DNA of 64,000 nt, from NCBI GenBank assembly GCA_965203355.1, contig OZ241889.1, positions 3,776,001 to 3,840,000 of the forward strand, given 5' to 3'. Under the pieces are notes generated by a model. The model saw nothing but the letters and a program-made list of their open reading frames with translations, was not told where the DNA came from and ran no database searches. Both the position numbers and the translations under genes were made by a program. Numbering within the stretch: position 1 is the first letter of the stretch; the number at the start of each line of letters is the position of its first letter. Shown here one piece after another: positions 1 to 64,000 of this stretch. The DNA comes from Candidatus Latescibacterota bacterium (lineage in GTDB: Bacteria > Latescibacterota > UBA2968 > UBA8231).

Positions 1-2
1 GC

Positions 3-491
3 CAAATGGCGAGCGATTACGGGCAATCCTATCAGACTTTTACCATCATCGACCACGAGGGCCTCATCCGCTTCAAGACCCATTCCCTGATTCCCATGGA
101 CGAACTCCGCGCCGAAGTGCTGGGCGCGCTGGCCGACATACCGCCCCTTGAAGCGGAAGAGGCAGAACCAGCGGAAACGGCGGTGGCAACATTCGCTCAG
201 GCGTCCGTTCCCCAAGCCTTCGCCCTAGAGCAGAACGCACCCAATCCGTTCAACGGCCAGACCGCGATCCGCTTCGCCCTGCCGCAACCGAGCCAAGTCG
301 AGCTGGCGATCTACAACCTGCTCGGCCAGCCAGTGGCCGTGCTCGTACAGGGGCCTAGGGCGGCCGGGACCTTCTCGGTGCATTGGGATGGCCGCGACCA
401 AGCGGGACGAGTGGTAACCAGCGGAGTGTACCTCTACCAGTTGCGCGCCGGCGAGTACACCCAAGTCCGCAAGTTGCTGCTGCTCCAGTGA
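3..491 (+). CDS. 5'-truncated secreted protein: redoxin-like tail plus FlgD Ig-like / T9SS-CTD-like C-terminal domain
   Basis: Frame is open from the window edge. TFTIIDHEGLIRF resembles an AhpC/TSA C-terminus, and LEQNAPNPFN...IYNLLGQ...WDGRD...SGVYLY...RKLLLLQ is the FlgD-Ig sorting-type domain. Confidence 0.75.
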   Translation, partial: QMASDYGQSYQTFTIIDHEGLIRFKTHSLIPMDELRAEVLGALADIPPLEAEEAEPAETAVATFAQASVPQAFALEQNAPNPFNGQTAIRFALPQPSQVELAIYNLLGQPVAVLVQGPRAAGTFSVHWDGRDQAGRVVTSGVYLYQLRAGEYTQVRKLLLLQ

Positions 492-493
492 GA

Positions 494-2008
494 TCAGAAG
501 AAGCGGTTGAGCAGCCGGACTTCGACGCCCTTAAACCCTAGCACCTCATAGCAAATACCCGCCGTGCAAGCTAGCCCCGAGCGACGCTGACCGACGAAAA
601 CATGGAGGCTGTGGCCCTCGCCGAGGTCTCCCCCTAGATTGAGGCCGCGCCACCACGTGATGCCCGCGGGATCGGCCCCGGTTTCCAACTCGTCGGAGGT
701 GCGCTGGAGTTGCACGGCGGCCGAGAGGCTGGGGGCGCGATGGACCGCCAAGGCATAGTACTGATTGGTGTAGGGAAGGGCCAGGTCGCCAAACCGCCGA
801 TCGACGTCTTGAAATTGGGCGTCGAGTTCAAAGGTGTAGGACTCGCTAAGAGACCACGCCCAATGCGTACCCAAGAGGCGGCTTTTGTCGTCGAGGAGAA
901 TCTGATTGTGGCTGAAGTCGGCAAAAAACTGCACATCGGCGCGGTCGCCCAAAGGCGAGTCCACCTGTACGAAGAATTCCCGCAGGACCTTGTCGTCGGC
1001 CGGGCCCGGGGCGCGGCGGCGCGTGGCGCGCGTCGCATGGGCGATGAGCGTTTGGCCGCTGGGAAAAGCGCAACTCAGTTCGGCTTGGTAGCCTTGCTCG
1101 TCGTCGGCGAGCAGGTCGTGAGTGATGCGGTTGAGGAGATAGGCCGAGTGCTCGCGGATCAGGGGCGGCGGATTGTTGATGTGTTCGAGGGCAAAGTCCT
1201 CGTAGTCTTTGTATTCCAAGCTCAAGCCCCACGGCCCGGACGCTATAGTAGCCGCCCAGTACAAGGCGCGGCCCAAACTGCGGTCGAGCGAAAAGAAGCG
1301 GTCGAATTCCACATCGCGCTGGGCGTACTCGCCCTGGAGATCGGCGTACACTGGGCCGAGGCCGAGCCGCCAGCGGGCATTAAACGCAGCGGCCGTTTCT
1401 CGCCGCCGACCGGCCGGGTAGCGGATCGCGCTAACGCCAACGTCGAAATGCGGGTGCGGTTTGAGCCGAAGCGAGCCAGCGTGGAGCACGTCCGGTCGCC
1501 GCGCAACCCCGGGCGGCAAATGGCTGTTGACCGGCGCACCGCGCAACAGCCGCAGCTCGGCCCGCTTGGCGCGGTAGCGCACCTGAACGCCGTCGAGATC
1601 GCGCACGATCTGGTAGCGACGGCGGCTCCGCGCCTCGGTAATCACGCCGGGCAGCTCAAAGGCGTGCAGGAGCAAGCCGCTGCCGATGATGGCGTAGAAA
1701 TTACCAGCCGTAGCTTCAAAGCCACGCCGGCGATAGGATGCCCAGCGCTGGAGAAGTTGGCCGTAGTTGCGGTTGGTGGCGCTAGCACCAAACGTCTCGC
1801 CGCGGACCCCGACCTGGAAATCCGCGCGTGCATAGTCGAGGCTGAATTGGTGGTAAATCGTCCGCAAATCGCTGGGCTGCGCGCCGGGCAGATTGCCGAC
1901 TTGCGCTTCGGTCAGGGCCGAAAGCCGCCACTCGGCTTGGATAGGCGCGGCCAGCAGCAGGGCCAATGCGGGAACGAAGTAGAGGAAAAATGAAACCAAT
2001 TTTCGCAT
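494..2008 (-). CDS. DUF6029-like outer-membrane beta-barrel protein
   Basis: Signal peptide MRKLVSFFLYFVPALALLLAAPIQA from ATG 2008, alternating beta-strand pattern, C-terminal GLACTAGICY..F.G motif and terminal Phe; lies next to a TlpA gene. Confidence 0.65.
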   Translation of the reverse strand: MRKLVSFFLYFVPALALLLAAPIQAEWRLSALTEAQVGNLPGAQPSDLRTIYHQFSLDYARADFQVGVRGETFGASATNRNYGQLLQRWASYRRRGFEATAGNFYAIIGSGLLLHAFELPGVITEARSRRRYQIVRDLDGVQVRYRAKRAELRLLRGAPVNSHLPPGVARRPDVLHAGSLRLKPHPHFDVGVSAIRYPAGRRRETAAAFNARWRLGLGPVYADLQGEYAQRDVEFDRFFSLDRSLGRALYWAATIASGPWGLSLEYKDYEDFALEHINNPPPLIREHSAYLLNRITHDLLADDEQGYQAELSCAFPSGQTLIAHATRATRRRAPGPADDKVLREFFVQVDSPLGDRADVQFFADFSHNQILLDDKSRLLGTHWAWSLSESYTFELDAQFQDVDRRFGDLALPYTNQYYALAVHRAPSLSAAVQLQRTSDELETGADPAGITWWRGLNLGGDLGEGHSLHVFVGQRRSGLACTAGICYEVLGFKGVEVRLLNRFF

Positions 2009-2484
2009 GGGCAACCTGCTTGCTGCTCGGCGGCGCGGCCCGCGCTGAAAAGGCTCCGCCACTCGTGCTGGAGCATCTCGACGGAGCGACCTTTTCGCTG
2101 GTGGAGACGCTCAAAAAAGGGCCGGTCGTACTCGACTTTTGGGCGACTTGGTGCAAGCCCTGCATCAAGAGCCTGCCCAAGCTCCAAGCCCTAGCCGAAA
2201 AATACGCCGAGCGCGGTGTCCAAGTGCTGACGATCAATGTCGATGGCACCCGGAACCTGCCCAAGGTGCGGCCCTTTATGCAGCGCCACAAGCTCAAACT
2301 GCCGGTGTTGCTCGACAAAACCAATGAGGTGCTCAAGCAGTTTCACCTAACGGGCATCCCCGCAACCCTGATCATCGCGGCCAACCGGACGGTGTGGTAC
2401 AAGCATCAGGGCTACCGGCCCGGCGACGAGCAAAAGCTCGCGGCCAAACTAGACGAATTGCTCGGCCCTTTAGCGGACGAATAG
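1990..2484 (+). CDS. TlpA-family thiol:disulfide oxidoreductase
   Basis: GAGG RBS before ATG 1990, signal peptide, VVLDFWATWCKPC motif, cis-Pro GIP. Confidence 0.92.
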   Translation: MKPIFAWATCLLLGGAARAEKAPPLVLEHLDGATFSLVETLKKGPVVLDFWATWCKPCIKSLPKLQALAEKYAERGVQVLTINVDGTRNLPKVRPFMQRHKLKLPVLLDKTNEVLKQFHLTGIPATLIIAANRTVWYKHQGYRPGDEQKLAAKLDELLGPLADE

Positions 2485-2502
2485 GCGATCGCGCACGCTT
2501 CC

Positions 2503-3882
2503 TTATCGGCCTAGCTCGTATTGCTTGATCTTCCGCTGTAGATTTCTCCGGGTCAGTTTAATCGCCGCCGCCGTCTGGCTTACGTTGCCGTTGGCCCTTT
2601 TTAGGGCCCGGCCGAGAAACAGCCGCTCGAACTGTGCGCGTGCCTCGTGGAAGAGCGGCTGCGGAATATCGTAGTACGTATCCTCGCCGCGATAGACCGG
2701 CTCCATCCCACCAGACAAGGAGACGGGTAGATGCTTGCGTTCTAGCTCGTCGCCTTTGGCCACTGTCATCGCCCGCATGATCGCGTTTTCCAGTTCGCGC
2801 ACATTGCCGGGCCAGTTGTATTCCTCTAAGCACTGCATAGCCTCGTTGGCAAACCCCTCAATATGCTTGTCGAGCACTCCATTGTAGCGGTTGACGAAGA
2901 AGGCACACAGCAGCGGCAGGTCGCTGAGACGCTCCCGCAGCGGCGGTATTTCAAGGGTCAGCGCGTTGATGCGATAGTAGAGATCTTCGCGGAAAGTGCC
3001 CGCCGCAATGCGGGCTTCAAGGTCTTGGTGCGTGGCCGTGAGCAGGCGCACATCCACTTGCTGGGTCTGGGTCGATCCCACCGGCTCAAACTCCCCTTCC
3101 TGTATCACGCGCAAGAGCCGAATTTGCATGTTGGTTTCGAGATCGCCGATTTCGTCGAGGAACAAGGTGCCGCCATCGGCCTCGGCAAAACGGCCAACGC
3201 GGTCGCGCACGGCTCCGGTAAAGGCCCCTTTGACGTGGCCGAACAGTTCGCTCTCCAGCACGCCCGGCGACAAGGCCGCGCAGTTGCAGCGCACCAAAGG
3301 CTTTCCGGCCCGGTCGCTGGTGCTGTGGATGGCGTTGGCCACCAGTTCCTTGCCCGTCCCGCTCTCGCCCCGAATCAGCACGGCGACCGGCGTGGGAGCC
3401 ACATCGCGGATGAGTTGGTAGAGCTGTCTCATGCTCTCGCTCCGGCCCACCAAGTTGCCGAACTCCCCTCGCCGCTCCCGCCGCAGCGCCTCGTTTTCCG
3501 AGCGCAGCGTCTGCAACTCCAAGATGCGGTCGAGATGGGCTAGCACTTCCCCAATGTCAAAAGGTTTCGACAGGTACCCGTAAGCACCTAACTTGACGGC
3601 GCGCACCGCGCTTTCCACATCGGCATAGGCCGTCAGCATGACGACTTCTTCCCGACGTTGCTGCTTTTTGAAAATCTCCAAGAAGCCAAGGCCATCCAAG
3701 CCTGGCATCCTCAAGTCGAGAAGGATGAGATCGAACTCCTCGTTGTTCAGCAGGGTTAGAGCCGCCTGGCCGCCGCCGCACGTGGCCACTTCCAAGCCCT
3801 CGCGTCGCAATAAAATGGCCGACAAGTCCAATAAGTCCTGCTCGTCATCTACCATGAGTATCCTGCCTGCGCGTTTGCTCAT
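2503..3882 (-). CDS. Sigma-54-dependent response regulator (NtrC/AtoC family)
   Basis: REC domain (LLDLRMP), Walker A GESGTGKE, GAFTGA loop, WPGNVREL, Fis-type HTH. Confidence 0.96.
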   Translation of the reverse strand: MSKRAGRILMVDDEQDLLDLSAILLRREGLEVATCGGGQAALTLLNNEEFDLILLDLRMPGLDGLGFLEIFKKQQRREEVVMLTAYADVESAVRAVKLGAYGYLSKPFDIGEVLAHLDRILELQTLRSENEALRRERRGEFGNLVGRSESMRQLYQLIRDVAPTPVAVLIRGESGTGKELVANAIHSTSDRAGKPLVRCNCAALSPGVLESELFGHVKGAFTGAVRDRVGRFAEADGGTLFLDEIGDLETNMQIRLLRVIQEGEFEPVGSTQTQQVDVRLLTATHQDLEARIAAGTFREDLYYRINALTLEIPPLRERLSDLPLLCAFFVNRYNGVLDKHIEGFANEAMQCLEEYNWPGNVRELENAIMRAMTVAKGDELERKHLPVSLSGGMEPVYRGEDTYYDIPQPLFHEARAQFERLFLGRALKRANGNVSQTAAAIKLTRRNLQRKIKQYELGR

Positions 3883-3883
3883 G

Positions 3884-6007
3884 TCAGTCTTTCCTCTTGG
3901 CCTTTTCTATCGGTAAGTACAGCGAAAAAAGCGTGCCTTGGTCGAGCACGCTTTCGACCTCAATCCGGCCGCCGATCTCCTGTATTTGCCGGTGGACGAT
4001 GGCCAGCCCCAGCCCGGTACCGTGCCCCGGCGGTTTGGTCGAATAAAACGGCTCGAATATCTGCCGGATGTGCGCTTGGTCAATGCCCGTACCCGTATCG
4101 CCGATCTCCACTATCACCCAGTCGTCCCGCTGCACAGCCGAGATGCGCAACGCGCCGCCATCGGGCATGGCTGCCAAGGCATTGCTGATTAGATTGAGAA
4201 AAATATCCTTGAGCATATCCCGATTCACCCATACCGGCGACACCGCGTGCAAGTTAGCCTCAATAGCTATGCCGAGATGCTCGGCGTGTTTTTGTTCGAG
4301 GGCGACCAGTTGCCGTAGGATGCCTGTTGGATCGACCCACTCCTGCACCTGCTGGGCGGGTCGGGCAAAGTCCAGCAGATTGAGCACCCGCTCATTGATC
4401 CGGCCAATAGCCGCGCCCAGGGGCCTGAGCGCTTGGTCCCGCCCTTCCACTTCCGGCGGAACAATCTGCTCCAACAACTCGTAGGCGTGCCGGATGATCG
4501 CCAGCGGATTCTTGATTTCGTGTGCCACGCCAGCCGCCATCTCGCCGAGGGAGGCCAGTTTCTCAGCTTGGCCGTAGTGAAGCTCCAGCAGCTTGCGCTG
4601 GGTTTGGTCGTCAACTACCAGCAACAAAGACCCGGGCAAGGCCCCGGCCAAGTCCAAGACCTTCAAGTTCCAAAACCGGGTGCCGCCTTGCGGCCCCTTG
4701 ATCGCCAAATTGTCAACCTCCTTCGCCTTGGGGTTGCTGTCGATCCAGTCCCAAAGCTGCTGCCCCTCGGCCGTGTGCTCCCAAGCGTCGGCCCGGTCTT
4801 CGCCAAAGAGTTGGTGCCAGGCCTTGTTTATCCGCACGGTCCGCCGCTGCTGGGACACCACTGCAATCGCGAGGGGATTGTCCTCGATGAGCCGGTCGTT
4901 GAAGTTCAGCTCGGCTTTGAGCTCGGCTTTGCGGGCTTCGAGGGCTTGGTTCATTTCGGTGAACGCCTGCCCCAATTCCCACAGCTCGTCCTTTATGGCC
5001 GGCAACTCAAGGGCAAACGCCTCGCCCGCCTGCACGGCCCGCACCGTGTGCATCAGCCGATTGATGGGACGAGTGATCGACCGCAGCAGGGCCAAGCCCA
5101 GCAAAATGGCTCCTACCACCGAGGCGACCGTGATCCAGTTGGCGCGTTGCTGCATCATCGCCACCAGCCCAAACGCCTCGCCCGCCTCCTGCCGCACCAC
5201 CACGGTCCAGCCCCAGTCCTCAATCTGCGCCAAACCCGCCACCCACTCGCGCCCCTCAATGTCGCGCCATTGCCGGGTGCCGTCGCCGCTTAGGCGGGGC
5301 ACGAATTCGGGATGGGGGGCATCGACATAGACATCTTGGCGTTCGGGCAAGGCAATGTAGCGACCTCGCGCGTCCAACAATATCCCGCGCCCGGTGTCCC
5401 CCAGCCGAATTTGGTCAACCTGGTGCCAGACTTCGTACAAAGCGAAACGGGCGATCAAAGCGCCGACCACTTGATCGCCCTCTTTGACCGCCAAGCCAAT
5501 AAACAGGCTCGGTTGCCCTGCGTGCTGGACGACCTCTGAAGCGTAGAACGCCTCCCGCTTCACCGCCGCCCACAGCAACCGAGCACCGGGCAAATAATCC
5601 GGGGGCAGCCGCGCCCCGCGCTGGAACGGCCCCTCGACATCGAGGACGCTAGTAGCTTGGATCAAGCGGGTCGTATCGACGAAGCAAAGTTCGGCTACCG
5701 CGTCCAGCTCCAACCCAACCTGACTCAACAGACTCTGCCGCCGCCAAGGGTCGCGGACCACGTTCATGCTCTGGGCCAGCACCTCGAGGCTGGCGATGGG
5801 CTGCGCGAGAAAATGGTAGATCTCCCGCGCCGCCCGCTGCGCCACCTGTTGGTGGCTACCGAGCACCGCCTGCTCTAGCGCACTCCGCGCCGTGTACACG
5901 AGTACGCCAGCCACTAACAGCACAGGTACCAACCCGACGATCAGGTGATTGCCCAGCAACCGCACCCACAGGTGCTGCATGTTGGCGATAAGGGCCATAC
6001 CCTTCAT
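3884..6007 (-). CDS. Sensor histidine kinase (Cache-HAMP-PAS-HisKA-HATPase)
   Basis: Two TM segments, HAMP, AHEIKNPL H-box, N/G boxes (NALAA, DTGTGI, GTGLGL). ATG 6007 overlaps the upstream TGA (ATGA), so the longer ORF start at 6292 was rejected. Confidence 0.93.
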   Translation of the reverse strand: MKGMALIANMQHLWVRLLGNHLIVGLVPVLLVAGVLVYTARSALEQAVLGSHQQVAQRAAREIYHFLAQPIASLEVLAQSMNVVRDPWRRQSLLSQVGLELDAVAELCFVDTTRLIQATSVLDVEGPFQRGARLPPDYLPGARLLWAAVKREAFYASEVVQHAGQPSLFIGLAVKEGDQVVGALIARFALYEVWHQVDQIRLGDTGRGILLDARGRYIALPERQDVYVDAPHPEFVPRLSGDGTRQWRDIEGREWVAGLAQIEDWGWTVVVRQEAGEAFGLVAMMQQRANWITVASVVGAILLGLALLRSITRPINRLMHTVRAVQAGEAFALELPAIKDELWELGQAFTEMNQALEARKAELKAELNFNDRLIEDNPLAIAVVSQQRRTVRINKAWHQLFGEDRADAWEHTAEGQQLWDWIDSNPKAKEVDNLAIKGPQGGTRFWNLKVLDLAGALPGSLLLVVDDQTQRKLLELHYGQAEKLASLGEMAAGVAHEIKNPLAIIRHAYELLEQIVPPEVEGRDQALRPLGAAIGRINERVLNLLDFARPAQQVQEWVDPTGILRQLVALEQKHAEHLGIAIEANLHAVSPVWVNRDMLKDIFLNLISNALAAMPDGGALRISAVQRDDWVIVEIGDTGTGIDQAHIRQIFEPFYSTKPPGHGTGLGLAIVHRQIQEIGGRIEVESVLDQGTLFSLYLPIEKAKRKD

Positions 6008-7611
6008 TTCCCCGGCCGGGGCGTACGCTGCGCCCAGTACCACGCCGGCAAACTGCGAAAAATCCCCTTGTGTACAATCGACTCCAATCCTCGCAACGGC
6101 TGCCGCACCGCATACATGACCGGCTCTTTGCAGATGAAAATCGTGGGGTGATCCTCCAGCAGATGGCGGTGAATGTTTCTGTAAATAGCGATGCGCCGGT
6201 CCGCGTCGTAGGCCGCCCTCCCGGCTTCGATCAGCCGATCCATTTCGGCATTCGCATAGCCCGACCAATTGTGCGCGTGCTGCGAATGCCATTCCGAGAC
6301 GGTTATATCCGGGTCAAAGGCACTGTACCCTTCCCCTAATACCATGTCGAACCGCGTTCTCATGGCAGAGAATGCTTGTAGAGACTCGGTCTGCATCCGC
6401 AGATGAATCCCGACTTCTTCCAGATCCTTCCGCAACTGGGCCGCGATGTCGTGCCGATGCGGCACCTCCTTGACCATGACCAAGGTCAATTCCAATGCCT
6501 CGCCGTCCCGCTCGCGCAGCCCATCTCCATCCGCATCCACCCAACCGGCGGCCCGCAGTATGGCCCGGGCACGCCGCTGATCTTTGACCGGCACGGCCAC
6601 TTGCGGATCGCTATAGACCGAGCCGGGCGGAAAAGGCCCGGCGATAAAAACGGAATCGGCCGTTGCCGCTCCGCTGAGCAGACGCCATATGGCCGGGCGA
6701 TCAATCGCATGGTGAAGCGCCTCCCGCACGCGCCGATCAGCCAACACCGACTCTAAGCGGCAGTTTAAGCTCAGTGCCGTATAGGACAAACCCGGTTCTG
6801 TGATCACGTTGAAGGCCGGATTGTCGGCCACACTCTTCAGGTCGTCGGGCGCAGCGGATAGGGCTACATCGCTCTCGCCGCGCATAAATGCGGCCCAAGC
6901 ATGCCGCGTGTCCGGGTAATCGCCGCGCACCTCCACCGTATCTAGGTATGGACGCCCGCCGTAATACCCCTCAAAGGCCACCATCCGCAGGTGCGCCGCG
7001 CCCATCCAACCGGCAAAGCGGAACGGGCCCGCTCCAATGGGATGCCGGTTGAACGGCAATTCATCCAGCCCATAGCCAGCCGCCACTTGCGGCTCCACGA
7101 GGTGCTTGGGCAGAATGTGGAGCCGCAAGTGCAATAGAGCCGACCACTGGGGTGGAGCGGCATAGTGGAGCCGCACAATGTCGTCGCTGAGCACTTCAAC
7201 CCGCTCAAAGAGCAAATGCTCCCCGTTTTGCTGCGCTCTCATCAATCGCAGCGTGAAAACCACGTCCTCAGCCGTTACCGGATGACCATCGTGGAACTGG
7301 ACATCCGACCGCAGCAAGATGTCCCAAGACTTGAGGTGGGGGCTGAATGGCCAAGCTACGGCCAGCCCCGGGGCGAGCTGACCGTTGGGCATTTCCGCAA
7401 ACAGGCGTTCAAAGAGCAGGTCCAAGACCTCGGTGCTCACGGTGTGGGAGGCCATGAGCGGATTGAGCGGCTCCAGGCCTCCGGTTGCTCCAATCCGCAC
7501 TCGGCCTCCATAGAAAGGCCCGTCGCGGTCGGTCTCACTACAACCCCAAAAGAGAAAAAATATCCATACTACGGTCGTGCCTGTGCTTGGGGCACGGACT
7601 GGACGCCCCAT
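6004..7611 (-). CDS. Family 5 (peptide/nickel-type) substrate-binding lipoprotein with no adjacent ABC permease
   Basis: Lipobox-like FWGC, FHDGHPVTAEDVVFT, PIGAGPF, DRRVREALHHAIDR motifs. Confidence 0.9.
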   Translation of the reverse strand: MGRPVRAPSTGTTVVWIFFLFWGCSETDRDGPFYGGRVRIGATGGLEPLNPLMASHTVSTEVLDLLFERLFAEMPNGQLAPGLAVAWPFSPHLKSWDILLRSDVQFHDGHPVTAEDVVFTLRLMRAQQNGEHLLFERVEVLSDDIVRLHYAAPPQWSALLHLRLHILPKHLVEPQVAAGYGLDELPFNRHPIGAGPFRFAGWMGAAHLRMVAFEGYYGGRPYLDTVEVRGDYPDTRHAWAAFMRGESDVALSAAPDDLKSVADNPAFNVITEPGLSYTALSLNCRLESVLADRRVREALHHAIDRPAIWRLLSGAATADSVFIAGPFPPGSVYSDPQVAVPVKDQRRARAILRAAGWVDADGDGLRERDGEALELTLVMVKEVPHRHDIAAQLRKDLEEVGIHLRMQTESLQAFSAMRTRFDMVLGEGYSAFDPDITVSEWHSQHAHNWSGYANAEMDRLIEAGRAAYDADRRIAIYRNIHRHLLEDHPTIFICKEPVMYAVRQPLRGLESIVHKGIFRSLPAWYWAQRTPRPGK

Positions 7612-7743
7612 CGCGCCTCATTTCTGTTGAGATATACGCCCTGAGTACGCTCAGATAATAAAGCGCAGTGTTCGGCGACAAAAGCACACCCCGCAAGACT
7701 TGGACCATCATGCAAGGGGTCTGGTGCGATAGCCGAAGCACCA

Positions 7744-8419
7744 CTACCCGGCCTTCTTAATCTCTTCGGCCACGGGCCGACTTTCCGCGGCAAAATGATC
7801 GGGGCGTTGTGATTGACAATATCATAGGGTATCGTCCCCGCCTGACAGCCGACCAGCATGATATCCGGTTTTTTCACCGCGTTAATTTCGCGCATCTTGT
7901 GATCTAGGTACGGGCCGTAGTATTGCAATGGCATCTGTCTAGGCGCGGCATAGCCCATAGGAAAGGAAAAATCCATCCCAAACAGTGCCGAATGGTGCTT
8001 TGTATCTGATCGCGATCTGTTGCTTGATCGGCTCGTTGGCATCGCCGACGATCAGCAGCCGTTTGTCGTGGGAGACGCCCCGTTGCGCCATCGCCTGCTT
8101 CCACTGGTCGAGTTGGGCAAACAAACACGCTCCACACGTCCGGCTCGTCGAGACGACCACGAGCAACGGCAGGCCGTCCCCGACGACTGCCGCGTTATCG
8201 GCCCCAGTCCACCGATTCGATCAGCTTGCGGTGTAATTTCTCCTTGAGAGCGGCGTGGACCTCATAGTTCCACTGGACGGTTTCCAAGTGTTTCAGCCGC
8301 TCGTTGAGAGCCTCCAACTCGTCGCGTTGGTCCGTGTTGTCTTGGTGTAGGGCCAAGGCGACCGAGCCGAGGCCAAGAGATAGTGCTAGCAGTGCTTTAG
8401 CTAGCTTAGTGATATTCAT
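7744..8419 (-). pseudogene. Frameshifted membrane-anchored CxxC thioredoxin-like protein
   Basis: Strong RBS, then four frame segments: MNITKLAKALL..ESVDW / ADNAAVVGDGLPLLVVVSTSRTCGAC.. / GMDFSFPMGY..KPDIMLV.. / DHFAAESRPVAEEIKKAG*. Two of the shifts fall in GGGG or CCCC runs. Confidence 0.55.
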
Positions 8420-8455
8420 GGTAAGGGTTCCTTTCTCTATAGTTGTTATGGATGA

Positions 8456-9406
8456 TTAGTTGTCGGCGATTGAAGTTCGCACAAGACGCACACCAACAGA
8501 GTAATCACCAGATTCGGGATCCTTGGCCGCACGACTCGCGGACCGCGAATAGATGACAGGATCGATAAAGTCACCACCACGTATGACGCGGCCGTGCAGA
8601 CCACCGTCGACGATGGGGCTAGCAGCAGGGCCTACCGGCGCCACCCGAAGCGAACGCTTGTAATAGGCTTTGTCATACCAATCCGCCACCCACTCCCACA
8701 CATTACCGTGCATATCATACAAGCCCCAAGCATTCGGACGATGGTGCCCCACCGCATGAGCATACTTCTCATAGCGGTCCAGCGTATTGTCGCGATACCA
8801 CATATAGCGGCCAAACGAAACCTTACTTTTGTCATACCACCACAGGGTGGAAAACGCCCCCGCCTCGTTGCCAAACGACCACAGCGTCGTCGTTCCACTC
8901 CGACAGGCATACTCCCACTCGGCCTCGGTCGGCAACCGATACCCGGCCGACCCATCAAGGCCATTGAGCCGGTGTATCAGGGCTTGGGCATCGTGCCAAG
9001 AAACATACACGGCCGGATGCGACGGGTTGGACTGCACCAACTCTTTGTCGGTGTCATCAGGCCAACGCCAAGGCGTCGTGCCCATGATCGCCTGCCACTG
9101 GCCTTGCGTCACTTCGTGTTTGCCCAACCAGAACCCCGCCCGAATCACCACTTCGTGTACGGGCAGGGAGCCTTGGTCAAGCGCGATGGCTTCCAACTCT
9201 TTCAGCCACTCGTCGTCTGGCAGGTGATCGCCCATCTGAAAGGTGCCCGGCTCGATCCACACAAACGTCAGTTGGGTGCCGCCGGGCAGCGTAACGGTCT
9301 GCTCTTGGCCGACGTCTCGTTGTGCTGTATCCTCGGCGTAGGCTGCGTGGTTCCCAAGCCACCCAACGCCCGCTATGGCGAGTAAAAGCATCCGTGTATT
9401 CATCAT
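8456..9406 (-). CDS. Formylglycine-generating enzyme (SUMF1/FGE-sulfatase) domain protein, secreted
   Basis: Signal peptide, PGTFQMG, RLPTEAEWEYACR, PNAWGLYDMHGNVWEW, RVIRGG. Confidence 0.92.
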   Translation of the reverse strand: MMNTRMLLLAIAGVGWLGNHAAYAEDTAQRDVGQEQTVTLPGGTQLTFVWIEPGTFQMGDHLPDDEWLKELEAIALDQGSLPVHEVVIRAGFWLGKHEVTQGQWQAIMGTTPWRWPDDTDKELVQSNPSHPAVYVSWHDAQALIHRLNGLDGSAGYRLPTEAEWEYACRSGTTTLWSFGNEAGAFSTLWWYDKSKVSFGRYMWYRDNTLDRYEKYAHAVGHHRPNAWGLYDMHGNVWEWVADWYDKAYYKRSLRVAPVGPAASPIVDGGLHGRVIRGGDFIDPVIYSRSASRAAKDPESGDYSVGVRLVRTSIADN

Positions 9407-9465
9407 GTGCTCCTTATGGAATGAACTGCCGGTCGGCAGATTTGAAATGGAGGTGTCGTCCCGCC

Positions 9466-10599
9466 CTACGATCGACTAAACGCTCTCTGGCCGGCTCCGT
9501 GGCGGTCATTAAGCCGATAGACGGCTATGTGCGGATCACCCGCTTCCCCCGTCGCCTCGTCAAACGCACCCTTTACCCTGCAATACAACTCAGACCCGGC
9601 CACCGTCATCGGTAGGTGATCGGCCGGCACCCTGATGCCATCGGCCACCGAATGGCCGTCCTTGTAAAACAGGTTTAGATATTGTTGATACGTGCCACCC
9701 ACCTCCCGCCGGTATTGGCAAAGCACCAGCAGGTCGGGATTCCATTCAAAAAGCAGGTGAGGGACAATGTGCTCGGCAAACCACGCCTCAATGTGCGGGT
9801 CCCAACCATACGGATTTAAGTTTGCGGGAAAGGGCTTGATGCCGCCCCGATGCTTAGACTTGTGTTCGCTAAACCAAGTCTGTTCCAACTGGCCCTGCTC
9901 GCTGTATTGGTGAATCTCATAGGTGGTCGGGTACATGAAGTAGAAACCACCGTCGGCCTTACGGGTGAGGATGGTGTTGTGATACCGGTGCAGGGCGCGC
10001 GCCGTCCGTTGGTCTGCGACCGGATACAAGCTGTCGATTATCTCGAAGGTATCGTTGAAGCGGAACAGAGCATGACTACCGTCGGCTTGCAAATCCACTT
10101 GTGCGGCATAAACATGGCCTCCTTCGGTGACCATGAGACGATCGATCGCCTTCGACCAGTCAGGCTCTGGAACCTCTCTCTTAAACGCATAAGAGTCGCC
10201 AGAGAAAATCATGTACTTAATACCTTCTCCCGTCGTCCAGATATAGAGGTCGCCATTGGGAGCAAGCAGCAACTCGCTAATAGAAAAGTACTCGCCCTCA
10301 GCCCCGCCCCTCGTCCCGATCGGCCGCAGGTAGTGGCCCTCGGCATCGGCGAGGAAGATCGTCTGCTGGATAGAATCGCCGATGATGAGGTGGCCCTTGG
10401 AATCGACCTCGATGTAACCGATCCTCCCCAAAACGACGTCTGCGGGCATGGTGAAGTAGATGTCCCGAGCTTTGACAAACGCCTCGTCAAATGTAAGAGC
10501 GGTCGCCGGGGGGGCGATCGCCACTCGGTGGGACGAACCATCGCCGCTGTCGCATCCGGCCAACACCACTCCAGCGATGAAAGGCAGCAGACTTCTCAT
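9466..10599 (-). CDS. 6-bladed beta-propeller lipoprotein (copy 1)
   Basis: AAGGAGG RBS, lipobox VLAGC, IGTRGGAEGEY NHL/propeller motif. Confidence 0.82.
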   Translation of the reverse strand: MRSLLPFIAGVVLAGCDSGDGSSHRVAIAPPATALTFDEAFVKARDIYFTMPADVVLGRIGYIEVDSKGHLIIGDSIQQTIFLADAEGHYLRPIGTRGGAEGEYFSISELLLAPNGDLYIWTTGEGIKYMIFSGDSYAFKREVPEPDWSKAIDRLMVTEGGHVYAAQVDLQADGSHALFRFNDTFEIIDSLYPVADQRTARALHRYHNTILTRKADGGFYFMYPTTYEIHQYSEQGQLEQTWFSEHKSKHRGGIKPFPANLNPYGWDPHIEAWFAEHIVPHLLFEWNPDLLVLCQYRREVGGTYQQYLNLFYKDGHSVADGIRVPADHLPMTVAGSELYCRVKGAFDEATGEAGDPHIAVYRLNDRHGAGQRAFSRS

Positions 10600-10642
10600 A
10601 ACATTCCTCCTTGTGGATTAGTGACGCATCCTCGCAGAGCCA

Positions 10643-10690
10643 AAGGGCCTCCGTATGAGACCGCTTGATAGAGCGGGTAAAGGCCGCGTC
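10643..10690. repeat. 48-bp direct repeat, partner at 13713-13760
   Basis: AAGGGCCTCCGTATGAGACCGCTTGATA(g/c)AGC(g/c)GGTAAAGGCCGCGTC, 46/48 identical. Confidence 0.92.
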
Positions 10691-10717
10691 CAACGGAATG
10701 GAAGGCATCGTCCCGCC

Positions 10718-11884
10718 CTACGATCGACTGAACGCTCTCTGGCCGGCTCCGTGGCGATCATTAAGCCGATAGACGGCTATGTGCGGATCGCCCGCCTCGC
10801 CCGTCGCCTCGTCAAACGCGCCTTCGACCGCGAAGTATAGTTCCGTACCCTCAACCGTCAGCAGCATATGATCGGCCGGCACCCTGATGCCGTCGGCCAC
10901 CGAATAGCCGTCCTTGTAAAACAGGTTCAAATAGCCTTCCGGATTGGCGCGAACCACACGCCGATATTGTGCAAAGACCAAAAGGTCGGGACCGCATTCT
11001 AAAAGCAGACGAGGGACAATGTGCTCAGCGAACCACTCGGCATGTTTAGGAGTAAAATCGACCGGATCCAAGTCGGCGGGAAAAGGCTTGATCCGGTCTC
11101 GATGCTTAGACTTGTGTTCGCTAAACCAAGTCTGTTCCAACTCGCCCTGCTCGCTGTACTGGTGAATTTCATACGCGGTCGGGTAGATGAAGTAGAAGCC
11201 GCCGCCCCGCTTGGCCGTCAGGACCGTGTTGTGATAGCGATTCAACGCCCGGCCGGTTCGCTGGTCTTCGACCGGATACAGAAACGCAACTTTATTGAGG
11301 GTATCGTCGAGGCGGAACAGCGCGTATTGGCCATCTTCTTGCACCCCGGCCGAGCCAGCGTCAATGACATCTACTTGCGAGCCGTAAAAGCGCCCCCCCT
11401 CGGTGAGCACCATGTGGTCAATGAGTTGCGGGATTGGGTCCGGCAGTTCCCGCTTGAACTCATACGAATCGCCAGAAAAGAAGAGGTACTTACTGCCTCC
11501 CAAGCTGTATAAGTAGAGATCGCCGTTGGGGGCCAGACGTGGGATCAGGGGACTGAAGTACTCTCCCTCGGCTCCCCCGCGTGCTCCTATTTGCCGCAGG
11601 TAACGACCCTCGGCGTCGGTCTGAAAAATCATCTCTCGGATGTGGTCCATAACTATCAGATGACCCTGGGCATCAACTAACACATAGCCGATCCCACCTA
11701 AAACCACATCCTCCGGCATCTGTAAGTGGATGTCCCGATCCTTGATGAATGCTTCGTCAAATGCGAGATCGGCGGCCGGCGGGGTAATCTCCACTCGGTC
11801 CTCAGACACGTCGCCGCACCCCGCGAAAATCGCCATCGTGCTAATGCCAGCAATCCCAATAAAAGAAGGTATTAGCTTGTTCAT
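10718..11884 (-). CDS. 6-bladed beta-propeller lipoprotein (copy 2)
   Basis: AAGGA RBS before ATG 11884, lipobox IFAGC, IGARGGAEGEY; paralog of copies 1 and 3. Confidence 0.82.
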   Translation of the reverse strand: MNKLIPSFIGIAGISTMAIFAGCGDVSEDRVEITPPAADLAFDEAFIKDRDIHLQMPEDVVLGGIGYVLVDAQGHLIVMDHIREMIFQTDAEGRYLRQIGARGGAEGEYFSPLIPRLAPNGDLYLYSLGGSKYLFFSGDSYEFKRELPDPIPQLIDHMVLTEGGRFYGSQVDVIDAGSAGVQEDGQYALFRLDDTLNKVAFLYPVEDQRTGRALNRYHNTVLTAKRGGGFYFIYPTAYEIHQYSEQGELEQTWFSEHKSKHRDRIKPFPADLDPVDFTPKHAEWFAEHIVPRLLLECGPDLLVFAQYRRVVRANPEGYLNLFYKDGYSVADGIRVPADHMLLTVEGTELYFAVEGAFDEATGEAGDPHIAVYRLNDRHGAGQRAFSRS

Positions 11885-12030
11885 AACATTATCCTTGCGT
11901 TGTGGATGATTTAGTTGTCGGCGATTGAAGACGGCTAGGTGCAGATCGCCCGCTTCACCCGTCGCCTCGTCTAGGCCCGACCCCAGTGCCCCCACCCTTA
12001 CACGCAGAACCATTCATCCCCGCGTTTTAG

Positions 12031-12098
12031 GAGTCGTCAGGGCCGTATCCTACCCCGGCATTCCCTACGGCTGGCGATTTTCCGAGCCATCCGCTTGG
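12031..12098 (+). repeat. Degenerate copy of the 5' end of the AAA-ATPase gene (14334-14402)
   Basis: GAGTCG..GGCCG(t/c)ATCCTACCCC(g/c)GCATTCCCTACGGCTGG..TTTCCGAGCCATCCGCTTGG occurs at both sites. Confidence 0.85.
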
Positions 12099-12103
12099 CA
12101 TCG

Positions 12104-13273
12104 CTACGAGCGACTAAACGCTCGCTGGCCGACTCCGTGGCGGTCATTAAGCCGATAGACGGCTATGTGCGGATCGCCCGCTTCCCCCGTCGCCTCGTCA
12201 AACGCGCCTTCGACCGCGAAGTATAGTTCCGTACCGTCAATCGTCAGCAGCATATGATCGGCCGGCAACCTGATGCCGTCGGCCACCGAATAGCCGTCCT
12301 TGTAAAACAGGTTCAAATAGAATTCCGGCTTGGCGCGAACCACACGCCGATATTGGGAAAGGACCAACAGATCGGCACCGCATTCGTAAAGACGAGACCG
12401 GACAATGTGCTCAGCGAACCACGCGGTATGCTTAGGGGTAAAATCGACCGGATCCAAGTCGGCGGGAAAAGGTTTGATCCGATCTCGATGCTTAGACTTG
12501 TGTTCGCTAAACCAAGTCTGTTCCAACTCGCCCTGCTCGCTGTATTGGTGAATTTCATACGCGGTCGGGTAGATGAAGTAGAAGCCGCCGCCCCGTTTGG
12601 CCGTCAGGACCGTGTTGTGATAGCGATTCAACGCCCGGCCGGTTCGCTGGTCTTCGACCGGATACAGAAACGCAACTTTATTGAGGGTATCGTCGAGGCG
12701 GAACAGCGCGTATTGGCCATCTTCTTGCACTCCGGCCGAGCCGGCATCGATGACATCTACTTGCGAGCCGTAAAAGTGCCCCCCTTCGGTAAGCACCATA
12801 TGGTCAATGGCTCCGAGGTTGGGATACGGTATTTCCCGCTTGAACTTATAGGAATCGCCAGAAAAGAAAACGTACTTTCTGCCGTTTCCCAAGCTGTATA
12901 AGTAGAGATCACCGTTGGAGGCTAACCGCGGGTTCAGGGGACTGAAGTACTCTCCCTCGGCTCCCCCGCGCGCTCCTATTTGCCGCAGGTAACGACCCTC
13001 GGCGTCGGTCTGAAAAACCGTCTCTTGGATGTAGTCCATAACTATCAGATGGCCCTGGGCATCAACTAACACATAGCCGATCCCGCCTAAAACCACATCC
13101 TCCGGCATCTGTAAGTGGATAGCTCGATCCTTGATGAATGCTTCGTCAAATGCGAGATCGGCGGCCGGCGGGGTAATCTCCACTCGGTCCTCAGACACGT
13201 CGCCGCACCCCGCGAAAATCGCCATCGTGCTAGTGCCAGCAATCCCAATAAAAGAAGGTATTAGCTTGTTCAT
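12104..13273 (-). CDS. 6-bladed beta-propeller lipoprotein (copy 3)
   Basis: Near-identical to copy 2, including the RBS region; lipobox IFAGC. Confidence 0.82.
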   Translation of the reverse strand: MNKLIPSFIGIAGTSTMAIFAGCGDVSEDRVEITPPAADLAFDEAFIKDRAIHLQMPEDVVLGGIGYVLVDAQGHLIVMDYIQETVFQTDAEGRYLRQIGARGGAEGEYFSPLNPRLASNGDLYLYSLGNGRKYVFFSGDSYKFKREIPYPNLGAIDHMVLTEGGHFYGSQVDVIDAGSAGVQEDGQYALFRLDDTLNKVAFLYPVEDQRTGRALNRYHNTVLTAKRGGGFYFIYPTAYEIHQYSEQGELEQTWFSEHKSKHRDRIKPFPADLDPVDFTPKHTAWFAEHIVRSRLYECGADLLVLSQYRRVVRAKPEFYLNLFYKDGYSVADGIRLPADHMLLTIDGTELYFAVEGAFDEATGEAGDPHIAVYRLNDRHGVGQRAFSRS

Positions 13274-13500
13274 AACATTATCCTTGCGTTGTGGATAATT
13301 AGTTGTCGGCGATTGAAGACGGCTAGGTGCCGATCGCCCGCCTCCCCCGTCGCCTCGTCCAATCTTAAGCCCAGTGGAGTGGACCGGGGTCAACAGCCCC
13401 CGGCCCACTCCCCGATCAATGGCCTGATTGATTTTTCAGCACCCCTTCAAGCGGGGATGCTTCAAACCAGTATCAGCCAAAGCTGTCGCAGCAGGGGTCC

Positions 13501-13647
13501 CTAACCGCAGCAGCTAAAGGGGCCTCCCAAGTGCCTGCAAATGACGCCATTCTTAATGTCGCAATGGACAAAGAAGTATTCGTTGTCTTGTTGAGCTTCG
13601 ACAGCCTGGCCGTAGGTGGCACGCTGGGGTTTGTGCAGAGCAATCAT
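13501..13647 (-). CDS. Small Cys-rich peptide, 48 aa (absent from ORF track)
   Basis: AAGGAG + 8 nt + ATG; MIALHKPQRATYGQAVEAQQDNEYFFVHCDIKNGVICRHLGGPFSCCG*. Its upstream region resembles those of the propeller genes. Confidence 0.55.
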   Translation of the reverse strand: MIALHKPQRATYGQAVEAQQDNEYFFVHCDIKNGVICRHLGGPFSCCG

Positions 13648-13944
13648 AGCAACACTCCTTGCGTAGGATGACTGGTTCTATCGAACCAAAGGGGACGCCA
13701 AAAGCGGCGCACAAGGGCCTCCGTATGAGACCGCTTGATACAGCCGGTAAAGGCCGCGTCATCGCACGAGCAGGAATCGCCGATGTCTGCGTGGCTGCTA
13801 TGGCCAGACCGTCAATTACATGCACGGGGTGGGATAAGGGCATGGCTACCGTCCTCCTCGACTTGGACCGTGGCTTTACCAGCACGGCACGAGAGCGAGT
13901 CGCACGCCAAGCAGGCGACAGGTGATGTTGATAAAGCAATTCAT
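13646..13944 (-). pseudogene. Probable degenerate secreted Cys-rich peptide gene (22-aa ORF 13876-13944 plus frameshifted remainder)
   Basis: AAGAGGAGG RBS, MNCFINITCRLLGVRLAL..., then a shifted frame ATVQVEEDGSHALIPPRACN*RSGHSSHADIGDSCSCDDAAFTGCIKR...; first start codon with an RBS after the sigma-54 promoter. Confidence 0.4.
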
Positions 13945-14047
13945 TTTTCCCTCCTCTTATGGGGTGGATAGAAAGCCTGCCCGGCGGCCTCGGTTGCTTC
14001 GTAGAGGAGGCCAACAACGGCTTACTTTCGTGCTCACTTACGATATG

Positions 14048-14063
14048 GCAAATTCCGTGCCAA
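14048..14063 (-). promoter_or_regulatory. Sigma-54 (-24/-12) promoter of the peptide/propeller operon
   Basis: Minus strand TTGGCACGGAATTTGC matches TGGCAC-N5-TTGC; AT-rich IHF-like tract at about 14080-14107. Confidence 0.85.
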
Positions 14064-14154
14064 CACGACGATGAAATACATAAGTTAATGATAAACAATA
14101 AGTTATAAGAAGTAGGATACTTTGTGCAGGCCGCCGCCTTGCGTTGGCATTGCA

Positions 14155-14233
14155 CCCTTTCGACGCATCTAAGCGGCTTATTTGGTTCTATCTCACGTCT
14201 TTACAAGGGGTTAGATAAGGTGCGTCAAAAGGG
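14155..14233. promoter_or_regulatory. Putative enhancer (UAS) inverted repeat, copy 1
   Basis: CCCTTTCGACGCA-N53-TGCGTCAAAAGGG, starting 92 bp upstream of the -24 box. Confidence 0.7.
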
Positions 14234-14341
14234 ACGTAGTGCGTCAAAAGCGCGTTCACCGCTGCGATTAGTCGTGAATACGTTGCGCTGGTTACGCTCA
14301 ATCATTACGCTCAGGTCCGTCAACTCGTTCTGAGAGTCGCC

Positions 14342-15161
14342 ATGGCCGCATCCTACCCCCGCATTCCCTACGGCTGGGCCGATTTCCGAGCCATCCGCTT
14401 GGAAAACCGCCTCTACGTCGATAAGACTCGCTTTGTCCACGCACTCGAAGACGAACGCTATGCCTTGCTGATTCGTCCGCGGCGCTTGGATCAGTTTTCC
14501 CTTAGAACAGTTGGACCAGCCGGAAAACTTCCTGTCGCTGCTGTACTACTTCGGTCTGCTTAGCATGCGCACCGTGGCGCACGGTGTGCCTCGGCTAGGC
14601 ATTCCCAACCAAACGGTTAAGCGGCTGATGTACGGTTATCTACGGGATGCCTACGGGGATGTAGGGGTGTTTTCCGTCAGTCAGTATACCTTCTCCCGCT
14701 TGGTGCGGCAGATGGCCTACGAGGGAGCTTGGCAACCCGTGTTGGACTTCTTGCGCGATGCCTTGGCCGAACAAACCGGCATCCGCGACTACATGGATGG
14801 CGAGAAGGTCATCCATGGCTTTGTCGCCGCCCACTTGAGCATGGTCGATCAGTTTCTGCTGCACTCGGAGTACGAACTGAACAAGGGCTATGCGGATTTG
14901 TACTTGGAGCCGTTTCTCGCTCAGTATCCCGATGTGGGGTTCGGCTACGTGCTCGAACTGAAGTACCTGAAGCGAAGCGAAGCCTTAGATGCCGCTTTGG
15001 TGACAGAAAAAGTGGCGGAAGCTGTGGTACAGTTGCGCGGCTACCTAGCCGACCCGTCGTTGCGGCGGAGCACTCGGGCGGTGCGGCACCTGGGCTTGGC
15101 GATGGTGTTTCACGGTTGGGAGCTGGCGGCCTATCAAGCGGTGGACGATGCGGGCGACTAA
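14342..15161 (+). pseudogene. Internally deleted AAA-ATPase-like / PD-(D/E)XK_9 nuclease gene
   Basis: N-terminal IPYGWADF...YVDKT...RPRR breaks off before the expected Walker A FGKS and is joined out of frame to SFPLEQL..ENFLSLLYYFG..IPN..GYADL..ELK. Confidence 0.8.
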
Positions 15162-15171
15162 CAGCCCTACG

Positions 15172-16833
15172 TCAACCGCACTTGGGCCGTTCCGTCGCCC
15201 GGTGCAAGCTCAAGTACAGCATCGGCAAGTAGATCGGCAACAAAATCGACGACGCCACCAAGCCGCCGGTCACGCCTACGGCCAGCGGATACCATATACT
15301 CTCCGTATCCTCGAACAATACGATCGGCAAAAGCCCGGCCAACGTGGTCAGGGTGGTAATGGCAATGGGCTTGAGGCGGTGGGCCGCGGCCGCGAATACC
15401 TCGGCCGCGAGGTCGCCAGCCCCGGCTTTGGCCCTCGCGTCCATCTGATACAGCATGAGAAAGGCGTTGTTGACCGCTATGCCAGCCAAGAAGAGCACGG
15501 CGATATAGCCGCCGGTGTCAAAGCTGGCCCCTAAAAAGTAGAACGCATCGAACAGGCCAATCAGCGCCATTGGAACCGCTAAGACCACCAAAAAGGGTTT
15601 GGTCCAAGACTCAAAGAGGCCGGCGGCGATCATCCACACGATCAGGACGGCCACGCCCAAAATGGCCATGAGTTCCTTTTTGTTGTCCGCTTCCAAGTAC
15701 CAATAGGACGCTTGGCGAGCGATGCTGAAACCGTAGGGAAACTCGGTGCGGTCAATGAGCAGGTCAATGAGTTTTTCTCCGTGTTCACGCGCCCCCAGGT
15801 AATTGAGATTTATGCGGCGCGTGTACGTTTGGTTTTCGCGCACTATTTCGGGTTGTATCCTGCTTTTTTCGAGTCGGACCAGCGCGCCGAGCCGCACGTG
15901 GTCGCCGATCTCTTGTCCTTTTATCTCGTCGCTGGAGACCACGCTGGCACCGCGGAACTTAATGGCCACCTCGCGCAACTCGCCAGCCACCCAAAGGCTT
16001 CGCCGCGACGCCGCGGTCGTCTGCTGCCTCAGCGTCTCGACGACGCGGTTGTTGTCCAGCCCATAGGCGCTGATTGCGTCCGCATCCAAGCGGCCAATCA
16101 TCTCGTAAGGCTCGTCGGTGCTGTAGCGCGCCACCGCGTCTATATCGACATCGCGAATGCGCTTGTGCTGGGCGAGTTGGTCGGCGAATCGTTCGGTTAT
16201 CTCCCGCAGCTTGAGATAGTCGCTGCCCTCGGCCTTGAGCGAAAACTGGGCAAAGTTGCTCAACAGCGCCTGGTGATGCTGGAAACCAAACCCGCTTACT
16301 GAAATCGCCACCCCGCCGATATTGGCCGCGTGTTTGGTCAGGGCCGCGTACACCTTGCTGGGGAACGCGAGATAGTCGTCATCCGCGGCGAGTGCGATCT
16401 CCATCCGCGCCGACCGCGGCGAGTAGTTGACCGCCACTTTTTCTATTTGCTCCATGTACGGGGCCAGCGCCGACTCAAACCCAAAACATAGTTCCTCCAT
16501 CTTTTGCACCGGCACATTGCTCGGCATAGTAAAGGAAACCCGCAAGCTCTGAGGCGCATTCCGGCCAAAGACCTCCCCCTTGTGGACTTGCTGAAAAAAC
16601 AGATACGACGCCCCGCCCAGCACCTTGAACAACAGCGGTTTGGTCTCCTCGTCGAACTGGGGGTCCATCCACCAGTCCTCGTACGCACGCGCGACCGCGC
16701 CATCCTCGCCGATGGAGTCGGGCAGCCGCCAGACGGGCAGGCCCCACAGCAACACCAGCACCGCCAACATGATCCGGCGATGTTGGCAACAAAACCCGAG
16801 CAGGGCGACGTATGTTCGGGACGGCAAACTCAT
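15172..16833 (-). CDS. RND efflux permease, C-terminal half (TM7-12) of a split gene
   Basis: LFESWTKP, GIAVNNA, RLKPIAITTLTTLAGLLP; in frame with the upstream half across a single TAG. Confidence 0.82.
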   Translation of the reverse strand: MSLPSRTYVALLGFCCQHRRIMLAVLVLLWGLPVWRLPDSIGEDGAVARAYEDWWMDPQFDEETKPLLFKVLGGASYLFFQQVHKGEVFGRNAPQSLRVSFTMPSNVPVQKMEELCFGFESALAPYMEQIEKVAVNYSPRSARMEIALAADDDYLAFPSKVYAALTKHAANIGGVAISVSGFGFQHHQALLSNFAQFSLKAEGSDYLKLREITERFADQLAQHKRIRDVDIDAVARYSTDEPYEMIGRLDADAISAYGLDNNRVVETLRQQTTAASRRSLWVAGELREVAIKFRGASVVSSDEIKGQEIGDHVRLGALVRLEKSRIQPEIVRENQTYTRRINLNYLGAREHGEKLIDLLIDRTEFPYGFSIARQASYWYLEADNKKELMAILGVAVLIVWMIAAGLFESWTKPFLVVLAVPMALIGLFDAFYFLGASFDTGGYIAVLFLAGIAVNNAFLMLYQMDARAKAGAGDLAAEVFAAAAHRLKPIAITTLTTLAGLLPIVLFEDTESIWYPLAVGVTGGLVASSILLPIYLPMLYLSLHRATERPKCG

Positions 16834-16836
16834 GGC

Positions 16837-18333
16837 CTAAACCGCGCTTTCTCCCCGCCTGTCCAAGACCAGCATGAGCGGCGGCAGCAACAGGCAGGAT
16901 AAGAGGAAGGAAAAGAGTACCGTGGCCCCGAGTGCCAACGCTACGGGTTTGAAATAGAGTTGCAGGGTTTGCGAGAGAAAAAAGACCGGCAGCAAGGCTC
17001 CGACCGTCGTCAGGTTGGAAGCCAACAGCGGCCTTAGCACCCCGGCGACCCCGGCGAGTATCCGCTGCCGCGCCGCGCCGCCACCCGTTGTTAGGTGACG
17101 CTGGACGCTGTCGTACACCACGACCGAGTTATCGACGCTCAGGCCGTAGCCCACGGTCAATCCGGCCAAGGTCAACACGTTCAGGGTCATGCCGGCGAGA
17201 TGGAGCAAGCCCACGGTGTAGGCCAGCACCAGCAGGATCGTACCCCAAATGAGCAGGGTCGCCGATACCTTCCTGTAGGTGAAGACGACGATGGCCGCAA
17301 TGAACAGCACCGCAAAAAAGGAGCGGTTGCCGAGCTTGGCCAATTCCTTTTTCAATTCCTCGCCCTTGTCCAGTTCCTTAACCAAGCCAATATCCGGCGG
17401 AGCATCCCGCATGACGCGCGCCATGGTAGCCTTGACGGCCGCGGACGTTTCGAGCAGGTCCACGCCCGGATACTTCTCTATGGTAATTAACACGGAGTTT
17501 TTCCCGTTGACGCGGCTGCGGCTAAAGTCGGCGGGCGCGTCCCAATATATCCGCGCAATATCCCCCAAACGGACCGCGGCCGAACCCACGGGTATTTGCC
17601 TGAGCGTCTCCAGATTGGCATAGCCTCCGTCAAAGCGCACTTTTTTCGCCGTGCCGGCGTCCCACAGCGTTCCCAAGCTCGATTTGCCGCCGCTCAACTG
17701 CCGCTGCAACCGCTCTAGATCCTCGCTGGACAGCCCGGTGCTTGCCACGGCTTTCCCGTCTATCTCGATCGCGAGTTCGAGCCGCTTGCCTCCTTCCAAC
17801 TGCACGTCTTTGATGCCGGCCACCGCGAGCAAGGCTTTTTGGATGCGGGTTTCTGCGTACTCCCGCAACTCGCCGGGTCGCCGGTCGCCGTACAAGCGGT
17901 ACCGGAGAAAACCGGCCAAGTCCGCCAGTTCTTCGGGCACCGCGCGTTCAATCACCGGCCAAGAGGCCGCTGCGGGCATGGTCTCATAGAGCGAGTGAAC
18001 TCGTTCGTTCAATTCTATTTCGAGCAAGCTGACATTCGCCTTAGCATCGAATTGCACCGCGATTTCGGCGTGGCCTTCCCGGGTTTGCGAGCGAATGGAG
18101 GTGACGTGGTCCAATTGCTGGACCAACGACTCCAGCGGCCGCGTCACCGCAGATTCTAGGCTGAATGCCGAGGCCCCGGGCCATTGCACCCCGAGGCGCA
18201 ATTCGGGCAGTTCACTCGGCGGCGACAACTCAACCGAGATGACCGCAAAACTCGCCACCGCCAAGAGGCCGAGCGTAGCTACTGCGGTGAATACCGCGAT
18301 GGGATGGTCGAGGGTCCAGCGTATCGCATACAT
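16837..18333 (-). CDS. RND efflux permease, N-terminal half (TM1-6) of a split gene
   Basis: WPGAS...VTRPLE, GLSVDNSVVV, LLASNLTTVGALLP. Confidence 0.82.
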   Translation of the reverse strand: MYAIRWTLDHPIAVFTAVATLGLLAVASFAVISVELSPPSELPELRLGVQWPGASAFSLESAVTRPLESLVQQLDHVTSIRSQTREGHAEIAVQFDAKANVSLLEIELNERVHSLYETMPAAASWPVIERAVPEELADLAGFLRYRLYGDRRPGELREYAETRIQKALLAVAGIKDVQLEGGKRLELAIEIDGKAVASTGLSSEDLERLQRQLSGGKSSLGTLWDAGTAKKVRFDGGYANLETLRQIPVGSAAVRLGDIARIYWDAPADFSRSRVNGKNSVLITIEKYPGVDLLETSAAVKATMARVMRDAPPDIGLVKELDKGEELKKELAKLGNRSFFAVLFIAAIVVFTYRKVSATLLIWGTILLVLAYTVGLLHLAGMTLNVLTLAGLTVGYGLSVDNSVVVYDSVQRHLTTGGGAARQRILAGVAGVLRPLLASNLTTVGALLPVFFLSQTLQLYFKPVALALGATVLFSFLLSCLLLPPLMLVLDRRGESAV

Positions 18334-18334
18334 A

Positions 18335-21300
18335 TCAGGTTTTCCCCGGCTGATTTCCGAACACCAATGAGTAAACCACCGGGACCACGATCAGCGTCAG
18401 CCCGGTCGACAGCGTCAGCCCGCCGATGATGACCCAAGCCATTGGCTGATGCAATTCCGCGCCCTGCCCGGTAGAAAGTGCCATCGGCAACAGACCCAGC
18501 ACTGTGGTCACCGTGGTCATGGCTATGGGGCGCAGCCGCTTGCGGCCCGCTTCGGCTATGGCGGTATGCAGGTCGGCCCCGGCTAGGTGGCGGTTGCGGA
18601 TAAAATCCACCTTGACGATCGAGTCGTTGACCACAATGCCGACGAGCACCACAGCCCCCATAGCCGACATAAAATTGAGCGTCTGACCCGTCGCATAGAG
18701 CGTCGCAACCGCGCAGACCAGCGCCAGCGGTACAACCGCAATGACCACGAAAGGCATCTTGAGCGATTCAAACTTGGCGGCGAGGATGGCAAATACCAGG
18801 CAAAAGGAAACCGCCAAAGCCAGCGCCAAGTCGGCCAACATCTCCTGCATCGCGTCGTCAACCGCCCCAATCTCCAACCAAACGTCTTGGGGCTTTTCTA
18901 TCCGGTCCGCCGCGGCCGTCAATTCCCGCCTAGCCGCGGCCACATCCCCTTGCACGAGTTCGGCCCCCACCTCCACGATCCGGCTGCGGTTTTTCCGATG
19001 CAGCGCAGCATAGCCCGTGTAAGGTGCGATGGAAACCAACTGATCGACCGGTGCGTACGCGGTCTTATCCTGCTGGCGAATGGGATAGCTCAACCGCTTT
19101 AGGGCTTCCGTTCCGATATCCCCTTCCCGGCCCACGACCAACCGGACATCCACCTCGCGAGCATAGTCGGCCAACGAGGTCGGCTGGCTGCCTTGTACCG
19201 CACGGCGGAGAAAGTCGGCGAGTTTGGCCGCGTCAATGCCGTACAGTGTCGCCTTATCGCGGTCGAGGGCCACTTCGTACCCACCAGCCCCGGCGGCGAG
19301 GCTCGACTGGACGCGCCCAAAACGCGGCATGTCCTCCATCAGCTCCACAATAGCCTGGCTCACCGCGGCCAAGTCGCCCCAGTCCTCGCCGTTTAAGCGC
19401 ACAGCGAAATCGCTGGTCTTGGGCGGGAAGAAGTGCTCGAGAAAGGACGGCGGCGACCGCACGCTCAGCTCGTACCCGGCGGCCGGGCGGCCCAAAGCAC
19501 TTAGCCGCGCCGCGACCGCGTCGGTATCGGCCGCTCGGGCAATTTTCACCTCGATCGCGGCCTTGTTGGCCCCCGGGCGGTGCGACTGGTCAAAATCGAC
19601 ATCCGTTATGCCCACAGATGAATAGACCGTTTGGATCGCCGGGTCCGCTCCCAAATGCCGCTCGATTTCAGCGACTGCGGCCAGCGTCCGCCGCAGCATG
19701 GACGACGCTGGAAATTCCACTTCGAGCACCAACCGCTTCCGGTCCACTGTGGGCATTAACTCCCGCTCGACCCCGGCCCCCAAGAGCAAACCCAGCCCAG
19801 CCGCTACCGCCAGCGCGGCCAGCGTCGCGGCCTTGTTTCGCAGGCAGACCGCCAAGAGACTTTCGTACCGTCGGATCGCTCCCGCGCCCAGCGCGTCGGC
19901 GCGGTCGCCGAGTGGAGCGAGCAAGGGCAGCTTGCCCAGCAGACGCGACTGGCCGCGCGACAGCAGCATGGAGACTAGGGTGATCGACGCAAATAAAGAT
20001 AGGGTCAGCGACGCTACGACCGTGATGGCTTGATCGAAGTACAAGGCCCCGGCCAGCCCTTCGATGTACACCAGCGGCAAAAAAACAGACACCGTCGTGA
20101 ACGTCGAGGCGGCAATGGGCAGACTGACCTCGCGGGTGCCCTCAATGGCCGCTTCCACCAGCGGACAGCCCTGTTGCCGGAATCGCTTCACATTGTCGAG
20201 GACGATGATGGAATTATCGACCAAGATGCCAATGCCCAAGGCCAGCCCGCCGAGGGAAACCACGTTGAAGTGAATGCCCATGCTGTACATCACCGCAAAG
20301 GTGATGACAATGGATACAGGCACCGCCAGCCCCACGACCAACGGGCTTTTCCAGTCGCGGATGAACAGAAACAGGACGAGTACTGCGAAAAAACCGCCCC
20401 AGTACAGGGAAGAGAGGACATTGTCTACGGCCTCTTGAATGAACTCGGATTGGTCGAAAACCGGAATCACCCTGAAATCCGGGAACTCAAGTGCCAGCGC
20501 CGCCAGCACCGCTGCTACTTTTTGGGCGGTCTTTATCGTATTATCCCCAGACTTCTTGTACAGATACAAAGTGATCGCGTCTTTGCCATTGAGCCGGTTG
20601 TAGCCGGTCGGCTCTTTGAATCCGTACTTTGCCGTGGCAATGTCCTCGAGGAAAACCGTCGTATTATCGACGCGCTTGACCGGTACCTTTCTCAGGTCCT
20701 CAATGTTCCGGTAGCGGCCTTCTATCCGCAGCGGATACACCAAGTGCCCTTCGCGGATGGTCCCTCCGGCCGCCCGGGTGCTAAATCGCGTCAAGGCCGC
20801 CTCGACATCGGCAAACTCCACGCCGTATGCGAGACTTTTGCGGCGGTCGATCTCGATCTCGACCTCCCTTTCCAAGCCGCCGGCCACGAGTGCTTGCGCC
20901 ACGCCTTGGACTTGCTCCAGCCGGGGTTTCACGACCGCTTCGGCAACCTCCTTGAGCTCGACCAAGGCCGCCCGATAATCCGCATCCGAAACCGGGTGCT
21001 CTATCCGGTCTCCGGTGACCGCGAGCATCATAAATGGAGACGACGACGGATCAAAGCGCAAAATCGTCGGCCTTCCGGCGAAATCAGGCAACAGTTGTTG
21101 GATCCGGTCGAGCTTGTTGCGGACCTCGATGAAGGTCAGGTCCATATCGGCGTCCCAACTGAACTCCAAGTAGAAAAGCGAGCGCTCATCCCGCGATACA
21201 GAGCGGATATTCCTAATGTTGTACAAGCCGCTCAACGCGGCCTCTATCGTTTGCGCGACCTGTTCTTCAATGTCGATGGCTGACGCGCCCGGACACTCGG

Positions 21301-21457
21301 TCTTTATCGCCAGTTTCTGAACTTCGACATCCGGCAGGAAATCCACCCCCATCTTATAAAATGAATAGCCCCCCAACAGAACGGCGGCCGCATAGACCAC
21401 AACCGTTGTTACCGGACGCCTCACAGAAGAGGCGGTCAGATTAGCCGGGGTAGCCAT
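18335..21457 (-). CDS. RND efflux permease (AcrB/MdtB-like), full length
   Basis: 1040 aa; RRPVTT start, GILVDNSIIV, GIVVNDSI, RLRPIAMTTVTTVLGLLP. Confidence 0.95.
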   Translation of the reverse strand: MATPANLTASSVRRPVTTVVVYAAAVLLGGYSFYKMGVDFLPDVEVQKLAIKTECPGASAIDIEEQVAQTIEAALSGLYNIRNIRSVSRDERSLFYLEFSWDADMDLTFIEVRNKLDRIQQLLPDFAGRPTILRFDPSSSPFMMLAVTGDRIEHPVSDADYRAALVELKEVAEAVVKPRLEQVQGVAQALVAGGLEREVEIEIDRRKSLAYGVEFADVEAALTRFSTRAAGGTIREGHLVYPLRIEGRYRNIEDLRKVPVKRVDNTTVFLEDIATAKYGFKEPTGYNRLNGKDAITLYLYKKSGDNTIKTAQKVAAVLAALALEFPDFRVIPVFDQSEFIQEAVDNVLSSLYWGGFFAVLVLFLFIRDWKSPLVVGLAVPVSIVITFAVMYSMGIHFNVVSLGGLALGIGILVDNSIIVLDNVKRFRQQGCPLVEAAIEGTREVSLPIAASTFTTVSVFLPLVYIEGLAGALYFDQAITVVASLTLSLFASITLVSMLLSRGQSRLLGKLPLLAPLGDRADALGAGAIRRYESLLAVCLRNKAATLAALAVAAGLGLLLGAGVERELMPTVDRKRLVLEVEFPASSMLRRTLAAVAEIERHLGADPAIQTVYSSVGITDVDFDQSHRPGANKAAIEVKIARAADTDAVAARLSALGRPAAGYELSVRSPPSFLEHFFPPKTSDFAVRLNGEDWGDLAAVSQAIVELMEDMPRFGRVQSSLAAGAGGYEVALDRDKATLYGIDAAKLADFLRRAVQGSQPTSLADYAREVDVRLVVGREGDIGTEALKRLSYPIRQQDKTAYAPVDQLVSIAPYTGYAALHRKNRSRIVEVGAELVQGDVAAARRELTAAADRIEKPQDVWLEIGAVDDAMQEMLADLALALAVSFCLVFAILAAKFESLKMPFVVIAVVPLALVCAVATLYATGQTLNFMSAMGAVVLVGIVVNDSIVKVDFIRNRHLAGADLHTAIAEAGRKRLRPIAMTTVTTVLGLLPMALSTGQGAELHQPMAWVIIGGLTLSTGLTLIVVPVVYSLVFGNQPGKT

Positions 21458-22626
21458 TAGAGTTCCTCGTTGACGACGATGACTTGCGCGTTGTGGGCCA
21501 AGTTGAAGTGGCCGGCCGTAATCAGCGTATCCCTAGCGGTCAAGCCGTCCCGCACTTCCACCATCTCGTCCGTCTCCGCGCCGGTTTCGACGTAGCGCCA
21601 CTTCGCCCGACCGCCCTCGTACACGAACACCACTTTCCGGTCGTCGCGGGTGAGCAGGGCGTCCCGCGGCACCAGCAACTTATCTGGGTAGCGGGCGGCC
21701 TCCACGCGCACATGCGCGAACATGCCCGACCGCACCGCTCTATCCGGGTTTTCTATCTCTATGAGGACTCGGCACGTTCGGCGTTCCGGGTCTATCGTTG
21801 GGTTCACCGATACAACGCGGCCGCGTACTGCTTTCTGCGGCAGAGCGGCCAACTCTATCTCGGCGCGCGCACCCAGCCGTATATGCCTGATCTCGGTTTC
21901 CAACACATCCATTTCGAGGCGGAGCCGATCCAGTGACACAATCCGAGCGACCACATCGCCTTTGTTGACGAAGTGGCGGCGGTCCGCTGCTACTTCCGCC
22001 ACGTATCCAGCAAACGGGGCCTCTATGATCGCGTATTCAAGTTCAATCTGCGCCTTTTTGAGTTTCAGCCGCGCCTCGTCAAGCCCGACCTGATTCGCGG
22101 CCAGTTCCTTTCTCGACTTGCTAAAAATGAGTCTGAATGCTTCGACATCGTTGGCATTCGTCGAATCAACGCCCAGCCGCTTGAACATTTGGTCCCTGTT
22201 GCCGAAGTCGCTGGTGAAGAAGGCGATGTTGGCGTATTGAGTGAGTGCCTTGTCCAGTGCCTCTTGGGCCTGTCGCTGGGCTATCCTGAGCAGGTCGTCC
22301 TCTAACAGTACTACGGTATCGCCTTGTTCCACCCAGTCGCCTTCCTGTATGAGCAGCCGCTTGATCTCAGCGGAAACTTGGGCCGTAATCTCAGCCGTCC
22401 TCGTGGCACGGACGTACCCGTACGAGACCACTTGGCGGACCAGCGGCCCCTTGTTCACCTGCATGATGGCCACGGGCTTGCGGGTATCGGCCACCGCTTC
22501 GGTCTGGGAGCGATCCTTAGCCTCTACGGGGTCCGTCGCAAAAAAGCCGATCACGGTGTCGCTCTGGCTGGCCAGCACAAACGCCAACAGCGCGAGTATG
22601 ACTGAATAGAGCACTTTGTCTTTCAT
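21457..22626 (-). CDS. RND periplasmic adaptor (membrane fusion protein)
   Basis: N-terminal anchor, lipoyl halves (EGDWVEQGD, IEAPFAG), SGMFA, VPRDAL; TAATG coupling to the RND gene. Confidence 0.93.
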   Translation of the reverse strand: MKDKVLYSVILALLAFVLASQSDTVIGFFATDPVEAKDRSQTEAVADTRKPVAIMQVNKGPLVRQVVSYGYVRATRTAEITAQVSAEIKRLLIQEGDWVEQGDTVVLLEDDLLRIAQRQAQEALDKALTQYANIAFFTSDFGNRDQMFKRLGVDSTNANDVEAFRLIFSKSRKELAANQVGLDEARLKLKKAQIELEYAIIEAPFAGYVAEVAADRRHFVNKGDVVARIVSLDRLRLEMDVLETEIRHIRLGARAEIELAALPQKAVRGRVVSVNPTIDPERRTCRVLIEIENPDRAVRSGMFAHVRVEAARYPDKLLVPRDALLTRDDRKVVFVYEGGRAKWRYVETGAETDEMVEVRDGLTARDTLITAGHFNLAHNAQVIVVNEEL

Positions 22627-22673
22627 GGTGGCATTACCTCCGGGTTGGCCAACAGCGGCTTGCCTTATCTAAA

Positions 22674-22689
22674 GCAAATTCAGTGCCAA
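22674..22689 (-). promoter_or_regulatory. Sigma-54 promoter of the RND operon
   Basis: Minus strand TTGGCACTGAATTTGC; IHF-like tract at about 22706-22732. Confidence 0.85.
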
Positions 22690-22781
22690 ACGGAGGCAAA
22701 AAGCCATAACTCATTGTCAGATAAGGAGTTAGACAAATACACTTCACTTCGCACAAAACGCCCTCTGGCCCCTTGAGTGCT

Positions 22782-22860
22782 CCCTTTAGACGCACCTGTG
22801 CCTCTATTAAACTTCTATCTCACTTTTTTACAATGGGTTATGTCGAGTGCGTCGAAAGGG
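22782..22860. promoter_or_regulatory. Putative enhancer (UAS) inverted repeat, copy 2
   Basis: CCCTTTAGACGCA-N53-TGCGTCGAAAGGG, starting 93 bp upstream of the -24 box; same spacer length as copy 1. Confidence 0.7.
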
Positions 22861-22893
22861 TCGCAGTGCGTTGTATCTGGCCGCGCACCGTCG

Positions 22894-23919
22894 CTACAGG
22901 CGGGTCAAATCCCGTCTGACAAAGGTAATCCACAGCGGGCTAGCCCCCACGTCGTGTTGCGCCAGCGGGATGAGCGCCCCGGTAGCCGCGTCCAGGCGAT
23001 ATGAACGGAGCCGACCCGAATCTTGGCCAACCGAATAGACGAAGCGACCGCTCGGATCTAATTCAAAAAAGCGCGGCGTAGCCTCCGTCGGATAGCGTCC
23101 TTTGGCCGTCAGCCGCCCATCGTCGCCGAGGGCGAAAAGGGCCAGAGAATCGTGGCCGCGATTGGAGGCGTAGAGGAACCGGCCATCGGGCGTGATCTTT
23201 ATTTCGGCTGTGGTGTTGTCCTCGTTGTTAAATCCCGCCGGCAAGGTCGAGATAACTTGAAACGACGACAGCGTCCCGGCCTCCGGGTCGAAGCGGTGAG
23301 CCGACACCGTGCTGCCGTTTTCGTTGACCGAATAGAGAAAATCGCGGGTCGGGTGGAAGGCAAAGTGGCGCGGGCCTTCGGGCGTGTTCGGTTGTATCTG
23401 CGGCGGATCGTTGGGCGTCAGCCGCCCGGTTTGCTCGTCAAAGCAAAACTGAAATATCGCGTTGGCCGGATTCGTATGCGGCACAAAGGCAAAGCGGTTG
23501 GAGCGGTCGGTCTGGATGCTGTGGGCGTGGACAGCCGTGGCAAACACTTGCAGCGGCTCGGCCGAGAGCGCACCGTCCGCGGCCACGCCGTGTACGGCGA
23601 CCTGACCCGAGCCATAGTAAGACGACAGCAAAAAGGCCCCGGTGTGGTCCAAAAACAAATAGGGCGGGCCTTCTGCTAAGCGCGTCTCGGCCCGTTTGAC
23701 GAGCGTTCCTTGCTCCCGATCGATCGCATAGCTAGCCAGTTTTTTCGCCGAGCGCAGGGCCACAAACATCTGCGTCCCGTCCGGGCGCACCGTCACCGCC
23801 CCGGGCGCGTCCTCCAACTCAATATGGGGCTGCGGCTCTAACGCGCCGCTGTCTTCGTCCATCAGAAAATGCGAAAAAAAGCGGCTGCCCGCGTTTGAAA
23901 TATAGACGTGATAGGCCAT
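22894..23919 (-). CDS. pgl: 6-phosphogluconolactonase / lactonase family 7-bladed propeller
   Basis: HAHSI, GPRHFAFHP, TPDGRFLYASNRGHDS motifs; GGAGG RBS. Confidence 0.85.
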   Translation of the reverse strand: MAYHVYISNAGSRFFSHFLMDEDSGALEPQPHIELEDAPGAVTVRPDGTQMFVALRSAKKLASYAIDREQGTLVKRAETRLAEGPPYLFLDHTGAFLLSSYYGSGQVAVHGVAADGALSAEPLQVFATAVHAHSIQTDRSNRFAFVPHTNPANAIFQFCFDEQTGRLTPNDPPQIQPNTPEGPRHFAFHPTRDFLYSVNENGSTVSAHRFDPEAGTLSSFQVISTLPAGFNNEDNTTAEIKITPDGRFLYASNRGHDSLALFALGDDGRLTAKGRYPTEATPRFFELDPSGRFVYSVGQDSGRLRSYRLDAATGALIPLAQHDVGASPLWITFVRRDLTRL

Positions 23920-23940
23920 GAAAATCTCCTCCAAAAGGGA

Positions 23941-24516
23941 TTAGGGACGCGCCACTTCACGCAAGGAGCGCAAAAAAGCGGCGGGATCGACCGGGCCGAG
24001 CAAAAGGGCGTGGGAGCCGCGCGTTGGAATATATACGACGTGCGGCGCACCCGTGTAGAAAACGTGCGCCTTCTCCCCGCTGTGTAGATAAAACGCCCCG
24101 CCGTAAAAAAAGAACGCGCTAATCGCAAAAATTTTGTTCCTAGGCCGGTATTGAGGCGCGGCCAGCAAATCGACAGCGCGGGCCTCCTCCACCTTGAGTT
24201 CTTCATAGGCGAAGTGCTTGCCGTGGGCGCTATTGCGGATGAGCAAGTGGCCGTCTAGCAAGACAAAATCCGTGCGGCGCGCACTTAGATAAAACCAAGT
24301 GAAAACCGAGAAAAAGATGAACAGCATCAGCACGTACGACGAACCCAAGGCCACGGGCGCGGCCACGCGGGCCACCGGACCGTGCGGCTCAATGACCGCG
24401 TAGAGCGCGAGGGTCAGCACCGCGAAAAAAACCGTGATCGCGGCAAAAGACCCGGCCAGCACTTTGCCGAACAGGGCGGTAGAAGGCGGCTGGATGAGAA
24501 AAATGCGCGGGTCCAC
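23941..24516 (-). CDS. Membrane protein with bacterial PH-like domain
   Basis: Two TM helices followed by a soluble domain ending LLLGPVDPAAF. Confidence 0.55.
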   Translation of the reverse strand: MDPRIFLIQPPSTALFGKVLAGSFAAITVFFAVLTLALYAVIEPHGPVARVAAPVALGSSYVLMLFIFFSVFTWFYLSARRTDFVLLDGHLLIRNSAHGKHFAYEELKVEEARAVDLLAAPQYRPRNKIFAISAFFFYGGAFYLHSGEKAHVFYTGAPHVVYIPTRGSHALLLGPVDPAAFLRSLREVARP

Positions 24517-24517
24517 G

Positions 24518-25366
24518 TCAACTCGCTCTAAGTAGCATCAAGCCGCCGACAATCGCGAGGATGCCGATGGTTTTGACAGCCGTGAACCGTTCTTTGAGAA
24601 AAATCCAGCCCAGCAGGGCGCCGATTACGACCGATGACTCGCGCGCGGCAATGATATAGCTGACCGGCCCTTGGGTATAGGCGTACAGTATCAGCAGATA
24701 GGTCGCCAGCGAGCCTGCGCCAATCAAGGCGATATATCCGCAAGAGGCGCGTGCCGTCGCCAGCAACTCCGCCCGGTATTGGCGCACTATAAAGGGCATG
24801 CGCACGAAGGTCGCGATGATCCACATGCCGCCGATGTAGTAAATGGGTTGCACGTATCCTACGCCTATTTTGTCGATCAGCGAGTAACAGACAATCGTCA
24901 GCCCCACGCTCAGGGCCAGTTGCAAGCCGCGCGGTTGGAGCTTGAGGGCCGGGGCGCCAACGCAGAAAATCCCAAGGAGCGTTAGGCCGATCCCGCCCGC
25001 GCCCAGCCGCGAAATGGCCTCGTCCAAGCTGAGATAAGCGACCAAAGCCGTCAGCCCCACGCCCGAGCCGCGGGCAATCGGGTACACCGTCGAGATCTCG
25101 CCGTGCTCGTACGCCCGCGCCAGCAGCGCAAAGTACAGCGCGTGCAAAATGCCCGTGGCCAGCAAGCAGAGACCGCCCGGCCACGACAGGGCCAGCGGCG
25201 TACCCTGCCACCAGATATAAGCGCACAGCGGCAGGACGAACAGGACGCCAGCGGCCAAGGAGAGCCACATCACCGCCATATTGCCGGCGACCTTGTACGC
25301 GGCGAAATTCCACAGGGCGTGGCCGATGGCCGCCGCCAGCACCAGCCCCCAGACATCGGCGTTCAT
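24518..25366 (-). CDS. EamA/DMT family transporter
   Basis: About 10 TM helices; AYEHGEISTVYPIARG, ARESSVV..LKE. Confidence 0.9.
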   Translation of the reverse strand: MNADVWGLVLAAAIGHALWNFAAYKVAGNMAVMWLSLAAGVLFVLPLCAYIWWQGTPLALSWPGGLCLLATGILHALYFALLARAYEHGEISTVYPIARGSGVGLTALVAYLSLDEAISRLGAGGIGLTLLGIFCVGAPALKLQPRGLQLALSVGLTIVCYSLIDKIGVGYVQPIYYIGGMWIIATFVRMPFIVRQYRAELLATARASCGYIALIGAGSLATYLLILYAYTQGPVSYIIAARESSVVIGALLGWIFLKERFTAVKTIGILAIVGGLMLLRAS

Positions 25367-25439
25367 TATCTTAATACAAAATCAATTCGGGTAAATTGGG
25401 CCGGTTGACCATAGCGAGATTGAGCCCGCGCGTCAAATA

Positions 25440-26423
25440 ATGAATATTCTAAAGATGCAATCCGCGACCGACACACCTACCTTCGCGGCAGTGGAAGAAG
25501 CCGCTGCGTTTATCAGCGCCCATCTCGCGCCGACGCCGCTGGTCCACTGCTGGAAACTCTCGCAAATGCTAGGCTGCACATACCACGCCAAATGCGAGAA
25601 CTTGCAGCCCGTGGGCGCCTTTAAGGTGCGCGGCGGCGTCAACCTCATCGGGCACTTGTCCCCGGCCGAGCGACAGCGGGGCGTCATCAGCGCGAGCACC
25701 GGCAATCACGGCCAGTCGCTGGCATACGCCGGTCAGCTCTTTGACGCGCCAGTGACCATCTACGGCCCAGCCCACGCCAGCAACCCCGCCAAAGTCGCGG
25801 CCATGCGCGCCCTCGGCGCAGAAGTCCGTCTCGTTGGCCGCGATTTCGACGAGGCCCGCCAGCACGTCGAGCGCGAAGCACACCGCACCGGCTGCCGCTA
25901 CGTGCATTCGGCTAACGAGCCGTTGCTGATCGCGGGCGTGGGCACCATGGGCTTGGAGATTTTTGCCGACCAGCCCGATATAGAAACGCTGATCGTGCCC
26001 GTGGGCGGCGGCAGCGGTATCTGCGGCATCGCCCGCCATCTAAACCCATCCGTCGAAATCATCGGCGTACAAAGCGAGAGCGCACCGGCCTGCCACCGAG
26101 CCTGGCACCAGCGGCGGCTCGACGTGGAGGCCCCCATGGCCACGCGGCACGAAGGGCTAGCCACGCGCGTACCCTTTGCCATGACCTCGCACATGATGTG
26201 GGAACTCGTCGATCGCTTTGAACTGGTCACCGACGAAGAAATCGACGCGGCCATGGGCCTGTTGGCGCGCGAGGCTAAGCTAGTCGCCGAAGGAGCCGGC
26301 GCCGCGTCCTTGGCTGCGGCCCTGAAAATGCGCGCGTCCTTGGCCGGTAAAAAAGTAGTCGGCATCCTCAGCGGCGGGAATGCGCCCGCCGACCACGTAG
26401 CGCGGATTTTGCAAAATGGCTAA
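25440..26423 (+). CDS. PLP-dependent threonine/serine dehydratase family protein
   Basis: KCENLQPVGAFKVRG, ASTGNHGQ, PVGGGSG, ILSGGN. Confidence 0.92.
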   Translation: MNILKMQSATDTPTFAAVEEAAAFISAHLAPTPLVHCWKLSQMLGCTYHAKCENLQPVGAFKVRGGVNLIGHLSPAERQRGVISASTGNHGQSLAYAGQLFDAPVTIYGPAHASNPAKVAAMRALGAEVRLVGRDFDEARQHVEREAHRTGCRYVHSANEPLLIAGVGTMGLEIFADQPDIETLIVPVGGGSGICGIARHLNPSVEIIGVQSESAPACHRAWHQRRLDVEAPMATRHEGLATRVPFAMTSHMMWELVDRFELVTDEEIDAAMGLLAREAKLVAEGAGAASLAAALKMRASLAGKKVVGILSGGNAPADHVARILQNG

Positions 26424-28098
26424 GCGCAAAAAGGGCCGACGCCGGGGTGCGGCCGCCCGCGCCAATACCGAGTTGGACGCGCACATGGCATCGCTGGGCC
26501 TAGCGGCCATTGAAGCGTACAAGGTCTGGTGCCGCCAGCACGGATTTAGCGCGGCCCTAAGCAAGACTTGGCAGGAGCGGCGGCAAGAGCGCGCCGCACA
26601 CCAGCGCGACCAACACACCGCCCAAGCCGAAGAAACCCTGCGGCAACACGTCGCCCAACTAGGGTTAGACGGAGTGGCTGCCTACCAAGCGTGGTGTCGG
26701 CAGCAAGGACTCGGCGACGCCGTTCACAAAAGCGCGGCCCAGCGCACCAAAGAACTCAAGCTCCACCAGCATATTCAGAGCACCCAAGCCCTGCACAAGG
26801 GCCGCAAGCACAGCCGACGCACCAAAGACCTCATTCACCAGCTTTGGGCTGGCGCCCTCGCCGAGGAAAAGCTGCACACCGAAGTCCTGCGCCTGATCTA
26901 TCGGGCCTTTGCCGGACTCGCTGGCGACCAGCGGACGCAGCTACGGGATTTGCTCTTACACGTAGAGAAGCGGGCCCCCAACCTGCTCGACGCCCGGCCA
27001 GCCCTCCAGCGCTGGGGGCGCGTGGAGGGCAACACCTTCGTCGAAGCACTCGGCGCGTTGGCCCGGCACAGCGACGCTTGGCAGCAGTCGCCATCCGCGT
27101 GGAGGCCAGACAGCCGCAACGCCCGGCGGCAATTCGCCGCGCTATCCCGATTTCTGTTGGCCTGCTATGACGTGCCCTCTTGTTTGGATTCGGGGTGGTT
27201 CGGCGGCTGGACGCCAGCGGCCAAACGCCAGCAGGGGTGGTTCGTTCACGTGGGCAGCGGGCAGAACATCCGCACGGCCGCGCTGCCGCTCGTGCTTTCC
27301 AAGCGCATGGCACACATTTTTGCCGAGGCGCCAAACGAACTAACGGCGACCGAGGCGCTGCGCTGGGCACAAGTGGTGGGTCAAGGAGGCCGCGAGGAGC
27401 TGGCGCAGGCCGTACTAGCCACAGAATTGGGTCGCTGTTTTGCCGACGAATCCTTCTGGAGCACAGTCGTCCTCTTCCTCGTCGAAAACCCCATGCTCGA
27501 CCCGGATATGGTGGGGCCAATCGTCGATTACATCAATCAGCAAAAATTCGTCCCCACAGCGGAAGGCGAGCCAGCGCAGCCCAACTACACCATGAAGGGA
27601 CGCAGCGCGGTCAAGCTCCTGCGCCAAGTCGAAGAATGGCACGAGCACCTAGCCCGCGATAACCGCCAGCCTTCAGGGCGTTGGGCATCGTCAGGCATAG
27701 CGGGCTTTGAGTGGTTGGACGACAAAGAAGAAGGGCTGCGTTGGACCATTCACGAGCTTACGTCCAAGAAGGAACTCACGCTCGAAGGACGGGCCATGAA
27801 CCACTGCGTCGCCTCCTATGTGCCCAACTGCCGACGAGGTAGCAAATCGGTGTGGTCCATGCAGGCCGCCGATGCCGAAGGCCACCGCGCCAGAGTGGCG
27901 ACCATCGCCATGCACAATCCGAGCCGCAATATCGTCGAGGTGCGCGGGCGGTTCAACGCCGTGCCGCGGCGGTCGGGAAAAAATCCAAAAAACAGGACAT
28001 TAGAGCGGCCCTATCGAGCCCTGCTAGCGCGCGCTGGTGCCGTGTTGCGGAAGTGGATTGAGGCCGAAGAGTTGGGGCGGACGACGCGGGCGTACTAG
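26416..28098 (+). CDS. PcfJ-domain protein
   Basis: C-terminal ELTSKKELTLEGRAMNHCVASY...EVRGRFN; duplicated N-terminal LGL..Y..WCRQ.G motif. Confidence 0.8.
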   Translation: MAKRKKGRRRGAAARANTELDAHMASLGLAAIEAYKVWCRQHGFSAALSKTWQERRQERAAHQRDQHTAQAEETLRQHVAQLGLDGVAAYQAWCRQQGLGDAVHKSAAQRTKELKLHQHIQSTQALHKGRKHSRRTKDLIHQLWAGALAEEKLHTEVLRLIYRAFAGLAGDQRTQLRDLLLHVEKRAPNLLDARPALQRWGRVEGNTFVEALGALARHSDAWQQSPSAWRPDSRNARRQFAALSRFLLACYDVPSCLDSGWFGGWTPAAKRQQGWFVHVGSGQNIRTAALPLVLSKRMAHIFAEAPNELTATEALRWAQVVGQGGREELAQAVLATELGRCFADESFWSTVVLFLVENPMLDPDMVGPIVDYINQQKFVPTAEGEPAQPNYTMKGRSAVKLLRQVEEWHEHLARDNRQPSGRWASSGIAGFEWLDDKEEGLRWTIHELTSKKELTLEGRAMNHCVASYVPNCRRGSKSVWSMQAADAEGHRARVATIAMHNPSRNIVEVRGRFNAVPRRSGKNPKNRTLERPYRALLARAGAVLRKWIEAEELGRTTRAY

Positions 28099-28170
28099 CA
28101 CAGCAGATGGGTTGACTCCTCCTGAAACCGTCAGATGTTAAAGACACTCCAATCTTGAAAGGGTAAGGAT

Positions 28171-30282
28171 ATGCGTGAAATCTACCATTGGACTGAGTGG
28201 TTCTCAGAGCTTGCAAATAAGATCGCTGAGGGTGGCGAGGAATTTCTGATTGACCGTGCAAAGCAGATCAATTGGGAAGCCGCGGGGAAAAAACCGCCTT
28301 TGCTGCTGCACGGCGACAAGAACATAGATCCGTTCTCATTCTTCTACAGCCTCGCGCCACGCCGAAGCTCGGCGAACAGGAAGCTGATATATCGGAGCGT
28401 CGAGAACGTTTTCAACATGAAGCACCAGTACCCGGAAGAGCTGTACGATTCGAAAGACGCGTTCGTATTCCCAACGGCAAACCAGCATAATTTGCTCTAT
28501 TACAGCAATGTTCAGACTGATCCAAAGTTGCTTTGGAACTTGTTCCGCAGTGCCGTGCGAGGGCTCGACTCGGTGGACCCCGAAGATTTCGATGATGCAC
28601 TCAAGATCAATCGCGTTGGTAAATCGAAACTGACGCAGGCGCTCTTTCTCATCAACTCGTCCCAGTTCCTTCCCTGCGACAAGTTTATGAAAACCTTTGT
28701 CGATGACAAGCTGAAAACCTTTGTCGATCTACCACCGGATAACGAATTCAATTGGAAATCCTATCAAGAATGGCTACATCAAGTCCGCGACATGTTCCTA
28801 GGTTGTGCGCCTTACGAAATAAACTTTTTTGTCTTCTGGCAGAAGGAAAATCTCCCCATTCGTGAAAAATACTTTCAAGTTAGCACAAAGGCTTGGGGCG
28901 AAGATGGGGGCGACTTCTGGCAGGATAATGATCCAGAACTCGACTTTGAATCTAACAATTGGGTCTTTGTAGGAGGAGAGAATAATTATCCACTCGGCGA
29001 CCCACGCCCCGGCGATATAATGCTTGTTAGAACTGGAGGGCGGGGCCGCGGCATTGGAGTGGTCTATAAGAACGAGTACCAAGATGGATTCGATAGGAAT
29101 CGCCGATTGCATGTGTTGTGGCTGAACAAGATGTCTGCTGACGTCCCGCAGATGAACCCGAGGCTGTTGGGACTTTCCAGAGCGAAAGAAAAAACTACGG
29201 GCGCATTCCGTTCGATACCCACATATAGAGCGACGTTCGAGTTATTGGATCGACTAAGTGGTAGGCCTATGGCGAACTCAGGAACACAGCAGAATTCGGT
29301 AAAACACCCCCTCAACCAGATTCTCTACGGTCCACCAGGAACCGGCAAGACCTACCACACGGTCGACAGTGCCTTGGCGATCATTGACGGTGAAAGCGTG
29401 GAAGCGATCGAACGTAACATCAAGAGATTCCGCACACTTCGAGACTCCGGTCAGATAGACATGGTGACCTTCCACCAGAACCTCGCCTATGAAGACTTCA
29501 TTGAGGGCATCAGGCCAGTATTAGACGATGGGGCTGACGGCCAAATCAGATACGAACTGTGTGACGGTATTTTCAAGCGAATTGCTGAGGCTGCGAAAGA
29601 GGAAATAGATAAACCGTTCGTACTAATTATCGACGAGATCAACCGAGGCAACATCGCCAAGATATTCGGAGAGCTCATCACGCTGATCGAAGACTCTCGG
29701 AGACTTGGCGCGGACGATGAAACGAAGGTCACGCTACCTTACTCGAAGGTTTCATTCGGTGTTCCAAACAACCTCTACCTGATCGGCACGATGAACACAG
29801 CGGACCGGTCGATTCAATTGCTTGACACGGCACTGCGCCGCCGCTTCGACTTCGTGGAGATGATGCCGGAGCCAGAGCACAAATATATATCCACAGATGT
29901 AGAAGGTGTTGATTGTCAGGAAATGCTCAAGGCCATGAACAAGCGCATCACGGCGTTACTCGACCGGGAACATCAGATCGGCCACACCTACCTGCTAGAC
30001 ATCGAAACTATGGCGGAACTGTCGTACGCCTTCCAAAACAAGATATTCCCTCTGTTGCAGGAATACTTCTTTGACGATTGGGCCAAAATACGAGCCGTTC
30101 TAGGCGAGAACAGCTTTGTTGTGGGACAGAGTGCCGCAGGCGTGTTGCGGGAAAACGAACAGGTGGACGAAGATCGAACGATTTACGAGCGGCTACCCGG
30201 CGACGACGACCGCTGGACAGACCCGGAGGAGTACAAAAAGATATACAAGGCTGGCAACGCAGATGATACAAGTAACTCCTAA
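28171..30282 (+). CDS. mcrB: McrB-family GTPase of a type IV restriction system
   Basis: YGPPGTGKT, FHQ..AYEDF, IIDEINRGN, MNTADRS, LRRRF, IGHTY; lower GC than flanks. Confidence 0.92.
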   Translation: MREIYHWTEWFSELANKIAEGGEEFLIDRAKQINWEAAGKKPPLLLHGDKNIDPFSFFYSLAPRRSSANRKLIYRSVENVFNMKHQYPEELYDSKDAFVFPTANQHNLLYYSNVQTDPKLLWNLFRSAVRGLDSVDPEDFDDALKINRVGKSKLTQALFLINSSQFLPCDKFMKTFVDDKLKTFVDLPPDNEFNWKSYQEWLHQVRDMFLGCAPYEINFFVFWQKENLPIREKYFQVSTKAWGEDGGDFWQDNDPELDFESNNWVFVGGENNYPLGDPRPGDIMLVRTGGRGRGIGVVYKNEYQDGFDRNRRLHVLWLNKMSADVPQMNPRLLGLSRAKEKTTGAFRSIPTYRATFELLDRLSGRPMANSGTQQNSVKHPLNQILYGPPGTGKTYHTVDSALAIIDGESVEAIERNIKRFRTLRDSGQIDMVTFHQNLAYEDFIEGIRPVLDDGADGQIRYELCDGIFKRIAEAAKEEIDKPFVLIIDEINRGNIAKIFGELITLIEDSRRLGADDETKVTLPYSKVSFGVPNNLYLIGTMNTADRSIQLLDTALRRRFDFVEMMPEPEHKYISTDVEGVDCQEMLKAMNKRITALLDREHQIGHTYLLDIETMAELSYAFQNKIFPLLQEYFFDDWAKIRAVLGENSFVVGQSAAGVLRENEQVDEDRTIYERLPGDDDRWTDPEEYKKIYKAGNADDTSNS

Positions 30283-31510
30283 TGCCCGGCACCACACTGT
30301 CAGGGAGTACGAGCCGCTCGATTTTGCAACTGCACAGGAGCGAGAAGATCTAAAGTCGTTCCAAGGTGTGTTCAAGCAAAATTCCAACGGCACCTTGGCG
30401 GCGAGTAACTACGTCGGCGTCATCACGACAAAACGCGGCACCGTGGTCGAGATTCTCCCGAAAATCGATCTCGGGGGCGATCCACCTCCCCACTACGAAA
30501 AAACCAAGCGCCTGTTCTTGTCCATGCTTCGATGCTGGCGAGGCTTTGACAAGAAGACCCTACCGGAGAGCGACATCCGCGCCCTGCGGCGATTCTCCAT
30601 GCTCGAAGTCTTCGTTCGCCAGTTCCTCGTCAACCTGAATGCGCTCGCCCGTGGCGGTCTCGCTAGACGCTACATCTCGGTAGAGGAAAACCTGCCGTAC
30701 CTCGGAGGACGCCTCCTCTTCCGCGAGCAAATCCGCGAAAACCTGACCAATCAGGCGCGATTCTACGTCGCGCACGACAAGTTGAGCGTCAACAGGCCCG
30801 CCAACCGGCTCATTCACAGCGCGATAGCCAAGCTGACCCCGCAGGTGCAAGACACAGAAAACCGCCGACTGTTGCATCTATTGATGGCGACATTCGCCGA
30901 CGTACCGCAAACGGCCAATCCACACGCGGACTGGCAGCGGCACCAAGTGGATCGTTCCATGCCGCATTACGGGCCGGTGATGCAGTGGGTGGGCCTGTTC
31001 CTATTCGGGCATGGGTTGACGACCTTCGCCGGACGCCATCAGAACCTGTCCTTGCTGTTCCCCATGGAGCAGGTGTTCGAGGGCTTCGTCACGCACAGTT
31101 TTCGACGCCACCAGACGGACTATCACGTGGCTGCACAAAACCCGCAAAAGCCCTTCGCCAATATCGACGCTCAAGCCGCGTTCACGATGAAACCGGACAT
31201 TTCGCTCCAGAAGAAGAACCGCAAGGATGTAGCGTTCATCCTCGACGCCAAGTGGAAACGCATCACCGCCGCCGACCATCCGAAGCATGGTATCGACCAA
31301 GGCGACCTGTACCAACTTTACGCTTACGGCAAGGGCTACGGTTGTGAGGCCGTAGCCCTGATCTACCCGCAAACGCAGGACTTTAGGACCAAACTGCGCT
31401 ATCAAATCCTCGACGATTTAACACTGCTTTGCCTGCCGTTCGATGTCGCGCATCCCAAAGAAAGCGTACAGCGATCACTAGAGGCACTAGAGGCACTCGC
31501 GAGGGCTTGA
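30263..31510 (+). CDS. mcrC: McrC-family nuclease subunit
   Basis: YVGVI...EILPKI, FPMEQVFE, KPDI...DAKWK, DLYQLYAY; overlaps mcrB. Confidence 0.9.
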   Translation: MIQVTPNARHHTVREYEPLDFATAQEREDLKSFQGVFKQNSNGTLAASNYVGVITTKRGTVVEILPKIDLGGDPPPHYEKTKRLFLSMLRCWRGFDKKTLPESDIRALRRFSMLEVFVRQFLVNLNALARGGLARRYISVEENLPYLGGRLLFREQIRENLTNQARFYVAHDKLSVNRPANRLIHSAIAKLTPQVQDTENRRLLHLLMATFADVPQTANPHADWQRHQVDRSMPHYGPVMQWVGLFLFGHGLTTFAGRHQNLSLLFPMEQVFEGFVTHSFRRHQTDYHVAAQNPQKPFANIDAQAAFTMKPDISLQKKNRKDVAFILDAKWKRITAADHPKHGIDQGDLYQLYAYGKGYGCEAVALIYPQTQDFRTKLRYQILDDLTLLCLPFDVAHPKESVQRSLEALEALARA

Positions 31511-31710
31511 TTTCCTGAGATCTGAGCCAAGCGTTGGCAGCCCAAGGCAAAATCCTTATCAGCGTGATAGGCCCGCACCCGCTCGCGGTGCAGAATTTGG
31601 CACATTTCGACATACGAGGGTATGTCCTGCCAGCGCGGATAGCGGCACAGCACCTGTCTCCCTTCTATGGGAATGGCTTTGACGAATTGACCTTTTCTGA
31701 GTATGGCCAA
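31511..31710 (-). pseudogene. Possible 5' remnant of a GNAT-like gene cut at the mcrC end
   Basis: VLCRYPRWQDIPSYVEM resembles a GNAT N-terminus; the frame runs into the mcrC antisense strand. Confidence 0.3.
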
Positions 31711-31779
31711 GTAGAGAAAGAAGTTGAGTTTGCTCTTTACCGCTCACTTCCCTTGTGATGGGTACACCGGCTCCTTTGT

Positions 31780-32193
31780 CTAGCCGTGTATTCCGTCCAA
31801 TTCAGGTAAGAGCTTAACGCTCTCTTGTTCGTTGGGGTCCGTCCGGGCGATCACCGCAGTGCAGATTTCAGTCTCGCTGGGATTGTAGGGAAGATGAGGG
31901 ACGCCGGCAGGGATAAAAACAAAGTCGCCGCTGTTGACCTCTACGCGCTCCTCCAGCCGCTCGCCATACCACATTACAGATTGGCCGCTGATGACATAAA
32001 TAGCGGTCTCGTGGTTTTCGTGCAGGTGGGCCTTGGCTCGTTCTTTAGGCCGCATGTTCAGCAGATGCATGCAAATCCCCTGCGAGCCCGTGGTCTCAGC
32101 GGCAACCCCTGAGACATAGGTAAGTGCCTGTTTGCCTTCGTAGGGCACTCCGCGGCGAATCACCTTGCAGGTTGGCTTGGGGTGTTCTGACAT
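31780..32193 (-). CDS. Cupin domain protein
   Basis: AHLHENHETAIY and GDFVFIPAGVPH cupin motifs. Confidence 0.88.
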   Translation of the reverse strand: MSEHPKPTCKVIRRGVPYEGKQALTYVSGVAAETTGSQGICMHLLNMRPKERAKAHLHENHETAIYVISGQSVMWYGERLEERVEVNSGDFVFIPAGVPHLPYNPSETEICTAVIARTDPNEQESVKLLPELDGIHG

Positions 32194-32217
32194 TGTTTTC
32201 CTCCGCGATGTACAGCT

Positions 32218-34818
32218 TTAAGACGCCAGCCCGTCGAGCAGGTACTGCTGTATCCGGTCGAGTTCCTCGTGGCTGGTGATCTTCTTCCCCTCGGCATCGA
32301 CGATGTAAAAGGAATCTTGCGCCCGCGCCGCCACCGTGTTGATAATGGCGCGGTGAATGTCGAGCGCCAACTCGTCCAGCAAATACGCGATTCTGTACAA
32401 CAGGCCCACGGTGTCTTGGGCTTCGATATCAACGACCGTATAGCGGGCTGAAATGTGATTGTCGAACGCAATGTGCGGCGGCTGATCGTATTGCCGCTGG
32501 CGGCGGCGGCGGTCCCAACTACTGCTGTACCGCGCTAGCAAGTCGCGGGCCTTCAGCCTCCGCGAAATAACCTCGGCCACCCGCTCGCGTATGCGCTCCT
32601 TCTTCCAGTCGGGCAGCGCTGGACTGCCGTCGATGTTGGTCACTTGGAAAATGTCGAGTACCACATCGTCGGCGCGGGTATTGACATCCGCGCGGAAGAT
32701 ATTGATGTCGTTGACGGCCAAAGCACCGCAGATCTTGGCCATGATCTGACGCTGGTCGCGGGTGCAGATGACGATCTCAGTGTGCCCTTCGTGCTCGATG
32801 AATTCTAAGACAAAAGGCTGCTCCCGGCTCAAGCGGGCGATCATCCCCAGATGCACCTTGATTTGCGCGCGGTTGTAGGCCACCAAATAGCTGGGGGATA
32901 GCTGATCGATGTGCTCTTGGAACTGGACGACGCGCTGGGCCGGCCAGTGGCTCTCGATGTGATCGAGGTGCTCGTCGAGCTTCTGGCGCGCGCGCTGTTT
33001 GGCCGCTAGGGCCGCCCGATCCGAGTGTAGTTGCTCGGCCGTCTTGTAGTACAATTCCCACAGCAAGGCCCCTTGCCAATCAGTCCACGCGTCGGGCGCA
33101 ACCGCCGACAGGTCGGCGTACGAAACCAAGTAGAGCGCCCGCAGCCATTCCGCGTTGGCGAACAGCCCGGCGAACTCGGCGATCATCTCGTAGTCGTCGA
33201 GGTTGCGCCGCCTAGAGATCAGCACCATGTCTTGGTGGTGCTTCACGAGGAAGCGCAGCATGGACCGCTCTTCTTGGTCCAGCCCCATCCGCTCGCTCAG
33301 CTCCTCGGTCATCTCAATGCCGCGCGCGATGTGGTCGTCGCGCTTCCACTTGCCCACATCGTGCAGCAGCACCGCAAAGAACAACAGATCGCGGCGCGTA
33401 CATTGGGCGAGAATCGCCGACATGGCGCCCTCTTGAGGACCCAGCGCCTCCAAATTTTCCAGCGCGACTAGCGTGTGCTCATCGACCGTGTAGATGTGGT
33501 AAATGTCGTATTGAACCAAGCAGGTCAGCCGCGCAAACTCGGGCAGGTACGCGCCCAAAACGCCCAAGTCGTGCATGCGCCGGAGCGTCCGCGCCGTGTG
33601 GTATTTGCGCTTGAGTATTCGGAGGAACAAATCGCGGGCTTCAGGCCGGCGTCTAAAGCCGTCGTCGATCAGGCGCAGACTGGTGCGCACCGCCCGCTGC
33701 GCCTGATCGCTCAACTGCAAGTTCTTGGTTTGGGCCGTGAGGAAAATTTTTAGCAGGCGCAGGGGGTCGGCGGCAAAGTACGCCGCGCCATCGGCCAGGA
33801 CGATCTCCCCTTCTATCGCGGCCACTCCGCGCTCTATATACATGCTGCGGCTGCTGTTGCGCGGCTTGCGCGTCAACTGCTCAAAGGCGCGCGCTACTAG
33901 GTGATGCACCGTGCGCGCATGTAGGTAGTACTCGCGCATAAAGCACTCGACCGCCAGCTCTTGATCTTGGTCTTCATAGCCCAAGGCGGCCGCGATCTGC
34001 GGCTTGAGATCGTGCTCTAGCACGTCGCGCTTGCGCCCCACGGCAAAGTGGAGCGCGTGCCGCACCCGCCAGAGAAAGGCGCGGCTGCGAGCGAGGCTCT
34101 TGCTGCCGCCATCGAGATACTGCGCGTACCAATCGCCGCACTCGGGCGATTTGACCTTGGCCTGGAGCGCCCATTCGAACATCTGTATCTCGCGCAGGCC
34201 CCCCGGACTCTCCTTGACATTCGGCTCTAAAAGCTGAACGGATTGCCGCGCTGCACGCTGCTGCTGGCGCAACCGATTCAGCTCGGCAACCGTGCGCTTA
34301 GGTACGCGCTTGTAGAGCCGCTTTTGGAACTGGGCGAAAAGCGCGGCATCACCAGCCAGCAGGCGGCCGTCCATCATCGCGGTGCGCGATTCCAGATCTT
34401 CGCGCACCGCCCGGACTACGTCGTCGAGCGTGCGACTGCTGTGCCCCACTTCAAAGCCCAAGTCCCACAGCGGATTGAACACGCCCGCGACGACGGCCGG
34501 CACTTTGTCTTGGCTCTTGGCGAACAGGAACAGCAAGTCGACGTCCGAGTGCGGCGCCATTTCGCAGCGACCGTATCCACCCAGTGCCACCAGCGCGTGT
34601 GGACCGGCGGTCTGGGGCATGGCATTCTGGTAGATAGACAGCACCACCGCGTCCATGGCTTCGGCGATCCGCCGGGCTACGGTCTGGCCATCGGCCCCGG
34701 CCTGATGCTCGGCCTCGATCTGCACGAGTGCCTTCTGCCACAGCGGTCGCAGGGCTTCTCCCAGCGGCACGCCGGGCTTCTCTTGCAGCGAGTCGGCAAA
34801 TGTTTCTACAAATCCCAT
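32218..34818 (-). CDS. glnD: [Protein-PII] uridylyltransferase
   Basis: ALGGYGR..APHSDVDL, EPNVKESPGGLR, HIYTVDEH, LLHDVGK HD domain, two ACT domains. Confidence 0.95.
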   Translation of the reverse strand: MGFVETFADSLQEKPGVPLGEALRPLWQKALVQIEAEHQAGADGQTVARRIAEAMDAVVLSIYQNAMPQTAGPHALVALGGYGRCEMAPHSDVDLLFLFAKSQDKVPAVVAGVFNPLWDLGFEVGHSSRTLDDVVRAVREDLESRTAMMDGRLLAGDAALFAQFQKRLYKRVPKRTVAELNRLRQQQRAARQSVQLLEPNVKESPGGLREIQMFEWALQAKVKSPECGDWYAQYLDGGSKSLARSRAFLWRVRHALHFAVGRKRDVLEHDLKPQIAAALGYEDQDQELAVECFMREYYLHARTVHHLVARAFEQLTRKPRNSSRSMYIERGVAAIEGEIVLADGAAYFAADPLRLLKIFLTAQTKNLQLSDQAQRAVRTSLRLIDDGFRRRPEARDLFLRILKRKYHTARTLRRMHDLGVLGAYLPEFARLTCLVQYDIYHIYTVDEHTLVALENLEALGPQEGAMSAILAQCTRRDLLFFAVLLHDVGKWKRDDHIARGIEMTEELSERMGLDQEERSMLRFLVKHHQDMVLISRRRNLDDYEMIAEFAGLFANAEWLRALYLVSYADLSAVAPDAWTDWQGALLWELYYKTAEQLHSDRAALAAKQRARQKLDEHLDHIESHWPAQRVVQFQEHIDQLSPSYLVAYNRAQIKVHLGMIARLSREQPFVLEFIEHEGHTEIVICTRDQRQIMAKICGALAVNDINIFRADVNTRADDVVLDIFQVTNIDGSPALPDWKKERIRERVAEVISRRLKARDLLARYSSSWDRRRRQRQYDQPPHIAFDNHISARYTVVDIEAQDTVGLLYRIAYLLDELALDIHRAIINTVAARAQDSFYIVDAEGKKITSHEELDRIQQYLLDGLAS

Positions 34819-34903
34819 GGCTTTTCCAAACTCGTTAAATATACGGCGAAGTCGCGTCTTAAAAAGCCTTCGGCGTGGGGCGACTTAACCGCAAACAAGG
34901 TCC

Positions 34904-34932
34904 TTGACAGACGGGAATATCATCTATACTTT
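34904..34932 (+). promoter_or_regulatory. Putative sigma-70 promoter of the iron-uptake locus
   Basis: TTGACA-N17-TACTTT in an AT-rich intergenic region. Confidence 0.45.
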
Positions 34933-35026
34933 TGTTTGGTATATGAAACAAAAGATTGCGAAAGAAAACTTTAATTCTATTAACAGAAAATCTGTAGTAG
35001 CGATATTACGACTGTTTATTCAACCC

Positions 35027-36271
35027 ATGCGACACGTTCTCAACAAGCCTCATCTCCATATTTTTCAGCTACTTATCCTTATCGCATTCCCATCCGTGCA
35101 GGACGCCAAGCCGTCCCTCCACCTCCAAGGCTACGGCGAATTGCACTACTCCCACTTTGATTTTGGCCCGGACCAAAAAAGCGGCCCCCACGGTTCGCCC
35201 CCAGACAGCCGCGCCATCATCGACATCACCCGCCTCGCGCTCGAACTAGAAGTCGAATTGCTCAAAAATACCGAATTGGCAGCCGAGGTAGAATTTGAGC
35301 ACGGCGGGGCTGGTGCCGCGCTGGAATTGGAGTTTGAGGAATTCGGCGAGTTCGAGCAGGAAATCGAAAAAGGCGGCGCCGTCATCGTCGAAGAGCTGGC
35401 CGTTGAGCGGACCTTCAGCGATGCCTTGCGCGTCCGCTTGGGGCACTTCTACGTCGCCGTGGGCCATTTGAGCCATCGCTTCCATCCCACCGATTTCTTT
35501 GGCACTCGGCGCTCGGAAGCCGAGACTTCCATCATCCCGGCCCTTTGGCACGAAACCGGCGTGGAGATTTCTGGAGCCTACCGCAACTGGCGCTACCAGC
35601 TACAGCTCGTCAACGGCTTGGACGCGACCGGTTTCAGCGCGCAAAACTGGATTGTCGGCGGCCACCAAAAGCGCTTTGAGACGATTCAGGCGACCAATAT
35701 GGCTTGGGTCGCGCGCCTCGATTATCAGTTCGCTCCCCATGGTGTGCTCGGTATTTCCGGCTATCGCGGCGACAGCGCCGACAACCGTCCCAAGCCCGAT
35801 ATGAAAGGCATGGACGCGCACGTTTCCATCGTCGATGTACACGGCAGCTTCAGCTGGGCACGGGTCCGCATGCGCGGGTTGTACCTCTATGGACACCTGC
35901 AAAATGCCGCCCTCGTCAGCGCCCGCAACCGCACCCTATCGAACAATCTCGACGTCTTGCGCTCGCCCGTGGCTCGGGCGGCTTATGCGGCCTTCGTCGA
36001 AGTCGGCTACGACGTTCTACCGTGGCTGGCCGCTGCCTCACCCAACCGCCTCGACCTGTTCATCCGCTTGGACGCATACGACAGTATGGCCGCGGTCCCG
36101 GACGAGACTTTTGACAATCCGCGCTTTGCGCGCCGGGTCTATACCTTGGGCGCGAACTACAACATGGCAGACACCGTGGTGCTCAAAGCCGACTACGCCA
36201 TGCGGCGGCTGGGCGCCGCCCACTTTAACCCAGAAAACACCCTGAGCTTGGGGCTGGGATTTCAATTTTAA
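35027..36271 (+). CDS. Outer-membrane porin-like protein associated with imelysin
   Basis: GYGELHY, EVEFEHGG, IIPALWHETG motifs; terminal LGFQF; start codon uncertain. Confidence 0.72.
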   Translation: MRHVLNKPHLHIFQLLILIAFPSVQDAKPSLHLQGYGELHYSHFDFGPDQKSGPHGSPPDSRAIIDITRLALELEVELLKNTELAAEVEFEHGGAGAALELEFEEFGEFEQEIEKGGAVIVEELAVERTFSDALRVRLGHFYVAVGHLSHRFHPTDFFGTRRSEAETSIIPALWHETGVEISGAYRNWRYQLQLVNGLDATGFSAQNWIVGGHQKRFETIQATNMAWVARLDYQFAPHGVLGISGYRGDSADNRPKPDMKGMDAHVSIVDVHGSFSWARVRMRGLYLYGHLQNAALVSARNRTLSNNLDVLRSPVARAAYAAFVEVGYDVLPWLAAASPNRLDLFIRLDAYDSMAAVPDETFDNPRFARRVYTLGANYNMADTVVLKADYAMRRLGAAHFNPENTLSLGLGFQF

Positions 36272-36285
36272 TCCAAGGAGGCAGC

Positions 36286-37380
36286 ATGGAAACGCCCACT
36301 TCAATCTATGGAACGCGCCTGCGAGCGGCCCTCTGCGTCTTGAGCTTGCTGCTCGGCACCGGCTGCGGCGACGACAGCGACGCGCCCATCGGACCAGCCG
36401 CAGCCGAGTTCGACTTTGCGCCCATCTTGAGCAACTTCACCGACAACGTCGTCATTGCCACGTACGCGGACTTGGACCAGCGGGCGGGCGAACTGCACAC
36501 GGCGGTCGAGGCCCTGCGCCGCGCGCCTACGGCTGAAAACCTCCGGGCGGCGCGGGACGCTTGGGTGGCTACGCGCATCCCTTGGGAAGCCAGCGAAGGG
36601 TTTCTCTTTGGCCCGGTGGACTTCAACGGCTACGATCCAGCGCTCGACAGTTGGCCGGTCAACCGCACGGACTTGGACGGGGTGCTGGCCAGCGACAACG
36701 ACTTGACCGCCGCGTACGTGAACAGTCTGGACGGAACCCTCAAGGGCTTCCACACCATCGAGTACCTGCTCTTTGACGAAGGCGGCCGCAAGACGGCGGC
36801 TGATTTCACCGAGCGCGAGTTTGCCTATCTGAGCGCCACGACCCAAGACTTGCGGGCCACGGCCAGCGCCCTGCACAACAGCTGGATTCCGGCCGGCGGC
36901 AACTTTGGCCAAAAGGTCCGCGACGCCGGCAACGGCAGCGACGCCTATCCGTCGGCCCAGTCGGCAGTCCAGGAAATGGTCAACGGCATGATCGGCATCT
37001 GCGACGAAGTGGCCAACGGCAAAATCGCCGACCCCTTCGTCGAGCAAGATACCCGCCTCGTCGAATCCCAATTCAGCTTCAATTCTATCGCCGACTTCCA
37101 AGACAATCTCCGCAGCGTCCTGCACGTCTATACCGGCGACTACGCGGACCCCGACGGAGCGGGCTTGGACGAATTTATCCGCCAAGCCGACGCCGACCTC
37201 GATCGGCGGCTCAAACGGGAAATCCAAGCGGCCATTGACGAGATCGGCCGTATTCAGCAGCCCTTCCGCGACGCCATTTTCTCGGATCGCGATCAAATCG
37301 AAACAGCGCAGACAGCCGTGGCCAAAGTCCAGCAAACCTTGGAAGAAGATATTCTGCCGTTGGTGTTGCGTTCTTCGTAA
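36286..37380 (+). CDS. Imelysin-family (IrpA-like) iron-regulated lipoprotein
   Basis: Lipobox LGTGC, WEASEGFLFGP, LDSWP, GFHTIE (GxHxxE), VESQFS. Confidence 0.9.
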   Translation: METPTSIYGTRLRAALCVLSLLLGTGCGDDSDAPIGPAAAEFDFAPILSNFTDNVVIATYADLDQRAGELHTAVEALRRAPTAENLRAARDAWVATRIPWEASEGFLFGPVDFNGYDPALDSWPVNRTDLDGVLASDNDLTAAYVNSLDGTLKGFHTIEYLLFDEGGRKTAADFTEREFAYLSATTQDLRATASALHNSWIPAGGNFGQKVRDAGNGSDAYPSAQSAVQEMVNGMIGICDEVANGKIADPFVEQDTRLVESQFSFNSIADFQDNLRSVLHVYTGDYADPDGAGLDEFIRQADADLDRRLKREIQAAIDEIGRIQQPFRDAIFSDRDQIETAQTAVAKVQQTLEEDILPLVLRSS

Positions 37381-38759
37381 TGATCGTTATCCGCATTTCC
37401 GCGCTCTGTCTGGGCCTCCTCCACTGCGGCGACGATCGGGGGTTAGCCCCGACTCCGGCGGCCGACGACCGCGCCTTATCCGGCGGGGCGGCAACGGTTT
37501 TTGACGCCAGCAGTCTGGCGTTTGAAAATCCCATTCCCTCGTTGGACGGGATGGCAATGGACCGTTTTTTCGCTGGGGACGCGGCCTTTGAACAGGTCTT
37601 TGTCACCTCGCCAGCCGCGGTCGGGCATGGCCTCGGGCCGGTTTTCAATCAGACCTCGTGCGCGGGCTGTCACGCGCGGGACGGCCGGGGGCGCGAAGGC
37701 TTTGGCGAGGTCTCCCCTTTTATCGGCTCCATGCTCATGCGCGTCAGCCTGCCCGGCACCAATCCCCAAGTGCCCGGCGGCCCCCAGCCCGTGCCGGGCT
37801 TTGGCGAGCAGATCGGAGATCGCGCCGTTTTCGGGGTCGTGCCCGAAGCGCGGGTCACAGTCGCGTACTTTGAGGAGACCCGCCATTTTGCCGACGGCAC
37901 AGCGTACTCCCTGCGCTTTCCGCTGTACGACGTAGTGGAGACCTATCAGCCGCTGCCGGCGGGCGTCCTGTTCTCGCCGCGCATGGCGCCGCCGGTTTTT
38001 GGCCGCGGCCTGCTCGAAGCCATCCCCGCCGAGACCATACTGGCCCTGGCCGACCCCGGCGACCGCAATGGCGACGGCATCTCCGGTCGACCCAATCGAG
38101 TGTACAACTTCCGCACGCGACAAACTGAATTGGGCCGCTTTGGCCTCAAGGCCAACAATCCCGATTTGTTGCAGCAGGTCGCCGGGGCTTACCACCAAGA
38201 CATGGGCATCACCAGCCCCTATTTCACCCGGGAATCTACCGCCGGTCAGCCGCAAATGGACGACCACCAAGACGACCCTGAAATTGGCCAAGAGACCTTG
38301 GACATCAACACCTTTTACATCCAAACCCTAGCGGTGCCCGCCCGCCGCAACCTCGGCGATCCGCAGGCGTTGCGCGGCGAAGAACTCTTTGCCAAGGCCC
38401 GGTGCTCGGGGTGCCACATCCCCACCCTGCGGACGGGGCAGCACGAGATTGCGGCCCTAGCCAACCAGACCATTCATCCCTACACGGATCTGCTGTTGCA
38501 CGATATGGGAGAAGAACTCGCCGATGACCGGCCCGACTTTGAGGCCGATGGCCGCGAATGGCGCACGCCGCCGCTGTGGGGCATTGGCCTGACGGCAACG
38601 GTCAACGGCATTCCAGCCTATCTACACGATGGACGAGCGCGCACGCTGATGGAAGCCATCATGTTCCACGGCGGCGAGGCCGAAGCAGCGCGAGAATACG
38701 TGCATCAACTCGACCCGAGCGACCGGGACGCGCTCGTGGCCTTTTTGCAGTCGCTATAA
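37380..38759 (+). CDS. Di-heme oxidoreductase (DHOR) family cytochrome c
   Basis: CAGCH and CSGCH heme sites, GLGPVFN, YTDLLLHDMG, WRTPPLWG, LHDGRAR. Confidence 0.92.
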   Translation: MIVIRISALCLGLLHCGDDRGLAPTPAADDRALSGGAATVFDASSLAFENPIPSLDGMAMDRFFAGDAAFEQVFVTSPAAVGHGLGPVFNQTSCAGCHARDGRGREGFGEVSPFIGSMLMRVSLPGTNPQVPGGPQPVPGFGEQIGDRAVFGVVPEARVTVAYFEETRHFADGTAYSLRFPLYDVVETYQPLPAGVLFSPRMAPPVFGRGLLEAIPAETILALADPGDRNGDGISGRPNRVYNFRTRQTELGRFGLKANNPDLLQQVAGAYHQDMGITSPYFTRESTAGQPQMDDHQDDPEIGQETLDINTFYIQTLAVPARRNLGDPQALRGEELFAKARCSGCHIPTLRTGQHEIAALANQTIHPYTDLLLHDMGEELADDRPDFEADGREWRTPPLWGIGLTATVNGIPAYLHDGRARTLMEAIMFHGGEAEAAREYVHQLDPSDRDALVAFLQSL

Positions 38760-38976
38760 GGAAAAACGATGTAACGACGTTATAACGCCCAAATAAAAAG
38801 AGGCTATTGGCTGCGCCTGCCAGCACTTCGCCAATAGCCCGTCGAGAACTTAGCACCGATATGACCCAAACCGGCGTGTGCCGGCCTGAGCATATCTGAG
38901 CTTTTTTGTCTCTGTAGAGAACATAATGACTGGTCTTTACGCGGTCAAAAATCTACAACAGCAAAACGGAGCAGTG

Positions 38977-40032
38977 ATGATCAAAAAAAAGAAGCAAGCA
39001 GTCAGCGTTGCCAAACACCGGCGCTGGAAGCTAAAGACACTCAAACTAGTGCGCCGACTACACCTCTATGCGGGGCTGTTACTACTCCCTTGGGTACTGT
39101 TATTCGGCGTCAGCGGGCTTTTATTTAACCATCCAAACTGGGCATCGTCGCGCCACATCGTCCACCATGCTGACGCCAAAGCTGTGCAGGCCACGACGGG
39201 ATTCGCAGCACTTGACGCCGATGAGCTCGCTCGCCAGATCGTTACCCAACTCAACGCCGATAATGGCAACAGTTTCACTGTAGCTCAGGAGACCAAAGCC
39301 AAGCTCATAGGGCGGTTAATCGCACGTATTCCCGGCGTCAACGCTCAGCACACTGTGACTATAAACCTCACCGACGGTAGCGCTCGGATCGAGACCGCCA
39401 ACGAGACCCCAGAACCCGAATCACCGCCCTTTGCCGGTCAGGCCGTACCCATTGACGCACCCGACTTTGCCACTGTCGGCGATAACTCGATCGATCTACT
39501 CGCTGGCACTGGACTTAAGGCGGCGGGGCCCGCCCGCATACGGACGCGCCCGGCACCTGTATTGCAGTTCGAGTTGCACGACAAAGACGGGCGCACTTGG
39601 CATGCGACATATAACCTGATTAGGGGGACGCTCGACGGCCGCCTAGCTGATGCTGGAACAGGTTTCAGTTTTCGCGAGGCTGTTACTCGCCTGCATCAGT
39701 TGAAAATGTACCCCGACCAAATCGGCACACGTTGGTTGTGGACCCTGCTCGCCGACGCCACCGCCTTCACCCTGATCTTCTGGGCCGTGTCGGGCTTGAT
39801 TATGTGGTTGCAAATCCGGCCGACGCGTCTGCTAGGGATAGCGGGACTTAGTATCGCCACTGGCATAGCGTGGTTGGCAATCGCCGGTACCCTCGGCGAG
39901 ATCGGATTTGGTCGGACAACGCACCAGCACGGCGGCCCAAGTACCCAACCGCAGCAGTCCTCGCACCACTCGAGCATCGGAAGCCAGCATAAGGCCGCTT
40001 ACCCGTCGCAAAACAAAAATAATCAGCGGTGA
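38977..40032 (+). CDS. PepSY-associated TM-helix protein
   Basis: RRLHLYAGL..SGLLFNHP, second RLH motif, SGLIMW. Confidence 0.75.
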   Translation: MIKKKKQAVSVAKHRRWKLKTLKLVRRLHLYAGLLLLPWVLLFGVSGLLFNHPNWASSRHIVHHADAKAVQATTGFAALDADELARQIVTQLNADNGNSFTVAQETKAKLIGRLIARIPGVNAQHTVTINLTDGSARIETANETPEPESPPFAGQAVPIDAPDFATVGDNSIDLLAGTGLKAAGPARIRTRPAPVLQFELHDKDGRTWHATYNLIRGTLDGRLADAGTGFSFREAVTRLHQLKMYPDQIGTRWLWTLLADATAFTLIFWAVSGLIMWLQIRPTRLLGIAGLSIATGIAWLAIAGTLGEIGFGRTTHQHGGPSTQPQQSSHHSSIGSQHKAAYPSQNKNNQR

Positions 40033-40065
40033 ACTCTCACCTACACCCTAATGGAAGGAGACATT

Positions 40066-42420
40066 ATGGATGGTTTTACGCGAACACACCGGAAAAACAG
40101 CGCAGTTTTTGCCGTTTTCTCTTTTGTCTGCACCGTGCTACTACTCAACGGCCCGTTGGCATTTGCCCAAGAACAGACCGGGCACATAGAAGGCCGCGTA
40201 GTCAACGCACAAAACCTACCGATGCCTAAAACGCATATTGTCTTACCCGGCACCAAGTTAGACGCCGTTGTTTCTACCGAGGGGACCTTCGTCCTCCGTC
40301 GGGTGCCGACCGGCACGTACACTCTGATAGCATCCTTCGTCGGCTATGATAGCATCGAACAAAAGATCGTGGTCGAGGCCGGCCAAGTGACCCGGCTCGC
40401 CATAACCATGCAACAACGGCCAATTACGCTAGCGGAGATAGAGGTATTTGGCGTCGATAAAGTGCAAGCAGTGCAAAGCCGGAGAGTGGGTATTTCCGAA
40501 GGCGCGCAACTAATCGCTGCCGACTACATGCGCGCTCAACAAGCCAGCACTTTAGCCGATGCCCTGAGAAAAACGACCAGCGTACAGGTGGATGAGGAAG
40601 GCGGCCAACAAGGCAGCCTCGTGTACGTACGCGGTTTTACTGGCGACCAAGTCAGCTTACGAGTCGAAGGGGCACCTAAAAACTTCAATCAAGTACGACA
40701 CGGTGGCGCCAATACCATCTGGCTGGAGCCGGATATGTATAAAGGTGTTACTGTCGTTCCCGGCGTTGCCTCGAATATCTACGGAAACGGCTCGTTGGGT
40801 GGCATAATTCTGCTGGAGACTAAAGACCCTGAAGATGTACTCAAAGGAATTAAACGCTGGGGTTTGAATGTCCGCAGTGGATACGAGAGCAATGGTGTGA
40901 GCTATTACAATAGTGTTGATGGTGCCCATCAACTTACGGAAAAACTAGCCGTTTTAGGCACGTATGTGCGGAGGGATACAGACGCATATAAAGACGGCGA
41001 TGGTTTTCGGGCACTTTTAGGATCGACCGGAACAAAAGATAACAATTTGTTATTAAAAAGTGCCTATCATATCGCTGAGGGCCAGTACCTCGAACTGGGT
41101 TACGTTGGTTTGTATAAAGACTACACGGCCCGTACGACCTCCGGTAGTGGTGCGTATCTCGACCCAGCCGACACGCAAATTGAAGACGAAACTTGGTCCG
41201 CGGAATACAATCTAATCCCTAGAAATAGACCATTGTTGAACCTCAATGCTCGTTTCAGTTACAATAAAATTGAACGAGATCGCTTGGTAGTAGGCGAAAC
41301 AGAACGCGATATCTGGGGCGTGGACACTGGCTATTTCGAGTTGGAAAACGTCAGCACCTTACAGCAAGGGACCAATGTCTTCCATCAAGTTCGCTACGGC
41401 CTAGACTACACTCGGGACAACGTTCTAACGGCCTATGACGATATACGCCGCAAGCGGACACAATACGGTATTTACGCGAGCGACGGCATGGCCCTTGGCA
41501 AGAGCTTAGAACTGGTCGGCAGCGTTCGCTACGACCGTTTTGAAAATAGCCATCCTGCACAAGGCTCTAGCACAGCAATTGCAATATCTCCCAAACTACA
41601 CGCAACTTGGAAACTATTTGAACGTAGAAAGGCAGGAAATCTGAGCGTTTATGGGGTGGCCGGTAAAGGTTTTCGTGTGCCCTCCGTACACGAGGCTTAT
41701 AGGAACAATGGCGAACCTTCGTGCGGACGCAGTAGTTGCAGCGAAACCGCACCCAATCCCCACCTCAGAGGAGAAGCTAGCACCAGTTGGGAGCTTGGTT
41801 TCCGCTTTGGTCAAACAAATCTGATCCATTCGGGCGATGAGTTGAATTTCCAGTTCGGCTATAACAACAATACCGTTGACAATCTCATTGCGCTAACAAC
41901 CATAAATGAGTATGCGGCTGACATTGATGGCGATGGCTCAGACGACCTCGTCGAGGTTCGGCAATACACCAACATCAATAAGGCATATATTGGCGGCTTT
42001 GAACTCTCGTTAAACTATGCAGGAGCTATGGGATTCGCTGCTGTTACCGCACAAACTACGGATGGTGAAGATGGTGAGGGCATTAAGCTAGCGGATATTA
42101 ACCCAGCCAGCCTTAATGCCACTATAGGCACGTATGTTTTCGACGGTAGAGCGCGGATAGGGCTTGACGTGACAAGTCGAAAAGAGAGAAAATACATCCA
42201 GCGAGGTGTAGAGAGACGACGTGCTGGTTATGCGCTTTACGACATCTTTGGTTCGTACCAATTCAATCAAAATCTTTCGCTACAGGTGCGAGCTGAAAAC
42301 GCCTTTGATACACTCTACAGCAAGCGCAGCATTATCGTAGATCGCGACGGGAATGATGTCACTACGTACTCACCCGGTCGCAATCTCAAGCTGACGATTG
42401 GCTATAATTGGGCGCACTAG
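40066..42420 (+). CDS. TonB-dependent receptor (heme/iron-chelate type) with N-terminal carboxypeptidase-regulatory-like domain
   Basis: AAGGAG RBS, plug motifs (YVRGF, YGNGSLGGII), FRVP/NPHL similar to FRAP/NPNL, ENAFD..PGRN; markedly lower GC. Confidence 0.9.
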   Translation: MDGFTRTHRKNSAVFAVFSFVCTVLLLNGPLAFAQEQTGHIEGRVVNAQNLPMPKTHIVLPGTKLDAVVSTEGTFVLRRVPTGTYTLIASFVGYDSIEQKIVVEAGQVTRLAITMQQRPITLAEIEVFGVDKVQAVQSRRVGISEGAQLIAADYMRAQQASTLADALRKTTSVQVDEEGGQQGSLVYVRGFTGDQVSLRVEGAPKNFNQVRHGGANTIWLEPDMYKGVTVVPGVASNIYGNGSLGGIILLETKDPEDVLKGIKRWGLNVRSGYESNGVSYYNSVDGAHQLTEKLAVLGTYVRRDTDAYKDGDGFRALLGSTGTKDNNLLLKSAYHIAEGQYLELGYVGLYKDYTARTTSGSGAYLDPADTQIEDETWSAEYNLIPRNRPLLNLNARFSYNKIERDRLVVGETERDIWGVDTGYFELENVSTLQQGTNVFHQVRYGLDYTRDNVLTAYDDIRRKRTQYGIYASDGMALGKSLELVGSVRYDRFENSHPAQGSSTAIAISPKLHATWKLFERRKAGNLSVYGVAGKGFRVPSVHEAYRNNGEPSCGRSSCSETAPNPHLRGEASTSWELGFRFGQTNLIHSGDELNFQFGYNNNTVDNLIALTTINEYAADIDGDGSDDLVEVRQYTNINKAYIGGFELSLNYAGAMGFAAVTAQTTDGEDGEGIKLADINPASLNATIGTYVFDGRARIGLDVTSRKERKYIQRGVERRRAGYALYDIFGSYQFNQNLSLQVRAENAFDTLYSKRSIIVDRDGNDVTTYSPGRNLKLTIGYNWAH

Positions 42421-42847
42421 CCACCACGAGCCGGCGACATCTGGCGATTATCCTGACACTATCTGGACCGGGCATAGATGCCGATCTAGCCGTGGCGATG
42501 GGGATCGGACCTGCAAGCGCTCGTCAAGAAACTTGCCTGCCCCTTGCCTGTGCTCGGTCATCGCCGCTCTTTGCGATTCCCTGTCGGCCTGCTTTCGCGA
42601 GGTCAAAAGTAAGCCTCTAGGCCTGGTTCTCTACCATGCCTCGCACCGTATATGCACATCTGCATATATTTGCGGGGACGTGAACCCAGTTTCGCGCCCC
42701 ATTACAACGCCTCGTGTGACATCGCACTGACATTTCCATTCGCAACATTGCCCCCACCTCGGCGGTTGGGTACATTGAGCTTTTATAGGCAAGCGCAGGG
42801 AAAATACCTGCACCGCATTGGCTATTGAAATCGCAGAGGAGAAAGAC

Positions 42848-43972
42848 ATGAGTCAGATACAGGCGGCGATCATGACCGGCCCCGGCCAAATCGCCGTGCG
42901 CTCGTATCCCAAACCCCAAATCGGCGACGACGAAGTCCTCTTGAAGATCGAACGCACCGGCATCTGCGGCAGCGATAAGCACATGTTCGCCGGCCACATG
43001 GCCCTGCCGTTTCCCGTGATACCCGGGCACGAATTAGTCGGCATCATCGAGGAGATGGGGCCGGCCGCGGCCGATAACTTGGCCCTAGTCGGCGGCCCGG
43101 TCGCCGTGGGAGACCGCGTGACGACAACGCCCTCGTCGCGGGCCTGTGGGCGGTGCTACTACTGCCTGCACATGCCCCAGCGACCCACCCTGTGCTCCAA
43201 CCGCTTTGTGTACGGATTCGTGTCCGCCGATCTCGCCCCCATGCCGCGCGGCGGCTTTGCCGAATACCTGCATTTAACCGGCCATTCGTGGCTCTTCAAA
43301 ATCCCGGACGACCTGCCTTCGGAACGGGCTGTGCTCACCGAGCCAGCCGCCGTGGCCACCCGCGCCGTAGAGCGCGCCTTAGGGCCGGGCATCCCGCACA
43401 TCGGCGAAGGGCTGGGCCTCGACAAATCCGTGCTGGTCCTCGGCGCCGGCCCCATTGGCCAGCTTGTGGTAGCGGTACTGAGCCACGTCGGCACCGACTT
43501 GATTATCGCCGGCGACCTGAGCGCGGCCCGGCTGGAACTCGCCCGCGCCATGGGGGCTCATCAAGTGCTCGCAATGGGCGAAGGCAGCCCCGAGCAACGC
43601 CAGCAAGCCCTCCACGACATGACCGAGGGCGTGGGGGCCGATATCGTCATTGAAACAGCCGGCGTACCCGTAGCCTTCAAAGAATCGCTCGACTTGGTGC
43701 GCCGGGGTGGCATCGTCGTGGAGGTGGGGCACTTCACCGATCCAGGAGGCGTGAAAATCCACCCGCACATCGTCTGTTTTAAGGATTTGGACATCCGCGG
43801 CATGTGGGCCTATCCTTCCATGCAGTTCAAGACCGCGCTATCCTTCCTGCGGCGCACGACCGCGCCTTTAGACCGCTTTATCACCCATCGGCTGCCGCTG
43901 TCCCACATCCGCGAGGGCCTCGACATTACCGGCGGCGAAGAAGCCATGAAGGTAGTGATAGAGCCTTTTTAA
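42848..43972 (+). CDS. Zinc-dependent alcohol dehydrogenase (MDR family)
   Basis: GICGSDKH, GHE, CGRCYYC..C, GAGPIG. Confidence 0.92.
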   Translation: MSQIQAAIMTGPGQIAVRSYPKPQIGDDEVLLKIERTGICGSDKHMFAGHMALPFPVIPGHELVGIIEEMGPAAADNLALVGGPVAVGDRVTTTPSSRACGRCYYCLHMPQRPTLCSNRFVYGFVSADLAPMPRGGFAEYLHLTGHSWLFKIPDDLPSERAVLTEPAAVATRAVERALGPGIPHIGEGLGLDKSVLVLGAGPIGQLVVAVLSHVGTDLIIAGDLSAARLELARAMGAHQVLAMGEGSPEQRQQALHDMTEGVGADIVIETAGVPVAFKESLDLVRRGGIVVEVGHFTDPGGVKIHPHIVCFKDLDIRGMWAYPSMQFKTALSFLRRTTAPLDRFITHRLPLSHIREGLDITGGEEAMKVVIEPF

Positions 43973-43997
43973 GGCCCACCCAACTTAGGAAAGAGAA

Positions 43998-45161
43998 ATG
44001 GCAATACTACGACCTAAGATCCTCGTCGTCGATGACGAGCCCGATCTAGAGCACCTAGTAAGGCAGCGCATGCGCCGCGAAATCCGCTCGGGCGAGTACA
44101 GTTTTACGTTTGCCCAAAACGGCGTTGAAGCCCTAGAACTGCTAAGCCAAGATCAAGACATCGACATGGTGCTTTCGGATATCAACATGCCCCGAATGGA
44201 CGGGCTTACCTTGCTAGAACAGATCCCCAAAGTAGATCCCAACATCCGCTCGGTCATCGTCTCGGCATACGGCGACATGAAGAACATCCGCACGGCTATG
44301 AACCGGGGCGCGTTTGACTTTATCACCAAGCCCATCGACTTCGAGGACATGAAGGTGACCATCCAGCGCACCTTGAGCCATCTAGCGCTGTGGCGCGAGG
44401 CCCTGGAATCGCGCGACAAATTGGTCGCCCTGCAAAACGAACTCAGCGTGGCCAACAAAATGCAGCAGTCCATCTTGCCCACCAGTTTCCCCACCGGTCG
44501 TGGCTTTGAAGTTTTCGGCAGCATGAAGCCGGCGCGCGACGTCGGCGGCGACTTTTTCGATGTCTTGTCCCTAGAGGACGGCCGCCTCGGTCTCGTCGTC
44601 GCCGATGTCTCGGACAAAGGCGTACCGGCCGCCCTGTTTATGATGTCGAGCCGCACCTTGCTCAAAGGCGCGGCCATTGGCCTCGATTCGCCAGGCAAGG
44701 TGTTGAGCGAGGTAAATCAACTGCTGCAAGAAGAAAACGACGCCGCCATGTTCGTAACCGTCTTTTACGCAACGTTCAACCCCGCAACCGGCGAGTTAGC
44801 CTATGCCAATGGAGGGCACAATACGCCGTTGGTAGTACACGCCGACGGTAGCTCGACCGCGATTCCGCCGACCGGCGGAGTGGCACTCGGCGTGGTGCCC
44901 GAATTTACCTTTGACGAAAGCTCCATAACCTTGCAACCCGGCGACCGCGTCGTCTTGTACACCGATGGCGTCACCGAGGCCGAAAACGACCAAGGCGACC
45001 AGTTCGAGCTAGCGCGCCTGTGCGAGATTTTCGCCAACGGGACGCCGATGGATGCCCGCTCCACCAACGCGGCGGTTTTGGCGGCGGTCGAGGCCTTTGC
45101 CGGCGATGCCCCTCAATTTGACGACGTCACTTGCCTGACGCTGCGCCGGACCGACCCATGA
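43998..45161 (+). CDS. Response regulator-PP2C (RsbU/SpoIIE) phosphatase
   Basis: REC domain plus VGGDFFD, ADVSDKG, YTDGVTEA, DDVT. Confidence 0.93.
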   Translation: MAILRPKILVVDDEPDLEHLVRQRMRREIRSGEYSFTFAQNGVEALELLSQDQDIDMVLSDINMPRMDGLTLLEQIPKVDPNIRSVIVSAYGDMKNIRTAMNRGAFDFITKPIDFEDMKVTIQRTLSHLALWREALESRDKLVALQNELSVANKMQQSILPTSFPTGRGFEVFGSMKPARDVGGDFFDVLSLEDGRLGLVVADVSDKGVPAALFMMSSRTLLKGAAIGLDSPGKVLSEVNQLLQEENDAAMFVTVFYATFNPATGELAYANGGHNTPLVVHADGSSTAIPPTGGVALGVVPEFTFDESSITLQPGDRVVLYTDGVTEAENDQGDQFELARLCEIFANGTPMDARSTNAAVLAAVEAFAGDAPQFDDVTCLTLRRTDP

Positions 45162-45580
45162 GCGCGCAAAGATCGCTAGTCATAGCGACCGAACTGGACG
45201 AACTACACAAGGTCAACGCCGCTATCGAAGAACTGGCGGAGGAAGAAAACTGGTCGCCAGACATCACCTTTCAGATTGGGCTCGCCGTTGAGGAATTGGG
45301 GGTCAACATCGTCAACTACGGGCACGACGACGACCAAGCCCACGAAATCAAGATCGCCATTTCCTCAGAGGACGAGGTGATCACCATTGCGGTTGAGGAC
45401 GACGGACGCGCCTTCAATCCGCTCCTCGACGCGCCAAAGCCAGACTTGGATTCCGAGGTGGCGGACCGCACCGTGGGCGGCCTCGGCATCTATCTCGTAC
45501 TCAAAATGATGGACGAGGTCCGCTACCAGCGACGGCAAAACAAGAACTGCCTGACCTTGGTCAAGCGGAGGGATAGTTGA
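45158..45580 (+). CDS. RsbW-like anti-sigma factor / Ser kinase
   Basis: LAVEELGVNIVNYG, DDGRAFNP, GGLGIYLV. Confidence 0.9.
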   Translation: MSAQRSLVIATELDELHKVNAAIEELAEEENWSPDITFQIGLAVEELGVNIVNYGHDDDQAHEIKIAISSEDEVITIAVEDDGRAFNPLLDAPKPDLDSEVADRTVGGLGIYLVLKMMDEVRYQRRQNKNCLTLVKRRDS

Positions 45581-46746
45581 GTAGCACACTTGCTCGATGC
45601 GCGGCCGCGCTGCTAGTGGCGAGTGCTGCGCTTGGCGACGAACAGCCCGGCGTCTCCGACCAGAGTATCCTCTTCGGCCAATCCGCCGCCTTTAGCGGCC
45701 CAGCCCAGGAGTTGGGCCGGAACATGCGGCTCGGAATGCAGGCCGCCTTCCGCGAGGTGAACGAACAGGGGGGGCTCCACGGCCGCCGGCTCGAACTGGT
45801 GTCGCTCGACGACGGGTACGAGCCGGAAGCCGCCATCGACAATACCCGCCAGTTGATCGAAGGGGAGCGGGTCTTCGCGCTGATCGGCGCCGTCGGCACC
45901 CCGACCTCGCGCGCCGCTGTCCCCATTGCCGAGGACGCTGGCGTCCCCTACATCGCTCCCTTCACCGGCAGCAACTTTCTCCGCGATCCCAAGTGGCGCG
46001 GTGTGGTCAACCTGCGCGCCTCCTACTATCAGGAAACCGAAGAAATCGTCGCCCGCCTAACTGAAGACTTGGGCATTGAGCGCATTGCCATCATGTATCA
46101 AGACGACTCCTTTGGCCGAGAGGGGTTTCACGGCGTGCGCCGCGCGCTAGCGCGTCGCCAGCTATCGCTCGTGGCGGTCGGCGTGTATCCGCGCAACACC
46201 AAGGCGGTAAAAACCGCTCTACTCGACCTGCGCAGCGGCCAGCCCCAAGCCGTTATCTTGGTTGGCACCTACCAGCCAGTCGCCACCCTCATCGCCTGGG
46301 CGCAAGTGACGAATTTCACCCCCATCTTTGTGACCATCTCCTTCGTGGGCAGTAAAGCATTGGCGCGCGAACTCGGCCCGGCCGGCACCGGGGTTATCGT
46401 CTCCCAAGTCGTGCCCTTCCCAACAGCCGCCGAGCCGGCCATCGTCGGCTCGTACCACCGCGCACTCGCGGCCTACGCTCCGCGCGCCGAGCCGAGCTTT
46501 GTCTCATTCGAAGGCTACCTAGCCGGTCGCTTGGCGGCCGCCGCCCTGGCCGACTGCGGCCGAGCAGTTAGTCGCGCCTGCCTGTTAGGCAACTTGCGCC
46601 GCACCAAAGTCATCGACCTAGAAGGGTTCAATCTCCGCTACGGCGAAGGCGATAATCAGGGTTCGGACGCGGTATTCCTCACCGTGCTCGGCAGCGACGG
46701 CCAATACCGCCCCATCCAATCCTTGAAAAGCGCGACCCAGCCATGA
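45577..46746 (+). CDS. LIV-type periplasmic ligand-binding protein
   Basis: FGQSAAFSGP, DDGYEP, VGTPT, RASY..E; coupled to the kinase gene. Confidence 0.88.
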   Translation: MSSTLARCAAALLVASAALGDEQPGVSDQSILFGQSAAFSGPAQELGRNMRLGMQAAFREVNEQGGLHGRRLELVSLDDGYEPEAAIDNTRQLIEGERVFALIGAVGTPTSRAAVPIAEDAGVPYIAPFTGSNFLRDPKWRGVVNLRASYYQETEEIVARLTEDLGIERIAIMYQDDSFGREGFHGVRRALARRQLSLVAVGVYPRNTKAVKTALLDLRSGQPQAVILVGTYQPVATLIAWAQVTNFTPIFVTISFVGSKALARELGPAGTGVIVSQVVPFPTAAEPAIVGSYHRALAAYAPRAEPSFVSFEGYLAGRLAAAALADCGRAVSRACLLGNLRRTKVIDLEGFNLRYGEGDNQGSDAVFLTVLGSDGQYRPIQSLKSATQP

Positions 46747-48899
46747 CCGCCCCCCTGAAACGCCTGCTCGCGGCCCGGCACCGCATCGCCTTTCACCTCT
46801 ACATGGGCATCGGCACGGCCGTAGTCCTCACCATGGTCGCGAGCTTGGTGGCCTGGTTTTCCTTCGATCAAGTCGGCGAGGCCCAAAGGCAAGTAACCGA
46901 GCGGGCGGTCCCGGAGATAGCCACCGCTTTTGCGGTCGCCCAGCAAAGCGGCACGCTTGCGGCCGCGGCCCCGCGCTTGGTAGCAGCCGAGACGCCGCAG
47001 GCATTTATCGCGGTCGCCGCCCAAGTCGCCTCCGAGCGGGACGACTTCAAGAGGCAGTTGACAGCCCTGACCGAGCAAGGGGCTGCCGAAGAGCACTTCG
47101 CCCGGATTCGCGCGCATGGCGACACCCTCATCGCCAACATCAACGCCATTGAGACTTCGGTGGCCAAGCGCTTTGACCTCAACACGCGCATCCGCGCCTT
47201 GCACAACAACCTAGGGGCCTTGCAAATCGAGCTGACCAACCTCTTGATTCCGGCCATTGACGACCAGCTATTCTACGCCATGACCGGCTACCGCACCCTC
47301 GGCGAACCCCCGGCCCCGCGCGCTCAGCACCTTTCAGAGGCTGAACTTTCTCACTATCGCGATCTGGCCGAGTTGCAGGAAGGGGCCACGACAGCCACCC
47401 GGCTGCTGGCCAATGCGTTCAACTTATCGGACTCGCGCCTGCTAGAGCCGCTACAAGAGCGTTTCGACTCCACCGTCAGCGGCATTGAGCGAAAACTCGC
47501 CGCACTCGGCGAAAGCCCCTTGCGCAGCGAACTCAGCCGCACCTTCTATCGTCTGTTCGACTTGGGGCGCGGAGACGGGAAAATTTTCGCCGTGCGCTCT
47601 TCAGAACTCCAGATCGTCGACCAACAACGAGCGCTGCTCGACCACAATCGCGACTTGTCCATTGAACTAGTCGTCGAGGTCGAGGGCCTAGTCAATGCGG
47701 CCCGCCAAAGCGCCCAGCAGGCCACGCAAACTTCCACCCAAGCCATCTTCACTGGCCGCAAGCTCCTGCTCGCTATTAACGCGATCGGCATCATCGGAGC
47801 CGTGCTGATTGCTTGGCTATTCGTCGGCCGGATGCTGCTGCGTCGCCTCGAATTCCTGTCGAACCGCATGCGGCGAATGGCAGAAGGCGACCTAGAGGCG
47901 AAAATCGAGATGCCCGGGCGCGACGAGGTCGCCGACATGGCCGCCGCCCTCGAAATTTTTCGCCACAACTCGTTGGAGGCCCAGCGGCTCAACTTGGTGG
48001 AAAAGCTCGCCGCGGATTTAGAAGAGAAAAATGCCACGCTCGAAAAGGTGCTCGAAGACCTGCGTCTGGCGCAGGGTCAGATCGTCATGCGCGAAAAATT
48101 GGCTGCACTCGGCGAACTGACCGCGGGCGTGGCGCACGAAATCCAGAATCCCTTGAACTTCATCAAGAACTTCTCGGAAGTCTCGGAGGAACTGTTAGAC
48201 GAATTGCAAGAGATACTAGCGGAAGAAGGCGTACAGATAAACGAAGAGCAGCGCACGCTAATCAACGAAATCGAGGGCGACTTAACCGCCAATCTCGGGC
48301 GCATCCGCCACCACGGCGACCGCGCCAACCGCATTGTGCGCGACATGCTACAGATGGGGCGCGGATCGGGCGAGGCACGGGCCACGGATATCAACAACCT
48401 GCTCGAAGAACACGCCCGTCTCGCTTTCCACAGCGCTCGAGCGACCCATGCAGATTTTCAGCTCGACATCAAAGAAGATTTAGACGAGGCAATGGGAGAA
48501 TTAGAAGTGGTCCCCCAGAATTTGGCCCGCGTCTTTCTGAACATGGTGAGCAATGCCTGCTACGCCACCAACGAAAAGCGACAAGCTCCAGAGACGGCAC
48601 CCGATTACGTCCCCACGCTCTGGATCAGCACCCAGCGAATGCCCGATCAAGTCACAATCCGCATTCGCGACAATGGCAACGGGATTCCACCGGATGTCGT
48701 CGATAAAATCTTTAACCCATTCTTTACGACGAAGCCGACGGATCAAGGAACCGGGCTCGGACTCGCGCTATCCAACGACATCGTGCGCGAACACGGGGGC
48801 ATCATAAAGGTCCACTCCGAGCCTGGCGAATTTACCGAGATGACCATCGAACTGCCCACCGAGCATTCGGCGTTAGCCGACTCAGACGCGACCGCTTAA
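46743..48899 (+). CDS. HAMP-domain sensor histidine kinase
   Basis: Large helical periplasmic domain, HAMP, AHEIQNPLNF, DNGNGI, GTGLGL. Confidence 0.92.
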   Translation: MTAPLKRLLAARHRIAFHLYMGIGTAVVLTMVASLVAWFSFDQVGEAQRQVTERAVPEIATAFAVAQQSGTLAAAAPRLVAAETPQAFIAVAAQVASERDDFKRQLTALTEQGAAEEHFARIRAHGDTLIANINAIETSVAKRFDLNTRIRALHNNLGALQIELTNLLIPAIDDQLFYAMTGYRTLGEPPAPRAQHLSEAELSHYRDLAELQEGATTATRLLANAFNLSDSRLLEPLQERFDSTVSGIERKLAALGESPLRSELSRTFYRLFDLGRGDGKIFAVRSSELQIVDQQRALLDHNRDLSIELVVEVEGLVNAARQSAQQATQTSTQAIFTGRKLLLAINAIGIIGAVLIAWLFVGRMLLRRLEFLSNRMRRMAEGDLEAKIEMPGRDEVADMAAALEIFRHNSLEAQRLNLVEKLAADLEEKNATLEKVLEDLRLAQGQIVMREKLAALGELTAGVAHEIQNPLNFIKNFSEVSEELLDELQEILAEEGVQINEEQRTLINEIEGDLTANLGRIRHHGDRANRIVRDMLQMGRGSGEARATDINNLLEEHARLAFHSARATHADFQLDIKEDLDEAMGELEVVPQNLARVFLNMVSNACYATNEKRQAPETAPDYVPTLWISTQRMPDQVTIRIRDNGNGIPPDVVDKIFNPFFTTKPTDQGTGLGLALSNDIVREHGGIIKVHSEPGEFTEMTIELPTEHSALADSDATA

Positions 48900-49229
48900 T
48901 TACGTCAGTGCGGCGAGTGCTTCTTCTTCAGAGGCGTGGATCGCAATGATCTTGTCAAAACCGCTAATTTCGAAAATTTCCCGTATCGGCTCCGAAAGCG
49001 AGCACAGCGCGAATTGAGCACTGCGCTGCTGGAGCGTTTTGGCGACGAGCAGGAAGGTCCGCAAACCCGCGCTGCTGATGTAGTTGATGGCCGTCAAATC
49101 GACGAGCACTGGGTTGTTTTTCTCGCCGATTGCCTTGCTTAGGGCTTCGTGGAAGTCGCGGGCATTGACTCCGTCGATGCGGCCTTCGGGCTTGGCGATT
49201 AATACGCCATCTTTCTGTTCGGTATTCAC
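48900..49229 (-). CDS. STAS anti-sigma-factor antagonist
   Basis: GRID, DLTAINYISSAGLR (phospho-Ser motif), FEISGF; GTG start after AGGA. Confidence 0.9.
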   Translation of the reverse strand: MNTEQKDGVLIAKPEGRIDGVNARDFHEALSKAIGEKNNPVLVDLTAINYISSAGLRTFLLVAKTLQQRSAQFALCSLSEPIREIFEISGFDKIIAIHASEEEALAALT

Positions 49230-49266
49230 TTGATTTCCTGCCTTTCTAAGATGGTATGCACCGTTT

Positions 49267-50640
49267 TTATCTGCTGTTCCGAACTTGATCAACGTCATCC
49301 TGATCGGGCATGAGTACAAACTCAGGATACGCTTCAATGCCGAGCTCGGCAGTATCCTGGCCGAGCTCTTCAACGCTCTGCGACACCCGCACCCCCATAA
49401 TCTTGCTCAGGGCCAACCACGCCAGCCACGAAGCCGCAAACGCGAACGCGCCCACCGCCAACACCCCGATGAGCTGGACGCCGAAGTCGCCACCGGCTGC
49501 AATGCAGACCGCCAAGGTCCCCCAGATGCCGGCGAACAAGTGGACCGGAATCGCACCTACTATGTCGTCTAGCTTGGCGACCTCCAAAAACTTCATTCCG
49601 CCGACGCACAACACGCTGCCCACGGCACCTATCAAAAGTGCCCAGTAGTGATCGACGATATCCGGCCCGGCCGTAATGGAGACCAGCCCGGCGAGCGCAC
49701 CGTTGAGAACGGCGAGCAGATCGATGCGCCCGAGGATGGGCCGCGATAGGAAGAGAGCCGCGATGACGCCGGCCGCCGCCGCAAGATTGGTATTCACGAG
49801 CACATGGCTCATGGCGACCGCGTCGATCGCGCCCGACAGCGCGAGTTGCGAGCCGCCGTTGAAACCGAACCACCCAAGCCACAAAATAAAAACGCCCAAG
49901 GTCACGGCTGGGACGTTGGACGGCGGCGTGGTCTTGACGCTGCCGTCGGCGCGAAATTTTCCGTAGCGCGCCCCGACGACGAGCGCCCCGGCGAGCGCGG
50001 CCCAACCGCCGGTCGAATGCACGATGGTAGAGCCGGCGAAATCCTTGAACCCCAGGGCACTCAGCCAGCCCCCGCCCCAAGTCCAAGCCCCGACGATGGG
50101 ATAGATGACTATCGTCAATACGGCTGTAAAAGCAAAAAACGCCCACAGCTTTACCCGCTCGGCCAGCGTTCCCGATACAATAGAAGCGGTTGTCGCGACA
50201 AAGACCATCTGAAAAAACCAATCCGACATGGTGGCTTTGCCGGCCTTTATTACGTTTGCGGCGGATGCCGCCTGGCCCGCCACCAGCTTGATTTCGTCGC
50301 CCGAAGGCCCGTATAAAAACTCGAGCGAGCCGATCCAGCCTTCTTGCACATTGACGTACATGAGATTGTAGCCAACCAAGTAGTACGTGACCCCAGCAAT
50401 CGAATAAAGCCCGATATTCTTGAGGCAGATCATGGAGGCGTTCTTAGTCCGCACGGACCCTGCTTCGAGCATGGTAAAGCCCGCGCACATCCACATTACG
50501 AGTGCGCCCCAGATGAGAAACGAGAAGGTGTTGAGAATGAATTGCAGTTCTTCGCCGCTCGCCGCATAGGCCCCGGTCGCCCCCATTAGGAGGCCACCGG
50601 CCGCGATAAATCCGCTCACCCGCAATACTTTCCGAATCAT
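49267..50640 (-). CDS. amtB: Ammonium transporter
   Basis: MCAGFTMLEAG, FQMVF, AER, DFAGSTIVH, WFGFNGGS, DD..GAIPVH (twin His present). Confidence 0.95.
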   Translation of the reverse strand: MIRKVLRVSGFIAAGGLLMGATGAYAASGEELQFILNTFSFLIWGALVMWMCAGFTMLEAGSVRTKNASMICLKNIGLYSIAGVTYYLVGYNLMYVNVQEGWIGSLEFLYGPSGDEIKLVAGQAASAANVIKAGKATMSDWFFQMVFVATTASIVSGTLAERVKLWAFFAFTAVLTIVIYPIVGAWTWGGGWLSALGFKDFAGSTIVHSTGGWAALAGALVVGARYGKFRADGSVKTTPPSNVPAVTLGVFILWLGWFGFNGGSQLALSGAIDAVAMSHVLVNTNLAAAAGVIAALFLSRPILGRIDLLAVLNGALAGLVSITAGPDIVDHYWALLIGAVGSVLCVGGMKFLEVAKLDDIVGAIPVHLFAGIWGTLAVCIAAGGDFGVQLIGVLAVGAFAFAASWLAWLALSKIMGVRVSQSVEELGQDTAELGIEAYPEFVLMPDQDDVDQVRNSR

Positions 50641-50668
50641 AATCGATCGCTCCTTTGAGCAGTTTTAT

Positions 50669-50697
50669 AGTATAGCCAATGGCCCATCCTCTTGCAA
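50669..50697 (-). promoter_or_regulatory. Putative sigma-70 promoter of amt
   Basis: Minus strand TTGCAA-N17-TATACT just upstream of an AAGGAG RBS. Confidence 0.6.
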
Positions 50698-50740
50698 TTT
50701 CTATCCATAATCAAACGACAAAATGCGCTCGGAATGTCAC

Positions 50741-51538
50741 CTACACTCGCCCGCTGAACTCGCGTCCCCTGATGAGCATAAAGCGAAATTCGCCGCGTGG
50801 TTTTTCGCACTCGGTCATCAGACGCTGCTCTTCGCTTGCAGCGCCGAGGTACAGGGTCTCTGAACGGAGATAGTGCAGGGCCAAACCGCGCCGCCGATTG
50901 GGCGTGGGATTGGCACCTGTGCGGTGGAAGTTAAGACCGTGGTGGAACAAGCAAGATCCGGCCGCCAATTCTACCGGCACCGGCTCGGGAATCAGGGGAC
51001 TTGCCAGGAAGCGAGCTTTGTGCGCTGGATTGATAGGCCCCCACTTGTGGCTGCCCGGCAGCACGGTCATGCAGCCGTTTTCCACGGTGGCGTCGTCGAG
51101 GGCGACCCAGCATGAGACGTGATCTTGCGGTGCAAACTGCGGCCACGCCACGGAATCTTGGTGCCAGTCGGTGACCGTGCCGTAATAGCGCGCTTTCATC
51201 ATCAACTGGTCGCAGTAGAGTTTGATGTTGGGGCCGAGCAAATCCTCAATGACATCGACGATTTCCGCCTTGCGGGCCACGGCCTCAAAAAGCGGATCGA
51301 AATAGCACAGATGCGTCATTTTGCGCACCTGATCGAGGCGATCGACCGCAGCGTCCTCTTCCGCGCGGAAGGCGGCTTCCAACTGGACGTAGCGCGGTGG
51401 CACGTGATCGGCGTGGCCCTCGGCGATCTGCTCGCTGCGCTGGCGCAGAGCGGCTAGTTCATCGTCGGAGAGAATCCGGCGATAAGGCAGATAGCCCTGT
51501 TCCTCAAAGTGGGTTTTTTGCGCTTCCGTCAAGGCCAT
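50741..51538 (-). CDS. Phytanoyl-CoA dioxygenase (PhyH) family Fe/2OG enzyme
   Basis: WHQD, WVALDDATVENGC..PGSH, distal His FHRT. Confidence 0.9.
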   Translation of the reverse strand: MALTEAQKTHFEEQGYLPYRRILSDDELAALRQRSEQIAEGHADHVPPRYVQLEAAFRAEEDAAVDRLDQVRKMTHLCYFDPLFEAVARKAEIVDVIEDLLGPNIKLYCDQLMMKARYYGTVTDWHQDSVAWPQFAPQDHVSCWVALDDATVENGCMTVLPGSHKWGPINPAHKARFLASPLIPEPVPVELAAGSCLFHHGLNFHRTGANPTPNRRRGLALHYLRSETLYLGAASEEQRLMTECEKPRGEFRFMLIRGREFSGRV

Positions 51539-52221
51539 GAGACAGCCATATCAGCGCGGATTTCCCGAATCCAATCGACGCTCTGGCGCACCTTGGCCGC
51601 CAAACCATCCCAATCCCGGGCGGCGACGAGTTCCTTGGTAATCAGCTTGGAGCCCGCGCCGACGGCTGCAACGCCAGCCTTGAACCACGCTTCTAAGCTC
51701 TCGCGGGTGGCATCAACGCCGCCGGTGGGCATAATCCGAGTCCAAGGACAAGGCCCGAGCACGGATTGGACGAAGGCCGGGCCGCCAACCTCGCGGCCCG
51801 GGAACACCTTGACAATCTCGACGCCTAGCTCCTCGGCTTGGCCGATCTCGCTGACCGAGCCGCAGCCGGGCGAATAGGCAATTTTGCGGCGATTGCACAG
51901 CCGGGCGACCTCCTCGTTGAGCAAAGGGCCGACGACGAAGTTCGCGCCATTGGCAATATAGAGGGCCGCGGTAGGCGCGTCGCAGATCGAGCCGACGCCC
52001 ATGATGATGTCGATTTTCTCGGCCATCACGTGGCGCACGGTCTCGGCGAAGACGCGATAGGCCAAATCGCCGCGATTGGTAAATTCAGCGCAGCGAGCCC
52101 CCCCTCGGGCACAGGCTTCGACGATGTGGATGGTGGTTGCCGGGTCTTCGTTGTAAAAGACCGGGACGATCCCGGTGTCGTAGATGGCGTTGAGAACGGC
52201 CATCCGGTCGTACTGGGCCAT
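51529..52221 (-). CDS. eda: KDPG/KHG aldolase
   Basis: EFTNR, GVGSI, KVFPG, MPTGGV. Confidence 0.9.
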   Translation of the reverse strand: MAQYDRMAVLNAIYDTGIVPVFYNEDPATTIHIVEACARGGARCAEFTNRGDLAYRVFAETVRHVMAEKIDIIMGVGSICDAPTAALYIANGANFVVGPLLNEEVARLCNRRKIAYSPGCGSVSEIGQAEELGVEIVKVFPGREVGGPAFVQSVLGPCPWTRIMPTGGVDATRESLEAWFKAGVAAVGAGSKLITKELVAARDWDGLAAKVRQSVDWIREIRADMAVSWP

Positions 52222-52249
52222 TGTGTCTCCTTATGGGCGGAATGGGTGA

Positions 52250-53011
52250 TTATCGAGCAGCCGGGGCAAAGGGCACGTGCTGCTCGGGAAAGTTGCCATA
52301 GCGGTCCGCGCCGCGCACCAAGACTGCCGGATACTTGTTGCCCAGCGAGTTGAGCTCGATCTGCGCAACGTGCGGGGCCACGTAGCGCAGCGTCAGCCCG
52401 CAGCGGCGGCGCTCGGAGGTATTGGGATTGCTGGCGTGGAATACCTGACCGTCGTGAATGGATATCTGGCCCGGCGCGAGCACTAAATCGACGGCTTGGA
52501 TGTCATCGACGAGTTCGTCGGGAATCTCCTGATTGATGCTGAGCAGGTTGCCGACTCTGGCCGATTCGCCGTGCGTGGCAAGGCCGTTTTTGTGCGAGCC
52601 GGGGATGACCCGCATACAACCGTTCTCCACATCGCTGGCATCCACGGCCACCCAAGCGGTGTGGGCTTCGGGCGGCTGCAAGCCCCAATAGGTAACGTCT
52701 TGATGCCAAGCCACAAAGTGCTTGGCCTCTGGATCGGGGTATTTGCAGAAAAAGTGCGTCGAGAGCAGCATAATGTCTCCGCCCATGACCTCCTGCATGG
52801 CGTCGAGAATGCGCGGGTCCGTGGCCATTTGCCAGATGAACTCTTCGTCGAGATGGCGGGCTTGCAGGCCGATCTGGCACGTTGAGCGGCCCTCGCGGCC
52901 CTCCAATTCGTCGAAGCAGGAGCGGAAGTAATCGATCTCGCTAGGGCTGAACAGGTCAAGGCCCGTGAGAAAGCCTTGCTCGGCATAGGTCTGGGCGGCG
53001 TCTTGGGTCAT
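52250..53011 (-). CDS. PhyH family Fe/2OG dioxygenase
   Basis: WHQDVTYWGL, ENGCMRVIPGSH, HASNPN..RR. Confidence 0.9.
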   Translation of the reverse strand: MTQDAAQTYAEQGFLTGLDLFSPSEIDYFRSCFDELEGREGRSTCQIGLQARHLDEEFIWQMATDPRILDAMQEVMGGDIMLLSTHFFCKYPDPEAKHFVAWHQDVTYWGLQPPEAHTAWVAVDASDVENGCMRVIPGSHKNGLATHGESARVGNLLSINQEIPDELVDDIQAVDLVLAPGQISIHDGQVFHASNPNTSERRRCGLTLRYVAPHVAQIELNSLGNKYPAVLVRGADRYGNFPEQHVPFAPAAR

Positions 53012-53116
53012 GGCGACTCCGTTTTTGTAGGGCTGCGGCTTCGTGTATATATTGCACAAATCCCCCGCGCGCAACAAGGCTCGGTTCGCCGCGTCAACAC
53101 CTGGAGGAAGGCCGCA

Positions 53117-54349
53117 ATGGGCCGTGTGCAGATCAACGAGGAACTGCTATCGGACAGCACCTATTTTGCCCCAGCAAGTCGGCGGGCAGCACTAACGGAA
53201 ATGTTTGAATTCCGCGACCGACGAGTCGCGTTTGGGGCGGGTGCCCTGTCGCAGCTAGCCGCCGAGTGCGTCCGCCTTGGCGCGGGCCGAGTGCTACTAA
53301 TCCACGACCCGGGCCTTGCCCCACTCGCCGATGTAGTCCGCCAAGCCCTCAACGGCTTAGACGTGGTGGGCACGTACCGCGAGATCGCGCCCAACCCCTC
53401 GGTGCAAAGCGTCAATGCCTGCGCCCACACCTTGGCAACCGCGGATTTCGACGTGGCTGTCGCCTTGGGCGGCGGCAGCACCATGGACACGGCCAAGGCC
53501 GCGCTCTGCACCGCGGCCAATGGCGGCTCGGTGGCCGATTACTTTGGCTTCGACCTGTACGAAAAACCACCGCTAGCCCCGCTCGTCGGCATCCCAACCA
53601 CGGCCGGCACGGGCAGCGAGGTCAGCCGGGTGGCCGTGATTGCCGACGCAACGGGCAAGCAGGCCGTGTACAGCCGCTATTTACAGCCCAAGGCCGCGCT
53701 GGTGGACCCGCGTTTGCACCGAGACTTGCCACCACTATTGACCGCGATCACCGGCTTGGACGCCCTCGGGCACGCCCTCGAATGCACGGCTTCCACCAAG
53801 AGCAATGCCATCGGCGACGCCGTGGCGCGAGCAGCCCTGACCGCCGGGTGCCCGGCATACGTACAAGCCGTAGTCCGCGGCGATCCAGACGCCCGCCATC
53901 AAATGGCGCGTTGTGCCCTACTCGCGGGGCTGCTGTTGAGTCCCATCAACACCGGGGCTGGCCACGCACTCGGCTACGGGATCGAAAAGATCGCCTTTGA
54001 GCGCGGCGCACCCGTGCCGCACGGCGCGGCCGTGGCTCTCGTCTTGCCCGGCGTGATGCGGCACAACGCCCCAGCCGTGGCCGACAAATACTACTTTGCC
54101 GCTGGGGTGGCCGGGCTGGCACTGGGCGGCAAGAGCCGCGAGGCGGGCGTCGAACTGGCCGCGCAATGGATCGACGGATTGCGGCGGCAGTACACCCCCT
54201 ACGGCTCGCTGAGCGCGGCTGGGATAACCGCCGCCGACATTCCGCAAATGGTCGAAAGTGCCCTGAGCGTCCAGCGCCTGCTCGAGCCCAATCCAGTCGC
54301 CGTGGAAGCAGCCGACGCCGTCCGCATCTATCAGAACGCACTCAACTAA
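53117..54349 (+). CDS. Iron-containing alcohol dehydrogenase
   Basis: GGGSTMD, PTTAGTGSE, DALGHALE, GH...HG metal ligands. Confidence 0.9.
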   Translation: MGRVQINEELLSDSTYFAPASRRAALTEMFEFRDRRVAFGAGALSQLAAECVRLGAGRVLLIHDPGLAPLADVVRQALNGLDVVGTYREIAPNPSVQSVNACAHTLATADFDVAVALGGGSTMDTAKAALCTAANGGSVADYFGFDLYEKPPLAPLVGIPTTAGTGSEVSRVAVIADATGKQAVYSRYLQPKAALVDPRLHRDLPPLLTAITGLDALGHALECTASTKSNAIGDAVARAALTAGCPAYVQAVVRGDPDARHQMARCALLAGLLLSPINTGAGHALGYGIEKIAFERGAPVPHGAAVALVLPGVMRHNAPAVADKYYFAAGVAGLALGGKSREAGVELAAQWIDGLRRQYTPYGSLSAAGITAADIPQMVESALSVQRLLEPNPVAVEAADAVRIYQNALN

Positions 54350-54365
54350 AGTGAAAGGAACCGCG

Positions 54366-54839
54366 ATGGCGTTTGATCCCCAGCTTCAGCGGCAAATTAT
54401 GGGCCGCTTTGCCACCGGCGTCACCGTGGTGACCGCCGCCTGCGACGGCCAGCTTTGGGGCATGACGGCCAACGCAGTCATGTCGCTGTCGCTGTCGCCG
54501 CCGCTGGTGGTGGTCTCAGTTGACAAAAGCGCGTCCATGCACGGCCTGTTGCAAAAAGCCGAGGGCTTTGCCATCAACATCCTAAAGCGCGAGCAGGAGG
54601 CTCTTTCCGTGCGCTTTGCCCAGCGCGGCCCCAAGAACTTTGCGGATCTGGCGACCAAAGTGGCCCAGACCGGGGCGCCGATTCTGGCCGACGCCTTGGC
54701 CTATGTGGACTGCAGGCTAGTGGACATCGCGGCCGCGGGCGACCACGACATGTTCATCGGCGAATGCCTGGCCGGCGAGGCGAGCAGCGGGACGCCGCTG
54801 ATCTTTTTCGGCGGGCAATACGCCGAGTTGACCGATTAA
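54366..54839 (+). CDS. Flavin reductase family protein
   Basis: FATGVTVVT, GMTAN, SLSPPL, GDH. Confidence 0.9.
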   Translation: MAFDPQLQRQIMGRFATGVTVVTAACDGQLWGMTANAVMSLSLSPPLVVVSVDKSASMHGLLQKAEGFAINILKREQEALSVRFAQRGPKNFADLATKVAQTGAPILADALAYVDCRLVDIAAAGDHDMFIGECLAGEASSGTPLIFFGGQYAELTD

Positions 54840-54866
54840 ACCAACCCCGGAGAAAGGAATGCTAGG

Positions 54867-55280
54867 ATGCACAAAAAAATCACCAAAAGCGACGCCGAGT
54901 GGCGGCGAGAACTCACCGAAGAGCAGTACTACGTAACGCGGCAGAAGGGCACCGAGCGCGCCTTTACCGGCGAACTCTGCGACAACAAAGAGCCGGGCGT
55001 CTATCGCTGCGTCTGCTGCGGCAGCGAGCTGTTCAGTTCGGCAGCCAAGTACGATTCGCGGTCTGGTTGGCCCAGTTTCTGGCAGCCCATCGCCGCCGGC
55101 AAGGTCGCCGAAAAGCGCGACATCAGCCACGGCATGATGCGCACCGAGGTGCTGTGCAGCCAGTGTGACGCCCATCTCGGCCACGTCTTCCCCGACGGCC
55201 CCCAGCCGACCGGCCGACGCTACTGCATGAACTCAGCGGCACTTAAATTTGAGCGCGAACAGAAAGGTGAGAACTCTTGA
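54867..55280 (+). CDS. msrB: Peptide-methionine (R)-S-oxide reductase
   Basis: [30 protein letters not shown], two CxxC Zn pairs. Confidence 0.96.
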
Positions 55281-56083
55281 ACGATGAGCAGTACTTGCGG
55301 ATTGTGCTCAAACGCATTCGAGTATCCGCAAAATACAGGCCAAAATTCGGGCGTGGAAGCCAAGATAAGGGCCTGTCATTGGACGAGTTCCAAGTGCTTT
55401 ATGGCAGCGATCCCTTCTATTCCTGGTTCGGCCTCGACAATCCATTGATGTACGCCGCACATAAGGCTGCGGGCGGTATGACAAGCATTTACAGGCAGAT
55501 CGGGATCGGATGCGAAGAATTAGTTCGCACCATCTTGCAGGATTGCCTAGGGCTTTCTGTAGAAGACGCGAACTGGTCCTATGAACTCCCAACATCTGGT
55601 GGCAAAACGAGGAAGCTCCACCTCGACGGAAGGGTGATTTTGGATAAGATCGGGGATGAAGACTCTCGTGGGCGTTTCCACCAATGGATGAAGGATTCGG
55701 CAAACCTTGTAAACGTGGATTCTGACGTATCTGCAACCTTGAAGGGCACTGTCTTCGAGATTCGCCAAGGTTACAAAAGTAAGGACTCCAAGAGACAGAA
55801 CGCCGATATAGTCAACGCTACCAACGCTTATGTACAAGCCTATTTGCCTTGCGCCTTAGTTTTGTCCACGCAGATTGACTCGGATATCCTGTTGCGATAC
55901 AGGGATCGAAAGTGGGCCATCCTCACTGGTGTAATCGGGACATCGGACCCCTTATCATCAACCTACGATTTTCTACAAGAGGTCGTCGGTTATGACTTGG
56001 CGGGATTTTTCAGCCGGAACCAAGATACTCTGAAAAGCGAAATCGACTCGATGCTGGGCAAACTGCTAGAGCCATCGCCATGA
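55277..56083 (+). CDS. Putative type II restriction endonuclease
   Basis: LDG...FEIR resembles a PD-(D/E)XK catalytic core; coupled to a methyltransferase gene; lower GC. Confidence 0.65.
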
Positions 56084-57321
56084 ACGAGAAACTGCGACGC
56101 TCACTCACACAAAGGGTAGATTACACCTACAAGCACAACGCCGAATCCGGGCGGCATGGTTGGCTGCGTCTGACTCCTGCTTACTCGCTCAAAATTGTCG
56201 ACGAAATTCTGCTAGCGTACGAAGGCATCGCCAAAACCAATGTTTTCGATCCTTTTTGCGGGACCGGGACGACCGCTCTCTGTGCGGCGTATCACGGCTA
56301 CTCCACAGTCACTGTGGAAATCAATCCCTTTTTGGTCTGGTTCAGTCGCACCAAGACCGGCACTTATTCTACACAGGTGATCTCCGAACTGACTCAGGCC
56401 GGCCATGCGGTGGCTGACGACATTTGCCATGGCAGGACACCAAGCGCGTCAATACCGCGTATGCACAACATTGAACGATGGTGGAACGCCACCTCACTCG
56501 ATTTCCTTTGCGCCCTAAAAGGTGCCATAGATACCAGATTTACCAAACAGACCGAGCAACATTCTTTGCTTTTGATCGCGTTCTGTCGGACCTTGATCCA
56601 TCTTTCCAATGCCGCCTTTAACCACCAGTCCATGTCCTTTAAGTTGGGCGTTCAGGCGACCTTTGATTTCGATGTCGATTTGTGCGGAGTTTTTATTAAA
56701 AATCTGAACTTTGTTCTGGGAGGAGCGAGGGAAAATCCGGCGGGTCGAGTACGCGTCCACCTCGCCGACTCTCGCCAGCTTGAAAAAAAAGAGGTCGCCT
56801 CAGTCGATTGCGTCATTACTTCGCCTCCGTACGCTAACCGGATGTCGTATATCCGCGAACTTCGTCCATACATGTACTGGCTCGGCTATCTCGTGAATGG
56901 CCGAGATGCCGGAGAAATGGATTGGGAAGCTATTGGAGGCACTTGGGGGATTGCTACCAGCAGACTAGGAAAGTGGACGGCTCCATCGCACGGGTTCCAA
57001 TCTGAACTTCTGAGCGATGCAGTGGAAAAAATCAGAAAAGCAGAAAACAAGAATGGTCAACTTTTGGCAAACTACGTGTCGAAGTACTTCTGCGATATGT
57101 GGAGCCACTTTCAATCGCTGATCGGCGTACTCAACAATGGGGCGAAAATTCACTACATTGTCGGCAATTCAACGTTCTATGGAGTCTTAGTCCCGGTCGA
57201 GCAAATCTATGCGGAGATGTTGTCCCAACTCGGGTTCTCCAAGGTGGAGTGCGTTCCCATCAGAAAGCGCAATTCCAAGAAGGAGTTGATCGAGTTCGAC
57301 GTAAGGGCTCGTTGGAAGTAA
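56080..57321 (+). CDS. Site-specific DNA methyltransferase, probably N4-cytosine (alpha motif order)
   Basis: Motif I DPFCGTGTT near the N-terminus, motif IV TSPPY downstream. Confidence 0.87.
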   Translation: MNEKLRRSLTQRVDYTYKHNAESGRHGWLRLTPAYSLKIVDEILLAYEGIAKTNVFDPFCGTGTTALCAAYHGYSTVTVEINPFLVWFSRTKTGTYSTQVISELTQAGHAVADDICHGRTPSASIPRMHNIERWWNATSLDFLCALKGAIDTRFTKQTEQHSLLLIAFCRTLIHLSNAAFNHQSMSFKLGVQATFDFDVDLCGVFIKNLNFVLGGARENPAGRVRVHLADSRQLEKKEVASVDCVITSPPYANRMSYIRELRPYMYWLGYLVNGRDAGEMDWEAIGGTWGIATSRLGKWTAPSHGFQSELLSDAVEKIRKAENKNGQLLANYVSKYFCDMWSHFQSLIGVLNNGAKIHYIVGNSTFYGVLVPVEQIYAEMLSQLGFSKVECVPIRKRNSKKELIEFDVRARWK

Positions 57322-57385
57322 TCCGCTTTTTTCGCAAGTCCTCGCCCAATCCCCATGCTCGCTCCAGACGCCTTTCCGCACAGGA

Positions 57386-58351
57386 TCAAGGGAACTTGAG
57401 CACGACTTTCAGGGCTTGGTGCGGCTCGGGGTCGTCGAAGGCCATGACAAAGGCTTGCTGGATCTCGGCAAAGGGCAGGACGTGGCTGACGATCGGCGCC
57501 ACGTCAATGCGCTCCTCGACAATCCAATCGAGCGCGGGCCGGTAGTCGCGGTCGGGATTGGGACCGATCGAGAAAACCAAGCGCAATTCTTGGCGCAGCA
57601 AATCCAACATCTTGACCGTCATCAAGCCCTCGACGTGTTCCTTGTCCGGGACGCCAAAGCAGATGACTTGGGCGTTGCGGCGGCAGAGCGCGGGAATCAT
57701 GCCGAAAGACTGGGAAACGCCGGTAGCCTCGACCGCGAGATCCGCCATGGCACCGCCCGTGATCGCGGCGACCGCCGCGACTGGATCCTCGGCGAGGCCA
57801 ATCGCGTGCGTGGCGCCCATCTGACGGGCGACTTTGAGGCGATAGGCGAGCGGGTCAATGGCCATGATCCGCCGGGCACCCAAGTTGCGCAGTACCGCGT
57901 TGAAAAGCAGCCCTACCGGCCCTTGGCCGATCACTACCACGTCTTGGTCAATGATATTGCCCAGCTTGTAGAAGCTGTGGATCACGGTGCCTAAAAGCTG
58001 GCTCATCAGCACCTTCTCTTCGGGCAGATCGCCGGGCAGGCGGATGCAACCGCCGCGGTCCTTGGCGAGGACGTACTCTTGGAAAAGCCCGCGGTCAAAT
58101 CCCCACAACAACACCCGTTCCCCCGCCCGGTAGCGCCCCGACGGGCAAACTTCGACCACGCCCATGCCTTCGTGCCCAGTAGCTCCGGGCGGCTGCGGAT
58201 AGCGCTGGTGGGGGCCGCAAAACGGCGGCTTGTCGCTGCCGCAAACCGCGACTCGCTCCATTTTCACCAGCATCTGGTCGCCGACTGGCTGCGGCTTGTC
58301 CGTCTCGATAATTTCCCACTGACGCGGGGCGACTAGTTGGGCGGCGCGCAT
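57386..58351 (-). CDS. Zinc-binding dehydrogenase (MDR family)
   Basis: VCGSD, GHE, GQGPVG. Confidence 0.88.
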   Translation of the reverse strand: MRAAQLVAPRQWEIIETDKPQPVGDQMLVKMERVAVCGSDKPPFCGPHQRYPQPPGATGHEGMGVVEVCPSGRYRAGERVLLWGFDRGLFQEYVLAKDRGGCIRLPGDLPEEKVLMSQLLGTVIHSFYKLGNIIDQDVVVIGQGPVGLLFNAVLRNLGARRIMAIDPLAYRLKVARQMGATHAIGLAEDPVAAVAAITGGAMADLAVEATGVSQSFGMIPALCRRNAQVICFGVPDKEHVEGLMTVKMLDLLRQELRLVFSIGPNPDRDYRPALDWIVEERIDVAPIVSHVLPFAEIQQAFVMAFDDPEPHQALKVVLKFP

Positions 58352-58373
58352 ACTTTTCCCTTCCATTCTATCT

Positions 58374-59570
58374 CTATAGGTCGAAGAAGTCGGCGTCTTC
58401 CTCGCGCAGATAGTGCCGCGCTTCTTCGGCGATTAGATCGACGCCCATCCCGGGCGCGTCCCAAACGGCGATGTGGCTATCGACCACGAGCGGATCGGGC
58501 AAACCCGCGACGATGTCGTACCACCACTCGGGCTGCCCAGTTGGATATTCAAACGCAATGTAGTTTTGCGGCAGCGTCGCCGCGACTTGGACTAGCGCCG
58601 CCAAGCCCAACAAGCCGTCGAGTACGCCGTGGGGCGCCATGAGGATGCCGTGCATATCGGCGTATTCAGCCACCCACTTGAGTTCGGCAATGCCGCCGAT
58701 GTCGCAAGGATCCGGGCCGATGACATCCACGGCGCGCTTCTCGATCAGATCCTGAAAATTGTGCCGCAAGTAAATCTGCTCGCCCGTGTGGATTGGCGTC
58801 GAGGTGCTCTGCGTGACCTCGCGGTAGTGATCCGCCGAAACATAGGGCACGTAATCGCCGGTCAGCATGTCCTCCAGCCACGCCACGTTGAGCGCTTCGA
58901 CCGCTTGGGCTAGGCGGCGCGCATCCGGCACGAGAAAGCCCGGCCCTAAGTCCAGCGCCAAGCCGACCTCGTCGCCGCACACTTCCTTCATCGCGCGGAT
59001 GCAATCGACGATGTAGTTGAGGCCGCGTTCGCTCAAGGGACCGCGATTGGCGTGGAATGGGCCGGCTTGGTGGGTGCCGTAGAAATGTTCGGGCGACTCT
59101 GTGATTCGTCCGCCGTGGAAAGCAAGGCCCTGCTTGATGATGCTAAACTTCTGCGGCGCATCCTTCATGCGCTGCATGTTGGCCGCGTAATTTTCGGGCG
59201 ACGGACCGCCCTCCATGGGGAAGCGCACCGCGCCATTGTACACCCGTACGCGGTCGCGGATTTTGCCGCCGAGCAGCTTGTACACCGGCGCGCCCACGGC
59301 CTTGCCTGCGAGGTCCCACAGCGCCATTTCAATCGCACTGACCGCACTACCCCAAGGCTTGAAGCTGCCCAAGCGCCGAATCTTGAGCATCACCCGCTCG
59401 ACATCGGTCGGATCCTCGCCGAGGATGAAGTCCTTGTAGAACAGCACGTGGGGCTTGAGGTAGGATTTGCTCGCCTCGACTTGCCCGAGGCCGTATATGC
59501 CCTCGTCGGTATTGATGCGCACGACCGGGTTCTGGCCGATGACCGCGCATTTGAGATCTGTGATTTTCAT
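58374..59570 (-). CDS. Mandelate racemase/muconate lactonizing enzyme family dehydratase
   Basis: MKITDL, SAIEMALWDLAGK..PVYKLLGG, WLED, TGE, APH. Confidence 0.92.
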   Translation of the reverse strand: MKITDLKCAVIGQNPVVRINTDEGIYGLGQVEASKSYLKPHVLFYKDFILGEDPTDVERVMLKIRRLGSFKPWGSAVSAIEMALWDLAGKAVGAPVYKLLGGKIRDRVRVYNGAVRFPMEGGPSPENYAANMQRMKDAPQKFSIIKQGLAFHGGRITESPEHFYGTHQAGPFHANRGPLSERGLNYIVDCIRAMKEVCGDEVGLALDLGPGFLVPDARRLAQAVEALNVAWLEDMLTGDYVPYVSADHYREVTQSTSTPIHTGEQIYLRHNFQDLIEKRAVDVIGPDPCDIGGIAELKWVAEYADMHGILMAPHGVLDGLLGLAALVQVAATLPQNYIAFEYPTGQPEWWYDIVAGLPDPLVVDSHIAVWDAPGMGVDLIAEEARHYLREEDADFFDL

Positions 59571-59654
59571 CTGCTTCCTTTCGCCAATAATTGCCCGATC
59601 TAATCTGCCTGAGGACAATTTACGGCCATAAGCATTCGCATAGTGCGTACTGTA

Positions 59655-60058
59655 TTTCGCTCTCAGTTACATGTGGGTACATTTATAAGTTGTTTATTTA
59701 CAAGGGTAAACGAGAAATCCACCGACCCTTAGACACTTGCCAGTTACATTTACACTAAATAGTGTCTAAGCCCAAAAAGGCACGTAACGAGCCGACCGAC
59801 CCACTGCTATTTTATCGCCTTATCTACTAAATTGACACGACGCATCTAGTAGGCCATATCTACGGATGCACCGCTCAGGCATGTACTACCGACGGAATCG
59901 AGGAATTTTCGCTCTCAGTTACATGTGGGTACATTTATAAGTTGTTTATTTACAAGGATAAACGAGAAATTCACCGCCCCTTAGACACTTGCCAGTTACA
60001 TTTACACTAAATAGTGTTTAAGCCCAAAAAGGCACGTAACGAGCCGACCGACCCACTG
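59655..60058. repeat. 152-bp direct repeat (59655-59806 and 59907-60058)
   Basis: Two copies offset by 252 bp with 4 mismatches; AT-rich; each includes the last codons of the adjacent relic gene. Confidence 0.95.
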
Positions 60059-60270
60059 TACTTCCTTTGTCAAACGGCTTGATCAGATTCACTTTCAGCG
60101 TGTCCCTGATGACCCTAGACGCCACGGGATAACTGTCTTTCTGGATACCCAGACGTCTCCTGAGCGAAGCGTTCGACATCCGACTTCCCGACACGTATTG
60201 CAGGCAAGCGTGCTGATAACAGGCGCGCCTTCGCTCAACCTGGTCCATTTCCGAAAACCGACGAGGCCCG
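60018..60270 (-). pseudogene. 3' remnant of an AlbA_2(Schlafen)-HATPase_c_4 type ATP-binding protein
   Basis: RACYQHACLQY..MSNASLRRRLGI..ASRVIRDT..LIK..YVPFWA matches the C-terminus I recall for this family; no N-terminal part present. Confidence 0.65.
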
Positions 60271-60285
60271 AAAAATTCGCTTTTA

Positions 60286-63225
60286 TCAACGGCTTGAGTC
60301 CACGGTCTCCCCCCGCCCCACCAAATCCTCCAACTTCCAGTCGAGCGGGATGCGCATCCGCCCTTGATTGCGGCGGTCGAAGAGCAGATAATTTTCGCGC
60401 AGCCCAAAGTAAAACAAGTCGCGGGTCAACTCCACGTCCTTTTGGCAGTACTCGGCAATCAAATCCAGCCGACCCTCTTTGAACCACCGCAGCGCGTCCA
60501 GCCCATCGGCACTCTTGGCGGCGTCGAGCGTGGCCCGGCCCAGCGCGTCGAGGCTCACTCGATAGCGCAACCGCTGGTGGATCTCGCGCAGCATATCGAG
60601 CGTATTGAGCGTGCGGAAATCGAATGGGCTGTACCCGCGCAAGACCGAATAGTCAAAGCCGATGATGTTGAAGCCGACGACCAAATCGGCTGCCTGGAGG
60701 TGTTCTAAGAGCCGGTCGATGTCTTCCTCAAAATACGCAGTGCAGGCCTGCGCCTGGCTGTCCCACACCACGCCGACCGACATGCCCATCATGTGGGCCT
60801 TGTTCCAGCCGCCGACTTCCGCGGCCGAGCGCTGCGTTTCAAGGTCGAACACCACCACGTGCGGCCCTTGCTCAGGCGGCGCGTCCGCTGGGCTTTCTTC
60901 CTCTTCTTCCCACGCGGCAAAAATCGGCGCGTCCGCTGCGACCTCGGCGGTGGACGCTGTACGCTCGATGGTCCGGCGACCCGTGAGCGCACCGAGCAGG
61001 TGAATCGCGCCTTCCTTGTCGAGGGGGACGTTGCCCGCGCCGCACGTGGGGAAATGGATGCAAGACGGACAGCCGAGCAAGCAGTCGCAGGTTTCGACCA
61101 TGGACAGCGTCATGTCCAAGAGGCGGTCGAGCTGGGCAAAGCCCCTTTCCGCCAAGCCAATGCCGCCGGGGTGATAGTCGTACACGAAAATCGCGCCTTT
61201 GCCGAGCTGGGGATGCTGGGGATAGCAAATCCCGCCGACGTCCGTCCGGTCGCACAAGGCCAGCAGCGGAAAGAGCGACTTCACGGCGTGTTCAATGGCG
61301 TGGATCGACCCCATGTAGTGGTGCTGATGGCGGCTGAGATCCGCCTTGAAGTGGGCGTCGAGTTCAAGCCAAAAGCCAATCGTCTCAAAGTGCTCCACCG
61401 GCGACTCCAGCGGGTGTTTGCTGAGGACGACTTGGTCGCCGACGCGGATCTTTTCGTACCCCACCACCTGCGAGCTGACCTTAAGCCGACCCAGCCGCGC
61501 CATAAAGCCCGGCAACGGCCGCGCGCGCAGTTCCGCCAAAATCTCGGTGTCCTTTTCCGTGCGGGCGCGCGTGAAGTAAGCCACATCCACCTCCTCGGCG
61601 CCGATCTGGCCCCGCTCGGGATGGCGGTCGCCGATCTCGTACTGGCGGCCGCGGTGCAAGTAAATCGCGCCTTTGTAGCACTCGCCATGCACCTGACCGC
61701 CGCTGACCGTGCCAATCTGGTTGTTGCCGCGATCGACGATGTTGTACGACGCGCCGATGGTGCGCATGTTGACCAAGCGATGCGGCTGCTTGCGCGCGGC
61801 AAACCAAGCGTCGCCTTCGGCATTTTGCAGCAGCAGCCCCTCGGCGGTCAGCGCATCAATCGCCGCCTGATAGTTGGGCAGCGCGTACTCGGGTTCGCCA
61901 GCCACGAGGGGCAACTCGCGTGCCGCGCAGGTGAGATGGTTTTTGAGGATGTACTGGTTCGTCGGATCCACCACTGCATCCTCTAAATCGCGTGTGAAAA
62001 ACTCCCTTGGGTGCCGCATAAAGTACTGGTCGAGCGCGTCGGGAGACGCGATGAGGAGGATGAGCGACTCGCGGCCTGCGCGGCCCACGCGGCCAGCGCG
62101 CTGCCAAGTGTTGATGATCGACCCCGGATAGCCGACTAACACGCAGACATCCAAGCCGCCGATGTCAATACCCAGTTCCAAAGCCGACGTGGCCACCACG
62201 CCCTTGAGCTGACCGCTGTTGAGCGCCTGCTCGATCTGGCGGCGCTCGGTGGGCAAATAGCCCGCGCGATACGAAGAAATTTGCGCCCGCAAGTCCGGGC
62301 GGCTCTGGGTAGCCCAGCGGTACACGAGTTCGGTGGTGATGCGGGCGCGGGTGAAGACAATCGTGCGGTAGTCCCTGAGCACGCTGGTGCGCAGCACGTG
62401 GGCCGCGAGGGTGTTGGGGCTTTCCGTCGGATTGACAAACACAAAGTGGCGCGTTGCAGCCGGAGCACCGTGGTCTTCAATCGCGTAAAAGGAGCGGTTG
62501 AGCAACTCGTCCGCCAGCTCGCGGGGATTGCCCATCGTCGCCGAACTAGCGATGTACACCGGCTCGGACCCGTAGTAGGTGCAGATGCGGTTCAAGCGGC
62601 GAAAAAGGTGCAGCACATGAGTGCCAAAGACGCCGCTGTACGCGTGTAGCTCGTCGATGACCACGTAGCGCAGACGCGCAAAAAAACCAGCCCAAGCCTC
62701 GTGAAAAGCGAGGATGCCCGAGTGCAGCATGTCCGGCGTGGTGAAGAGCACCTGCGGCGGCTTGGCGCGAATTTGCCGACGGCGATGGGCCGTGGTATCG
62801 CCGTCGTAAATGGCCGCTTGCAACCCGCCGCCCAAGCCTTGCATCAGGCCGCTTAGCTCGTCGAACTGATCCTGCTCCAGCGCCTTGAGCGGGAAAATGT
62901 AGAGCGCGTGGGCCGCCGGATCGTCCATTAGCGTGGCCAGCACGGGCGCGTTGTACACCAAGGTTTTGCCCGAGGCCGTGGGCGTGGCAATGGCCACGTG
63001 CTGGCCTTCCAGCACTTTTTGGATGCCCTCGACTTGGTGCGTATAGAGCGCGGGGATGCCGGCGCTTTCGAGGATGCGGGCCATGACCGGCGGCAGGCCA
63101 GCCAAGTCGCGGACTATACGCGCCGGGCGGGCGGGCAAGGTCTGGTGATGGACGACCTCGTTGCCCAAGATGCGGCGTTTGAGAAAGCGGATGTGCTCGG
63201 CGATGCGCTCGGCGTCGCAGCTCAA
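60286..63225 (-). CDS. DEAD/DEAH helicase with DUF1998 (MrfA/YprA-like) fused to a C-terminal RNase H-like exonuclease
   Basis: TPTASGKT, DELH, SAT, ALELGIDIG, QRAGRVGR, CDCLLGCPSC cluster, then FDLETQ..GFNIIGFD..YCQKDV. Confidence 0.92.
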   Translation of the reverse strand: MSCDAERIAEHIRFLKRRILGNEVVHHQTLPARPARIVRDLAGLPPVMARILESAGIPALYTHQVEGIQKVLEGQHVAIATPTASGKTLVYNAPVLATLMDDPAAHALYIFPLKALEQDQFDELSGLMQGLGGGLQAAIYDGDTTAHRRRQIRAKPPQVLFTTPDMLHSGILAFHEAWAGFFARLRYVVIDELHAYSGVFGTHVLHLFRRLNRICTYYGSEPVYIASSATMGNPRELADELLNRSFYAIEDHGAPAATRHFVFVNPTESPNTLAAHVLRTSVLRDYRTIVFTRARITTELVYRWATQSRPDLRAQISSYRAGYLPTERRQIEQALNSGQLKGVVATSALELGIDIGGLDVCVLVGYPGSIINTWQRAGRVGRAGRESLILLIASPDALDQYFMRHPREFFTRDLEDAVVDPTNQYILKNHLTCAARELPLVAGEPEYALPNYQAAIDALTAEGLLLQNAEGDAWFAARKQPHRLVNMRTIGASYNIVDRGNNQIGTVSGGQVHGECYKGAIYLHRGRQYEIGDRHPERGQIGAEEVDVAYFTRARTEKDTEILAELRARPLPGFMARLGRLKVSSQVVGYEKIRVGDQVVLSKHPLESPVEHFETIGFWLELDAHFKADLSRHQHHYMGSIHAIEHAVKSLFPLLALCDRTDVGGICYPQHPQLGKGAIFVYDYHPGGIGLAERGFAQLDRLLDMTLSMVETCDCLLGCPSCIHFPTCGAGNVPLDKEGAIHLLGALTGRRTIERTASTAEVAADAPIFAAWEEEEESPADAPPEQGPHVVVFDLETQRSAAEVGGWNKAHMMGMSVGVVWDSQAQACTAYFEEDIDRLLEHLQAADLVVGFNIIGFDYSVLRGYSPFDFRTLNTLDMLREIHQRLRYRVSLDALGRATLDAAKSADGLDALRWFKEGRLDLIAEYCQKDVELTRDLFYFGLRENYLLFDRRNQGRMRIPLDWKLEDLVGRGETVDSSR

Positions 63226-63457
63226 GGCTCAATTTCCTGAAGGGGAAGAAATGAGAGGATAGCTAAGCCGTTGGGCTAGAGCAACTCGGCAAACGTCCGC
63301 CGCCTAAAAAGGGGCTTTATTTTCGGGAATTTCCTATTAAGTTCTGACGAGCTTTTTCCTCGGCGGCACCGGATGGGGAAGGGCTCGTGAAAACCGCAGG
63401 CCATCGCCCGTCCGGTGCCGTACAACAGCAACCGTACAACAATGGAGTCCACACCGC

Positions 63458-64000
63458 ATGAAGACACCCTTAGCTTTCCCACTCGTCCTATTCCTATCTG
63501 GCCCGGTCGTGGCGCAAGAACAGCTTGCAGAACGACTACCGGAAATAGTGCAGGCAATAAACGCACAGATGGTGCGCGTCGAAGGCGGGTCGTTCACCAT
63601 GGGTTGCACCCCGGAACAGGAGCATTGCGCTGACGACGAAAGGCCGACGCACCGCGTGCAGATTGGCCGTTTTGAGATAGGCAAGTATGAGGTGACTCAG
63701 GAACTGTGGGAGGCGGTAATGGGCGAGAACCCGAGCGCGTTTGCGGATTGCCCCCAGTGTCCGGTGGAAACGGTCAGTTGGGATGACATCCAAGCGTTTC
63801 TAACCAAACTGAACGCGGGCGGCGGCTCGTATCGGCTCCCGAGCGAAGCAGAGTGGGAATATGCGGCACGCGGTGGGCAGCAAAGCAAAGGGTTCCAGTA
63901 TGCGGGGAGCAACGACTGGGCGGCGGTCGCTTGGTATTACGAAAACACGGGCAACAGGACGCATCGAGTCGGGCAAAAGCAGGCAAACGAGTTGGGCTTA
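63458..64000 (+). CDS. FGE/SUMF1-domain secreted protein, truncated by the window end (absent from ORF track)
   Basis: MKTPLAFPLVLFLSGPVVAQ signal, GGSFTMG, YEVTQ, PVETVSW, RLPSEAEWEYAARG, VGQKQANELGL. Confidence 0.9.
   Translation, partial: MKTPLAFPLVLFLSGPVVAQEQLAERLPEIVQAINAQMVRVEGGSFTMGCTPEQEHCADDERPTHRVQIGRFEIGKYEVTQELWEAVMGENPSAFADCPQCPVETVSWDDIQAFLTKLNAGGGSYRLPSEAEWEYAARGGQQSKGFQYAGSNDWAAVAWYYENTGNRTHRVGQKQANELGL

Follow-up and report, generated by a model that had tools for sequence, protein, structure and literature searches.

Lantibiotic and class II bacteriocin clusters sense their peptide product through a two-component system, as NisRK does for nisin. Haft's TIGR04066 "peptide maturation system" is associated with Cys-rich clostridial peptides. 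The pyoverdine route (PvdE, PvdO, PvdRT-OpmQ) comprises ABC export, periplasmic finishing with an FGE-fold protein that lacks the FGE cysteines, and exit through a tripartite pump. The paired RND pumps MdtABC and MuxABC each have a single adaptor gene ahead of genes for two different RND permeases; RND pumps are not known as peptide secretors. For the biogenesis of quinohemoprotein amine dehydrogenase by qhpABCDEFG, the roles of QhpC, QhpE and QhpF are taken from PMC7876137.

An island in the genome of an uncultivated Latescibacterota bacterium shares features with each of these systems. Like the bacteriocin loci, it combines a precursor of conserved leader and variable core, a stem-loop after the precursor gene, a kinase and regulator that lie within the cluster downstream of the regulated promoters and, in relatives, a protease and an ABC exporter. 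Unlike them, it has an NtrC-type sigma-54 activator as regulator, with enhancers before two to five operons, and no known RiPP maturase family; its sensing would use an orphan family-5 binding lipoprotein and a dCache kinase, its regulon includes propeller lipoproteins and an RND pump, and the host is from an uncultivated FCB-group phylum. The relatives share with the TIGR04066 system a TIGR04066-like domain (123 bits) and an acyl-carrier-type protein beside a Cys-rich precursor, whereas the match lies below the 200-bit cut-off, the domain forms a single protein with an S8 protease, a BtrH_N-like protein occupies the third place and a radical SAM partner was not seen. The proposed ABC export, periplasmic FGE-fold step and tripartite-pump exit would parallel the pyoverdine route, but the peptide is ribosomal rather than non-ribosomal, the pump is of the RND type and the FGE-fold protein reaches only 106 bits on the PvdO model (cut-off 500). 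With qhpABCDEFG the island has in common a small leader-bearing Cys peptide, a cytoplasmic subtilisin-like protease (in relatives), an efflux-type ABC exporter without a peptidase domain and a periplasmic beta-propeller partner. The differences are that no counterpart of the radical SAM protein QhpD, the flavoprotein QhpG or the dihaem subunit was noticed in the ORFs inspected, that the peptide core is hypervariable and the propeller a lipoprotein with six blades, that the S8 match stays below the curated cut-off (139 against 165 bits), and that the window itself has lost both protease and exporter.

Gene content and occurrence of the island

The window is the whole stretch of 64,000 nucleotides that was analysed. 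Searches with Pfam and NCBIfam profiles found the island genes, all on the minus strand, where a preliminary description of this DNA had placed them. Unit A consists of a sigma-54 promoter, MFP, RND1 and a split RND2; unit B consists of a sigma-54 promoter, pep48, three DUF5128 propeller lipoproteins, the FGE-fold protein, a solute-binding protein (SBP), a dCache kinase and an NtrC activator.

21457..22626, minus strand: MFP (periplasmic adaptor); HlyD_D23 and HlyD_3; TIGR01730 RND_mfp, 186 bits against a cut-off of 94.9
18335..21457, minus strand: RND1, full-length permease of 1040 aa; ACR_tran, 693 bits, profile positions 4-1020 of 1021
16837..18333, minus strand: RND2a, N-terminal half of the split permease; ACR_tran profile positions 3-486
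15172..16833, minus strand: RND2b, C-terminal half of the split permease; ACR_tran profile positions 608-1020
13501..13647, minus strand: pep48, 48-aa precursor peptide; conserved leader of 19 aa, variable core of the pattern C..C..G..CC
12104..13273, minus strand: propeller 1 (DUF5128/NHL-type, 6 blades); PF17170, 39.5 bits against a cut-off of 22.9; lipobox (FAGC)
10718..11884, minus strand: propeller 2, recent tandem copy of propeller 1 with 92% identity to it
9466..10599, minus strand: propeller 3, more divergent type, 66-67% identical to propellers 1 and 2
8456..9406, minus strand: secreted FGE-fold protein; PF03781, E 6e-45
6004..7611, minus strand: orphan family-5 solute-binding lipoprotein, no permease genes nearby; SBP_bac_5, E 5e-62
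3884..5980, minus strand: sensor histidine kinase, TM-dCache-TM-HAMP-PAS-HisKA-HATPase by Pfam domains; start inferred from the translation
2503..3882, minus strand: NtrC-family sigma-54 activator, receiver-AAA+-HTH_8; Sigma54_activat, E 2e-69

The profile matches and the promoter homology thus bear out the earlier gene list of a co-oriented island with two promoters, including unit A as MFP-RND-RND(split) on the MFP and ACR_tran matches. For unit B, the propellers, FGE-fold protein, SBP, kinase and activator stand, whereas several small Cys ORFs and a functional CxxC protein do not. The island was found in about 9 of 167 Latescibacterota genomes, and its components co-occur in other genomes; each of the 9 loci from the genome collection belongs to a Latescibacterota MAG.

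RND1 lies below the NCBIfam subfamily cut-offs and scores 584 bits on the multidrug-type subfamily model versus 431 bits on the CusA/CzcA model. Unit A resembles MdtABC/MuxABC in having one adaptor gene and then two different RND permeases; unlike there, the second permease is encoded by two genes that divide it at its mid-point, and the matches stay below the equivalog cut-offs. Gene damage as the origin of the split was rejected, since the identical two-gene arrangement is present in all five other loci that carry RND2 (L003, L004, L006, L008 and L009); RND2b has a dN/dS of 0.245 against its ortholog in the closest relative, G001. RND2 has its own sigma-54 module in L003 and L004 and is absent from L034. 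As the preliminary description had noted for TolC, no outer-membrane channel gene is present among the 41 window ORFs scanned.

PvdO is the best NCBIfam match of the FGE-fold protein, which in an alignment to solved FGE and PvdO lacks both catalytic cysteines of FGE and is PvdO-like at that site. The closest solved relative of the SBP is the oligopeptide binder AppA (E 1e-46), consistent with its earlier assignment as a peptide-type family-5 protein; it resembles NikA too (137 bits). The activator has all bEBP motifs (receiver D56, Walker A at 172, GAFTGA at residue 219), and rpoN was found in G001. The dN/dS values are 0.235 for the SBP, 0.14 for the kinase and 0.19 for the activator.

The AF2 model of propeller 1 (pLDDT 86) has 4RAA as its best solved match (Z 24.9). 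The folds match the exported Bacteroides propellers BF0058 (4RAA) and BVU_1028 (3S9J), of the DUF5128/DUF4221 families, with Z of 24.9 and 19.6 over about 315-319 residues, but the sequence identity of the Latescibacterota propellers to them is only 7-12%. These propellers form their own cluster; above 50% identity, a representative library contained one full-length cluster (78%) and a few fragments. Genomes carry one to eight propeller matches, and propeller 3 is 80% identical to L006:4910 of G001. Propeller dN/dS values of 0.17-0.32 (0.275 between propellers 1 and 2) indicate no overall diversifying selection. In an alignment that includes nine distant homologs at 20-25% identity, only six columns are invariant (D81, three Pro and two Gly); none is His, Cys or Ser, which points to the lack of a catalytic site. 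Pairing of peptide and propeller does not appear strictly cognate, because similar peptides adjoin different propeller types in the window and in L006. At about 370 aa, the propellers are of unusual size for immunity proteins.

Sigma-54 promoters and enhancers

The pattern TGGCAC-N5-TTGC was scanned over the 64 kb, and the following regulatory elements were located.

22778..22872, minus strand: unit A enhancer (UAS); 13-nt palindrome-like site at 22860-22872 with two more conserved elements of the GACGCA/TGCGTC type (22844-22855 and 22778-22796); alignable with the enhancer of unit B
22674..22688, minus strand: sigma-54 -24/-12 promoter of unit A, TGGCACTGAATTTGC; matches the pattern exactly
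14151..14245, minus strand: unit B enhancer (UAS); palindrome-like site at 14233-14245 and conserved elements at 14217-14228 and 14151-14169
14048..14062, minus strand: sigma-54 -24/-12 promoter of unit B, TGGCACGGAATTTGC; matches the pattern exactly

Exact matches in the 64 kb number only two. Both lie on the minus strand, one in the gap ahead of the peptide gene and the other in the gap ahead of MFP, about 48 nt before the MFP start codon. With up to two mismatches allowed, 65 matches were found versus 77.6 expected, so that loose matches are uninformative. Both exact sites and both occurrences of the 13-nt palindrome-like site, which is found nowhere else in the window, sit within homologous 250-nt modules, and the two upstream regions have 72% column identity over about 390 columns. 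A 15-mer identical to the unit B promoter precedes the cassettes in L001, L003, L004, L006 and L007, and the unit B enhancer is kept in all ten aligned cassettes. The same module heads the MFP, RND2, ACP, pep48 and redoxin-ABC operons of relatives. Judging from this common and conserved module, the two units are probably co-regulated by design, as had been proposed.

The pep48 peptide gene

Two conserved elements flank the pep48 gene.

13648..14039, minus strand: conserved 5' leader of about 390 nt with a perfectly conserved SD-ATG and hairpins; contains the 22-aa and 96-aa ORFs
13376..13411, minus strand: conserved 13-bp stem-loop without a U-tract, between pep48 and propeller 1

The pep48 proteins fall into 15 clusters of 43-56 aa with a near-invariant leader; a 15-row alignment has 19 invariant columns, and the cores are hypervariable. 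The leader has a dN of 0.097 versus a dS of 0.475 (dN/dS about 0.2), and a conserved SD, AAGGAG, lies 7 nt upstream of the ATG. On sequence grounds, pep48 is a genuine gene, built like a precursor. Four or six Cys are present in 25 of 27 distinct variants, the two exceptions being visibly degenerate, and these even counts fit the disulfide folding suggested earlier. The C-termini of the peptides range from CC to CCCC. Some variants, but not all, have a Trp in the core, and no Trp is conserved. A Pfam scan with a ceiling of E 10, whose filters drop most matches above about 0.1, gave no match for pep48 and hence none to NVEALA, the type of short Cys peptide in the Bacteroidota loci named in the preliminary description. 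Of the small Cys ORFs first listed, only this one is conserved as protein: the 22-aa ORF (13876-13944) and the 96/200-aa ORF (13553-14155) were rejected as genes, as neither frame nor cysteines are kept in relatives.

The 5' leader is 70-81% identical in nucleotide sequence across genomes, with weak covariation (term -0.31; 8 of 86 pairs compensated). The stem-loop follows pep48 in 15 of 16 distinct copies and shows compensatory double changes at 6 of its 13 pairs. The expected neighbourhood of small Cys ORFs and homologous propellers was also found, a propeller gene lying directly downstream in 15/16 distinct copies. G001 has three pep48 copies, one without cysteines. In G145, whose 4.6 Mb contain the island but no pep48, the sensor, pump and propeller core survives without the peptide.

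Putative maturation and export genes in relatives and their loss from the window

The complete form of the island was taken from relatives G002, G003, G127 and G142. These fuller copies also encode an ABC exporter (membrane domain and ATPase domain), an S8 protease that resembles QhpE and is fused to DUF1611, a PP-binding protein (ACP), a BtrH-like protein, MauE, redoxins and a rhodanese; the intact gene order of the S8-DUF1611 region is present in L003, L005 and L009. The S8 domain matches QhpE best (139 bits, E 1e-40, curated cut-off 165 bits) and the fused domain is TIGR04066-like (123 bits, cut-off 200 bits). The BtrH_N-like protein is a language-model look-alike (atlas score 0.98; Pfam E 0.075), and MauE weakly matches a Cu-binding RiPP maturation family (23 bits). 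All curated-family matches of the maturation genes lie below NCBI's cut-offs. Among 15 L003/L005 ORFs chosen by eye for Pfam, none matched radical SAM, flavoprotein or haem families. In the window, three damaged genes were found.

14273..15161, plus strand: AAA-ATPase_like/PDDEXK_9 remnant with an internal deletion, between the two units; tblastn to the intact 598-aa L005 protein covers residues 2-71 and 384-598 only
7987..8425, minus strand: TM-anchored thioredoxin-like pseudogene (CGAC motif) that carries an 11-nt deletion and is cut short at its 3' end, from DNA alignment with the intact L005 and L034 genes
7803..8003, minus strand: S8 protease-DUF1611 remnant, residues 451-517 of 639; tblastn, 85% identity over 67 aa

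What had been called a CxxC protein is the frameshifted, shortened thioredoxin-like pseudogene: tblastn matches lie in two frames, and the gene breaks off near residue 147 of 215, where it runs on into residues 451-517 of the S8-DUF1611 gene. The S8-DUF1611 remnant is the deletion scar of the lost redoxin, ABC exporter and S8 domain. The AAA-ATPase_like/PDDEXK_9 remnant is a cassette-border marker outside the system. Exporter and protease are gone from G001 as well, where only 49-aa and 56-aa fragments of the S8 gene are left and the best ABC paralog is 31-32% identical, versus 89-91% among orthologs. The ACP-MauE-BtrH operon is absent from the 64 kb window. All eight retained genes (SBP, kinase, activator, RND2, FGE-fold and propellers) have dN/dS of 0.14-0.34 against G001, so they appear still functional and under purifying selection.

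The statement that no RiPP-modifying enzyme is visible is thus true of the window and misleading for the fuller copies. The module in relatives and its scars here imply that the window copy probably cannot make or export the peptide by the island's own route. pep48 itself is intact in the window, without any enzyme to modify or export it, a poor fit to a pure non-producer.

A model for the island and its alternatives

We propose, with a probability of roughly 0.55, that the island is an autoinduced system for a secreted disulfide peptide of RiPP-like or bacteriocin-like kind, and that the window carries a sense-and-protect, non-producing or crippled version of it. The pep48 precursor would be trimmed in the cytoplasm by the QhpE-like S8 protease fused to the DUF1611/TIGR04066-like domain, possibly decorated by ACP, BtrH-like transferase and GT4, carried to the periplasm by the peptidase-less ABC exporter and oxidised there by MauE and thioredoxin-like proteins. 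It would then encounter the propeller lipoproteins, joined in some islands by the PvdO-like FGE-fold protein, and the MFP-RND pump would expel it across the outer membrane via a channel encoded elsewhere. The orphan binding lipoprotein may report external peptide to the dCache kinase, which would phosphorylate the NtrC-type activator; this would bind the GACGCA-n-TGCGTC enhancer before every operon and fire the sigma-54 promoters. The sensor genes themselves lie behind such promoters, which would make the loop self-reinforcing. The interpretation in the preliminary description is supported in part; its binding of peptide by propellers and sensing through the SBP are what we, too, infer. A bacteriocin-like peptide is somewhat favoured over one that only signals.

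The gene neighbourhood also recalls a peptide-propeller holoenzyme, with pep48 as a small cross-linked, possibly cofactor-bearing subunit of a periplasmic propeller enzyme to whose substrate the sensor answers. The models would be quinohemoprotein amine dehydrogenase (gamma subunit QhpC and propeller subunit QhpB) and methylamine dehydrogenase. QhpE as best family of the relatives' S8 domain (E 1e-40), the ABC exporter after it, which like that of qhpF lacks a peptidase domain, MauE with a redoxin of the MauD fold class, and a periplasmic beta-propeller immediately after the peptide gene in 15/16 copies agree with it. We nevertheless consider a holoenzyme unlikely: the 15 selected L003/L005 ORFs gave no radical SAM, flavoprotein or haem match, the hypervariable core has no conserved Trp, the propeller is a 6-bladed NHL/DUF5128 lipoprotein rather than the 7-bladed type, and G145 keeps propellers with no peptide gene in its genome. 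An envelope thiol/metal stress regulon seems quite improbable. Here pep48 would be a Cys-rich buffer or chelator, comparable to the Cys-peptide copper buffers of the periplasm, the substrate of the pump would be a metal or a thiol-reactive toxicant, and the NikA-like SBP and kinase would sense the stress. RND1 does score 431 bits on CusA/CzcA and the MFP matches CusB/CzcB models, yet RND1 is higher on the multidrug-type model (584 bits) and its TM4 region does not seem to show the charged-residue pattern of heavy-metal RNDs. The terminal CC to CCCC, the NikA resemblance (137 bits), the 23-bit match of MauE to the Cu-binding RiPP maturation family and the presence of rhodanese, redoxins and an AhpC-like neighbour would suit such a regulon, but even Cys counts favour disulfides over free thiols, and a hypervariable core, conserved leader, leader-type protease and dedicated exporter are hallmarks of secreted peptides.

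The damage in the window, one frameshifted truncated gene and two gene remnants, and the Cys-less one of the three pep48 copies in G001 might instead mark a decaying relic that lost exporter and protease and is drifting to pseudogenisation without a useful role. This is very doubtful given dN/dS of 0.14-0.34 for the eight retained genes, intact promoters and enhancers, and freshly duplicated propellers (copies 1 and 2 92% identical, dN/dS 0.275). Within the autoinduced peptide system that we prefer, the window island is, from its gene content, most likely an inducible sense-and-protect module, for immunity or eavesdropping, rather than a producer, and its propellers would be periplasmic binders or inactivators of the peptide. 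The island as a whole is best explained as a lineage-restricted regulon of one Latescibacterota clade, built around pep48.

The pep48 island is conserved in a small set of Latescibacterota genomes

The island at 2503-22872 is a run of minus-strand genes with about 55-65% G+C, in which unit A (the pump genes) and unit B (the gene of the 48-aa Cys-peptide pep48, the propellers and the sensor genes) each lie behind a sigma-54 promoter. Its features are:

21457-22626, minus strand: RND adaptor (MFP) of unit A, RND_mfp above the cut-off
18335-21457, minus strand: full-length RND permease (RND1) of unit A, ACR_tran over its full length
16837-18333 and 15172-16833, minus strand: second RND permease as two half-genes (RND2a and RND2b), ACR_tran in two halves
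14273-15161, plus strand: remnant of an AAA-ATPase_like/PDDEXK_9 gene, between units A and B
13501-13647, minus strand: pep48
12104-13273, 10718-11884 and 9466-10599, minus strand: three DUF5128 propellers (PF17170) with lipoprotein signal peptides
8456-9406, minus strand: secreted protein with the fold of formylglycine-generating enzymes (FGE; PF03781, 154 bits)
6004-7611, minus strand: family-5 solute-binding lipoprotein (SBP), between a broken thioredoxin-like gene and the kinase gene
3884-5980, minus strand: dCache-HAMP-PAS histidine kinase of unit B
2503-3882, minus strand: NtrC-type activator, the last gene of unit B

When a single genome of each species was scanned with the propeller alignment, nine loci were obtained, all in MAGs titled Latescibacterota or Latescibacteria. 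When the window proteins were mapped onto these loci, the same island was recovered, with MFP-RND1-RND2a-RND2b, promoter-pep48-propeller cassettes and the terminal SBP, kinase and activator genes; the components that the preliminary description had grouped together do therefore co-occur in other genomes. The two loci (L001 and L006) of G001, the closest relative of the window and the proxy for its genome here, share the flanks of the window (AhpC-like gene, DUF6029), and their sensor proteins are 88-94% identical to those of the window. Of the 167 species genomes of the phylum, 8 yielded pep48 and 8 the propeller (E ≤ 1e-60), which together make 9 genomes, and a scan of JGI metagenomes with the pep48 alignment added one further locus (L034). 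The pep48 island is real, conserved and narrowly distributed.

The cassette borders of most related islands (L003, L004, L005, L007, L008 and L009) carry, on the opposite strand, genes of the AAA-ATPase_like/PDDEXK_9 type, either intact (~598 aa) or fragmentary, which may mark or drive cassette shuffling. A 7-bladed lactonase-family gene (22894-23934, minus strand) ends at the unit A enhancer, and one lies beside the MFP gene in L034 too, while an AhpC/TSA-type redoxin gene (1966-2484, plus strand) is convergent with the activator gene, as in G001. Elsewhere in the window, a McrBC-type restriction pair (AAA_5 protein and McrBC component, 28171-31510) with a G+C content of 0.50-0.52 versus about 0.60 looks horizontally acquired, a cluster of imelysin (Peptidase_M75), di-haem oxidoreductase, PepSY_TM protein and TonB-dependent receptor genes (36286-42420) looks like an iron-uptake locus, and a second binding-protein-linked sensor set at 43998-48899 comprises a response regulator-SpoIIE phosphatase fusion, a Peripla_BP_6 binding protein and a TorS-sensor-type histidine kinase.

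pep48 has a conserved leader and a variable core with an even number of cysteines

Fifteen clusters of 43-56 aa in the protein database match pep48, none of them named and none with a Pfam family. In the alignment, residues 1-19, MIALHKPQRATYGQAVEAQ, hardly vary, and the remainder is variable except for E-[YF], a Gly, two spaced Cys and the terminal CC, which is the pattern of conserved leader and variable core expected of a RiPP precursor. Pooling the database clusters with the loci gave 27 distinct peptides, with four Cys in 22 and six in three; the two exceptions are visibly decayed, one by a shifted 3' end and the other by replacement of Cys. Variants without the first Cys end in CCC, so that the even count is kept. 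The leader codons show a dN of 0.097 versus a dS of 0.475, and AAGGAG lies 7 nt before the ATG. Both a 13-bp stem-loop without a U-tract, with compensated changes at 6 of its 13 pairs, and a propeller gene follow pep48 in 15 of 16 distinct copies, which bears out the earlier observation of a small Cys ORF beside homologous propellers.

Against Pfam, pep48 matched no family, NVEALA (PF14055) included, in a filtered hmmscan with an E ceiling of 10, the filters of which drop most matches above ~0.1. The NVEALA family search of G001 and 14 control genomes gave zero matches, controls included, and is hence uninformative. In the freely accessible full texts searched, we found nothing on NVEALA, nothing on DUF1611 with RiPP and no mention of DUF5128.

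Two homologous sigma-54 promoters head the units

Promoters were sought as TGGCAC-N5-TTGC, with this spacing of the -24 GG and -12 GC elements, upstream of a gene. The 64 kb contain just two exact matches (14048-14062 and 22674-22688), both on the coding strand and in the gaps preceding unit B and unit A, respectively; a search with a loose consensus showed no enrichment (65 matches versus 77.6 expected). The 250-300 nt surrounding the two promoters are homologous (72% column identity) and have in common three GACGCA/TGCGTC-type elements, including a 13-nt palindrome-like site that occurs in the window at these two regions only. Because two exact matches coincide with homologous flanks and shared elements, the two homologous sigma-54 promoters of the preliminary description, its core observation, were correctly recognized and are not a chance pattern. 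The palindrome-like sites lie ~170-185 nt upstream of each -24 element and are putative activator sites, and the activator itself carries D56, Walker A, GAFTGA and HTH_8, as expected of a bEBP.

These features of enhancer-dependent sigma-54 promoters are kept in the relatives. The exact promoter 15-mer occurs in one to four copies per locus in six of the nine related loci, on the island strand and never on the opposite one, and a one-base variant is found in L005 and L008. The module that extends from the enhancer through the leader of ~390 nt is 68-81% identical in DNA between genomes, and its enhancer-promoter part recurs ahead of the MFP, RND2a, ACP, propeller and redoxin-ABC operons in relatives; rpoN is present in G001. 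The sensor genes lie downstream of the regulated promoters with no convincing terminator between (scans of 2400-15300 for terminators and sigma-70 promoters returned no more than in shuffled sequence), an arrangement that would give positive feedback.

The leader between the sigma-54 promoter and pep48 (13648-14039, minus strand) is as conserved as coding DNA and holds an invariant GGAGG-N5-ATG ahead of a non-conserved short ORF, as well as several hairpins. RNAalifold found weak covariation in it, and an Rfam scan of 13200-14400 gave a single sub-threshold match (ar35, 21 bits versus a gathering score of 45). The stem-loop that follows pep48 is the only RNA element claimed here. The 22-aa and 96-aa ORFs of the leader were rejected as conserved peptides, since their frames are broken by indels and their cysteines are not kept; the small Cys-containing ORFs proposed in addition to pep48 are thus not conserved as proteins.

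The propellers belong to the DUF5128 family

All three propellers score 32.8-39.5 bits against the six-bladed DUF5128 propeller family PF17170 (gathering threshold 22.9). Identity is 92% between copies 1 and 2 and 66-67% between either of these and copy 3. Among solved structures, the confident model of the propeller (pLDDT 86) is closest to the Bacteroides exported protein BF0058 (4RAA, Z 24.9) and then to 3S9J (Z 19.6), likewise a Bacteroides exported protein of unknown function, followed by NHL domains, peptidyl-hydroxyglycine lyase, Drp35 and virginiamycin B lyase. In an exhaustive profile search, the matches above 50% identity were one full-length cluster and a few fragments, and the remainder were solely NHL-repeat and DUF5128 proteins at 20-28% identity. 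The overall dN/dS of the propellers is well below 1, and the pairing of peptide type with propeller type is not strict. A complex prediction for propeller 1 (residues 29-390, 31-row alignment) with pep48 (15-row alignment) gave scores of 0.01 and 0.02, which count neither way. Short relics of a propeller C-terminus (DEATGEAGD...-type) at 13270-13362 and ~11885-12013 (minus strand), just upstream of propellers 1 and 2, indicate that the tandem copies arose by unequal recombination of a unit consisting of 3' end, spacer and gene.

Pump, FGE-fold protein and sensor

The adaptor and a 12-TM RND permease of a tripartite RND pump are both present, and the split of RND2 is identical in all five related loci that carry this gene. 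RND pumps draw their substrates from the periplasmic side. No match to the outer-membrane factor family (OEP/TolC) was found among 41 window ORFs scanned, in keeping with the earlier remark that the island has no TolC gene, and the 14 OEP domain matches of G001 all lie outside its island; the outer-membrane channel would have to be supplied in trans.

Solved FGEs match the FGE-fold protein at E 2e-21. In the alignment to the Streptomyces FGE, however, other residues take the place of both catalytic copper-binding Cys near the C-terminus, and at this stretch the protein resembles PvdO. Of its initial designation as an FGE protein, the FGE-sulfatase fold therefore stands, but the protein is not a formylglycine-generating enzyme. 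An apparent rule restricting the FGE-fold gene to cases of loss of the S8 protease (described below) was dropped, as genome G142 has both.

The best solved relative of the SBP is the oligopeptide binder AppA (E 1e-46), followed by nickel and opine binders. The end of the SBP gene at 6004 is followed at 5980 by the start of the kinase gene, the island has no permease or ATPase genes, and the pairing recurs in all six related loci that reach that far (L001, L003, L004, L005, L008 and L009). LuxP/LuxQ and TorT/TorS are types of binding-protein-dependent two-component sensing. An orphan binding protein beside a kinase without permease genes is what characterizes such systems, and from the gene arrangement the SBP and the kinase may form one.

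Relatives carry candidate maturation and export genes that the window has lost

Three related islands, L003, L005 and L009 (in G002, G003 and G127, respectively), contain an extra operon for a PP-binding carrier protein, a rhodanese, MauE, sometimes a GT4 glycosyltransferase, and a protein of 346-390 aa; the 346-aa form resembles the BtrH_N family (atlas score 0.98, Pfam just E 0.075). The same islands have an intact gene for a 215-aa membrane-anchored thioredoxin-like protein 3' of a propeller and, directly before the SBP gene, genes for a redoxin, a peptidase-less ABC exporter and a 639-aa protein. The N-terminal S8 domain of the latter has QhpE, of the quinohemoprotein amine dehydrogenase (QHNDH, qhp) system, as its best match (139 bits, cut-off 165), and its C-terminal DUF1611 part matches TIGR04066, 'peptide maturation system protein' (123 bits, cut-off 200). 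The preliminary description saw no RiPP-modifying enzyme, and the window indeed has none with the precursor; the relatives do carry candidates (S8/DUF1611, ACP, BtrH-like and GT4), all of them below curated cut-offs or unnamed. S8-DUF1611 with an adjacent ACP gene also occurs at three paralogous loci in G002 and G003 (L031, L032 and L033), and this maturation module may serve several peptide systems. These paralogs are 36-61% identical, and a BtrH-like gene follows in L031 only; at one of the three loci, where no propellers were found, there are sigma-54-like -24/-12 sites and a divergent NtrC-type activator.

The thioredoxin-like gene of the window has an 11-nt deletion; its homology ends at about residue 147 and continues as S8-DUF1611 residues 451-517, a junction indicating that the redoxin, the exporter and the protease domain were lost by deletion. 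The ACP-MauE operon was not found within the 64-kb window. In G001 (4.5 Mb), S8-DUF1611 is represented only by fragments of 49 and 56 aa, and the best ABC match is 31-32% identical, versus 89-91% among orthologs. The protease is carried by G142 and G126, and an ortholog is absent from G133, which has pep48; in G145 the island comprises the pump, two propeller-FGE cassettes and the sensor, and pep48 is missing altogether.

Discussion

We rate the island as a probable autoinduced ribosomal peptide system that is new in its precursor family, its partners and its sigma-54 wiring, and the window as a reduced copy of it. On the most economical reading, pep48 would be made ribosomally with a leader, processed, exported, oxidised and sensed, with all operons under one sigma-54 activator. 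Autoinduced bacteriocin and RiPP clusters follow the same logic, which here is rebuilt with different parts. The order of the steps is supported by topology: the relatives' S8 protease lacks a signal peptide and is similar to QhpE, a cytoplasmic protein; MauE, the thioredoxin-like proteins, the propellers, the FGE-fold protein and the SBP are extracytoplasmic. As reported in PMC7876137, a peptidase-less exporter of the qhp system moves a leaderless cross-linked peptide to the periplasm, and the ABC exporter of the relatives is likewise peptidase-less.

The set of QhpE-like protease, ABC exporter, MauE and propeller would also suit a QHNDH/MADH-like enzyme composed of peptide and propeller. That explanation is unlikely, because the pep48 core is hypervariable and has no conserved Trp (the residue is absent from most cores, where qhp peptides have a conserved Trp/Cys pair for the quinone cofactor), because no radical SAM or haem partner was found among the ORFs scanned (Radical_SAM, the QhpD family, had no match among 15 ORFs of relatives picked by eye for Pfam), and because the G145 island is peptide-less. 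A metal or thiol stress regulon would agree with the Cys tails and with the secondary similarities to CzcA and NikA, yet it does not explain the design of leader, protease and exporter or the strictly even Cys counts. The losses in the window could be taken for simple decay of the island, a view contradicted by the comparison with G001, in which dN/dS is 0.14-0.34 for the retained SBP, kinase, activator, both RND2 halves, FGE-fold protein and propellers.

The window copy thus keeps sensing, pump, propellers and FGE-fold protein under selection, without the island's own processing and export genes. One would expect such a pattern if the function of the conserved core were to respond to the peptide, by protection or eavesdropping, with production being dispensable. 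From the retention of the core, the loss of the production genes and the peptide-less island of G145, we infer that the propellers may bind or inactivate the peptide. A more specific proposal, which we regard as rather unlikely, is that pep48 represents a new class of secreted disulfide-locked peptides, possibly N-acylated (ACP, BtrH-like, DUF1611), which enter the periplasm via the ABC exporter and leave via the RND pump, that DUF5128/BF0058-type propellers are dedicated periplasmic binders or inactivators, and that natural non-producers (the window, G001, G133 and G145) retain a regulon for eavesdropping and resistance under sigma-54 control, with expanded propeller arrays.

If the propellers were dedicated peptide binders, this would be the first function for a propeller family common in Bacteroidota, and for propeller lipoproteins of the DUF5128/BF0058-like kind the island provides a first hypothesis that can be tested. 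A phylum without cultured members would contribute a new precursor-peptide family, each pep48 variant being a naturally diversified scaffold of 24-29 residues with two or three predicted disulfides, and a rare Gram-negative-type peptide autoinduction via sigma-54 and a binding-protein co-sensor. The related genomes, some of which lack the exporter, the protease or even the peptide, constitute a natural experiment on producers versus eavesdroppers.
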